Source: Botryllus schlosseri (taxonomy: Eukaryota). From it: DNA of 64,000 nucleotides. Positions 1-64,000 of this stretch are shown here, one piece after another. Position numbers and translations under genes: made by a program. Numbering within the stretch: the stretch's first letter is position 1; each line of letters opens with the position of its first letter. The notes under the pieces are model-generated. The model made no database searches, was not told the origin of the DNA, and saw only the letters and a list, made by a program, of their open reading frames with translations. The stretch covers positions 6,140,001 to 6,204,000 of the forward strand of contig CM119372.1 of NCBI GenBank assembly GCA_051294905.1. Direction: 5' to 3'.

Positions 1-509
1 TTGATGATGCCCTCGTCAAGAATTCAGCCTGGAGCCAATTATTATCACCACATAAAATTTGGTCATGCAGTAGAAGGCAGCGTGGTTTCATGCCAACAGA
101 AAATGTCAGCAGATGATCTGGCCACTGACTAACTGTCCTGAACTTCTTTCCCGATGTTGATGTCTGCTTCGAAAATGATATTTCATTTGTGTACAGCAAG
201 ACAAGCGCTCTTCCGTAGATGCTATGAATCTGTCTAGACAAGTGGCTATGGAGGTAGATGAAAATACATAGGCATAAGAGTCTCGGCAGTTATTGAACTT
301 GATAAGGTTAACATGCATTTTTCTTCGACTATTTCTTATGCTCTGGGTATCGAATGCACAAAAATTAATAAATATCACTTCTTTCCAAGTTTATTTGTAA
401 ATTCAATGAATCAAAGAATATCATAAGTTCAGAATATTACGGAGTCAATGCAAAAGAAACAATGTTCGTCGTCTTTAGAGGATGTTTCTGAGTTGGTTGA
501 ACCAATACA

Positions 510-1023
510 CAGAGGGGGTCAGCAACGAAGTACTATTTTACCTGAGTACTAGCGTCATTATGAGTTTAGGCTACTTCCACTTCTACTTGACACTTTTTAG
601 GTAGTACTTTTTTGTCAGTTTGGGGATTTTGTCAACTAGAAAGTAGCTTTGGCGCATGATTGCACCCCCTTCAAGCGTGAGGTTGTCATAACAACTGGGC
701 AAAATAGCTCCAGTACCACGGTAACTAAATTAATTTTTGAAAATTGCACATATTTGTGGTGTCATCACCCTTTTGCGTTGATCAAGAAGATGCAACATGA
801 AATGTTTACAGTTGTCACGTGGCATTAATTTCTAAAACTAAGGGACCCAACCAAATCTACTTCATGTAACGAATTTCTTGACCGCTTTTCAGAAATTCAT
901 TTCTACTTCCACTTGAAGTACTTTGGACATGTCCTGGAAGTAATTATTGCTACTTGTACTGGAGTATAAATTGAGGCATTACTTGTACTCGGTTCCCAAC
1001 AATGACCACGTTGACCACCTCTG
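510..1023. mobile_element. hAT-like MITE (CAGAGGTGGTC TIR family with GTAGAA/CTACTT subterminal repeats)
   Basis: Ends CAGAGGGGGTCAG and TTGACCACCTCTG; same family as 46650-46911; no TSD recognised. Confidence 0.55.
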
Positions 1024-1894
1024 GGTATAGGATGACCGATCTTGTCACTGCGTTTGAGCTGTTCTAAGAGTTATTTGATAGTTACTTCCCTTAGTTCGCT
1101 AAATAGCGCACATATGTGACATCAACTATTTATCAAAATCGCGTGTGATTTGCCAAATCCACTTCAATCGCAGTCGTGAAGTAGTGCTAATAAGATCGGC
1201 ATTGTATAAGGCAACAATAAAGTGCACTGCTTTGCTTAGTCTTGATGGCAGGTTCTCCCAAAAGATACTTCCGATGTGTTCAGCGGTTTTATAGCAGCAC
1301 GCCCGATAGGGTTGGTGTTCATACCTTGCAAATGGGTAACAAATCTTGCAAATGGGTAACGATTTACCTTGCATATGGGAAACAAATCTTGCAAATGGGT
1401 AACGGTTTACCTTGCATATGGGAAACTATCTTGCAAATGGGCAAGGAATGATTTCACCTTGCAAATGACCAACAACGGTCGAAACACAAGGCATGGTGGG
1501 GTCATCCGCCCGGCGCCCACCAGTGGAGCAAGACCCAGATGGGTCCCCCCCCACAAATTCGGCGAAATCCAAATCCAAATTAAAAAATCCAGATGCTCAT
1601 TCAAAACTGACGGCAATTGGTGCTACCATATGACCCCTCCCCACCACCACCACCACCAATTCGAATACATCCAAATCCAGATTTCCATCAAATCCAAATC
1701 TGAAAATCCACGTTTTTATCCAAAACTGACGTCAGATGTAGTTGGTGCTAGCATATATGCCCCCCACCAATTCAGCGAAATCCAACTCCAGTTTCTCATC
1801 ACGATTTACATTGAAATCCATCAGTTATGCAAAGGCAAGGACTTACCTTGTAATAGACGATAAATCAACCAGTTATGCAAAGGCAAGGACTTAC

Positions 1895-2320
1895 CTTGCA
1901 AATGGGTAAGGATTTACTTTACAAATGGGAAACAAATCTTGCAAATAGGAAAGGCTTTACCTTGCAAATGGGATACAGATCTTGCAAATGGGTAACGATT
2001 TACCTTGCATATGGGATACAAATCTTGCAAATGGGTAACGATTTACCTTGCATATGGGAAACAAATCTTGCAAATGGGTAACGATTTATCTTGCATATGG
2101 GAAACAAATCTTGCAAATGGGTAACGATTTACCTTGCATATGGGAAACAAATCTTGCAAATGGGTAACGATTTACCTTGCATATGGGAAACAAATCTTGC
2201 AAATGGGTAACGATTTATCTTGCATATGGGAAACAAATCTTGCAAATGGGAAAGGCTTTACCTTGCGAATGGGAAACATTATTGCAAATGGGAAAGGACT
2301 GATTTCACCTTGCAAATGAC
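1895..2320 (+). repeat. 43-bp tandem repeat (23+20 subunits; TGCAAATGGGTAACGATTTACCTTGCATATGGGAAACAAATCT) in the left foldback arm
   Basis: Period read directly (2041 to 2084); a further block lies at about 1324-1465. Confidence 0.92.
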
Positions 2321-5300
2321 CAACAACGGTCGAAACACACGACATGGTGGGGTGATCCGCCCACCACTGCAGCAAGACCCAGATGGGTTCTTCCCCATAT
2401 GACCCCTCCCCACCACCACTAGTGCGGTCAAAACTCACAACAGGTAGGGTCATCAGCCCATCAGTTGAGCGATACCCGGATTATCCCTGCTATCAAGCAA
2501 TTATGCCTATACTTATGCTTACTTACTTTTCGCCATTTATAGTTTGTCAAACTAATAAATCTGCTAGATCACGACCAATCGATAAAGCCACCTGTATCGC
2601 CAGTTCTAGTTGCGCAATCTGAAAATCCAGTTGGGGGTGATACTTACAGACAAAACGAAAGTGACCAATGGCCATATGTATTCAGAATATACAGAATATA
2701 CACTTATACAGTGTAGGAGGAACGAATAGGCCTAGCAAAAATCGTGGCAATGTTCGCAATAAAAAAATCCTTTTGGTTCAGATTTCCCAGGGCTGCAATC
2801 CGTGTGGGTCCATCTATTGCAATTGTTACACTGGACCTAGAAAAATTATTGGATTTATAGGTCAGTGTGAGCGACCGTTCCATCTGAATTGCTCCTCAAA
2901 TAATATCTTAGAAATAGCAAAAGCATGTCATTGTACTGATCCGAAGACATATTTAGTCCACGCCGTTTTGATATATAAATATTGTCGTCGAATCTCTTAA
3001 CGTATTGCTGTGTGTGTGAATAGCGTGTGAGGTAGGCCTATTTATTTTATTTGCCTCGATTTCAAGACTGCTCATTATGCACATGTAAACTAACCATTCA
3101 CCTTGACCCTATTCTTGTCCCAGCATAAGAAGTTGAGACTATGTGTTTGTTTTGTTATGATTCAATTGATTGCAAAAGGCGGGGTAAAATGCATATATCC
3201 CCCTGATTTCAAATTATGCCCCCATTCATCGTATCCAGTGTAACTTGAAACTCCACATTAGCTCAATGACTTGGATCAAGATGAAGTTCTTAGGGATAGC
3301 AGGCCTGATGATGAGATTTTGAAATCGCAGATGATTGCTGCGCTGTAAACGAAAATGGTGTGTTTCGTAATTTGCACCCTAGTGGAGGGTGTGTTTTGAG
3401 TCATCACGCTTTTTGTGGTACTAAATTTGTCGAGCCAACTACACCCATTCCCATGCAAATTGTAATATATGAAAAAAGTTCACATGGCAGAACCTTCCAA
3501 GAATCGTGTGTGAACGCAAACCTCAAAATTTCTGAGGTTCACACACAGAACGCAAACGTGAACCTCGCGTTCATGCCACCCCTAACGTTATCGCCCTGGG
3601 GAATTGGTGCGTTGTGGGTTTCGATGATGGCTGCAATCTGGTACACCTGGTTCTGTTCCCGTAGCCCGCAGGTTTTGTGTAACCCGCGAGGTAATTCTAG
3701 AAATGAGTTATAAGATCAGGTAAAATTACAAGGCCAACCAAAATTTGATTTGCCTGACCGCGAAATTTGATGAGGACAAAAAGATGAGTTCCGACGCATT
3801 GGCGTGGAGGGGTCAGCCACATTTATCGCAGATCTTCGTATATGGCCATAAAGTATAATATTTCGCAGCAGATTTATTTGACTTGAAATTTTTCTTAGCA
3901 TTTCGCATCATTTATTGTCGCTCGATCTCTTGAATTTAGTATTGAAGCCCTCCTGATAACGCGTAATTTACAGAATTGAGTCTAACTTATTGGCAATATG
4001 TCGTCCAACTTGCGACTTCGCTTCTGTGCTCGCAGCGTGATCGTCGGCGATGAAACTTTGCATAAAATGTTAACCGAAACCTTCGCTATTGCTATGTCTA
4101 AACGCCGAATAATCCTGTCCTTGCCAAATGAGCAATTCAAAGAGTGGTAACGTAAGTCACGTTTTCAACGTTACCTAATTCGGTTCGCTCCTATAGGACG
4201 ACTAAAAAAGAGGTCATCAACATTCGATTGGCCCGCGCAATGGTTCTTAAATCTCGTGTGTCCCTTTGGCCTCCTCTGCTAGGGGGATGCCAGTGACAGA
4301 GCATACTCAAGCCACTGCAAAAACGTCAGGTATACTCAGTATCATAGACAGTGTCCAGGATTATCCTTGATCAGTGGATAATCTAAGAATTATCAAAGAA
4401 AAACTGAATTAACTCCACTTCTATGGCTTGGAATTGAGTCAAATTTGTTTTGCATAGTTTTTGAAGACAGCCCAACAATTTCATGGAGTTGGCGGACAAA
4501 TTTGAAAAAGAATTTTTTTTTTGCATTTTTGGGCAAATTCAAAATTTCCAAACGGTACGAATGAATTCAAATTTGGTGTGCGTCTTTTTTCAAGGCAACC
4601 TAACGATTTAATCAAGTGAGCCAGCAAGATTCAGGAAAAAAAGATTAGTTTTGAACAGCTCTAATAGACACCCTAGATTCGGAGTCCTAAACCTGCAGCG
4701 TGGATCAGTATCTCTCAGGCTATCCGATAGTCGTCGAGCATATCCAATTGTCCACTTTCAAGTCGATATACAAACAATTTCTACTGAATCAATACTATAG
4801 TCAGCTCTCAACATTACCGGACCACGGCCTGATATATTAATCTCGCCTCGCAACACATGCCACCTCTTTTTGTCACCTGTTGAACTTTTATATTACCTAC
4901 TTTTACTTTCCATTCGGTGCGCATGCCGGCTTTTCACATCGCATATGCCAGATGAGTGTCTGATTTCAAAGACTACTCCAAGTTGTTTCGACAGTTGTTT
5001 GGTTTTTGGGGTATTCATGGTGTTTGTCGACTATACTATATGGTCATTTACAGCAGGCCGATATTCTTCATTTTTGTTCCGTAACTGCCGACTTATAGCA
5101 CGGCCCACTTTTAGGCTTTTTGTAAGACACGACTTACGCGGATGAGGTGGCGAGGAGGATCCTAGATAAACCACCAACACTTACCTATCGTAATTCTTAA
5201 GTCGACCTCCGCGATTTACCAACGAAAAACTCACATAACTCCGCTTCTATTGGTCGGAATTGACTCAAATTTGTTTTGCAACATCGTTGAAGACAGCTCA

Positions 5301-6269
5301 AACAATTTCATGGAGTTGACAGAAAAATTTGGAAAATTATTTTTTTAAATTTTCTTGTTTAAATTAAAAAATTCAATTGGATCTTCGGAGCCCTATACTT
5401 GTTAGAATTGAACCAAATTTGGTGCGCAGCGTTTTTTAGGGTAACCTGACGATTTAAGAGGTGACCAGCTTGAATCGGGAAAAAAAGTTATTTTTGAACA
5501 GCCCTACTGTCGGATGGCCGGCGGGATGATACTGTTTCACACGTGAATGTGGACTCTGGACATATGCTCGTCGACTGTCGGATGGCCGGCGGGATACGTG
5601 TTCCACACGTTCACACACACATGAGCATCGACGTAAAATACACATAATTATTGGTGTTATAATGATTGAAGGCGTCACAATTTTCTTTTACTCATCGTGG
5701 CGACAGGTGAGTAACAGAGGAAGGCACTGCCTCGCCTGAGCTCAAATCACTTGGATTGTTGTGTGTGCGTGTGTGTGTGTGTGTGTGTGGGGGGGGGGGG
5801 GTCATATGGTTGCACCAACTAACTGACTGACTAACTGACTAATTTAGTAATTAAGATTTGGATTTCGTCTAATTTGTGGAGAGGGACCAATCTGGCCGCT
5901 CCACCCTGTCGTGAATTCAGACTGTTCCTGGCCATTAGCAAGGTCAAATCAGTACTTGCTCATTTGCAAGGTAAAGCCTTTCCCATTTGCAAGATTTGTT
6001 TCCAATTTCCAAGTATGCGAAAAGTAAGTAAGCATAAGTAGACATAATTGCTTGATAGCAGGGATAATCCGGGTATCGCTCAACTGATGGGCTGATGACC
6101 CCACCTGTTGTGAGTTTTGACCGCACTATAGCATCTGGACACCATAACATCTGGATTTTTGAATTTGGATTTCGCCTAATTTGTGTGTATGGGGGGGGGG
6201 GGTGAACCCATCTCGGTCTTGCAGCAGTGTTGGGCGGATCAGCCCACCATGTCGTGTGTTTCGACCGTT

Positions 6270-6710
6270 GTTGGTCATTTGCAAGGTGAAATCAGTCCTT
6301 TCCCATTTCCAAGATTTGTTTCCCATTTGCAGGGTAAAACCCTTCCCAATTTGCAAGATTTGTTTCCCATATGTAAGGTAAATCGTTACCCATTTGCAAT
6401 ATTTGTTTCTCATATGCAAGGTAAATCGTTCCCCAATTGCAAGATTTGTTTCCCATTTGCAAGGTAAAGCCTTTCCCATTTGCAAGATTTGTTTCCCATA
6501 TGCAAGGTGATCGTTACCCATTTGCAAGACTTGTTTCTCATATGCAAGGTAAATCGTTACCCATTTGCAAGATTTGTTTCCCATTTGCAAGGTATATTCG
6601 TGCTCATTTGCAAGATTTGTTTCCCATTTGCAAGGTAAATCCTTTCCTATTTGCAAGATTTCTTTCCCATTTGCAAGGTAAATCGTTACCCATTTGCAAG
6701 ATTTCTTTTC
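6270..6710 (-). repeat. Same 43-bp tandem repeat, inverted, in the right foldback arm
   Basis: Reverse complement of the left-arm array; further blocks at about 6977-7060 and 7495-7640. Confidence 0.92.
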
Positions 6711-6719
6711 CGAGCTAAC

Positions 6720-6976
6720 GAGCGAGATAGTGTAATGGTTATGCGTCCGGCTTCTCGAGCGGTAGGTCGTGGGTTCGATCCCCGGCCGGGTCATACTAAA
6801 GACTCGAAAAATAGTATCCGCAGCTATCCTGCTAGGCGCTCAGCAATCACGGATAGCATGGAGGAGAAAAAAAACGGGGGCGCAGACTAGATGACCTCAT
6901 GGGGCCGTATCGCAACTCCGTCGCCAAAGCATCTCGATGGTGCTGGCGAGAAAGAATATCATCTCTCTCTCTCTCT
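6720..6976 (+). mobile_element. tRNA-derived SINE with a V-SINE-like core and (TC)n tail
   Basis: Pol III A box TAGTGTAATGG (6728-6738) and B box GGTTCGATCCC (6772-6782), then GGTCATACTAAAGACT...CCTGCTAGGCGCTCAGCA resembling the V-domain. It interrupts the 43-bp array. Confidence 0.75.
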
Positions 6977-7156
6977 CCATTTGCAAGGTAAATTCTTTCC
7001 CATTCGCAAGATTCTTGCCCATATGCAAGGGCACACCTTGTTCATTTGCAAGGTAAATCGTTGGATTTCTGATGGATTTCAAGGTAAATCGTGATGAGAA
7101 TCTGGACTTGGATTTCGCTGAATTGGTGGGGGCCATATGCTAGCACCAACTACATC

Positions 7157-7260
7157 TGTCGCTTCGACATCTTCCTGTCTTTTCATTGTATCGCATTTTT
7201 TGTGGTGTATATTGAACTGATAAAATTGCTAATAAACCAATGATGATGATGATGATGATG
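7157..7260 (+). mobile_element. 5'-truncated non-LTR retroelement 3' end with AATAAA and (GAT)n tail
   Basis: Absent from the mirror position in the left arm; near-identical copy at 34784-34877; related minus-strand copy at about 54704-54870 that is absent from gene A. Confidence 0.65.
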
Positions 7261-10200
7261 TGGATTTTCGGATTTGGATTTGATCGAAATCTGGATTTGG
7301 ATCAATCCGAATTGGTGGTGGGGAGGGGTCATATGGCTGCACCAATTAACGTCCGTCAGTTTTCGATGAACATCTGGATTTTCGAATTTGGATTTGGATT
7401 TCGCTGAATTTGTGGGGGGTGAACCCATCTGGGTCTTGCTTCACTGGTTGGCGGATCACCCCACCATGTCGTGTGTTTCGACCGTGTTGTTGGTCATTTG
7501 CAAGGTGAAATCATTCCTTGCCCATTTGCAAGATTGTTTCCCATATGCAAGGTAAACCGTTACCCATTTGCAAGATTTGTTACCCATATGCAAGGTAAAT
7601 CGTTACCCATTTGCAAGATTTCTTACCCATTTGCAAGGTGCGAGCACCAACCCTACTCAGCACGCCAGCACCCAAACCAGCAGACAGTACATCCTGATCC
7701 TTGCGGGTCCCGGCTGCTTCAGTCATATCGTCCATCCAAAATCAGGCTCCATAACAGACAAATAGTTCTGCTTGAACTAACAAATACTCTTACCAGAATA
7801 TAAACCAATCGCTTTACTTCAAATGCATAAATTTAAGTACATATGATCAGAGTTGAGTACCGTAATACGACTACGTTACCGATGGATTTCTGCGTAATTC
7901 TGACGATATTATTCTAAATGCTTTGTACATGATTGACATCTAGCATAGGTGAATCTCTGATGACTTCTACAACAAATTTCCGAAACGTTTACAACCAGCA
8001 ATCAACAGTACAATATGCGATATTTAGCACTGAAGCAGGTGCGCGAGAAAGTAGCTTGCTACCCAATTTGTGGTTGCTATGCGACCTAGTCACGTGATCG
8101 AAGTCCTGCAAAAGGCCTATTGGAAACGTTAACAGCGTGGACTGTGAGATGTCTCTATCATGAGTACCGGAAGGGCAGGGAGCTTGGTATTTGAGTGCTA
8201 TATTTAATAAACAGCAATAGGCCTAGTCTCGATCATCATGAACTGCTGATGCGATATAATGAATTCGATTATATGATTATAGTGACACGGCTGTAATATC
8301 ACCTACAGACGGAATTGATCGACCCGCTGCTAATCGGTAACTCATGCAAGCCGATAATTCTTGTAGTAGGCTACAGTTGATACTATATGATAATGCATTG
8401 ATCATAGAAGTCTGATTTATTGTACTCTGTTCCATAATGTCTCACAAGCAATAACTTGCCATTTCATGTGCATCCTGTGAAAAGTTTTACAAGGATTTCC
8501 TAGGACTGCAGGACCCAATCAGCAAACCAGATGCCGCATAAAGTAATGTACCGGTATTTTATAACATATCGGTATATACTGAATTTTGAAATGTTATAGG
8601 CTTACAGAAATGTGGAATGTTCCTTTATGGAATGTGAGATTGCTGAATTTGTGGATGCATGAAGATTGTAGCATCACATTAACATCCATTTTCGTATTTT
8701 TGTGTCTACAACAGTATATAACCATCTATAATAGCGTTAATAAAATAATTGAGGCTTTCAGTGAACATGTAAGAATTTTTGGCAATATTGGTTTATATTT
8801 AGGGTATTTTAGGAACAACATTATAATAGTTTGTTAGCCCATCTTTAACCTCGCTCTAATCAAAGGATACTCAAACACTAAACCAATTATAAACTCTATA
8901 AACTTAGCATGTTCATGGCCTGCTGCAGACGGGTTGTTGGCAATGTTACCGCAATGTTGGCACGGCCTCCGTGCATACTTTTATTGCTTGATTATAACTT
9001 TCGATATTAGTATATATACACGGAAACATTGCCTACATTGCAGCAGTATCAAAAAAGTAGGCTATGGATGGGCCCTAAGGAAGGCTGATTGCTCATGGTC
9101 ATCTTGCCGTCGATAAGAAAACACAACCTTATTATCAATGGATTCTTACTATATATGGATGGGACATATCTGTGTTTGTGTATACAAAGTTACTTCATTT
9201 CTACCAGGAGACTAGATATTGAACAGGCAATGTTATGTAGTTCTAAACTTCAGAGGAAGGCGCCGCAGTGGTGCATTGTTCATGGATCAAGATGTTAAAT
9301 TATGTAAGTTGAAGTTACGAACTATATATGATGATTTATGATATTTCATTAATAAGCAATTTATCACCCTGAAAAAAGTGCCATCGATGATGCGGAAATA
9401 TACAATTGACGGTGGTTCGTAATCGGGCTGCTAAAACGTGCTGGGTGGAACTATAATTTTATTATAAACTGCATTGTTATAGTGGCACAGAGCGTGTAAT
9501 TTCAGTAGGCTGTCTTGAAAATAGTCACATACTTGGCTCGAATCATAAGAATTGATACTCGTTCGAGATTTGAGTAACCATACCAATGTGCTCAGCCCTA
9601 CTGATTAGTCATTGTAGTGAGTAGAATGTGCAAATGGTCCAGCTTGAACTTCATTGTCTTTTTTTTTACAGGATATTCTAGATTCCTGGCTTGGCTTCTT
9701 GACAAATGGCTTCACTACAAACATTATAATATCTTTGATTATTTAGATCGGCAATGTCTTCAATTGATAGTGTTCAACAACGTCAAGAACACTGTACAAA
9801 GTATGTCTTGATGACTGGAACCAAAAACGTTCGGAAGAACTACTGCCACATGGAACAAGCGTTGCTGTAAAATCTGTGCTGCGTCATCCTCAGGAAAAGT
9901 CAAAAGGTATAAAACATTGAATACACTTCATGGAAACCAGAGGCTGTGAAAGTAATCATCTTTTGAACTGAAGTAGATGTAATGTTATGGATTTATACAC
10001 ACCTAGAGGTAACAACTTTAAAGTTGCGTTAGATCTACTAGAAATGGAAGTAGATAATGCACTTCTGGAAAGTATACAAATAATAAGTTTGAAAAAGTAG
10101 ATTTGGTTGAGGTGTTGCGTAGGCATTCTTAGCGTTTAATCATAGTTGGTGGTCAAAGTACATATTGTTTGCACCGGAGTTTAAATAGTTGCAACGCCTT

Positions 10201-12523
10201 GAATTTCTACTGTACAATTAGCCATTTACCAGGCTTGTAAAATTCACTTCAAAATGAAGTAAAAAGTTCTAAAAGAAGATTTTGTGCTCTATTCTATCCC
10301 AGGGGTTCTTGAACAGGGCCCGTAGACCCTTTTGTGGTACGATATGCATCGTGGAATTAGACCTATATGCTGTGGTTCTCGTGCTATGCGCAATTTTATG
10401 TGAATTGACTATCTGATTTTAATATAGGTACCATCAGAAATTGTGTTGAAAATAAATTTTGGGCTGCTAGAAATCTTATGAGTAGCATGAAGTGTGCGAT
10501 CGCTAAGGCTAAGAAACAATGCTATTACTATGGCTAAAGTTGTTGATATGTTCCAATAATAATCGAAGCCAACATCTAATTCTGAATTAATTTGACTTTG
10601 GTAATGACAGTAGCAACAGCCTACTTATCACGACTATATCAAAACCCGGATTAGGCTACACCGCTCAAATGCTCTGATACCAGATCAAATTTCAGTCGAT
10701 TTTAAAATACAACTGTGACACGTCAAAGGTCCACCAACTGAAATAGTATAACCCAGAGTTTGATGATGTCATGATGCATCCTATTGCATCATCTCTATAA
10801 CTCATTATTTTAACAAATTATGCCCAGCACAAAAATAATTTTATTGAAATATTCAAAACTGTGATTTTTTTCGTGTCAAACGTGAATAATACAATAGTAA
10901 ATTATATTCTCGAGATGTTTGTGGAATGCCTGTCTGCAAGCTCCCGTCAAATAAGGCCTACATGGAAATTATACATTGAATATCCCTATCTTGCTGCGTC
11001 GTCAAAAATCCGGAAATTGACCTGCGACCACATTTGAATTTGAAGCCTCTGCTCTATATGATGTGACAACATTATGAACAAGGAAAAGTTGAAATATCTA
11101 TCTCGTATGCGAATTCGAAGAAAATGAATACCGGCTCTACATCATATCGAAGAATGTTTTTTAGATTTAAGATAATTCCTATTTTATTGTACTTTGAGAC
11201 AATACATTTGTCATTCACACGATCGTGCGTAGCTACGTCCTACATGTGCCGTGTTCTGCGATATGACCAATCGATGTTTTTAGGCCTCGCAGTGGTACAT
11301 AGAATCAGAATTCTAAATCTTGTTGAGTACAATTTATGTACCCTAAAAGATCATCTGTTTCGACTTATCGTTACTCTATTCAGATCCGTGGCAAGCCCTA
11401 GTTGTAGTAGGTGATAAGTTCCAAATAAAGGTGGTCAAAGTATTCATCGTTAGTACCGTACTAAATAGTATAAATAGCGATTTACAAGACATCAAACTAC
11501 TTCCAAGTGTCGACATGGTCAAAATATGGAGACTTGAGGAATGTCGTAGTAGTATGCTTTTAAACAGAGATAAGGAAAGCAATCATGTTCAGCACTCAAT
11601 TAGAAATATTTGTAGCGTCAGTAGTCTAGTACAAGTAAGAGTAACGCAATGTATTTCTACTCGGGTTCAAGCACTCAAGCAGCGATATACATGGCTTATC
11701 AAAACTATTTTAGGTAAAGTAGAAGTTCTGGAAAGTACTGAAGTATGTACTTGAGGTGTTTCCACAATATAATTTGATTGACGGGTTTCATACTCTGTAT
11801 CACAACGTCAGAAGCTGCCGTACTCGAGTAGACATTGTAGTATCGTCATAAATTATCACTCAGCACAAGTAGAAGTAGCGGATCACAATTAATGCATGAG
11901 GGAATAGAAATTGAAGCAGCTTTGACGCAAATTTCATGTGCTATGTCAGCAGAGTGGCTCTACAAATGATTTGCTGACATTGTTGTATATGTTTCAGGCA
12001 AAACAAAGACCAAAAAGAAAACTGTTGTTGCAACCAAGTTTATTGCGAATACGCACTCGCGCTCTTAACATGATGCGGTGCAAATGATGCATCGTTTTAT
12101 AATATGCAATGTAAATTTTACTTATGATTGCTCCATGCTTTTCCCTGTTTTAGTTGTATTAGCAGTTGTACTTTTTCAAAGTCATGTGACACGTTTATTT
12201 CTAATTTCATGATGCACTTCAATTGAAATGTTTGTAATGGTAATATAAAATTGACTTAGAACTTGCTGTTATATGCAAAATCCCACTGACACATTTATTC
12301 GTAGTGATTTCCTGATCGATTTTTCACGTAAGCCTGAACTTTGTTTACCAGTAATAGTTCATTAGTTAATGTTGTACTTGTATTTTGCAATTGTCGTTTT
12401 ACAGTAACCCAATATAAACAGTTCGTTAGTTTATATGATGTTGAATTCCATGTAATTGCACCAGGTTAGGAGGGGGAGTCCTGATATGGTAATCCTGAGG
12501 AATAGAACAGGTGGTAAATGACA

Positions 12524-12642
12524 TATCCATAGGGAGTCACGTCGCGTCCACAGTAGGTCTGACGCATCCATAGGGAGTCACGTCACGTTCACAGCAGATC
12601 CAATGAGTCCATATGGAGTCGCTTCACGTCCATAGTAGACCA
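12524..12642 (+). repeat. Three degenerate copies of a 41-bp repeat (TCCATAGGGAGTCACGTC...)
   Basis: Motif starts at 12526, 12567 and 12608. Confidence 0.7.
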
Positions 12643-13827
12643 ACTCAGGAAGTGTTTAGGACGCTTCTAGTAGTCGACAAATCCACTCCAGGGAAGTAAC
12701 ACTGGGCGTCCTGCGTCTTTTCCGCAGGAAGTCAACTGGACATCGGGTGTTTGCTGGGACGGTGACACATTTACAACCATATCTTGTCCGAACCATCGAA
12801 ATCGATACCTCCAGGCCGAAGAGTAATTAAAACGGTCACGTCACCCAACCACTTTTGCCTTGACTGCCAGCTTAACGCGCAACTGTCAACTTAACCCAAA
12901 GATGGCGGCCAATTGATCACGCAAATATCGCGAGTAGCGCACTCCAGTGGTTATATAGCTCGGTGGTTGGCATCAGCAATATGACGTCACGTGACGTCAT
13001 GAGGTTCACGTTCGCGTTCAAACGGAACGTTTCAAAAAGGTTCGTGTTCACACGCCTGAGTAGATTGGAAAATTCTTGTAAACTAGCAAATGTCTAGTTT
13101 TTAGTAAGAAATACTTCCATTAAATAATCCTTCGAGGCCACAAATGTTGAATTAAGTTAATAGGTCACATTATAACCATACGACAGCGGTAATATGGTTT
13201 CACTCCACCGTTAGGAACCAAATTAATGAGTTTAACACCCAATTCCGAAAAGTAGTTATTCTCAGAATCGAAAAGGCCAATGCGAAACCGTTATATGCAG
13301 GCTACATTGAGAATAAATTCGTCACAAAAATATGATTCAAATGTTGTCGCAGCTCTGTATCAGTTTTTACGCAAAAAGATGCTGGCATTCACATAAACTC
13401 GAATCGCGAAATAATACTGATCAACCATATTACAAGGTGCGCGTATATTAGAGGTAAATCTCTTGTGGACCGGACCGGACATGACGACCTTTGGAGAAAA
13501 GAGTATAATAAGGCAAGGTAGATGATTACATAGTTCGTATCTTTCAATTTAAAAACATTTTCCGAAAGCCGCTGTTTGGCCTTATCACTGCCAAATGGGA
13601 AACATCGCATTGACAATTTTGACATTGGCTATCCATTCCGATTCAATGCCCTGTTCAAACAAATCATAATGAACAATTATACCCTTCTTTTTCTTTTCAA
13701 CGAACTAATAAAGGTAGGCACACCCCACCCTCTTCAAAAGACTCCAACCGCGTCGAAGGACTAATAAATACATAACTACGCCATAAGAACATTATAAAGA
13801 TAGACGTGTGGTAAGGGAATGCAAAGC

Positions 13828-13930
13828 ATGAAGTTGTTGATTTTGCTATCGATTATTTCCGGCTATTTCGTGCTTCCGTCAACTTCGCAAGCCACATGTA
13901 CCGTATGCGATTGGGGGATAGCTGCGTTGA
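13828..13930 (+). CDS. Gene A exon 1: signal peptide and mature N-terminus (MKLLILLSIISGYFVLPSTSQATCTVCDWGIAAL)
   Basis: Hydrophobic signal peptide with an SQA cleavage-like motif; donor A|gtaagt at 13931; ATG and donor conserved in the paralogue at 52601. Confidence 0.85.
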
Positions 13931-16900
13931 GTAAGTTGTATTTCGATTTGCATTATATTTACTCAATGTGCTTAGCAGTAAAAATCTTTTATATATATAT
14001 TGAGAATTTTTCTCCATGATACAGTTATATGTATGCAAGATCCTGTGTATGAATCTCAAAGGCAAGTGATGCCAGCAGGAATCGTTCAATTCAGTTCTCT
14101 GAACGTTAGATAGACGTAATAGTGTTTTCATATTGTTTTAACCACGTTTTTATGTAATCAAAACGATTATCTCGTGAGAGTCAAAACAGATATACGGTGA
14201 TAAGGGGTCATGAACTAATAATGGCATGGTCACATTGACGAGTATTGTGAACAAAATACATTCATTATTTTAGTAGATTTTCATTACAAAACCCAGGGAT
14301 ATCTAGATATCCCTGACAAAGCCATACAGGGCTGACTAAACTAAAATTGTAAGAACAATTTCAAGTCATCGGTGTCGGTGAATGCATCGTGTTTTTTATC
14401 CTTTAATTCTGTATATGACAGCGACACGATTTCAAAATTAATAATCACTTGGTTTTCGACAATTTGCAGTATTGTTGATCGGAGGATTTTGCTGAAGTAT
14501 AGCAGTGGAATTGTTACATGATAAGGAATATGTTATATGCTATTAGTCCTGTAGAATTTGGTCTAAAAATGGGTCAACCTAGAAAAAATTCTTATAAAGA
14601 CGTATTATATACTGTTGGAAAGATAATTTTAACAGCGTTTCAATGATAGGTTTTGTCACTTTTTTACCTTGGGGAAAAAGTTGTGACCAAAAACGTGCCA
14701 AGGGGTAAAAATTGAAATTAGGGAAAAAATTAACATAAAAATATGAACAAAAGGCTAAAAACTAATGAATTATCAACAGAAAAGCAGGATATAGATGCAA
14801 AAAGAATAAATGAAGACAAAAATAGAATTATATATATGTTTCAGGGAATAAGAGTGAGCAAGGGGGATGGGAGGGGGGGGGGGTGGCGCAAGTGGAGCTG
14901 TCGTTGTTCGTAATAACTTCATTATGTTATTGTTTACTTACTATGGTTTGTTCCATTTACCTTGCTTGTCTTTTTTTTAAATAGTGCTTAGTCAAAAAGA
15001 AACAGCAATTTGTGTTAAGTGTAGAAAAGGCTACTAACGGACCGGCGATTCGCTGTGTTATTTCGGAGCTTATTTCATAGTACCACACATCCTTTAGACT
15101 AGGGTTGCATTTAAAACAAAAATCAATTAAAAACAACCATGTTTAAAACAAGGCCCTAATTTAAAACATGTTTTTTATTGCTTTTTGTTTTTAAGCCACG
15201 ACGTCACGAATATTCAATTGTGACTTCATAATGGATTGAAATTGACTATTGAAAATATAGGGTAAATATAGCCCCTTTGACAAAATATCTGTACTGCAAC
15301 TGTTGAACCGACTATTTTGAGGGTTCCGACCATCTCATAACGATATGCGTCGGTAAATTGGGTGTTCATTGTCATTGTGCTCATACAACATGTTTTTGGT
15401 AAGTATTTACACCATTGTGGTATAATTTTACTAGTTGAAAAAATACAATTTTGTTTTTTTAATTAGGCTTTTGACTAAAATAGGTTTTAACAAAGTGTTT
15501 TAAAAACCGTTTGTTTTAAATGCAACCCTACTTTGGACACTATAATTGGTCATGCTTTGAGACTGGATTGTGAAACGCTGATCGCAACTTATCAGAAAAA
15601 TTAAGAAAATGGCTATATTACGTACATCCACACATCATGCCGTAATTTATTAAGAAACCATGCGAGATCCAAGAAACGTTTGCGGTGGCTTTATCGAAAA
15701 TTGGTATTTCTTAACTGGCAAATAATTTTACTCTGAGAAATGTTATTTGACCTGTGGGGTTCAGATTGCCACGGTCAAGGTTTTATCGCAGGCGACCTAT
15801 TGGCACACTTTTCGGAGTACCATGCTGGCAAATATTTCGTATGTTTTCGTGCATCGCGGCGTGGTAATGGTCGATGCCGAAATGCCTATATGTATTTTCT
15901 ATAAATCATGCTTTTTTCGTGGGGGAAGGGTACTCAATATTCAAAAATTTGGCAACATGAAATCGCGTCCAGCGCGAAAAAAATTGAAATGAGTTGCATA
16001 AATTGTCAATAAGTGATGTAGGCCTATAAATAATTTATGTTCATTCACCTACATAATTTCGGGCCCATTTCGAGCTTGGGACCCCAATTGGACGATTTGG
16101 GGTGCGGCAGTTACGGTCCTGGTTAGAGGTCAAAGTCCGGTCGCTGTTTTCTAGTCGTGATTTTACCATTGGAAAAATTTTGCGCTTCAATCCCATATAT
16201 AGGGGAGATGTGGTACCGATGGATCAAAAATTGCAAAATGATCTCTGGCCCTCAAATCTTCAGCCGAGAATAGCGGATCTTTTGCTGTCTCAACACTTCG
16301 ATACAAGCTCTACCTATCGCGGACATTTACATGAATATCCGCCTTTTCAAAAAATATTTAAACATTTAAAATTTGTTGCTCGAACGTGTTATCGGTCCCC
16401 ACCCAGTGGGTCCAAAGGCACACGACCATGGGACCTATGAGACATACGCTCAAAAACTCAAATTTGTTAACGTGTTTTGTTGTGTACTATAAGCTAAGCT
16501 ACAGCAAGCCAATGAAGAATGTTTCGTCGCGATCTTCAAGAATAAAATAGATTATATCAACTCAAATGTATGCATAAAATCATGTTTTGATTTGCGCCTA
16601 AACTTACAAAATTAATGCCACATACATATTACCCGCAAATCGACATTTTGACTTTCAAATACCTCGTAATAGCGATAAAACACCACAGGTACCTATGATA
16701 TAAAGCCTATATATATGTAGGCGAGTTTCTGTTGCTAAGTAATTAGTTGGTCCATCTATTTTGCTTGATTTGGCTATGGAGCCATAGGCCCCCCACCCCA
16801 TAAATATTGTAATTGACTTGAAAACAGTCCACTCGAGGATGGTATTGACTCAAAAAAGATGTGCCATTATATACCCTGATACAAGCCCTATACTTCACAT

Positions 16901-19900
16901 CAAAAATTATGGCGGGTTTGTTAGTCTGAAAGGTGATATAGAAAAATGCAAATGTCGATCCAAATTTACTTTACACCCCCTAAAACGTAAATCATTCGTC
17001 ACAGACCCCATAACTCACGCAGGTCGATTTTTTTTGCATGTGAGGAAAGATGCTGACAGCATGTAATTGTAGACAAATTCACGAAGTTTAATCATGGAAT
17101 TATCATGGAGAATTTTTCAAGTATTTTCGGTCCCAGTGATCCATCGGTACCACATCTCCCCTACATATATATATATTAATTGCATGTGGTATATTCGGGG
17201 TCAAATCAAGGTTGTTATGACAGCCATCGGGGAAGGGCTCATACCGTGTGCTTCGAATCAGATGTACGCAATCCGAATTCCCATCTGTGATTGGCAATAC
17301 GGGAAATTATTTGTATTGGGTTTTGTTTTAGTGCTTTGTTTGACTAGTAAATCAACTGGGAATGTCATGGAGATATCTGCCCACCTTGAATTTTACTGCC
17401 CCCAGTTATTAATTTTAACACGGGTGTATTCCAAACAAAGGTCCGCTCCGCAACGATGTTGGCTGTATATGATTTCATAAATGTAGTAGCCTTAACAGCC
17501 CCTAAAGCACGGTAACTGAATATATTTTCGAATATTCGACCAATGGGTATTGTGTCATTATAAACATTTTGCGTTAGCCGACAAGATACATGTTGCGATT
17601 TCGTATGTAGCCACCTCCGACTAAATGTCGAAAGTATGCGACCACCCTCCCCCGACCAAATATACCTACTTGGTTATTTCTGCCACTTGAAGTAGTTTCA
17701 CGTGTCTTAGAAATTACTACTTATACTGTTAATTAAGTAGAACATATAGGAAGTTACTTGTACTACTTGAGTAGCAACGCCCCTCACTTCTACAAACTCT
17801 AGTTCAGTGGTTCTCAACCGGGGGTCAGGGTCCGCGAAGCCTCTAAATTTACAAAATAGTTGATTACCTAATTTATATTTTTCAAATTAGGAAAATCACG
17901 TGGCAGTTTTGCTTCATTACAGTAGAACTCACATCAACGGGATGGCCGTCTGTGATGGAATATCCTGCTGTGTGGACTCATTTTAGTTGCTAATTTGCCA
18001 CTAGCCCACTGATACAAATATTTGGCTGTATAGAGGTGTTTTATTGGGCATTGCGTAAAAAATAAATGGTTGGATTAGTAAAGTTAATCACGCAGACTTC
18101 AAAATGTTCGCAAAAATCCGTTTTCTTCTGTGATACAGGCCTATAACCATTTTCCCTAATAACTTCAAGATGAGCTGCTAGATATAAATTAACAGGCTTG
18201 AAGTTGTTCAATAAAAAAGATTGTGTGTCAATTTTGGCGTCATCATTGTTGCGACCATACCCAAATGTGTCACCGGAAGCGTTATGCCTTATTATTACAT
18301 TCGCCTCCACCTTTCTTTGTCTAAATGGATTTTCAGCACTCGTTGATATCAAATCGAAGGCGCAGATTTTAAAGGCACGACCACGTATTTCGAAAAAATG
18401 CAGTTGCAGCTTTGAAATATTAAAAGTCAACCCAATTTCTACATAAATAGAATGCTGTTATTTTCAAGAAAAGTAATTTTGTTGCTGTTTATTACTAGCC
18501 CACAGTTATCATTTGCACAAGACAGATGACGATTGTACAATAATTGAGCTAAATTTGAACTAAAACTTCGGGGGGGGGAGTCCGCGGGGTTCCGTGACGG
18601 TCCAAAAGGGGTTTGCGAATACAAAAAGGTTGAGAACCACTGCTCAAGTTCATAGTAAAATATTGCGGCAAATCAGAAACCGCCAAAAATGTCAAGCTTT
18701 TTGTAAATAGAACTGGCGTTTAATATTGCAAAACACAAACAAAAAGCCTCAATACCCATTTAAAAACATCTCGGCCTCTGTTCCAGTATGGTATTTGGTG
18801 TTTTTTTTTAATTTGTTGACCATTGTAATTTTACGGATCGAAAAGAGCTTCTGATTGAACGATGATGGATAATCACTGTATTTAAGTTCACCGAAAACTC
18901 ACTCATTCTGTATTACAACAACCCAGGTTTCATGATAGATGATTTCAATGACAATATTTGATCTGTTGCTATTGTACGCTAACCCTGATGTCTCTAACGA
19001 AAGCTGAAATTTGATTAATCTATGAAAATGAGAAAATTTAATACGGAAAAAATCTGACGTGATTGAGACATTATTAGCATAGAATCGAATTCAGCAACCA
19101 TAAATTAGCCTAAAATCAATCATTAAAATTTTTGACGCAATTTTTTTTCGAAATTTGTAAACCAGTGTTATCTCCGTCTCGGTCAACTTTTGCCCCCTTA
19201 ACGTATGATAAATACCCCCTAATAAAGTTATGTTTCATTTTTTTGCTGTTCGATTGTTAGTTTGCTTTGCTGAGAGTCATATTTCAATTCATGGTGTTGT
19301 ATTCTGTTACGAAGGTATCGTATTTTAGCTTATAATTGTATTTTAATATTAGGCAAAAAAGTGTTTTACCCCCTAGCACGTTTATCCCCATATCTTTTTT
19401 CCCCAAGGTAAAAAAAATGACAAAACCCATCATTGAAAAGCTGATAAAATTATCTTTCCAACAGTATATAATACGTCTTTATAAGAATTTTTTCTAGGTT
19501 GACCGGAAATTCTACAGGACTATATACCTTCTGACCACTTATACGCGAATTTAAAGTAGCCCATATGTTTTTAAAACCAGATAATGTCCTATACACAGTA
19601 TCATTCCCAGAACTATATTTTCATCCTTTATTTTGCTATGTTGCAGATGATGGATCTACTGTATTGAAACGTTTCGAAGACGACGAAGCCAGTGCCAACA
19701 TCACACGGGATATTATGATATCGTTTGGTTTAACCGGTAAGGTATCCACCCTTTACTCCCAGAAATCGGTGGACTTGAGCTATTTTTCGAATGGCGTAGC
19801 ACTTCTAGGACAGTATAGATGGATAGGATAGATATTCATAAACAGATTTATAAGAAGCACTCGAATAGTACCAATTGATAATATCTAGTAACGATAACCA

Positions 19901-22900
19901 GTTTTTGTATATGAATAGATGCAAGAACTGGCCAAAAGGTGTTTGTAACATCAGAGTGTAAGCGCACACAGGACGGCATTTTTTATAATAATGGCGTGGC
20001 GTCACGAATATACATCATGACGTTTTGAAATATATGACCTCAAGTTGGGAATTTAGACCCTTAGTGGTCCTCGATATAGTTTTAGGGCAATGGTCGCGAA
20101 CCTATGGCTCTTTGAGGTATAAAATATGGCTCTTTGACAAATTTTGTTCTCAATTTAGAAATATTGCTGAAATTTGTTGGTAAATTTTCATGACGGCCAG
20201 ACTAATTATACTCGTGGCAGCATAAACAATAAATATGTCCTGAATGGTGAAGGCAGCAGAGTATCCAGCGTCAGGGGCTAATACCCCCTTCCAAAATGCC
20301 CTAATTTAAGTTGCTGTTTCCGCCGGTGACTTACACCACTCGGGCATTCGATTTACCCGCCTTAGCGCCTCGAAATCTTGGATTGTACGATACCTTGATT
20401 GATCAGAGAAAATAGCAGACATGGCGACGCTTCCAAGACAATGCAGTTTTCAAATACACATTGTCTTCCTGATCGACGCCGAGAAATAAACTGCCTTGGA
20501 AGTGACACTCACAATTACAAATTCAAATTCAAAACACCGCCACGGCTATCTATGTTCTTGTTTGGTAAGCTTCCTAGCACCGCCGTGAAAATGTAGGTGT
20601 GTAGCGCAACGTGAAGTTACGCCGAATGCTTCAGAAGTCGATCAATAGTTGGATTTTCGGAATCAGCGCGACAATTACATATGATTAATATCAGTGATTA
20701 TAAATTCTAAGCTATTTACGATAAGTTGCGCTATCATAGGTGAGACTTGGCCCGTCTGTGCCTCATCTGTGCCTTACCTATCCTTTCGCACTTTATTTTC
20801 AATTCAATTCAATTTATTGCTAGTAGTGGTATTTTCGAACAATAAATATATAAGCTCGGCAATTTCGGGAATAAAAATCTTCAAAATCTAGCCATCCATA
20901 AACATCGATAGAACATATCATTGAAGGTTTCACAATTTTCCTTCACTCATCCCTGATGGCATGTGAAGCACCGCCTCACTTGCCTCCCCTAACCCACGTC
21001 ACTGACCTATCACACCCTGCAATGTGAAAGGACTGCGTGTGACGGCTCCACCTATACGCATGATGGGCAGAGAAATATGGCGCACAATACGAGTCCCACA
21101 TATTAGTGCTGTCGATACGCCAGGACTTTTCAATTGTGACGCAACATTTGATTGACATGTATGGCTCTTTGGAAGTTACAATTAAAAATATTGGGCCAAT
21201 ATGGCTCTTCGGTCGAAAAAGGTTCCCGACCCCGGCTTTATTGCCAAAGGGCATTACGTTGTCAAGAAACTTCAAAACCAAATTATTCTTTCAGAATAGC
21301 TTTAATAGAGTCATGCTTGATATGATATCCTTCCAGCCACAGGTACGCGCAATCGCCTATAAAACTGCAAGGGGTCCGCGATCAAATAAATTTAAGAATC
21401 CCTGTAGTATAGTGTTATGTTAAAACACTTTGTTAATCCGCAGTTTTTTTTTATACCAGCTGTGACGGCGGACGAAGCTTGCAATACTCACAACGCGTGC
21501 GGGGACAATTCAACTTGCACAAGTCGCACGACCAACTATTTCCTATGTGAATGCGATCGATCTTTCTCCCCAAACAGAACGAGCAACGAGTTCAATTGCG
21601 CGGGTATGTCAATAGAATTGAAGGTTCCCCCTAAAAATGAACAAGGAACTGTTACTTGATTTAAGGCTGAGGGCCTGAGACATATGTAGAGCAGGTTACT
21701 AATCAATTATTTCTTTGATGTAGACACTGACGAATGTGACTTGGCCATGCATAATTGCTCCAACAACGCAACATGCAACAACACAAGTCCTGGTTTCGAT
21801 TGTACGTGTAACACTGGGTACACCGAGAATGGAATTTACTGCGAAGGTAAGCTGAGGTGACATGGGCCATATTTATTATGGCTTTCATGTTTATTAAATA
21901 CACTTTATAGAATCCTCGTCTTTAGGGCACGTCAGGTGGGTCTTTGCTGATATAATAATTACCACAACAATACTAAAAATTACCCAAGTAAACTGGCATA
22001 TGTAGAGTGAATGGTATTATTCCACAAAAAGCCGATGGGAGACTTTAATTCAATCTTCCCCAAACAGAACGAGCGTGAACTTTAATTGCGTGGGTATGTC
22101 AATAGAATTGGGGGTTCCCTCAGATGAACAAGGAACCGTTAATTGATTTGAGACTGAGGGCCTGAGACCTTTGTAGAGCAGGTTACTAATCAATTATTTC
22201 TGTGATGTAGACACTGACGAATGTAACTTGGCCACGCATAATTGCTCCAACAACGGCACATGCTACAACACAAGTCCTGGTTTCGATTGTACGTGTAACA
22301 CTGGGTACACAGGGAACGGAACTTATTGCGAAGGTAAGCTGAGCAGAGCCGGACCATAATTTATCATGGTTTTAGTATCTATTACCTACAGTATACAACA
22401 TCCTCGTATATAATGCAAGTCGGATGAGGATTTACTCATATAATATTATTTGTTGCAATAATACTTAAAATTACTTGTAAACTGGTACATGTGAATGCAC
22501 CTATACATCATCTGGTAATATTCCACAAAATGCCGGTGGAAGATTGTAATTCCTGTTTGATTTTTGTCATATTCATCAAAAGTTAATATCAGATGAATAT
22601 TTGTCAATTCTCAACGCATCGTTTAGGCAGGGCTGTGGAGTCAGTAGAATTACCACCGACTCCGGACATTTTTATTATATCAACTCCAGGTCCGACTCCG
22701 ACTCCACACATTTTTAATATACCGACTCCCACTCCGACTCCAACTGCATTACCAATTTCCTTCGAAAATGATGTGCCACTGTGACGGTTAATGACCATCA
22801 CCATATCATATAACCATTAACAAACGAAAACATACGAATAACCATGGCATGCAAATTGTTTAATTGTGGCACAGAATTATTCATTATGCAATTAACCTGG

Positions 22901-25900
22901 AAGAATGCCTTTCTAAGTATCCTTCCTTTTTATTTTATATGTTTTTAATCATAGACTCTCTGATACCTTGAATCATTCAATGATGACATAGATCCAATCC
23001 TGTAGCATTAAAATGTAGATATAACAATCGAAGTGTAGCTCTTGTGTATGAGTTAGCAACTAATGCGGAGATGTAGCTTTCTAATCTTCTAATTACACAC
23101 TATACTGATTACAAGCACACACAATCTCACTACTAAACATTGGTCAGAAAGGAAATTTAGAATACAGTCTAATGGCTTATGTCTCTCCATGCACTTAGTC
23201 AAGTATTCAAGGTCTAGGACTTGCAGTCTTTCTCAATCATTTGTTCGACCCAAGCAGCTGAGTAACACTGCAAATATTTTTAGTTTTGTCAAGTGGGAAG
23301 CAGCGTTTGGTTCTATTTACATCAATTGAACAATTTTACAAAACCACACGATGCATTCAATCTGTCACAGTATCATGGTATAATTCCAAGTATTTAATCA
23401 ATTTGTGACTGTATCGCGAAGATGCTTATTGCGATTTTCTTTCTTTGTGCCAGTAGTTTTCATCCGGGGTTCCGCGGTCCCCTGGGGGTCTGTGAAGCAC
23501 TTCCAGGGGGTCCGCGAAGCCTCTAAATTTGTAAAATGAATGAAAACCTGATTATTATATTTTTTACTTATGAAAAGCATGAGCCAGTTTCGTTTCATAA
23601 TAGCTAAATCATTGACATAGTCATCTGAGATGAAATATCCGACTGTGCAAACTCATTTTAATTGTCAAATTGCCAATAGCTTGCTGATGCAACATATTGC
23701 TGTTTAGAGTTGTTTTGTTGAGTTTTGTGAAAAAATGAAATGTTGGAGATCGAACAGGGTGACTTCGAAATGTTTGCAAAATATTTTGCGACTTGGAGTT
23801 GTTAGTCTCAGCAAATTCGTAAACTGTCGTTTGACATAGAAATTTCTGAATTTTTTTTCCTAATCCGTCCCAATGAAGGAATTGAATGCTCGCCTCGAAA
23901 TCCATTTTCTCCTGTTATATAACCACTATATAACTTCAATATGAGATGAGACATAGAAATGAATATAGGCTGGGCGTGATATGTTCATTGAAATCTCACA
24001 CCAAAAGCTGTCGTCGGAAGCGTTTCGCGTTAATATTACATTCGCCACCAATAAATCTTTGTGGAAATGAATTTTCGGCACTCATCAATATCAAATCGCT
24101 CAAATCAATATCAAATCAATTCAACTTGCACAAGTCGCACTACCAACTATTTCCTATGTGAATGCGATCTATCTTTCTCCCCAAAGAGAACGAGCAATTG
24201 CTCGGATATGTCAATGCAATTGAAGGCTCCCCCTTGAAATGAATAATGAACTGGTATTTGATTAAGGACTAAGGGCCTGCGTCCTATGTAAAGCAGGTTA
24301 CTAATCAATTATATCTTTGATGTAGACACTGACGAATGTGACTTGACCACGCATAATTGCTCCAACAACGCAACATGCAACAACACAAGTCCGGGTTTCG
24401 ATTGTACGTGTAACACTGGGTACACCGGGAATGGAACTTACTGCGAAGGTAAGCTGAGGTGACATGGGCCATAACTTATTATGGCTATCAAAGTACACTT
24501 TATAGAATCCTCGTCTTTAGGGCACGTCAGGTCAGTCTTTGCAGATATAATAATTACTACGATAATACCAAAAATTGCCCAAGTAAACTGGCACATGTAG
24601 AGTGAATGGGATTATTCCACAAAAAGCCGATGGAAGACGGAATTTCAATCTTCCCCAAACAGAACGAGCGTGAACTTCAATTGCGCGGGTATTTCAATAG
24701 AAGTGTAGGTTCCCCCTCGAAATGAACAAGGAACTGTTAATTTATTTGAGGCTGATAACCTGAGACCTTCGTGGAGCAGGTTACTAATCAATTATATCTG
24801 TGATGTAGACACTGACGAATGTGACTTGGCCACGCATAATTGCTCCAACAACGCCACATGCTACAACACAAGTCCTGGTTTCGATTGTACGTGTAACACT
24901 GGGTACACAGGGAATGGAACTTATTGCGAAGGTAAGCTGAGCAGTAGGGCTCTTCAAAAATTACATTTTTTCTCAAATTGTACTGGCTACTTGATAAAAT
25001 TGTTAGGTTACCTAATTTAAGCCTACACACAAAATTTGGTTCAATTCCAGCCAGTAACCGCTTTGCTACAGGAGAAGTAAGTTTCTATTTATTATATAAA
25101 AATTAATAATAAAAAATTTGAAAATTTTCTATTCACCCCATAAAAGTGTTGGGCTGTCTATAGAAACGATGCTCACCAAATTTGGTTCAATTCCAACCAG
25201 TGGAAGCGGAGTTATTGCCGTCGAAAAATTTGGATTTGAATAAAATAGTATTTACGGTGAGCACAATTATAATAAATAAACACTTTTCAAATGTCGTAGA
25301 AGCCGCGATCCACATGAATTCAATATCGACATAAAATAGGCCACACAGTTGAACAGCGACGCCATCACGTCACCTATTCAGACCTAATGCATTGATATCT
25401 TGGTACATTTGGGGTACTGGGCTTATCGAACGCCTTGAAATCTTAATTAGTGATTGCTGCGTGAGTTGATTGATCAGAGAGAAGCAGACATGGCGGCGCC
25501 TGTATTAGGAATGGTGTGAACGTGAGGTTCACGTTCGCGTTCTGTGTGTGAACCTCGGAGATTTAGAGGTTCGCGTTCACAACAGAACCTTGGTAGGTTC
25601 TGCACTGTGAACGTTTTTGGTAAATTGTAATTTGCACTTCATTATAAGATCTTTGGTTGAAATTTATTGCATTTCAACTGCGGGTCACTCTATGCATGGC
25701 GCTGGCAGCATGAAAAATCAACACAAAACGAGCATGCACCCTGACAACCTTAACAGTTTTACCTGTACTTGCTCTTTTGTTACCAAAAGTTGCCGAAAGC
25801 TCGTGTAACTAATAAAGTTATATTCATACAAGTGGACGTCAAATAGAGTGTGAAAGCTATCAAGGTATTACGTTTATATATCGTCTACCATTGGCGCAAC

Positions 25901-28900
25901 AAAGTATTCAAAAATTTCTCGAAATATCCAGCTTTCCGTTTGTGAATATTTAGTGACTCTCTGCTGTGAGCTTGACCAGCAATCACATAACATCACGAGC
26001 GATATACGTAGTCAGCGAATGATGCTTATTCAACCAATCAATGACATTGAAATCGTTTTTTGATGTAAAAAATCGATCGGGCGTACGGGGTCAATCTCGA
26101 CTTCATATCTTACTGTATCAATAAAACCAAATCCGTGCGATTAAGGTGCTGGCTACTGCTATATAACTTGTTGTTTATTATATCGGTAGCGAGTATAGAA
26201 CCCCGTTTTACACTCTGCTCAATATCAATGTAGCAATACTCAGATTCCGGACACATTGTCTGGTCTGGCTAAGACCGTTAAGGCGTAAGCTTATATTCCC
26301 TGTAAGTCCTCGTCGAAATTGTTGGCAAAGCGATGGAATGTAGTGATTTTTGGAGATCATTATATCCTTTGATAACCGCGGTTGATACATTTAGCGACGT
26401 TTAAAACGCCAATATGTACTTCAGCAATGCTACATTATGTGGCCCGAGTCTTCGCTGGGTATCGTGTACATTAATATAGGCTATCACGTCATTGAAAGAT
26501 AGGGATGGAATTAGCAACATGACGTCACGAGGTTCACGTTCGTGTTCACACAGAACCTTTCAAAAAGGTTCGCGTTCACACGAACCCGAACCTTTCAGAG
26601 GTTCACACCATCCCTAGCCTGTATGACAATGCTGTTCTCAAATTCACCTTGTCTTCGTCATTACCGGCGAGAAATGGCTTTGAAGTGACGTTGCTGTCGT
26701 TAAATACATTCATTAAATACGATTTACACCTTGTATATGTGGCTAAATGGGCGAATTCATCGATTCAGCAATCCGGCCCGCCAAGTACATAATTTTCCTA
26801 TATCGGGCCCGCCGGCTGGAGAAGTTGCCCGCCCCTGCTATACAGCGTCCTCGTATATAATGCAAGTCTGATGAGGATTTACTCATATAATATTATTTAT
26901 TGTAATAATACTTAGAATTACTTGTAAACTGGTACATGTGAATGCGCCTATTCATCATCTGGTAATATTCCACAAAATGCCGGTGGAAGATTGTAATTCC
27001 TGTTTGATTTTTGTCATATTCATCAAAAGTTAATATCAGATGAATATTTGTCAATTCTCAACGCATCGTTTAGGCAGGGCTGTGGGGTCGGTAGAATTTA
27101 CCACCGACTCCGGACATCTTCATTATATCAACTGCAGGTCCGACTCCGACTCCACACATTTAATATACCGACTCCGACTCCGATTGCATTACCAATTTCC
27201 TTCGAAAATGATGTGCCACAGTGACGATTAATGACCATCCCCATATCATATAACCATTAAACATACGCAAACATACGATTAACCATGGCATGCAAAATTG
27301 TTTCATTGGGGCACAGAATTATTCATTATGCAATTAACCTGGAAGAATGCCTTTCTAAATATCCTTCCTTTTTATTTTATATGTTTTTATACCATAGACT
27401 CTCTGATACCTTAATAAGTTTGAATCATTCAATGATGACATAGATCCAATCCTGTATCATTAAAATGTAGATAAAACAATCGAAGTGTAGCTCTTGTGTA
27501 TGAGTCAGCAACTAATACAGAGATGTAGCTTACTAATTTTCTCATTACACACTATACTGATTACAATCACACACAATCTCATTACTAGAAAACATAGGTC
27601 AAAAACGAAATTTAGAAAACAGTCAAATAGCTTAAGTCCCTTCATGCACTTAGTCAAGTATTCAAGGTATAGGACTTGCACTCTTTCTCAATCATTTGTT
27701 CGACCTAAGCAGCTGAGCTACACTGCAAATATTTTTAATTTTGTCAAGTGGGAAGCAGCGTTTGGTTCTATTTACATCAATTGAACAATTTTGCAAAATC
27801 ACACGATGTATTCAATCTGTCACAGTATCATGGTATAATTCCAAATATTTAATCAATTTGTGACTGCATCGCGAGGATGCTTATTGCGATTTTCTTCCTT
27901 TGTGTCAGTGGTTCTCAACCGGGGTTCCGCGGACCCTGGGGTCCGTGAAGCATTTCTAGGGGGTCCGCGAAGCCTCTAAATTTGTAAAATGAATGACAAC
28001 CTGATTATTATATTTTTTTAAAAATATGTTTGTCAAATTGCCAATAGCTTGCTGATGCAACATGTTGCTGTTTAGAGTTGTTTTGTTGGGTTTTGTGAAA
28101 AAAACGAAATGTTGGAGATCGAACAGGGTGACTTCGAAATGTTTGCAAAACATTTTGCGATGTGGAGTTGTCAGTCTCAGCAAATTAGTCAACTGTCGTT
28201 TGAAATAGAAATTTCTGAATTTTTTTCCGAATCCGTTCCAATGAAGGAATTGAATGCTCGCCTCGAAATCCATTTTCTCCTGTTATAAAGTCACTATATA
28301 ACTTCAATATGAGATGAGAGATAGAAATGAATATAGGCTGGACGTGATATGTTCATTGAAATCTCACACCAAAAGCTGTCGTCGGAAGCGTTTCGCGTTA
28401 ATATTACATTCGCCACCAATATATCTTTGTGGAAATGAATTTTCGGCACTCATCAATATCAAATCGATCAAATCAATATCAAATCAATTCAACTTGCACA
28501 AGTCGCACTACCAACTATTTCCTATGTGAATGCGATCTATCTTTCTCCCCAAAGAGAACGAGCAATGAGTTCAATTGCTCGGGTATGTCAATAGAATTGA
28601 AGGTTCCCCCTCGAAATGAATAAGGAACTGGTATATGATTTAAGACTGAGGGCCTGCGACCTATGTAAAGCAGGTTACTAATCAATTATATCTTTGATGT
28701 AGACACTGACGAATGTGACTTGGCCACGCATAATTGCTCCAACAACGCAACATGCAACAACACAAGTCCGGGTTTCGATTGTACGTGTAACACTGGGTAC
28801 ACCGGGGATGGAACTTACTGCGAAGGTAAGCCGTGGTGACATGGGCCATATTTATTATAGAATCCTTGTCTTTAGGACACGTCAGGTGAGTCCTTGCTGA

Positions 28901-31900
28901 CATAATAATTACTACAATAATACTAAAAATTACCCAAGTAAACTGGCAAATGTAGAGTGAATGGTAATATTCCACAAAAAGCCGATGGAAGACTGTAATT
29001 CAATCTTCCCCAAACAGAACGATCGTGAAGTTCAATTGCGCGGGTATGTCATTGGAATTGTAGGTTCCCCCTCAAAATTAACAAGGAAGTGTTAATTGAT
29101 TTCAGGCTGAGGGCCTGAAACCTTCATAGAGCAGGTTACTAATCAATTATATCTGTGATGTATACTCGACACCATATAGGACACTATGCTAGTACAGCAA
29201 AGCCCGAAAGATTAGATCTAAATAGAGGATACAATAATAAATCCCCGGTTAACAAATATCGATGTCGCAGTCTTAATTAGAATGCGTATTTACTGACGCC
29301 TCCCCAGTTACACCGATAAGTTGAATTGGTGATTCCGATGTCATTTCTGTAATCGCTATTGTTTGATATGAAGACTAGGCCAATAGTTTTGAGCAAACAC
29401 TAGACTTGGTTATTTACATAATAATGTATATACAGAAGATCGATTCTTTTTCAAGAAACTTCAAGGTAACGTCCGGTGTTTCACTGAACTCCGTTGATAG
29501 GATTTCGATGTCATAAATGTAGACGGCATTGTTTGATTCAAATATATCGAGCTTTCTCAAGCAACTCGTATATTTACTTTGAGGTCTTGATTGGCCTCAT
29601 ATTCTTATCTCATCACAGCCTTGTTAAAGATGCTTGAGATATCGTATATTTCGTCTCCATGCACACCATGAAAGTTGTGAAGCTCGATACAAAATGCTAT
29701 TAAGCATCAAGTACTCAGCGATACAATTAGGGTTGCATATAAAACAAAATTTATTTCAAAGCAAACTTGTTTAAACATGGACCTTGTTTAAAACATTCAT
29801 TTTATTGTTTTTTCTTTCTTTTCACCATTACGCCACGAATATGCAATTATGACATCAAAACGGATTATCATTTTTCTATGGCTCCTTATGAATTACAAAT
29901 GAAAATACAGGGAAATATCAGACAAATTTGACTATGACATCAAACCGATTTTTGCAATAGGCCCATAGCTGGGGTGTGCACATCATTAATGATTAAACCA
30001 TGTTGTCGTATAGTATAATCAATACACTCGACTTGGGATTGCACAAATACATAATACCTACAGAATATCGATTATTTGTCATGAAATACGGCGAATATTA
30101 CATCCGTTAAACCAGGGCTCGGCAACCATTTATTGATCTGCGGAGTGGTTTCAAAATGAATTTTCATGGCGGACCGGTCTTCAAAAAACAATAACAATTG
30201 ACACTGAAAAAATTGATTGCAGCTCATAGACTTATGATGTAACTATAAGGTATGTGCCGTAAGGCAGTAACATACATGTTTTCATTAAAGGGAGTTACTG
30301 GATTTCTTGTTAATGTTCATCACTAACCTTGACTGTTATGAAAAACTATATGAACTTTTCGCTGACCGGTATGGAAATCAGAATGGAACCATATTTTGAG
30401 AACAATTGGTGGTGTAATGTAAAGTAAATTGACCAGATTTAATCTGTTCACCCCTTACGGACTGGGTTGAGTCCACGTCGTTGTTTAGTTATGATTGACT
30501 GAGTGTTTCAACATTTTCGCCCTCTATCTGCACATTAGTGCAATCGCCCTGTGGTATTTTCAGACCCTGTCTCTCCAAACCGTCCCGAGGGGCATATGGT
30601 TCACTTTGAGTAGCATCGGATTAGACTTTGATGTCTACTCTATAATTGATGGAAAGGGTCCAATTTTATGAATTTTTAAAATGAGATATAAATTTCAGAA
30701 ATATTTGGTGGACCGACAGTAAAGTAGCGACGGACCGCCGGTTGAGAAAAACTGAGTTAAATTAAAAGCAGTAGAAGAGACAGACCGCTCGGAATTACCG
30801 ACGGAATGCGTACCCTATCGCACATGCCATGATGCGTCAAAACTGGATGTTGGGGCGGCGGCTCGAAAGCTCGTGTACAATATAAATTATAATTAGAAAG
30901 TAGAATAATATGTACTATGTTGAGAGCTACCAGGTTCTTATCTGATTTCAAACTATATCTATTTACGAGAATGTCTCAGCACAATGATTCGCGTATACTC
31001 TAATTTGCATCGAGTATAAATTTTAATGATTCGAGTCGCTAGAGTTAATTTATCGACGACAGATTTTATCTTCCACCGTGGAAGGCTGTGAACCCCAATT
31101 GGTCGTATCATAGCATACGAATCCCATAGACAATAGGCATAGTACAAAGCTCCGCACGTTTGTGGAACAGACTTGTATAAACTACTGGATTTTCAAAAAG
31201 CGCAACGAGAACTAGAATTAGAACTACCCGATTTTCAAAATCCGCAACTAGAACTAGAACTAACCAATTTTAAAAACCCGCAACTAGAATAAGAACTACA
31301 ACTACTCAATTTTCAAAATCAGCAACTAGAACTTGAGGTAGAACTACCGTTAGTTACATGACCACCAACTAACTAAATGGGTAGTTTGTACAAGTCTGCC
31401 CGACTAGCCTTACTGGTAGTCATGCAGATTACAACACATATGCTATGCACAGTGCACACATGTGGTAGACTTTTTGTTTTGTGACTAACTGAAAATTAGG
31501 GTTTCCCGAAGGCTTGTAGATTAGCCTAGGGCAGACCTGAGCACTTTACGGCCAGCGAGCTAAATAATAGAAGAAAAATAATATCTGTCCTAAAAGACCC
31601 TACTTCATGTTGATTCACCTTCGAGCTTTTTTCATTTTGAAAACTTTTGTTTCACTTTTTGCAAGAAACATGGTTATAATAATGCGCAACAAATCATTTA
31701 GCGTGTCATGAAAAATCATCTTGCATGCCACTGTTGGCACCGTGCCAGGGGTAGCCGATCCTTGGCGTAATGATGGATTAATTTAAGTCGGGATTTTGAC
31801 ACAAGCACACAGTCATTCGACTGAGGCTGCAAGAAGACGAATTCGGAAAACCTGGCAGCGTAATTACCAAAACAATAGGACGATTTTACCAAGCTACACG

Positions 31901-34900
31901 CTACTCGGGATAGCGACCAAGCTGTATCATCCCATACATTTTGGTGTCTTAATAGAAGGACGAGTCTAGGGGTTGGTGTTATTAAAAAGAGTTAACAACG
32001 TTTCTTGTTTACTATTGTTCTGAATAATTACGTGGGATGAATACTAATTTTGTACTTTAACTCCAACTTCTTGGTTGCCCAATAGTTACACATCCACCCA
32101 GAAGCTTGTGTTAACCACGTAATTCAATGCTTTCTATTTATAAATTATTAGAAATTAATACACCGCAGAATACAGTGCAAACTTTTGAATTAGCTCGCCA
32201 ACGTATTTCCTGCCTGTCATTCTCAGAAAAATAGTTGTCCATCTGTGACTTAGGGGTTCCCAAGTCATTAAAGGTTGAGAACCGTACAGAACTGGATTTC
32301 ATTCTCCTAGTCAACACATTAATTTTTATTTTATCGGGAATATCAGACATTGAATCGACATTTCAAAAAAAAACGGGGTTTCGAGTTTGAAACGGTAGAG
32401 GTTCTGACCCAGTGGCGGCTCGTCCTATAGGGCAACTGGGGCATTGCCCCACCTAAAATTCTGTTCAATAACAATTTAACCATTTATAGACGCACAGCAA
32501 TCAGTATATACCGAGATCACGGCGAAACCCGCATTATTCTTGTGCTTTCGCTAACAAATGCCCATACATAGCGAAGTCTCTGCGAAAATCGAATTCTCTT
32601 CTGTGTTTTCGCTTTGTGAATGCCTAGCCGGGGCTTGCCCCGGTAGCGCTCATAACAAGCTTTCACTATCTATTCTCTCAAAGCCGCTCACAATAAAGAA
32701 ACGGTGATTTACTCTCTCCTATTCGTAAAATGGCCGAGCAAGTGGGGCAACTATGCCTGTCGCCCTTAAGGTGTGATGTAACAATCGTATCTATATCTGA
32801 ACTCGGTTACCGTGATATGCGTTGACTCGACCTTTGCTGGTATATGTCGATTTTGACGGTGTTTCGCACCATGATAATTCTTGAAACTTGGTACGATATG
32901 TCGTGAAGGTAGTATTTAGCACTGCTCCAAGTTTCAGGCTTGCTACTCAAAGATAAGGGTGGTAATTTCGTTTCCGAAGTTCAGTGTGTGCTGATCTATC
33001 ATGTACATTGTACAGCAAACAGATTTTACTCAAAAGCCGGTATTGGTCTCCATTGATTTTGACGATGTTCCATACCGAGATCGGTCATGATATTTGGCAC
33101 AGTAAGTCTTAATGTTAGTATCGACCGCTGTAATAAGTTTTAAGTTTGTCACTGAACTATGTGGGTGGTAATTAGGGCTGGGCACAATGATTCGAGTACT
33201 CGAATCTGAATCGAGTATTAATTTTGATGATTCGAGTCGAGTAGTAAAAGACGATTTTTTCGAGTATTGAAATTATACGTCTTTCACCACTGAAAGGTAA
33301 TTTATCAACGAGAATGATTTATAGATCTGATACTATTTTCCACCAAGCCTTGAAACCTTGATTGGTAGTATCGTAGCATACGAAACATATGGTACAAAGC
33401 TACGAAGGTTAGTGGACGTATCACATTTCTGAAGTCATGATTATCCCACAATTGTCACTAAGCGGAATGAAATCGGTATGGTCGAAAAAATACCCAAGTA
33501 TATCTTTTATGAGATGGATAACTGGAATTATATTCTTTCTGGTGGCATAAACGGTACATTTTTGAACTTTGACGTATTACATTCTGTAATGACGTCATAA
33601 GGAGTGATACTCGATTACTCGACTCGACTCGAAGTATATTTCGTGATTCAGAATCGAATCACTCAGTTACTCGATTTTGCCCAGCCCTAGTGGTAATTTC
33701 GTTTCCAAAGTCGAGTGAGAGCTGACTCTTCATTTATCGCTAACAAATTTACGCAAAAGCCGTTATTGGTCTCTATTGATTTTAACGATGTTCCATACCT
33801 AGATCTGTCATGAGCTTTTGCACGGTATGTATTGATTTTAGTATCGAACGCGGTGCCAAGTCTTAAAGTTGACGCTCAATGATTGAGGCAGTTATTTCGT
33901 TTTCGAGGTCGAGTATGGTAGAGATGCGCGCTGATCTGATACTTAGCCTACCTACATCATTGCGGATCTCACGGAAAAGCCGGTGTCTGTCTGTGCTAAT
34001 CTAGTCTGCGTTCCATAACGAGATCGGTGATGATATTTCCAATGGTATATCTCGATGATCGCATGAAACAGCTAACTAAGATTCTCGGTTTGCATTCAAA
34101 TATTCACATAATTTTATGTTCGCCAATGTGCATTTCACTGTGAAATTGTGGCCTTCAAACCATTTGCTTACAATCCCCTGTCAAATGCGATAGCTATTTC
34201 ATTTTCGATGTCGGCTAACAGCTGATCATTCGATCAGCCTATTCCTCGATCTATTTTACTCAAAGTTCGGTGTTCGTCTGTTTGTATTGATTTTGACAGT
34301 GTACCATGCCGGAATGGGTTATGAGATTGCGAATGCTACTTCTCGATGATTTCATGTAACAGTATGCTAAGTTTACGGCTTTCATTCATGTATTTATTGA
34401 TTAATATATTTTCCAACGGCGATTTGGCAGCAGACAGTAAGCCGTATGTGTTGCGTCACAATCTCCAGTTTCAAGGCCAAAATGTACTATGTTGTTCCGA
34501 GACCGAAGTTCCGAGGCTGCTGTCCTTAGTTCTTCAAAGACCATTCAAATTGATGTTCTGGATTCAATATGACAGGCCCAATCTATGAGATAACAATTGC
34601 GTGTGTGTCCGAAGTCGTTGACCTTTGCAGTTAGGCTTACGCAATCTCTCGAGTTCTAGTCATTGGAATTAGTCTGGTCAAGTCAAGTGCGAACATGAAT
34701 CGTATTGAATCTTTGCTCCGTACGTAGGCTAGTTTACGCAGTTGCCTTTAGAGCGAAAATTAAAGGTCTAGAAGACTACTCCTTGTCGCTTCGACATATT
34801 CCTGTCTTTTCATTGTATCGCATTTTTGTGGTGTATTGAACTGATAAAATTGCTAATAAACCAATGATGATGATGATAGAAATTGTCCAGTCCATTGATC

Positions 34901-37900
34901 CAATCGTACGCCGGGTACCTCCGCTTTGGTTGCCTATCACCTGGTCGTAACTCGTAACCACCAGCTCAGTGGTCGTAACACACCAGGATCGTGTACGAAA
35001 CACTTTCGGACGGCCTATCGATTTGCGTAATCTCTAACTCTACCATGAAATCATAACGCATGCCACTAAGGATGACCTGATAATTGATTCGTGGCATAGG
35101 GACGATTCTTAGTTCACGTACATTATGTAAAATAATCCTTTGATTAAAAAAAAATGAATAAAACATTTGTTACCACACTTCAAGTCACGGCTCACCGGCA
35201 AACCTCTCGCGGCACCTACGTTAAAATCACTGTTGTCGGGAAATTCATGTGACCATCATATTAAAGTTACTTTTTTACGTTGGAAAACGCCATTGTGACG
35301 TCATGTTGATAAAAGTCGCTCGCAGCCCTTGCCCCACCACCCGATATTGTCACGAGCCGCCACTGTTCTGACCCCAAAAAGCCACCCGCAGGCTACGTCA
35401 CTGTTAGCAATCATGGCTCTGAGCAAGCAATGACTGCACAAACATCATTCAACAGAACACCGGCATTTCATTTCGCCCAAAACGACGACACGTGTATTCT
35501 AGTTGTTCGGCAACTAATAATTTCTCAAATGTGCAACTAGAACTAGAACTACTGAATTTTCAAAATCTGCAACTACAACTAGAACTAGAACCACTCAATT
35601 TTCAAAATCCGCAACTAGAACTAGAACTATAACTATTCAATTCTCAAAGTCAGCAACTAGAATTAGAACTAGAACTACTCAAAAACCGTTAGTTATAGTT
35701 GACTATCAACTAAATAAATGGTTAGTTTGTACAATTCTGTTGTGGAAATGACATATCTGTAAGGTTGTGATCAATCCACGGCATTGTCACAAAGTTGAAT
35801 GAAACAGTTTTGGTCGAAGAAATAACCAAATAATATTTAACTTGATGCAGGACAGGCATTATATTCTCTGCGGTCGCACAACCGGTACATGTTTGACATT
35901 TTCACGTCATTTGTATTAATAAGTGGTACTCGAATACTCATTCTGACTCGAAGCCCACTTCTCGATTCAGAATCTAATAACTCCCGTACTCGATATTGCC
36001 CGGCCCTGATAATGAGTAGGTATTTGATGGCAATGCTATCGGCTGCGTCCGATCTGGACTGTAAATGAGTGATAAGTGGCGGAAATTATCACTATTCTCA
36101 CTTTCCACCACAGATAGTGCTGAGACTGCCACAAAGATATCGAATACTTATAATCATTCCACAATATTTCGTAATTCTGCCGCTTCTACTGCGAGACCAT
36201 TACGTATGTTTCACTGTGACTCCTACACTAAGAATTTTATTCATAATTGCTAGTTACCTGTATAGTTCACCGATCCATCCTTTACGAAATGCTTTGCCCC
36301 ATACATAGGCTATATACGCCATTATTTAGTGTGGGACGTCCATCCAATAAGTTGTGGAAATTGTTACGATCCTCACTTTCAGCCACGGATAGTTCTGAGA
36401 CTGCCACAAAAACATCGGATACTTATGATTAGGGATGGTGTGAACCTCTGAAAGGTTCAGGTTCGTGTGAACGCGAACCTTTTTGAAAGGTTCTGTGTGA
36501 ACACGAACGTGAACTTCATGACGTCACGTGACGTCATATTGCTAATTCCAACTCTATCCTTCAATGAAATGATAGCCTATATTAATGTACACGATACCTG
36601 GTGACGACTCAGGCAACATAACATCATAATGCTGAAGTATATATTGACGTTTTAAACGTCGCCAAATATATCAACTGGGGCAATCAAATGATATAATAAT
36701 AGCATAAAATCAATATCTTCCAACAATTTCGACGAGGGCTTACCAGGGAATCTAAGGAAAGGAAAGTGAATTTTTGTCTTTGATGTTTTTGCAGCATATA
36801 CACCGAATCATGATATACATACACACGATCTGCGCATATGCATACCATGATCACATGATGTGCATATGCCGCCGGGCAAGGAAGATGCAGATATAGCCTT
36901 GTAGCAGTGTTGGGATGGCTCGAGTCATGACTTGACTCCAATCAGACTCGAATCACCTTTTTCGTATGACAGACCGGAAAATGTATTCGGCATCCGAGTA
37001 TTGCTACATTTATATTGATCATAGGGTGAACCGGGTAGCTATGCTTGCTACTGATATTACCCCATTTACAAGATATAGAGCAATAGCCAACACCTCAATT
37101 GCACCGATTTGGTTTTAATGGTTTTACATGAAGTCAAGATTGACCCCGTGCGCCTGCGAGATTTTTTACATCAGAAAACGATATCAATCTCATTGATTGG
37201 TCGACTAAGCATCATTCGCTGACTACATAGCTTATTTCTCTCGTGATGTTTTGTGATTGCGGGTCAAGCTCGCAGCAGAGAGTCACTAGATATTTACAAA
37301 CGGAATGCTGGATCTTTCGAGCAAACTTTTGCAACAAAGCAAGTAAAACTTTTGAGATTGTCAAGGTGCATGCTCGTTTAGTGTTGACTATTTTATGCTG
37401 CCAGCGCCATGCATGGAGTGGCCTGCGGTTGAAATGCAATAAATTTGAACCAACGATGTTATAATGAAGTGAAAATTGTTATATATGAAAAAGGTTCACA
37501 GTGCAGAACCTACCAAGGTTCTGTTGTGAACGCGAACCTCTAAATTTCCGAGGTTCACACACAGAACGCGAACGTGAACCTCGCGTTCACACCATCCCTA
37601 CTTATGATCCTTCCACAACATTCCTTAGTTCTGCCGCTTCTACTGCGACACCTACAGGTATGTTCCACTGAGAGTACACTAAGATTTTTTTAATAATTGT
37701 TAATTACCTGTCTAGTTCACCATTGCATCTTTTACGAAATGCGTTGTCCCATACATATATAGCATGCGCCACTCTTTGGTGATGGACGTCCATCCCATAA
37801 GTTGCGGAAATTTTTACTGTCCTCACTTTCAGCCGCAGATAGTTCGGAGACTGCCACAAAAACATCGAATACTTATGATCCTTCCACAACATTCCGTAGT

Positions 37901-40900
37901 TCTGCCGCTTCTACTGAGACACCCACAGGTATTTTCTACTGCGACTACGCTATAATTTTTATTCATAATAGCTAATTACATGTCTAGTTCACCAATAGGT
38001 CTTTACCTAAATGTTTTACAACACCCAATAAATTGGATATACGCCAATATTTGGTGAGGTGTCTCCATTCAATAAATGGAGGAAATTATTACTATTCTCA
38101 CTTTCAGCCACAGACAGTGCCGTGACTGCCACAAAAACATCGAATAATTATGATACTTCCACAACATTCCGTAGTTTTACCGCTTCTACTGCGACACCAA
38201 CAGGTATATGTTCCAATGTGACAACTTTATAATTTTATTCGTAATTGACAGTTACGTGATGCTTAGTTCACCGATGCTTACTTAGTTCACCGATGGGTTT
38301 TTGCGATTTTTTTTGCAACACCCCATAGTCTACATATATATGCCACTATTCAGTGAGGGGTCCCCAATGTCCGTCAAATAAGTGGCGGAAATTATTACTG
38401 TTCTCACTTTTCTGCCATAGATAGGTCAGACACTGAGGTTGCTACTAAAACATCGAATACTTATGATTCTTCCTCATCATTCCGTAGTTCTGCCGCTTCC
38501 ACTACACCAAGAGGTATGTTCCGCTGCTACTACGCTATACTTTTATTCATAATTGGTAATTAGCCTACTAGGGATGGAGCGAAGGGCGAACCCCTGAAAG
38601 TCTCTGGTTCTATAGTTAGGCAATTTAACGGCCGTTTTTGACCAGTTTGCCGAGCGCTGAATTTGATAAAACGTGTATCAATAATTGTTAATTACCTGTC
38701 TAGTTCACCATTGCATCTTTTACGAAATGCGTTGTCCCATACATTTATAGCATACGCCAGTCTTTGGTAAAGGACGTCCATCCCATTAGTTGCGGAAAAT
38801 ATTACTATCCTCGCTTTCAGCCGCAGATAGTTCTGAGACTGCCACAAAAACATCGAATACTTATGATGCTACCACAACATTCCGTAGTTCTGCCGCTTCT
38901 ACTGAGACACCCGCAGGTATGTTCTATGTGTTCTACTGCGACTACGCTATAATTTTATTCATAATTGCTAATTAGCATACTAGGGATGGTGCGAAGGGCG
39001 AACCCCTGAAAGGCTCTGGTTCTATAGTTAGGCAATTTAACGGCCATTCTTTACCAGGTTGCCGAGCGCTGAATTTGATATAACGGGTATCAATGGAAAG
39101 CTGCTGCTGTACTGATTACGAAAATATAAATTCGATTCCGCTAATCGACCCAGAACCAGAGTGGGATCAATTACAATATTTCAGTTAAATTACAATTACA
39201 ATTACTGCTGAACATGTATGTAATTGCAATTACAATTACAATTACAAATTATGTTAAACATGTAATTGATTCGGTAGAGAGGTGTTCTTTGACAGCCGTA
39301 GCGACGTAATTAGCAACGATCTCAAGCTATTCATGTTTCACTCATGATACGTAGAATACCCTTTAATTAAAAAAAGTCGAACGTATTCGAACTATTCCTA
39401 ATCATCAGTAGACTACTTAACGCTAAAAACACCGAAAAATGTTTCAAGCGACTGTTAACAGCCAAAAGTTTGAGCGACTAACAGCGGTTAGGTTACAGGA
39501 CAGTCCATGAAATGTAATCAAACGATAAGGCTACTGAGAGCTGAGTGAGGATAATGAAATGTAATTGGCAATGGGTCAGCGATGAGGATGATACCGTTAA
39601 GATGTGTAAAATTAAAATAAATGCAAAAGGAAAGAACCTCCTGATAACTACGAATTACAACATTTTGGTTCGCATTTACATTTTCACCTGCTCGGAAAGT
39701 ATTAAATTGCATTTGATGAACATGACGGTGCGAAAATTTCCGGCCCCAGTAAATTTGGTCAAGATTGGAGGTAAGATTGGGATAACATCTCAACAAGTGC
39801 GTGATCAAGTTTGATGAAACCTTGGTTGGAAACTTGAATTTCTTTTTGAAATTGTTGCACCAAGCCTCGGTACTGGTCAGAGATTTAAAATGAAGCTCTG
39901 ACCGTGGTGTAGGAAATGGTTCAGCACAGGCTTCAGAAGAGTTTATTTGTTGTTCATTCATTTTTGAAATTTAAGATTTAGTTTACCCCACTCATTCTCT
40001 AACTTTTTTAGACACGCCCCCTTTATGACAGTGCAATATTTCGTGCCCCACTTATCGTCAGATCACACAATGAAACCAGAATGTTAGCAATGCTTACAGA
40101 TAGTTTGATGGTACGGAAGGTTAAAACTGTTGCTGAGAGAATTCTCTAATATGAAATTCGGACTATACACAGAGCAATAGCTATGAAATAGAGGTGAATC
40201 GCGCTAAGCGCAGAAAAAAAATTAAGTTTACCGGAGCCTCGCGCCACCCTTCAGATGCATTCACGCCGCCCAAAGGGGGCACGCTCCCCATTTTGAGAAC
40301 CACTATGGTTGAGCCTATAATGTAATACCACGAATACCACAAGCAACAACGACGCATTGTGTGATGATTAGGGCCATTTAAAGTCATTAAAGTCATATTT
40401 TTTTCTACGCATCAGTAAGTCGTGAAATCAATTTTAACGCAAAAATTGCATCCATATGGGGTATATTAAGAAAGTTATAAAGTCATATAAAGTCATATTT
40501 TCCTGGTTAGGTCATATTTGAGTTATAAAGTCATATTGTTGTATACTTTAAATAAAAAGTGCCAATTGAAGCAATTACGCACTACGAAAGTAAGGCAATT
40601 TCTGATTGAACGAAGGCAAACTGTAAGGTTAGCCTACATAACATTACAGTCGCAGACCTATGAGGTCACACATTGCATTATGAGGTCACACATTGCATTG
40701 TGTTGCTACACAATCTGTTTTACTTCTGTGCACTGAAGTGGGACGTAATTTCAAGTTCAGAGACTTCCACAAGTGAAAGAAATAGTCAACGCATGGGGAG
40801 CTGAAGGAGTTATTGTAAAGAGCGTCAAAGATTCAGTGAACGATCTAAAGTTGACAAGTCAGTTAACAGAAATATGCCTCCACTACAACAATATTTTAAA

Positions 40901-41749
40901 CTTGATACTGAAAATGGAAAGTTGTACGTACACTATCAAAGAGGCTCATGCTGATCTAAATGCCCTCGATTTCGGAAAAGATCCGCTTGAGCTCAAAAAA
41001 TACATTAAGAAGCGATTGGACAAAAACAATGTGTAACAAATTATGGAGCTACAAATACAAGACATTTCACCAGCGCTGTATGCAAAACTGCAGAAGTGTC
41101 AACAGACATCAGCGTCTGTGGAGGCTCATTTTCCTTACCAAAGTCATTTTTACGTCCAAATGGTAACTTTAAAGACTCCAACATTCCACACACTACATGA
41201 AACTGTACTACAAAAGTGGATTAAAATAAAAATGGAGGTGTATTACTGTTATGTTGTTGATGTTTTACTCGTCAGTTCCATGAGTGACGTTGGTTACATG
41301 TAAAAATACACGATTTTCGCATAAAGTCATATAAAGTCATATTTTCCCAAAAATAAAGTCATATAATTGATTTTTTAAGGTCATATAAAAATGGCCCTAG
41401 TGATGATTCTCGATTTCATCCGTTTTGTCATATCTTATGGTGGGTTGCAAAATGAAATGATGATAGAAACTTATATCGCAGCAATGTCAAATCCATATAT
41501 TGCCATGAAATATCACTGGCGCAGTTGACCAAAAACGACTATTGAAATACAAAATTCAATTTCATTGCAGACACGCCAACGCAAGATATCACTCCACCGA
41601 TTATGGCGGCCGTGCTGGCATTCGTCATCATCGTTCTATTAGCCCTTCTCGTCTGTGTGCTGGTCAGAAAGCGCAGATCGTCAAAGAATAAGCACGACTT
41701 GTCCCACGTCAACATGCACGCTATAGGAGTCCAACCGCCCGCGCATTAA
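13828..41749 (+). CDS. Gene A (spliced, 14 exons): type-I membrane protein with signal peptide, EGF, 5 cbEGF, 5 Ser/Thr mucin-like repeats, TM helix and short cytoplasmic tail; about 533 aa
   Basis: Join 13828-13930, 19647-19736, 21460-21603, 21724-21846, 22211-22333, 24326-24448, 24809-24931, 28703-28825, 36114-36203, 37833-37928, 38108-38203, 38421-38513, 38821-38916, 41571-41749. Total 1602 nt, all GT-AG, all introns phase 1, one open frame from ATG to TAA. Linking the EGF block to the mucin/TM block is inferred from phase, order and coherent architecture. Confidence 0.78.
15100..15530. mobile_element. hAT-like MITE nested in the Academ-like element
   Basis: TIR TAGGGTTGCATTTAAAAC; TSD CTTTAGAC/CTTTGGAC. 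Confidence 0.85.
16202..17161. mobile_element. MITE with TA TSD (Tc1/mariner-type), nested in the Academ-like element
   Basis: Perfect 25-bp TIR GGGGAGATGTGGTACCGATGGATCA, flanked by TA on both sides. Confidence 0.8.
17805..18642. mobile_element. hAT (Charlie-like) MITE
   Basis: TIR CAGTGGTTCTCAACC; TSD CTCTAGTT/CTCAAGTT; relatives at 23451, 27906 and 59450-60308. Confidence 0.85.
19647..19736 (+). CDS. Gene A exon 2 (NDGSTVLKRFEDDEASANITRDIMISFGLT)
   Basis: Pyrimidine tract plus ttgcag acceptor, G|gtaagg donor, 90 nt, phase 1-1, open; conserved without indels at 53499-53588. Confidence 0.75.
20088..21235. mobile_element. hAT-like MITE in intron 2, shared with gene B (53949-55251)
   Basis: Degenerate TIRs with ATGGCTCTT subterminal repeats; same position in both paralogues; a third family member at 45407-48555. 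Confidence 0.7.
21460..21603 (+). CDS. Gene A exon 3: EGF-like domain (AVTADEACNTHNACGDNSTCTSRTTNYFLCECDRSFSPNRTSNEFNCA)
   Basis: Six cysteines in EGF spacing including CxC; poly-T ataccag acceptor; G|gtatgt donor; 144 nt, phase 1-1. Confidence 0.9.
21724..21846 (+). CDS. Gene A cbEGF exon 1 (DTDECDLAMHNCSNNATCNNTSPGFDCTCNTGYTENGIYCE)
   Basis: Calcium-binding EGF consensus D-x-D-E-C and C-x-N-x4-F-x-C; tag acceptor, G|gtaagc donor; 123 nt, phase 1-1. Confidence 0.93.
22211..22333 (+). CDS. Gene A cbEGF exon 2 (DTDECNLATHNCSNNGTCYNTSPGFDCTCNTGYTGNGTYCE)
   Basis: cbEGF consensus; intact splice sites; 123 nt. Confidence 0.93.
24117..24205 (+). pseudogene. 5'-truncated copy of exon 3 (pseudo-exon)
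   Basis: Starts mid-exon at CAATTCAACTTGC with no acceptor, has a 9-nt deletion near its end, and the donor is mutated (ggatatg). Confidence 0.85.
24326..24448 (+). CDS. Gene A cbEGF exon 3 (DTDECDLTTHNCSNNATCNNTSPGFDCTCNTGYTGNGTYCE)
   Basis: cbEGF consensus; intact splice sites; 123 nt. Confidence 0.9.
24809..24931 (+). CDS. Gene A cbEGF exon 4 (DTDECDLATHNCSNNATCYNTSPGFDCTCNTGYTGNGTYCE)
   Basis: cbEGF consensus; intact splice sites; 123 nt; overlaps ORF-track 24826..25020. Confidence 0.9.
25506..26616. mobile_element. hAT-like MITE, GTGAAC-repeat family
   Basis: TIR TAGG(G/A)ATGGTGTGAAC; perfect TSD GCCTGTAT. Confidence 0.9.
28485..28582 (+). pseudogene. Second 5'-truncated copy of exon 3
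   Basis: Same junction as at 24117; donor gtatgt retained; acceptor and first two cysteines missing. Confidence 0.85.
28703..28825 (+). CDS. Gene A cbEGF exon 5 (DTDECDLATHNCSNNATCNNTSPGFDCTCNTGYTGDGTYCE)
   Basis: cbEGF consensus; intact splice sites; 123 nt. Confidence 0.9.
32410..35365. mobile_element. hAT-like non-autonomous element nested in the composite unit
   Basis: TIR CAGTGGCGGCTCGT; perfect TSD TTCTGACC. Confidence 0.9.
33173..33689. mobile_element. hAT-like MITE (TCGAGT-repeat family), innermost in the nest
   Basis: TIR TAGGGCTGGGCA; perfect TSD GTGGTAAT. Confidence 0.9.
36114..36203 (+). CDS. Gene A Ser/Thr-rich repeat exon A (DSAETATKISNTYNHSTIFRNSAASTARPL)
   Basis: Diverged copy of the 96-nt repeat exon. 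The first AG is lost but the second (cacag) is in frame; donor C|gtatgt; 90 nt. Confidence 0.6.
36383..37657 (+). pseudogene. Ser/Thr repeat exon B, split by a 1171-bp MITE (halves 36383-36429 and 37609-37657)
   Basis: Acceptor tttcag and donor G|gtatgt are intact. The insertion has TSD CTTATGAT and its first bases (TAG) form an in-frame stop. Confidence 0.85.
36430..37600. mobile_element. hAT-like MITE, GTGAAC-repeat family, inserted in mucin exon B
   Basis: TIR TAGGGATGGTGTGAAC; perfect TSD CTTATGAT; opposite orientation to 25506-26616. Confidence 0.92.
37833..37928 (+). CDS. Gene A Ser/Thr-rich repeat exon C (AADSSETATKTSNTYDPSTTFRSSAASTETPT)
   Basis: ctttcag acceptor, G|gtattt donor; 96 nt, phase 1-1; about half S/T. 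Confidence 0.8.
38108..38203 (+). CDS. Gene A Ser/Thr-rich repeat exon D (ATDSAVTATKTSNNYDTSTTFRSFTASTATPT)
   Basis: ctttcag acceptor, G|gtatat donor; 96 nt, open. Confidence 0.8.
38421..38513 (+). CDS. Gene A Ser/Thr-rich repeat exon E (DRSDTEVATKTSNTYDSSSSFRSSAASTTPR)
   Basis: ccatag acceptor, G|gtatgt donor; 93 nt; indels relative to the sister exons preserve frame. Confidence 0.75.
38821..38916 (+). CDS. Gene A Ser/Thr-rich repeat exon F (AADSSETATKTSNTYDATTTFRSSAASTETPA)
   Basis: ctttcag acceptor, G|gtatgt donor; 96 nt; matches ORF-track 38790..38975. Confidence 0.8.
40369..41399 (+). mobile_element. Internally deleted hAT element with a transposase C-terminal remnant
   Basis: TIR TAGGGCCATTT; perfect TSD GTGATGAT; AAGTCATAT subterminal repeats. 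40773-41135 reads through one stop to CQQTSASVEAHF, resembling the hAT TSAxVERxFS dimerisation motif. Confidence 0.8.
41571..41749 (+). CDS. Gene A terminal exon: TM helix and cytoplasmic tail (DTPTQDITPPIMAAVLAFVIIVLLALLVCVLVRKRRSSKNKHDLSHVNMHAIGVQPPAH*)
   Basis: tttcattgcag acceptor in phase 1; 22-residue hydrophobic helix followed by an RKRR stop-transfer; TAA at 41747-41749. Confidence 0.88.
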
Positions 41750-44700
41750 ACCGATTTTCGATTACAAGGCGTCAGCGAAATGTTTAGGACTCAAGTCAAA
41801 TTCCTTAGCTAATGATTTCGAATAGAGAAGACAGTGACGATGAGACGGAAAAGGGTCAGTACGCGCTGAACTGTTTGAGTCATTTGACCCGAATCGGATT
41901 GATCTGAAAAACTACCGCATGGACACCTCCTTTATGTCCTGATTATTAACTTACGTTATGCGATACTTCGCGTACTGCCGCCGCAACAAAAGTGTACTGT
42001 ACTTAACACCTGCATAATTTATAACGCCGTACGAAAAAGTATTCCCCTAAATTAGAAACCATGTAACAAGCTATTCGGCCCAGTCTTGAGTTCGCAAACG
42101 TAATGAAGATGAACATTGAACAACCATGCCCGCACATGTGAATGACCACTGAAATTACGGCGGTGCATATGCACTCGCTTTGTAAGAATCCTCATCGGCC
42201 AAAATGAATCCTTCCATAGAAATATATTGATCGGCATGTTTTATTGAACGCTCCGTTTCTTTTTCCATTAGCAGTTATGATATATGGTCGGCAGGGCCCC
42301 GGAACGCTTATCGCAGGTTTTTGCAGCAGTAAGATGTCACATCTCAAACAGAACACATACAGATCAAGGTCAGGGCGAGTACTTTGCGGTCCGATTAAAT
42401 CCAGGGCGGACTGAGCATTCGAATACTTGATTGATTCGATACTGAATCGAGTATAGGCTTTGAGTCGAGTGAAGTATTGACGACGTCAGAACAGTAGACT
42501 ATATGACTTGAAGGGTCCTTCAAATATACCTGATGAATCATCATAGCCTGCGACCTTATGGAACACGATGCCAGTTAGCTTACATCACCACATTAAGATA
42601 TTTGAGCATTTCGCGGTTTTGCGTCAATGTGGATCACTATTTCAGAGAAAGAACGCTTCGATCGACGTGTGTAGCTTTATGCTACATAGGCTACTTTGGA
42701 TGCTCCTACGAAACAATCCCGCTTTCAAAGCTGCTAAGGCGGGAATAAAGTATCGATACTGCGACTCTCATTAATGGGCATTTAGGTGTCGGCCATTACC
42801 GCATCACGACACACCAAGACGTATGAAGTTTTAGGCCATATAAAAGATGCGACTCCGATAACTGTGCCACAACCATCGACAGTGAGAAAACCTCGGCCGA
42901 AAAGGACTTCCCTTATGCTGACCTTAAACTTCGATATATACATTATACATTTGTGCCTAAATGGCTGGTGTCGAGTGTTCCTGTCCCCGCAAGACAAAAT
43001 GCTATTCCACAGAGAAAAATTATCCTTCAATGAAGATATATCAACGGTGTTTTTTATTTTATTTTTATTTTAATTTTTATTTCGGGAGGGGGGAGGGTCT
43101 GATGCAGTTCTGTATCGGCCCTGATTGCACCAAGTCACAGCGTTGCTGGTCCCAATTCCTTCTCTGATTTTAACGTTTCACCTGACTCAACTCGAGTCAT
43201 TTTATTTTATCAACCAGTTAGTCCGAGTTCGAGTAATTACACGAAAGATCTCGCCCAAGTCCAAATCACAATTTTCAGTCACGAATCAACAACGGGTCAT
43301 GTTCTATCATCATGATCAGGTAATGGGATATATTAGCTGGTTTTCCACCGCATAGTAGGTTTTGAGCAGGGGTCGTGGGCCACTTTTCGAATTTCGTGGA
43401 GGCCGCGGGCCGAATAAATTCAATATCGCGATAGCATATAGGCCACACATCAGTTTAACAACCACGTTTTTAAAACTTTACGTCAGTACCATGTTGAGCT
43501 CTCTAACATGGACGACTAGCCTAGATACCACAAAAGAAATAATGTAATTCCACAAAAGCACAGATTCAACAAAAATACCATGATCACCGCTTTTAATATA
43601 TATTGAACTATGAGCAGCGCACATGAGGACACTTTTAGGCGACTACAGAATCGATATCGGGGTTAGCTTTACACGGTATTTGCAGAAAAACTAACTCTTC
43701 TTAAAACTTGGTCTTGTGGGGGATCCCCAGTCGTTTTCTAATTCTCTTGGTCTTAGCCGTGTCTACGGGCCATTGCACGTGAAGGCAATATGGCCAATGC
43801 CCATTCATATCAGCTAATTCTTCCTCCATGCTATTACCATCGCCGAAGTCGTGTCAGCTAGTGTGGGATAGTGATATTGGACACAAGAGAAGAGCTTATT
43901 TTGAATAACAATGCAACAATATTTTCAAACTGAAATCAATTTCAACATTTCAAAATGCTCTTGTCAGAGTTCTTCCGATATCTCAAGTCCGTTCGTGGCC
44001 TGCAGGCCGCGTGTTGGTGACCATTGCTCTACGTCAGTACAACCGCTCTTTAACATGGGGGACGGGCAAAGTTACCACAAAAGAAAGATTTTTTTATTGA
44101 AAAAATGCAATACCATTTTGTACTATGAGCAGCGCACGATACCTGACAACAGTCTTCAGCAACTAAAGCAGGGGTGGCCAACTTTTTTGCTACTCATGGC
44201 CGCATTTTGATTACATGTGTAGCCCAAGGCCGCATTCTAGTTCATAGTCGTAATGAACCGACTGGAGGCTAAGTACAAACGTTAAACTGTTCATGTCAAA
44301 TTGTCCATTCCCCCCGGACTAATCTATTTACTCATATCAGCTTACTATTTGCGCACGGAAATCGTGAGTAGTCATGTTATGAATAGTAACAAGGATACGT
44401 TTTCTAGTCGCGCAAAGAGCGAAAAATTCTTCATGTTCAGTTCATGAGTGAATTTCATCATTAATAGTAGTATAGTTTCACATATTACTATCACTCATTT
44501 ATCCTCCAAGGATTGATAACACCGTGTCATTTAGTGAGGAATAGTGATACTGGGCACACGAGAATAGTTTACTTTGAACAACAAGAACATGTTTAAGCTG
44601 AAATCAATTTCAGCATTTCATAATGCTTTACTAAGCATTCTTTCGAAATTTCACATAAGGTGGCGGGCCGCAAAATATGACATCGCGGGTCGCATGCGGT

Positions 44701-46118
44701 CAGCGGGCCGCGTGTTGGTGACCTCTGCTTTTGAGAGTGGTGTGATAGCAAAGTTCGATTAGTAGCTACTGTTTTTTTGGAGCAGTTTTAGAGTGAATTT
44801 TAAGTTCTCGAATCAGAAATAAGATTTGTGCCAGTTCAATATTGTCGAATGCTTGAAAATAGAAAATGCTGATGCGCGCCGCATAAAATATTCGATTTGG
44901 AGGATATTATACTCTGACACACTCGTGAGCGTATATCGTGTGGCGATTGTCTAAGCGCTGATTCCTGTGACCAGTTTAGTTCGCTCTGTTCATTCCGTTC
45001 GTACCCTAGTTTCTTATATCTGAGTTGTAAAGTGCATGTCTTAGATCCGTGTATAGTTGACTGTGACCGAATTTCAGTTAATAAAAACTAGAAAGCTGTC
45101 AAGCAGTTTCGTCTTCCTCCACCTACGCTTTCCTCGAAAGGTCAATTCATTTTTATCAACTGTTATTGATACAATCGACTCCGGAATGGCTTTCAAGAGA
45201 AGCCGGTTCTAGAATTATTACTGAGACTCTTTGAAGGTATTCAACCACTGGTGCAAAATGTTGACAAGCTTCATAAATGCAAATGAGTCTTCTTTATCAT
45301 CTACCAGCGGTACGGACACTGGATCACAATCTAGCAGTGGCCACAGCAGCGTAGTTGTCGATAAGTTGGCTATTTTGACTGATTATATATCGCCAAGCGT
45401 GTATACCAGCTGTCGGGAACAGATGGCTCGCAAGTCATATATGGATCTTTTGGGTATAAGATATGGCTCTTTGAGAAATCTTTAATTTTGTACTTAATTT
45501 ATCAATATTGCAGCAACTTGTTAGTACATTTTCATGACGGCCAGAATAATGATTCTCGTAACAACATAAAAATGTCGTTGAGAGGTCAAGGCAGTGGGGT
45601 ATCCAGGGTTAGGAACTCACACCGCCATCTTTTCCATATCCCCAAATTTATGTTGGTGTCGCACCGGCGACTAACAACACTCGCGAATTTGACCACCACG
45701 CGCCTCGAAATCTTGGACTGCGCGATACCTTGATTGGTCAAAGAGAATAGCAAAGATGGCGATGCTTGTAGGACAACGCAGTTTTCAAATACACATACGC
45801 CATAGCTTTCTTCAGTAGCTTTCTAGCACCGCCGTAAAATGTAGGTGTGTAACGCAACGTTACGTTAAGCCGAATACTTTGGAAGTCGATTAATATTCAG
45901 ATTTTTGGTATGAGCTCGACAATTACATTTGATTAATATCAGTGATTTTAAATTCTAAGCTATTTACGGCGAGTTGCGCTGTTACGCACAGGTGAGGCTT
46001 GGTCCGTCTCTCCTCTCGCATTTTATTTTCGAACAGTAAATATGAAAATTCCGTGATTTTGGGAATGAAAGAGTTCAAAATATAGTCATTCATAAACATG
46101 GATAGAAAATACTAGTAA

Positions 46119-47811
46119 TACTGGTCACCAGAATGAGAATACAAATTTTGGCATAACATCTGAGAGTCGTTACTGGGGTTTTTGAGGCTGCTGATTACAA
46201 ATATAATATTGGTTTTTCCAGGTTGGCTCTTGTTCAAAAGATAGTTATACCTCTAAAAAGCCTAAAATTTCTGTATTTACCCTTGAATATTTCACTTGGT
46301 AGGTAGAAAATCGTAGTTTTTTTCTAATTTTATATTCCGCATAAATAGATCATTGACTATGAAGAACTCTCATGTCGTTCTCAGTCATTCTATCAATATT
46401 AACATGAACTGACGAGAAATATTTATTTGCCAAAAAGCAGTTTGTCAAGCCTAAAGATTGTACTTTTGCACAATGGAAATACATATTCTCCTGTATCAAT
46501 TGGTCATTCTACCAAGATTAAAGAGAAGAATAAAGCTACAAAATTTGTCCTTGAAGAGCTTAACTACAATATTCATATGCGTCTCATTTCTTTAAACTTG
46601 TAAATGGACAATTTTCTGCTGAGTGAACAAAGTGGGTATACCTAGTAACCAGAGGTGGTCAAAGTAGTCACCGTCGCTACTCAAGTAGAAGTAGAAGTAA
46701 CGCCGGAATTTCTACTCAAGTAGAAGTAGGAGTGGTGGTTCACAAGTAAGTAAGTAGATATTCTACGCTTATTTTTGCCTACAAAACTGAAAACTGTCAA
46801 GTAGAAGTAGAAGTAGTCTAAAATCATAACTACTTAAGAAGTAGTTTGAGTAAGCAAAATCTACTTCAAGTACTTCAAAAAGTAGAAGTACTTCGTTACT
46901 GACCACCTCTGCTAATAACCCTATCAAACGAGAAGCTTAAATCTGGTAGCTTTGATAGATTTCAGATTCGAATACCGATGAAAGATCCCAATTTCATATT
47001 AGGAAGGAGTTCACTGCTTTAAATTTCTCCTAACATGTGGTGAATAAAACTTTTCAGATGATCACAAAGCACCCAGCTACAAACAGTTGGTCCGAAAATT
47101 CGTATCTGCATATGCAAAAATTGGAATAAATATGAGCATAAAAGTTCACTTCCTGTTCAGTCATCTTGATATATTTCCGGATCATCTTGTTGATTAGCAA
47201 GGGGAGAGGTTCCACCAAGACATCAAAACAACAAAAGAAAGATATCAGAAAAGATGAGATAAAATGTTATGGCAGACCATTGCTGGAACCTTGCGAGAAA
47301 CTATACTGAATTGCTTACGGGCGAAAATCGTACAAAAAACAATTGTGCTTCAAAATAAATTGATACTATTATGTTCTAACTGATTATTTCAAATTTGCAA
47401 TACATGGTTGACGTAAAACTGATGTAATCAATACCACGTTATTTGAGTATCTAAGTAAATACTTTTATCCATAACTGGAGTTTATTCATGTACATGATAT
47501 CCGTGAAAGTCAATAACTATGATAAATCCAATACCCCTAAATATAGTGCTGCTGTAATATTTTGATTTAAAGGAGTCTTCTGTGTGTAAAAATAACAAAA
47601 AGATTGAATTTCTAAACTTTATAGTACGACTGAGCCGATTTTTTATCTAGCCATTATAGCGAAAATAGGAGATTTTGGTCTAAATAGCCCCATGGGATAT
47701 CTGCAAAATAAGAGCCCACTTGAAAAAACCAAGGTCACATGGAATCACTGTCCTTCAGAACTCCCAAAACCACTCTTACTTTGTCTGCCTGAAAATATGC
47801 GTTGACCAGTG
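46119..47811 (+). mobile_element. Decayed, internally deleted Chapaev3 (CMC) transposon
   Basis: Ends (C/T)ACTGGTCA and GTTGACCAGTG with TAA TSD. Remnant peptides NFLLSEQSGYT (about 46610) and NMSIKVHFLFSHLDIFP..QGERFHQDI..MADHCW (47060-47290) contain stops. Confidence 0.8.
46650..46911. mobile_element. hAT-like MITE inside the Chapaev3 remnant
   Basis: TIR CAGAGGTGGTCA; TSD CTAGTAAC/CTAATAAC. Confidence 0.88.
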
Positions 47812-49677
47812 TAATCATTGAAATTTTCACAATTTTCGTTCACTCATCCCTGACGACATCTGAGACAATGCCTTACTTGCCTCCCCTAACCCTACGTCAA
47901 TGACTTATCGCACCCTGCAGTGGGTATTAGGGCGGAGCATGGACCGGAGCCGGATTGGACATCCGGCCAGATTTTCTCATTTTTGTACCGATCCGGTTTC
48001 AGAGCTGGATCAGTACTTTTTACGAAGAATATGACAGCCTTACCCTCTTAAACCCGCGAATCAATAGTTAAAGTGAAACGGTTATGAAAATAAATCACAT
48101 GCTAAGTATAAGTTGGCATAATTATTTCATATCTGGGTTGGGTTTGATCTTTGAGTTTTTAATTTCTTATTTGAATTGTTTCAATCAATATTCAATACCA
48201 TCCTGTGAGTAGATACATAATATCGGAGTTTAACGGACCCGATCACGGTCATTTCTAGAATCCGGCCTTAGAGTCGGACCAGAGCTTTAAAAAACAAGAT
48301 CGGAGTATAGGACCAGATAATTTGTCGATTTATTCCGCACTAGTTGCTATGTAATGCTGTAGTGACCATGTTTGGCTCAACCTACGCATGTGGGCAAAGA
48401 CAATATGACGCACACTACGAATCCCATATATTAATAGTGCTACCAATTCGTCACTGATTTTCAATGGTGACGTAACATGTATGGCTCTTTGGCAGTTACA
48501 ATTGAAAATATCGGGCCAATATGGCTCTTTGGTCGGAAAAGGTTCTCGGCTCTTGGTGTATTATACGCTTAGATTGAAGATCATAGCACTTTCGAAGCAC
48601 CTAACCAAGTTATATCGAACGAAAATAAATATCATGTATGCTAGACCAGTGGTTCTCAACCTTTTTCACCTCGCGGACCGGTTAAATTTCAAAAAAATAT
48701 TTGGCGGACCGGTGGACCTTCAAAAATTCAAATCAACCCAAAATTTAAAGTATAAAACCGTTTATTTGCAAGTATGGTGCAAGTGAGACCTGGGCAAAGT
48801 GCGGCCAGCGGAGCTATTTTGAGCGGCCCGTGAAAAGATGCTTGGAATTCAAAACATAAAACCTACTTTTTAATGCTGCTGCGTGGACTAAAACCATAAG
48901 CTGTATACACTGAACCGACAATTCGTTTATTCCCAAGCCTGTTCATTAATATGCCACTATTACGCAGCCTATACGTACCTCGCATGCGTAACCAGATTCA
49001 AAATAATGCCAATGTAGCAAATTATGCCGTAACAATTAATGTCACAATAAGTTACCAAATCTTCCTTGTTGCTATTTTCACATCGCGCATTACACGGCCT
49101 GTGCTTAAAATTGTCACGTGATACGTTTCCAAATCTATAATGTGTCATCATCACCCATACAGGATAAACGGGCATGTCAAAAAAAGAATGCCGAAAGTTG
49201 AAATTCAAAGAAGGTTTGAAGAACTAAATATTTGTTTACTGATGTCTGGGGTAAACCCGTCTTTCTAGTAGTTAGTGCCGAGCAACTAACAACCTTTCTA
49301 GTACCCCACATACATTTTATTGTCTTATAGAAAAACGTGGATAGGGGTTTGAAGAGAGTTCACAATGTATCATGTCTAACATTGTTTCGAAATATGACGG
49401 CAAATAAATAATATCTCTGGTAATTAACGATCACATTCTGATTCCCTAATTTCGACGCATCCACTGAACAGCATTTATTCAGTGGAATTCACTGCTTTCA
49501 ATTTCGAAATAAAATTCATACGCTTGAGAATACAGCTAAAAATTTTTTGACTCGGACCGCCAACGTATTTTGTGCTTGTCATTTGGTCGCGGAGAAAAAT
49601 AATTGATCACCCCTGTCCTACGGAGTGACATTTTGAAGGTTTCGTTCCTTATCAAATATGTTCATTATGGGCTTAAT

Positions 49678-51122
49678 TATGGATGGTGTGAACGTGAGGT
49701 TCACGTTCGCGTTCTGTGTGTGAACCTCAGAAATCTAGAGGTTCACTTTCACAAACGAACCTTGGTAGGTTCTGCACTGTGAACCTTTTTCATATATTAC
49801 AATTTTTCACGTCATTGTAAAATCTTCCGTTGAAATTTATTACATCTCATCTGCGGGCAACAATGCTGCCTGCATAAAAAATCACCTGAAGACAAGCATA
49901 CACCTTGACAACCTCAAAAAATTTACTTGTTTTGTTACAAAAGTCTGCTCGAAAGACCCAGATTTCCGATTGCGAATATGTAGTGACTCTCTGCCGTGAG
50001 CTTGACCCGCAATCACACAACATCAAGTGCAAAACACGCAACATGTATATAGGTAGTCAGCGAATGGCGCTTATTCGACCAATCAATGAAATAGACATCG
50101 TTGTCTAATGTAAAAAATCTAGCAGGTGTACGGGCCCGCCTTGATTTAATATGTTTATTGTATCGTAAAAACCAAATCCGTGCGATTGGGGTGTTGGCTA
50201 CTGCCGTTTCACTTGTTTATGAGGTAATACCGGTAGCAAGGATAGAAACCCCTTTACACTCTGCTCAATATCAAGGTATAGCAATACTGAGACGTGGAAT
50301 ATATTGTTCGATCCGACCGTTAAGACGTAAGCTTATATTCCCTTGCAATTCCTCGTCGAAATTGTTGGCAAAGCGATTGATTTTACGGGATTATTATATC
50401 ATTTGGTTGTCCCAGTTGATTCATTTGGCGACGTTTAAAAAGTCAGTGTGTACTTCAGCATTATGGTACAATTTGGCCCGAGCAGTGGTGGCCCTACGAA
50501 CGGGGGAGGGGCCTGGGCGAGACTTACCCGGGGGCCCCTATAAGCATCTAACCGCAACTTCTGGGGGCTCCGCCCCCCAGACCCCCCTTTCGCGTCTCTT
50601 ATTATTATTATTATTATCTATCTTTCACCACGGTAAGGTTCGGACAAGTGCTGGATTCAGCCATGTCGATTATTGCACGTCTGCAAGGATAGACTACATC
50701 AAAGCTAAGTAATTCTACCGCATGCACAGACGTGATGATTATCGGGATACGGTAAAAATGCAGAGATTTGATGATGATTGACACATCTGTACGGAATCAT
50801 ATTCTTGCTTGGTACACGGATTTCCATGTTTATTCGTTATTATCCTTGAAAAAAGCGCATCATCCAAATAGGGGGGCCCTTCGACCAGGGGGGGCCCCGG
50901 GCGACCGCCCACCTCGCCCACCCCAAAAGCCACCACTGGGCCCGAGCCGTCACTATAGCTGTCGTGTCTGCACATTATATCACTTCACTGAAATGTAGGG
51001 TTATCATCAGTAATATGACGTCACGTGACGTCATGAGGTTCACGTTCGCGTTCAAACGGAACGTTTCAAAAAGGTTCGTGTTCACACGAACCTGAACCTT
51101 TCAGAAGTTCACACCATCCCTA
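49678..51122. mobile_element. hAT-like MITE, GTGAAC-repeat family, upstream of gene B
   Basis: TIR as at 36430; TSD GGCTTAAT/GGCCTAAT; contains the nested element 50483-50938. Confidence 0.88.
50483..50938. mobile_element. GC-rich-ended hAT-like MITE, nested
   Basis: TIR CAGTGGTGGC; perfect TSD GGCCCGAG. Confidence 0.88.
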
Positions 51123-52600
51123 GGCCTAATGTAATTTTACGCTATCGAGTCCGCTTAGATTAGATAAAATTGCCTTGCCCAGATAAACGAGCTATCGCCG
51201 AGATTCGATTACAGCGTTTCGTGCCGAAAGCCGTGGATAAGACCACAACAATTCGAATAATATTCTTCACTTCGACAATATCGAGATAATATGCGTTTTG
51301 GAGTCGGACCAAGAACATTATCGTGCCAACTTGGGTCATTACCACCAGACGTAATACGAATGAAATGAGCCGCACGAAAAACACCTGGCAATAGCGATAC
51401 CTGATCATCTCCAAAATGAATGATTCGAAAACGAGTGATCGTACAAACTGCGTGGTTTAGCAAGTCAGCTCATACTTGTCGCTCGCATATTGTCATCGGA
51501 GACGGCTTGATCTTAAAGTCAAATCGAACATGTTTCCATGCCTAATGTTGCCCCTCGAAGTTCTGAATCTCTTCAAAAGTTGATGTTTCATCAATTTTAT
51601 CAATCGACAAGCCTTCAACATCTTGCATCTTGAAATTAAGGTATAAAATTTGAATATAGTCTGCAGACCGGCAGAGAAGTCGTCGCGGACCGGCGGTTGA
51701 GAACCACTGTACTAGACATTTACCAGCAACTGGTAAGCAAGGCTCTAGTGCAGGGGTGTCAAACATACGGCCCGCCAGACGATTTCGTCCGGCCCACGGA
51801 TAAATTCTGAGTAAATGGGGAAATTCTTGTATTATCCAGCACAGTTTTAACAAATTTTTAGGTTTTAGTAAGAAATACTTCCGTTGAATAATCGTTGGAG
51901 ATAACAAATGTTGAGTTAAGTTAATAGGCCACATTATAATAACCATACGACAGCGGTAATATGGTTTCACTCCAGTCACCGTTAGGAATCAAATTACTGA
52001 GTTTAACACCCAATTCCGAAAAGTAGTTCTTCTCAGAATCGAAAAGGCCAATGCGAAACCGTTATGTGCAGGCTACATTGAGAATAAATTCGTCACAAAA
52101 GTATGATTCAAATGTTGTCGCACCTCTGTATCAGTTTTTACGCAAAAGGTTGCTGGTATTCACATAAACCCGAATCGCGAAATAATACTGATGAACCATA
52201 TTACAACGTGCGCAGATATTAGAGTTAAATCTCTTGTGGACCGGACCGGACATGACGACATATTGGAGATTAGAGTATAATAAGGCAAAGTACATGATTA
52301 TATAGTTCGTATCTATCAATTTCAAAACATTTTCTGAAAGACGCTGTTTGGCCTTATCACTACCAAAAGGGAAACATCGCATTGACAATATTGGCATTGG
52401 CTATCCCTTCCGATTCAATGCCCTATTCACACAAATCATAATGAATAATTATACCGTTCCTTTTCTTTTCTACGAACTAATAAAGGTAGGCACACCCCAA
52501 CCCTCTTCACGAGACTCGAACCGCGTCGAAGGACTAATAAATACATAACTAGGCCATAAGAATATTATAAAGATAGACGTGTGGTAAGGGAATACAAAAT

Positions 52601-52703
52601 ATGAAGTTGTTGATTTTGCTAGCGATTATTTCCGGCTATTTCGTGGTTCCGTCAACTTCGCAAGCCACATGTACCGTATGCGACTGGGGAATGATTGGGT
52701 TGA
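52601..52703 (+). CDS. Gene B exon 1 (MKLLILLAIISGYFVVPSTSQATCTVCDWGMIGL)
   Basis: Colinear with 13828-13930; donor A|gtaagt. Confidence 0.83.
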
Positions 52704-55700
52704 GTAAGTTATATTTCGATTTGTATTTTATTTATTCAATGTGCTTAGCAGTGAAAAGCTTTTATATATATTAACATAAACGAGAATTTTTCTCCAGGGA
52801 CACAGTTATATGAACGCTCAGTATGTGTTATAAGATGCTGTGTATGAATCTGAAAGGGGAGTGATGCCTACGGGAATCTTTCAACTCATTTTGCTGAACG
52901 TTAGATAGACGCAATAGTGTTTGTCAAATTATTTTTAACACATTTTTATGTAATTAAAACGATAATCCCTTGGGAGTCAAAACAGATATACGGAGATAAA
53001 GGGTCATGAACTCATATTGGCATGGTCACATTGCCGAGTATTGTGAAAAAAAATATATACATTCATTATTTTAGTAGATTTTCATTACAAAACCCAGGAA
53101 TATCTAGATATCCCTGACAAAGCCATACAGGGCTGACTAAACTAAAATTGTAAGAACAATTTCAAGTCATCGGTGTCGATGAATGCATCGTGTTTTTTAT
53201 CCTTCAATTCTGTATATGTCCGCGACACGATTTCAAAATTAATAATCACTTGGTTTTCGACAATCTGCGGTATTGCGGATCGGAGGATTTTGCTGAAGTA
53301 GCAGTGAAATTGTCACATGATAAGGAATATGTTATATGCTATACCTTCCGACCACTTATTGGCGAATTTGAAGTAGCCTATATGTTTTTAAACAAGATAA
53401 AGCCCTATACACAGTATCCAATGGATACTATCCATTCATTTGATATGTGGTATCATTCCCAGAACTATATTTTCATCCTTTATTTTGCTATGTTGCAGGT
53501 GACGGATCTACTGTATTGAAACGTTTCGCAGACGACGAAGCCAGTGCCAACACCGCATGGGATAATATGATATCGTTTGGTTTAACCGGTAAGGTATCCA
53601 CCCTTTACTCCCAAAAATCGGTGGACTTCAACTATTTTTCGAATGGCGTAGCACTTCTAGGATAGTTGGTGAATATTCATAATCAGATTTATAAGAAGCA
53701 CTCGAATAGAGCCAATTGAAAATATGTAGTAACGATAACCCGTGTTTGTATATGAATACAAGCAAGAACTGACCAAAAGGTATTTGTAACATCAGAGTGT
53801 AAGTGCACTCAGGACGGCATTTTTTTTATAATAATGGCGTGGCGTCAAGAATATACATAATCACGTTTTGAAATATATGACGTCAAGTTGGGAATTTAGA
53901 CGGGTATTGACGCTTTTACCCTTAGTGGTCCTCGATGTAGTTTTAGGGCAGTAGTCGCGAACCTATGACTCGCCAGCCATATATGGCTCTTTCGGGTATA
54001 AAATATGGCGCTTTGACAAATTTTGTTCTCAATTTAGCAATATCGCGGCAATTTGTTAGTAAATTTTCATGACGGCCAGAATAATTATTTTCGTGGTAGC
54101 ATAAACAATAAATACTTCCTTGAATGGGGAAGACAGTAGAGTATCCAGCGTCAGGGGCTCATACCACCTTTCAAAATTCAAGTTGTTGCTGTTGCCACCG
54201 GCGACTAATACCACTCGGGCATTCGATCTACCCGCCTTCGCGCGCCTCGAAATCTTGGATTGTACGAAACCTTGATTGATCAGAGAGAATAGCAGACAAG
54301 GCGACGCTTCTAAGACAATGCAGTTTTCAAATACACATTGTCTTTCTGATCGACGCCGAGAAATAAACTGCCTTGGAAGTGACATTCACAATTACAAATT
54401 CAAATTCAAAACACCGTCATGGCTATCTATGTTCTTGTTTGGTAAGCTTTCTAGCACCGCCGTAAAAATGTAGGTATGTAGCGCAACGTGAAGTTACGCC
54501 GAATGCTTCAGAAGTCGATCAATAGTTAGATTTTCGGAATCTGCGCGACAATTACATATGATTAATATCAGTGATTATATCAGTTCTAAGCTATTTACGA
54601 TGAGTTGCGCTATCATAGGTCAGGCTTGGCCCGTCTGTGCCTCATCTGTGCCTCACCTCTCCTTTCGCACTATATTCTCAATTCAATTAAATTTATGCTA
54701 GTAATTTCATCATTTCAATACACCACAAGACTGCGATACAATGAAAGATAGGAAAGTATCAAAACGACTTGCAGCAGTCTTCGAAATCAGACACCCACCT
54801 GGCCTAGACGAGATAATAAAGGAGGTATGCACACTGAATGAAAAGTAAAAGAAGACAATATAAAAGGACCGGCGATTTTCGGAATAAAAAAGTTCAAAAT
54901 CAAGTCATCCATAAACATCGATAGAAAATACCAAATCATTGAAGGTTTCACAATTTTCCTTCACTTATCCATGACGGCATGTGAAGCACCGCCTCACTTG
55001 CCTCCCCTTACCCACGTCACTGACCTATCACACCCTGCAATGTGAAAGGACTGCATGTGACGGCTCCACCTACGCATGGTGGGCAGAAAAATATGGCGCA
55101 CACTACAAGTCCCATATATTAGTGCTGCCCATACGTCAGGACTTTTCTACTGTGACGCAATATTTGATTGACATGTATGGCTCTTTGGAAGTTACAATTG
55201 AAAATATTGGGCCAATATGGCTCTTCGGTCGAAAAAGGTTCCCGACCCCGGATTTAAGGGGTCCGCCAAAGAGCAATACGTCGTCAAGAAACTACAAAAC
55301 CAAATTATCCTTTGAGAATAGCTTAAATAGAGTTATCCTTGATGTGATTTCCTTCCTACAAAACTCGAAGGGGTCCGCGATCAAATAAATTTAAGAACCC
55401 CTGTAGTATAGTGTTATGTTAAAACCAGGGCCGCGGAGTCGGTAAACTTTACCACCGACTCCGGCTCCGACTCCGACTCCACACATTTTCAATATACCGA
55501 CTCCGACTCCGACTCCGGAGTCTTTAAACGTACCGACTCCGACTCCGACTCCGACCCCTGGGTCTTTAAACGTACCGACTCCGACTCTACCATGATTATC
55601 AATTTACTTCGAAAATTATAAGCCACATTGTCGGTTTAATGACTATCATACAACCATTAAACATATGCAAACATATGATTAACGGTGGCATGCTAAATTG

Positions 55701-58300
55701 TTTCATTGCGGCACAGCTCGAATTATCCACTATGCAGTTAACATGAAAGAAAAATTTGCTAAATATCCTTCTATGTTCAAGTTTTTATAACATGAACTCT
55801 CTAATATCCTGAAATGTATGAATCATTCAAATATGGCAGATATCCCATCCTGTATAATAAAAATGTAGATAAAAAATCCAAGTGTAGCTCTTGTGTATGA
55901 GTCAGCAACTAATAAAGAGATTGAACTTACTAATTTTGTCATTGCACACTATCCTGATTACAAGCACACACACTCTTACTACTAGTGGAATTTAGTTAAG
56001 TAGTCAAAGACCATAATAGCCTATGTCTAGTCTACAGATACTTAATCAAGTATTCAAGTATTGGGACTTGCAGTCTCTCTTAATCATTTGTTCGACCCAA
56101 GCAGCTAAGCTACACTATAAATATTTTTTATTTTGTCAAGTGGGAAGCATAGTTTGGTCATATTTACATCATTTTTACAATTTTACAAAACCAGCCGATG
56201 CATTTGCTCTGTCACAGTATCAGGGTATAATTCCAAAAATTGCATCAATTTTGACTGCATCGCGAAAACGCATATTGCGATTTTCTTCCCCTGTGCAACT
56301 GAGTTGTAATGTCTAATTTTATCTATATCAGGGGTGGGCAACTTTTTCGGCCAAAGGGACACATGAGATTTACGAACCATTGCGCGGGCAACTGGAATGC
56401 TGATAACCTTTTTTTAGTCGTCCGATAGGAGCGAACCGAATTAGGTAACATTGCAAACAAGACTTATATTAATACGCTCTAAAATTGATACCAATATGTC
56501 ATGCAACTGTGCATCGCAATCAGGCCCTGGTCGCCCGAAGCGCGGATTTTTTTTGCAAGATAATGACTGAATTATATCAATAAATATGTTGCTAACATAC
56601 ATTGGGGGGTAGCATCTGTATACCACTGGGCTCATTTGGCAAGGACAGGATTATTCGACGTTTAGACATAGCAAAATCGACGGTATCAGTGAACATGCCC
56701 CTATCATTTTGTGCAAATGTATGTCGACGATCTCGCTACGAGTGCACAAGCGAAGTCGCATGTTGGACAACACGTTATCTCCTAATTGCGAATATAGTTA
56801 GACTCAATTCTGTGAATAATATGTATTTATAATTTTCAGAAGGGGGCTCAAATACTGAATGCAAGAAATCTAGTGACAATGAATCATGCGAAGTAACGAG
56901 AAAAATTTCAAGAAAATCTGCTATAAAATATGCTACTTTATGGTCATATACGCCTTGATACGTCAATACGTCAGAACTGCTGTTTTAGTCATCATCAAAT
57001 TTCGGGGTCATGCTAATCAAATTTTGGTTGGCGTTGCAATTGTAGCTGATGTCATAAATAATTTCGAGAATTACCTCGCAGGCCACACCTAACCTTCTCA
57101 TGGGCCAAGTTTGGCCTGCGTGCCATGGCTGGCCGCACCTGATCTGTATGGTTATTAATAACAGTGATTGGTGATACATAAAAATTCTATTGAAAATTCT
57201 TTGAAAGCAAATGTTTTCATGATAGAGAAGTTGGAGTCGTATTCGGAGTCGAAGTCAGGGTCATTCTCACAAACTCCGATTCCGACTCCGGTTAGTATTC
57301 TCCCCACGACTCCGACTCCGACTCCAGCTATTATAGTTTTCACGACTCCGACTCCGACTCCACCGACTCCGACTCCGACTCCACAGCCCTGGTTAAAACA
57401 CTTTGTTAATCCGCAGTTTTTTTATACCAGCTGTGACAGCGGACGAAGCTTGCAATGCTCACAACGCGTGCGGGGACAATTCAACTTGCACAAGTCGCAC
57501 GACCAACTATTTCCTATGTGAATGCGATTTATCTTTCTCCCCAAAGAGAACGAGCAATGAGTTCAATTGCGCGGGTATGTCTATAGAATTGAAGGTTCCC
57601 CATCGAAATGAATAAGGAACTGGTATTTGATTTAAGACTGAGGGCCTGCGACCTATGTAAAGCAGGTTATTAATCAATTATATCTTTGAAGTAGACACTG
57701 ACGAATGTGACTTGGCCACGCATAATTGCTCCAGCAACGCAACATGCAACAACAAAAGTCCGGGTTTCGATTGTACGTGTAACACTGGGTACACCGGGAA
57801 TGGAACTTACTGCGAAGGTAAGCTGAGGTGACATGGGCCATAACTTATTATGGCTATCAAAGTACACTTTATAGAATCCTCGTCTTTAGGGCACGTCAGG
57901 CGAGTCTTTGCTGATATAATAATTACTACAATAATACTAAAAATTGCCCAAGCAAACTGGCACATGTAAAGTGATTGGTATTATTCCACAAAAAGCCGAT
58001 GGAAGACTGTAATTCAATCTTCCCCAAACAGAACGAGCGTGAACTTCAATTGTGCGGGTATGTCAATAGAATTGTATGTTCTCTCTCAAAATGAACAAGG
58101 AACTGTTCATTGGTTTGAACCTGAGGGCCTGAGACCTTCGTAGAGCAGGATACTAATAAATTATATCTGTGATGTAGACACTGACGAATGTGACTTGGCC
58201 ACGCATAATTGCTCCAACAACGCCACATGCTACAACACAAGTCCTGGTTTCGATTGTACGTGTAACACTGGGTACACAGCGAATGGAACTTCTTGCGAAG
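52601..58300 (+). CDS. Gene B: tandem paralogue of gene A (signal peptide, EGF, 2 cbEGF seen; 3' exons not found in the window)
   Basis: Join 52601-52703, 53499-53588, 57431-57574, 57695-57817, 58178-58300. Same exon lengths, phases and splice sites as gene A, with an open frame. Confidence 0.82.
53499..53588 (+). CDS. Gene B exon 2 (SDGSTVLKRFADDEASANTAWDNMISFGLT)
   Basis: Colinear with 19647-19736; splice sites intact. Confidence 0.75.
55426..57391. mobile_element. hAT-like element with (CCGACT)n subterminal arrays, specific to gene B
   Basis: TIR CAGGGC(C/T)G(C/T)GGAGTCGG; perfect TSD GTTAAAAC; empty site in gene A at about 21419-21426; nested MITE 56329-57141 (TSD ATCTATAT/ATCTGTAT). 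Confidence 0.9.
57431..57574 (+). CDS. Gene B exon 3: EGF-like domain
   Basis: AVTADEACNAHNACGDNSTCTSRTTNYFLCECDLSFSPKRTSNEFNCA; 144 nt; splice sites intact. Confidence 0.9.
57695..57817 (+). CDS. Gene B cbEGF exon 1 (DTDECDLATHNCSSNATCNNKSPGFDCTCNTGYTGNGTYCE)
   Basis: cbEGF consensus; 123 nt; AG and GT intact. Confidence 0.92.
58178..58300 (+). CDS. Gene B cbEGF exon 2 (DTDECDLATHNCSNNATCYNTSPGFDCTCNTGYTANGTSCE)
   Basis: cbEGF consensus; 123 nt; AG and GT intact. Confidence 0.92.
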
Positions 58301-61300
58301 GTAAGCTGAGCAGAGCCGGACCATCATTTATCATGATTTTAGTATCTATTAACTGCACTATACAGTATCCTCGTATTTAATGCAAGTCGGATGAGGATTT
58401 ACTCATATATAATATTATTTATTGTAATAATACTAAAAATTACTTGTAAACTGGTACATGTGAATGCACCTATACATCATCTGGTAATATTCCACAAAAT
58501 GCCGGTGAAAGATTGCAATTCCTGTTTGATTTTGGCATATTCATCAAAAGGTAATACCAGATGAATATTTGTCAACTCTCAACGCATCGTTTAGGCCGGG
58601 CTGTGGAGTCAGTAGATTTTACCACCGACTCCGGACATTTCCATTATATCAACTCCTGATCCGACTCCGACTCCACACATTTTCTATATACCGACTCCAA
58701 ATCCGACTCCGACTCCGACTCCAACTGCATTACCAATTTCCTCCGAAAATGATGTGCCACGGCGACGGTTAAATGACCATCACCATATCATATAACCATT
58801 AAACATATGCAAACATACGATTAATGATGGGATGCGAAATTGTTTCATTGTGGCACAGAATTATTCATTATGCAATTAACATGGAAGAATGCCTTTCTGA
58901 ATATCCTTCCCTTTTATTTTCTATGTTTTTATACCGTACGCTCTGATTCCTTAATATGTTTGAATCATTCAACGATGACATAGATCCAATCCTGTATCAT
59001 TCATATGTAGATATAACAATCGAATTGTAGCTTTTGTGTATGAGTCAGCAACTAATGCAGAGATTTAGCTTACTAATTTTCTCATTACATACTATACTGA
59101 TTACAAGCACACACAAACTCACTACTAGAAAACATTGGTCAGAAACGAAATTTAGAAAACAGTCTAATAGCTTATGTCTCTCCATGCACTTAGTGAAGTA
59201 TTCAAGGTCTAGGACTTGCAGTCTTTCTCAATAATTTGTTCGACCCAAGCAGCTGAGCTACACTGCAAATATTTTTTTAAATTTTGTCAAGTGGGAAGCA
59301 GCGTTTGGTTCTATTTAATTCAATTGAACAATTTTACAAAACCACACGATGTATTTAATTTGTCACATTATCATGGTATAATTCCAAATATTTAATCAAT
59401 TTGTGACTGCATCGCGAAGATGCTTATTGCGATTTTCTTCCTTTGTGCCAGTGGTTCTCAAATGGGCTTCCGCGGACCCCAGGGATCCGTGAAGCATTTC
59501 CAGAGGGTCCGCGAAGCCTCTAAATTTGTAAAATGAATGAAAACCCACTTTTTATATTTTTTCAATTATGAAAAGCATGAGCCAGTTTCGTTTCATAATA
59601 ACTAAATCGTTAGGACTCACATCATTGACATGGTCGTCTGAGATGAAATATCCGACTGTGCAAACTCATGTTAATTGTCAAATTGCCAATTACTTGCTGA
59701 TGCAACATGTTGCTGTTTAGAGTTGTTTTGTTTAGTTTTGTGAAAAAATGACATGTCGGAGATGCGATTTGGAGTTGTCAGTCTCAGCAAATTAGGTAAC
59801 TGTCGTTTGAAATATAAATTTCTGAATTTTTTTCCGAATCCGTCCCAATGAAGGAATTGATTACTCGCCTCGAAATCCATTTTCTTCTGTTATATAACCA
59901 CTACATAACTTCAACATGAGATGACAGATAGAAATGAATATAGGCTGGACGTGATATGTTCATTGAAATCTCACACCAAAAGCTGTCGTCGGACGCGTTA
60001 CGCGTTAATATTACATTCGCCACCAATATATATTTGTGGAAATGAATTGTCGGCACTAATCAATATCAAATCGAAGACGTTGATTTTCATACAGCTGGAA
60101 AATTCCCTTCGAAATAATAAAAATCTACCCAATTTTTACATATAGTGTGATGTTATTTTCACGAAAAGTCATTTTGTGGCTGTTTATCACTAGTCTACAT
60201 TCACAATTTGCACAAGACAGTTGACGGTTGACAGTTGAGGGGGTCCGCGGGAGTGAGTCACAGTCCAAACAGGGTCCGCGAAGACAAAAAGGTTGAGAAC
60301 AACCACTGCTTTATGGCACTGAATTGCAATTTGCAAATAATGTCCAATATTATCAATGTCGGTAATAATCAAACGTTGGGTAATCGTGATTAGTAATCGT
60401 AATCGATTGCGACGAATACAGCATTTTCAAGTAATCGTAATCGCAATCGATTACATTCGAAAAAAATCCAAAGTCATCGAAATCGTAATCGAATATTTCA
60501 CACATCTAATCGATTTCTTTGTGAAAGAACGATTTCTTTTCATTTGTGCAAGGATTATAATGACATGGACTGAACAGCGAACATACTTGAACAATGAAAA
60601 GGGCGATGGTTATACCAGGTTACTGATGGCAGAAACGTCGGATTATCAGATTCAACTGCCCATTTTTATGTCACAAGTATTGGCTTTGCTCGTCATTGCG
60701 CAACGAATTATCCACACGTAGTGAATGGATATTCGATGTACATGTAATTGTGTGATTGTATGAAGACCAGCCATGCCTTATATCAGATTATCAATACACT
60801 CAGAAGCCATTACCTCGCAGCAGGATAATAATCATAAATTTGCCTGGTTTCAAATAGTAACGCATGTATTGATGTTTGGTTATGCTAAGTTAAATTCAGT
60901 TTGACTGTTGCTGCTTGAGGAGCAGTAGGCCTATTTACGTTCACTGAACAAAGATTTGAAATTTTGGACTCGTCAAATTGAAGATGACAATTTCCACATC
61001 GAAGAATTAAATATTAATCGCTGCTGATATAGATCATAACGGAGCCGTTATTTGCCGTCACTCGTAACGGCAGTTCACAATATCTGAATTTTATGCCGAA
61101 TTTTAAGTCCACTTTATCTTATTTTCATATGGCCCTACTTGAAACGGGCACCAATCGTTATTTCGCAATTCTTTACCTAACATTTGAATCTGCCGCCATA
61201 GCTAGCCGCTTGTATACACCCTGCTAGCGTGGATTGCAGCAAGAATCAGGACCGAAACAGTACTTTGTACCCAAAATGCTAGTCTCGGGCCCCTACAGAT

Positions 61301-61910
61301 GATAAATCAAACTTCCGGCGAACGAAGTCCCCTTGCCTCCCCCTTTACAACCGGGTTTTTAGTCACAACTGGAAGACACGTTGTGATGCGATGTGGATCC
61401 GCTGTGTATTTGCTTTCCAGTCGTGCCAAGCGCAAGAAATATTTCAAGTTCATGACTGAATTTCGTCTATAGCAGGGCTCTTCAACCGGGTGTTTGGTAC
61501 ACCCTGGGGTGTACCAAAATTTTCAAAGGGTGTACCACTCAGATGGGGTGTACTGGGGTGTACTAGACCCGCATTTGAATGGCCCAATGACTAGCTATCA
61601 CAATAAATAGGCAAGTTTATACCTCAGAACATGTTGACCGACTGTGCAATATAGCACAATGTTCACACCAGCTGTACGCAGCTTGTAAATTACATTCCTT
61701 TTGTGATATCATAAGCAAATGGTCTACTCATCATTAAAATGTTGGTAATGCATCGATTTTGAGAAACACTGTGCTAGGTGGTAGTACGGTAAGTTGGAGC
61801 CTTGATTGGTATTTAGCATTCCCAATACGTTACAGGCGGCTTGTTCATCCATATTTCAACAGGCCAGAGGTAGAATCCTGCAGGGGTACGGTCGCATGCA
61901 GCCGTTAAAC

Positions 61911-63551
61911 TAGGGATCGCCAACTCAAAACGGGTCTCGGGCAGTGTTGGGATCAAGTCACTGCCTTCGAGTCACGAGTCATTTCGAGTCATTGCACATT
62001 TTGACTCGAGTCAAGTCAAGTCAATCGATTTTCGAAGGTGACTCGAGTCAAGTCGAGTCACTCGATTTTTGGAGGTGACTCGAGTCAAGTCGAGTCAAGT
62101 CAAGTCAAGTCACGAGTCAAGTCACAATTCAAGTCAAAAGTCGCCTTTTCGAAGTATGAGGCATGGTTACGTCATTGCATTTTGCATGCTGTCTAAAATA
62201 CAGATTGAGTGGTCATTGATTTTGAACCGATGAACGAATACAGAGTTAAATATACACGCAAGAAGCCGCTATATCGCTCACACATGCGTAGAACTGCTAA
62301 ACTACGTAATTGCATAGCCTCAGTTTATAGTCACCAGCCAAAATAGAGAATAGAGAATCGAATTGATAAGATGTAATACATTACCCATTTACAAATTGAT
62401 ATGATACAATTCGAGCCTGCGCCAATGGCCGAGGACTATATAGACTATATTCGAATTCAATTTCAATAAAACAAGAGGTTTGGTTAGGTAAGAACAGAGA
62501 ACAGAAATAGACATTTTGCTATTAAATTACTGTATTAACCTAGTTTACGACAACGTAAGCTGTAAGCGTCGATCAATTCGTTTGTGGTCAATTTATTTGT
62601 GAGAGAACAATGGAGGCTCAGTAAAACGCACGATCATTGAATGATTGGTCGCTCTCACGGGTTACACCAGCGTTTTGCGAACAATCCGAATGTATGCTAG
62701 ATACAATGATTTTTATCGACACCGATTACTTGATGACTTGAAATTGACTCGTGAATTTTGCTCCGAGTCACGAGTCAATCCTCATTTTTGATACGCCGAG
62801 TCAAGTCAAGTCAAGTCATTTTAGCAAAGTGACTCGAGTCAAGTCAAGTCATACGAAAAAGGTGACTCGAGTCTGAATCGAGTCAAGTCATGACTCGAGT
62901 CATCCCAACACTGGTCTCGGGCCACTTTTAAAATTTCATGGCGGCCGCGGGCCGCATTTATTCAATATCGATATCAAATAGCCCATACAGCTAATCAACG
63001 ACGTTTTAAACCCTAAAGTGATTACAACGCTATGTTATCTAACATAGGCGATGGGCAACGGGCATAGCTACCACAAAAGCAGTAATATTTTATCAAAGCA
63101 ATAAAAATACAACAAAAATCTCGATTAATAATTTCCTTTTATTCTGAACAATGAGCTGTGCACGATACATGACGACGTTTTTCAGCGACTAGGGAATCGA
63201 TATTGAGGCTAGCGAGAGGAGTAAAAAGACTGTCTCCATGCACGTAAAGCTTGATTTTATGGCGAGGCCATAAGCACATTGTCTAAGCGCCCATCGGTCT
63301 TGGCAGTGTTTGGGCCATTGCACGTCAAGGCAATATGCCCATGCCCATTGCCCAATGCCCATTCATATCAGCTGTTCTCCTTCGACGGAATGCTGTTGTC
63401 ATCGCCGTTTTAGTTAGTGAGGAATAGTGATGTTGGACAAATGAGAATGCTTTTCGTAGCATTCTTCCGAAATCTCAAATCAAGTCGCGGGCCGCAAAAT
63501 ATGACCTCGCGGGCCGCATGCGGCGCTCGAACGCCGTGTTGGTGACCCCTG
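61911..63551. mobile_element. hAT-like MITE (GCGGGCCG family) hosting a nested element
   Basis: TSD CGTTAAAC/CGTTAAGC; relatives at about 43366-44027 and 44169-44727. Confidence 0.75.
61942..62913. mobile_element. hAT-like MITE with GAGTCAAGTC subterminal arrays
   Basis: TIR CAGTGTTGGGAT; perfect TSD GTCTCGGG. Confidence 0.92.
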
Positions 63552-64000
63552 CGTTAAGCAATAGTTATGCGGCCCTCCACACATGATGCACCTCATAAAG
63601 AAATACCCAGTCGGAATCGTATGCGTCTCACGAATGAAGGTTTTTCGGCTACGTTTGGGAAATTCCAATATATATTTAGAATATGCCTATACAATCCTGA
63701 TGGGTCGTAAAAAATAACAGCATGCAACAAAGTGATTAATAAAATCGAAAGATGCATCATCAATAAGTTTTTGCCAAAACTTTTCGAAGACAACCCCTCC
63801 ATCAACTCTACCAGTTAATCTGCCACGTGGGCTAAGAACGGATAAATCTTTGACAGTAATATACGAAACAACCAATAGTATCGACGAAATTATTTTCACG
63901 GTAGAAAAGTAGTCCAGATAACATTTCCTAGCATTTATACTCGCGATTTTGGTGCATAAATATAGTAAGCCTCCGGCACAGAAAAACTTTTATACGCATG

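What the first reader, a model, noticed from the sequence alone, without database searches (positions are those of the whole stretch)
13828..41749. Hidden modular cell-surface receptor gene in which every internal exon is a phase-1 cassette (EGF array plus mucin stalk)
Seen: 14 short exons that the ORF track shows only as fragments join into signal peptide, about 42-aa unique tip, EGF, 5 cbEGF, 5 Ser/Thr repeats, TM and a 27-aa tail. All introns are phase 1, and both module types have been tandemly amplified recently. Known: phase-1 symmetry is normal for EGF exons; EGF-on-mucin-stalk designs occur in CD93/thrombomodulin; EGF-number splicing occurs in CD97/EMR2. I do not recognise this tip or this lectin-less combination. 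Inference: rod and stalk length could vary by skipping or unequal crossover without frameshift, as in variable adhesion, immune or allorecognition receptors. The tail has no tyrosine (no ITIM/ITAM), only a basic RKRR cluster after a TM cysteine.
Basis: partly seen in the sequence, partly recalled or inferred. Interest (0 to 1): 0.8.

Follow-up and report, generated by a model that had tools for sequence, protein, structure and literature searches.

The report
Tandem EGF-rod mucin-stalk surface protein genes
This is an intact 14-exon animal gene, one of at least three close relatives that share their front end but differ in the middle, predicted to encode a sugar-coated cell-surface protein that likely acts in adhesion or as a spacer; the design is familiar and length-changing splicing is untested.

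Summary
The 14-exon model is real: all 13 introns are GT-AG and phase 1, and the frame is open for 527 aa. All-phase-1 is the rule for extracellular modules, and ten exons descend from two founders, so the symmetry is unsurprising. Spliced contigs from two studies show a third relative (about 90-94% identical) with the same exon 2-EGF-cbEGF junctions. One contig carries a single cbEGF, then 3,245 nt unlike the window's Ser/Thr exons, then the same membrane exon. So the EGF head and the membrane tail belong to one gene type, and EGF number (5, at least 2, 1) varies between copies. No read joins this copy's own Ser/Thr exons, and skipping was not seen. No relative of the tip, first EGF or tail was found. 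Best reading: a lineage-specific, heavily glycosylated EGF/mucin adhesion or spacer protein, working like CD93, HEG or Eater but belonging to none of those families. An immune role is possible, not shown.

The parts
13828..13930 (+). Gene 1 exon 1: signal peptide (about 22 aa) plus 12 aa of tip with a CxxC motif
   Evidence: 91% to paralog region
19647..19736 (+). Gene 1 exon 2: rest of the tip (30 aa), with a KR dibasic site
   Evidence: the paralogous exon is spliced to the EGF exon in contigs of X3, X4, X15
21460..21603 (+). Gene 1 exon 3: divergent six-Cys EGF-like module
   Evidence: no Pfam cut-off passed; Atlas lead 0.88 to an EGF cluster
21724..21846 (+). cbEGF 1 (type A)
   Evidence: Pfam EGF_CA 3.6e-08
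22211..22333 (+). cbEGF 2 (type B)
24326..24448 (+). cbEGF 3 (type A), behind a 5'-truncated remnant of exon 3 at about 24117-24208
24809..24931 (+). cbEGF 4 (type B)
28703..28825 (+). cbEGF 5 (type A), behind a remnant of exon 3 at about 28485-28582
   Evidence: Pfam EGF_CA 1e-08; best match of X3 contig, 7 differences in 124
29127..29165 (+). Remnant acceptor region of a sixth cbEGF; the exon itself is absent
   Evidence: 92% over 39 nt
36114..36203 (+). Ser/Thr exon 1 (most diverged, weaker donor)
36393..37657 (+). Broken Ser/Thr exon 2, split by a 1171-bp element (36430-37600; 16-bp terminal inverted repeats, 8-bp target duplication); the acceptor shared by the five intact copies is lost
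37839..37928 (+). Ser/Thr exon 3 (alternative in-frame acceptor 6 nt upstream)
38114..38203 (+). Ser/Thr exon 4 (alternative in-frame acceptor 6 nt upstream)
38421..38513 (+). Ser/Thr exon 5 (6-nt insertion and 3-nt deletion, both in frame)
38827..38916 (+). Ser/Thr exon 6 (alternative in-frame acceptor 6 nt upstream)
41571..41749 (+). Last coding exon: membrane helix with one Cys, RKRR, 27-aa Tyr-free tail, stop
   Evidence: matched by X3 contig, 14 differences in 141
41750..42245 (+). Likely 3' untranslated region; a relative's contig ends in poly(A) at 42245
   Evidence: X15 record 4 and loose end; X3 and X4 pieces 41714-42177 with 7 differences in 464
52601..52703 (+). Gene 2 (tandem paralog) exon 1
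53499..53588 (+). Gene 2 exon 2 (tip)
57431..57574 (+). Gene 2 exon 3 (EGF-like)
57695..57817 (+). Gene 2 cbEGF type A
58178..58300 (+). Gene 2 cbEGF type B; no further exon found before the window ends

Best explanation
The window holds an intact 14-exon gene and the front half of a tandem copy, members of a young family of at least three genes that are predicted to encode heavily glycosylated single-pass surface proteins, likely used for cell adhesion or as a glycan-coated spacer. Shown: exon structure, open frame, module order, paralogs, and splicing of a relative's head exons onto the same membrane exon. Inferred: the signal peptide sends the chain to the surface; calcium stiffens the cbEGF rod; N-glycans (3-4 usable sites per cbEGF), O-fucose sites (6 of 6 EGFs) and O-glycans on the 151-aa, 47% Ser/Thr stalk extend and shield it; the tip and first EGF, or the glycans, contact a partner; the RKRR cluster would tie the tail to actin through ERM proteins rather than signal through tyrosines. 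Length changed at the DNA level, by tandem copying of exon-plus-intron units, and copies are also lost (one Ser/Thr exon, one cbEGF). Regulated skipping is permitted by the phases but untested.
For: Gene model. Motifs: O-fucose and Asn-hydroxylation consensus (consensus recalled), sequons 3,3,4,3,3 per cbEGF against 0-3 in five database proteins. Purifying selection on EGF exons. Duplication units with breakpoints inside exon 3. Contigs: exon 1-2 joint in X3 and X4; exon 2-EGF joint in X3, X4, X15; EGF-cbEGF joint in X3, X4, X15; cbEGF to membrane exon in X3 (3 of 4 runs, 2 of 3 studies). CD93 and thrombomodulin bind ERM proteins through RKR and RKK (PMC6852297 passages). Eater, an EGF-repeat single-pass protein whose tail has no identified domain, mediates adhesion (PMC4359741 passages).
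Against: No listed joint links this copy's own cbEGF, Ser/Thr and membrane exons (tables show only the best 15 joints, 263 and 373 not shown). The one bridging contig has a different 3,245-nt middle. Ser/Thr exons show pN/pS of about 1.3 and only 4% Pro. A basic cluster after a membrane helix is general and does not prove ERM binding. No ligand, tissue or protein evidence.
Confidence: 0.5

Rival explanations
1. A variable recognition receptor or ligand (phagocytic, Eater-like, or allorecognition): the tip is the diversifying binding site and stalk length tunes reach; signalling would need a partner chain.
For: Between genes 1 and 2 the tip differs at 9 of 42 residues against 12 of 130 in the EGFs (one-sided Fisher p 0.038), in two patches; the relative's contig fails to align over the last 40 nt of exon 1 at 80%. 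In Botryllus fester and FcoR, most genotype-specific splicing is of exons between the membrane and the head (PMC12065747 passage).
Against: Tip pN is not above pS or intron divergence (exon 2: 0.074 vs 0.053; exon 1 part: 0.142 vs 0.255; introns 0.07-0.12), so relaxed constraint explains it. One pair of genes, one post-hoc test. No tyrosine motif, Ig, sushi, lectin, NIM or CCxGY feature.
Confidence: 0.2
2. Gene 1 is a rearranged, slowly decaying offshoot of a larger relative (about 1,290 aa if its middle is all coding): it lost the long middle, and its repeats grew with little selection.
For: The relative has one cbEGF and a 3,237-nt in-frame-length middle. Gene 1 has a transposon-split exon, a lost cbEGF, exon-3 remnants and Ser/Thr exons at pN/pS about 1.3.
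Against: 14 of 14 model exons are open with canonical sites; cbEGF exons are under purifying selection, including copies made after the doubling; a 3' piece 98.5% identical to gene 1 is present in two runs that hold spliced contigs.
Confidence: 0.2
3. In this copy the EGF block and the Ser/Thr-membrane block are not one transcript; the head makes a secreted protein, or splices straight to the membrane exon.
For: 7.3-kb transposon-rich gap; no direct joint for this copy; gene 2 shows no Ser/Thr or membrane exon in the 5.7 kb left in the window.
Against: The Ser/Thr block has no signal exon of its own, the phases fit, and a relative joins the same head to the same membrane exon.
Confidence: 0.06
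4. An egg-coat or gamete-recognition protein of the HrVC70/VC120 kind, with the relative's unknown middle holding further EGFs and a ZP module.
For: Ascidian egg-coat proteins are O-fucosylated EGF arrays whose repeat number changes between species (PMC9265791 passages); the unknown middle is long enough.
Against: No ZP domain in gene 1 (8 exon products scanned; no further convincing exon); the middle is unread.
Confidence: 0.04

Closest known systems
CTLD group 14: CD93, thrombomodulin, CD248, CLEC14A (PMC6852297, passages)
   Same: EGF repeats, then a mucin-like region, one membrane helix and a tail; basic juxtamembrane motif (RKR in CD93) that binds moesin.
   Different: No C-type lectin or sushi domain; a 42-aa tip instead; every module on its own exon.
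HEG (heart of glass) and chicken Muc13 (PMC1552070, abstract and passages)
   Same: Mucin, EGF and membrane domains without a lectin (HEG); one mucin repeat per exon, with length control by splicing already proposed (Muc13).
   Different: In Muc13 the mucin lies next to the signal peptide, here below the EGFs; no SEA domain in gene 1; no sequence relationship found.
Drosophila Eater / Nimrod family (PMC4359741, PMC4073527, passages)
   Same: EGF-like array, one membrane helix, tail without identified domains; adhesion and uptake roles.
   Different: Repeats here are calcium-binding EGFs, not NIM repeats; CxxC but no CCxGY motif; 6 repeats, not 21-32.
EGF-TM7 receptors CD97 / EMR2 (PMC4419612, passages)
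   Same: EGF array on a mucin stalk; EGF number varied by splicing there.
   Different: Single-pass, no seven-helix domain; splicing variation not seen here.
Ascidian egg-coat HrVC70/VC120, HaVC80, CiVC57 (PMC9265791, passages)
   Same: Signal peptide plus EGF array with O-fucose sites and repeat-number change by duplication.
   Different: No ZP domain in gene 1; mucin stalk instead.
Botryllus fester co-receptors (PMC12065747, passages)
   Same: Type I membrane family in tandem copies; stalk exons can be spliced.
   Different: No Ig or sushi domain, no ITIM, hemITAM or any tyrosine in the tail.

Membership tests
Calcium-binding EGF module (Pfam PF07645) | D-x-D-E-C start, six Cys, C-x-[DN]-x4-[FY]-x-C-x-C | tested here: met
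   Above cut-off in 2 of 2 exons scanned; consensus in 5 of 5
EGF-like module (exon 3) | Profile or fold match to EGF | tested here: inconclusive
   Six Cys in EGF spacing; no Pfam cut-off; 4 weak hits, two to multi-EGF fish proteins; Atlas 0.88; model pLDDT 60, fold search best Z 3.8
CTLD group 14 (CD93 family) | N-terminal C-type lectin domain | tested here: not met
   Only 42 aa lie before the first EGF; contigs join exon 1 to 2 to EGF directly; no lectin hit
CTLD group 14 (CD93 family) | EGF repeats, mucin-like region, single helix | tested here: met
Nimrod / Eater | NIM repeats behind a CCxGY motif | tested here: not met
   Sequence shows cbEGF repeats and CxxC only against the definition in PMC4073527
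EGF-TM7 | Seven-helix domain | tested here: not met
   One hydrophobic helix besides the signal peptide, then a stop after 27 aa
Muc13 / membrane mucins | SEA domain | tested here: not met
   None in gene 1; the relative's middle could not be read
Muc13 / membrane mucins | Ser/Thr-rich repeats that are O-glycosylated | tested here: inconclusive
   47% Ser+Thr, 4% Pro over 151 aa; glycosylation not testable
Ascidian VC70/VC120 egg-coat proteins | C-terminal ZP module | tested here: not met
   None in gene 1; not testable for the relative's middle
Fester co-receptors | Ig and sushi domains; ITIM, hemITAM or core tyrosine motif | tested here: not met
   0 Tyr in tail; no Ig or sushi exon
Splice-variable receptors (CD97/EMR2 type) | Isoforms that differ in module number from one gene | tested here: inconclusive
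   No skipping joint attributable to gene 1 among the listed joints; tables truncated

The most novel reading that the evidence does not exclude
A family of recognition receptors in which a shared signal-tip-EGF head and a shared membrane tail are kept while the whole middle is exchanged (five cbEGF plus a 150-aa mucin stalk in one gene, one cbEGF plus about 1,080 unrelated residues in another), with patchy change at the tip, so that each gene or isoform displays a different binding tip at a different height, as stalk splicing does in Botryllus fester receptors.
Probability: 0.15. Interest if true: 0.6.

Novelty: new variant of a known kind. Interest (0 to 1): 0.3.

Why it matters
As it stands it is an undescribed, lineage-specific EGF/mucin surface protein family and a clean record of exon-unit birth and loss in one 45-kb stretch. 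Each ingredient has a precedent. It would matter more if the tip proved hypervariable in populations, or if the exchanged middle and stalk splicing tuned recognition, since that would add a tyrosine-free receptor family to the short list of invertebrate chordate recognition systems.

Tried and rejected
No whole genome is held for this window, so other family loci could not be read. Run search: no RNA holder on record among 24 rows. Raw-read runs X23 and X21 (about 6% and 3% read) gave next to no cover on the exon bins and no listed splice joint; X9 gave no cover on the Ser/Thr bin or on gene 2's first exon. X1 crosses an intron-exon border, so it holds unspliced sequence and was not counted. 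Contig depths cannot rank the copies by expression. A depth sum for the Ser/Thr bin fits exon-only cover at 9-10, like the near-identical 3' piece, but this is only a hint. Relatives: exon 3 none, membrane exon none of 79 candidates, cbEGF 5 generic multi-EGF proteins of 7 candidates, best identity 71% to a Ciona intestinalis protein; 4 weak hits among 1.84 billion representatives; none of these 9 proteins matches the tip, stalk or tail. Metagenome scans 0 of 596 and 0 of 595 candidates. PDB sequences none. Atlas for the tip: best 0.89, bacterial, noise level. Structure of exon 3: pLDDT 60, fold search uninformative. All searches were single exons, so blanks are weak. Earlier findings by place, sequence and relatives: nothing. 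Rejected: that gene 1's extra cbEGF units came from gene 2 (distances star-like, 7-9%; gene 1's long introns are closer to each other). Rejected: hidden extra exons; a scan recovering 11 of 12 known internal exons gave only five unconvincing candidates in gene 1's introns and none after gene 2 (the first scan had no positive control). Rejected: positive selection on the tip (pN not above pS). Paper searches (listings only) showed no description of this family; the species is unknown to me, and supplements were not read.
Full report
OBSERVATION. I read the whole window and fixed exon borders by script. Order: signal peptide, 42-aa tip, one divergent six-Cys module, five 41-aa calcium-binding EGFs, five 30-31-aa Ser/Thr repeats (47% Ser+Thr, 4% Pro), one membrane helix with a Cys, and a 27-aa tail that starts RKRR and has no tyrosine. 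Two cbEGF exons scanned pass Pfam's EGF_CA and EGF_3 cut-offs; the signal, tip and two Ser/Thr exons hit nothing, exon 3 and the membrane exon only below cut-off (8 exon products).

ARE THE EXONS REAL? cbEGF exons diverge less than their flanks (0.051 vs 0.161) with pN/pS 0.038/0.107 over 21 non-independent pairs. The Ser/Thr exons are less clear: 0.144 vs 0.190, and pN/pS 0.14/0.11 for 4 of the 5 (the 93-nt exon was left out). In their favour, both exon indels are in frame while most intron indels are not, and a rough neutral simulation keeps five copies intact with P 0.007-0.03. The acceptor shared by the five intact copies is lost in the one copy split by a transposon.

(1) A tandem paralog starts at 52601: signal, tip, EGF-like and two cbEGF exons, 194 codons without a stop, canonical sites, about 7-12% diverged in promoter and introns. 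No further exon was found before the window ends. (2) A sixth Ser/Thr unit is split by a 1171-bp element with terminal inverted repeats and an 8-bp target duplication (hAT-like by recalled rule). (3) A sixth cbEGF survives only as an acceptor remnant at 29127-29165, and pieces of exon 3 precede the later cbEGFs, marking duplication breakpoints inside exon 3. History: one cbEGF doubled into types A and B (17-19% apart; 49 sites group A with A, 1 against), the gene then duplicated (about 7%), and gene 1 copied an A-B-intron unit twice more (4-9%).

RNA EVIDENCE. The run search listed 24 runs, none on record as an RNA holder. A 3,930-nt contig of run X3 joins exon 1 to exon 2 to the EGF exon to one cbEGF without introns, runs on for 3,245 nt that match nothing laid (90% threshold on 21850-41849, 80% on 37830-57829), and ends in the membrane exon. 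X4 (same study) shows the same head joints; X15 (another study) shows the exon 2-EGF and EGF-cbEGF joints and a 3' piece ending in poly(A) at 42245. The contig differs from the window by 11 in 117, 7-8 in 124 and 14 in 141 letters, so it is a third relative; X3 and X4 also hold a piece with only 7 differences in 464 from gene 1's 3' end, which argues for a paralog rather than an allele. Less the 8-nt offset, the middle is 3,237 nt, a whole 1,079 codons (one in three by chance), which would give about 1,290 aa. I could not read it; Ser/Thr repeats more than 20% diverged are not excluded. The Ser/Thr bin has some cover in X3, X4 and X15.

RELATIVES. Exon-by-exon searches found only generic EGF proteins; details are under Tried and rejected. 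The best cbEGF identity was 71% to a Ciona intestinalis protein. That, and unchecked notes on this genome, point to a sea squirt; I did not establish the species.

IS THE PHASE PATTERN SURPRISING? No. Patthy's review states that the modules used to build extracellular proteins are class 1-1 and that phase-1 introns are in excess near signal-peptide cleavage sites (PMC8001218, passages). Ten of the twelve internal exons come from two founders, so at most six introns are independent (inference). One mucin repeat per exon, with length control by splicing proposed, was described for chicken Muc13, and HEG has mucin, EGF and membrane domains without SEA (PMC1552070, abstract and passages). EGF-number splicing is typical of EGF-TM7 receptors (PMC4419612, passages).

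MECHANISM. Most likely a type I surface glycoprotein for adhesion or spacing (0.5). Each cbEGF has 3-4 N-glycan sites not blocked by proline, against 0-3 in five database proteins, all six EGFs fit the O-fucose consensus (consensus recalled), and the stalk is Ser/Thr-rich, so the rod would be densely sugar-coated. CD93 and thrombomodulin use RKR and RKK to bind ERM proteins (PMC6852297, passages), and Eater, with a tail lacking identified domains, mediates adhesion and uptake (PMC4359741 and PMC12999507, passages). All steps beyond the gene model are inferred. The recognition reading (0.2) has one hint: the tip differs between genes 1 and 2 at 9 of 42 residues against 12 of 130 in the EGFs (p 0.038), and the relative fails to align at the end of exon 1; but pN does not exceed pS. 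A decaying offshoot of the larger relative (0.2), a split gene (0.06) and an egg-coat role (0.04; PMC9265791, passages) remain.

COMPARISON AND VERDICT. It is built like CD93, HEG or Eater but fails the defining feature of each family tested (lectin domain, SEA, NIM/CCxGY per PMC4073527 passages, seven helices, ZP, Ig and ITIM). Three paper searches (listings only) showed no description of it; supplements were not read. New variant of a known kind. The most interesting open point is not the intron phase but the unread 3.2-kb middle of the relative. Interest 0.3.

Noticed in passing
window 36430-37600; related copies at about 25500-26620 and 49675-51110: A family of roughly 1.1-1.4-kb elements with the same terminal inverted repeat; one copy sits inside a Ser/Thr exon with an 8-bp target duplication, and offers a weak in-frame acceptor at 37565 that could rescue the exon's second half.
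   Followed up: partly
window 37833, 38108, 38821: Three Ser/Thr exons have a second in-frame AG six bases upstream, which would add two residues.
   Followed up: no
window 19649-19735: The tip has a KR dibasic site, kept in both window genes, between the CxxC motif and the first EGF; it could be a processing site that releases the N-terminal peptide (inference).
   Followed up: no
window 1307-2533 and 6017-7655: Arrays of a 43-bp unit in two blocks of opposite orientation (85-88% identical), forming a large inverted structure about 6.3 kb wide.
   Followed up: no
window 40740-41200 and 45000-45400: Short open stretches that look like transposase remnants, with matches in several runs at 40740-41200; identity not tested.
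   Followed up: no
window 31189-31348 and 35512-35682: 36-42-bp repeats that translate as Thr/Ser/Arg-rich text inside the long intron but lie in multi-copy sequence and lack splice sites; not part of the stalk.
   Followed up: partly
   Followed up: no
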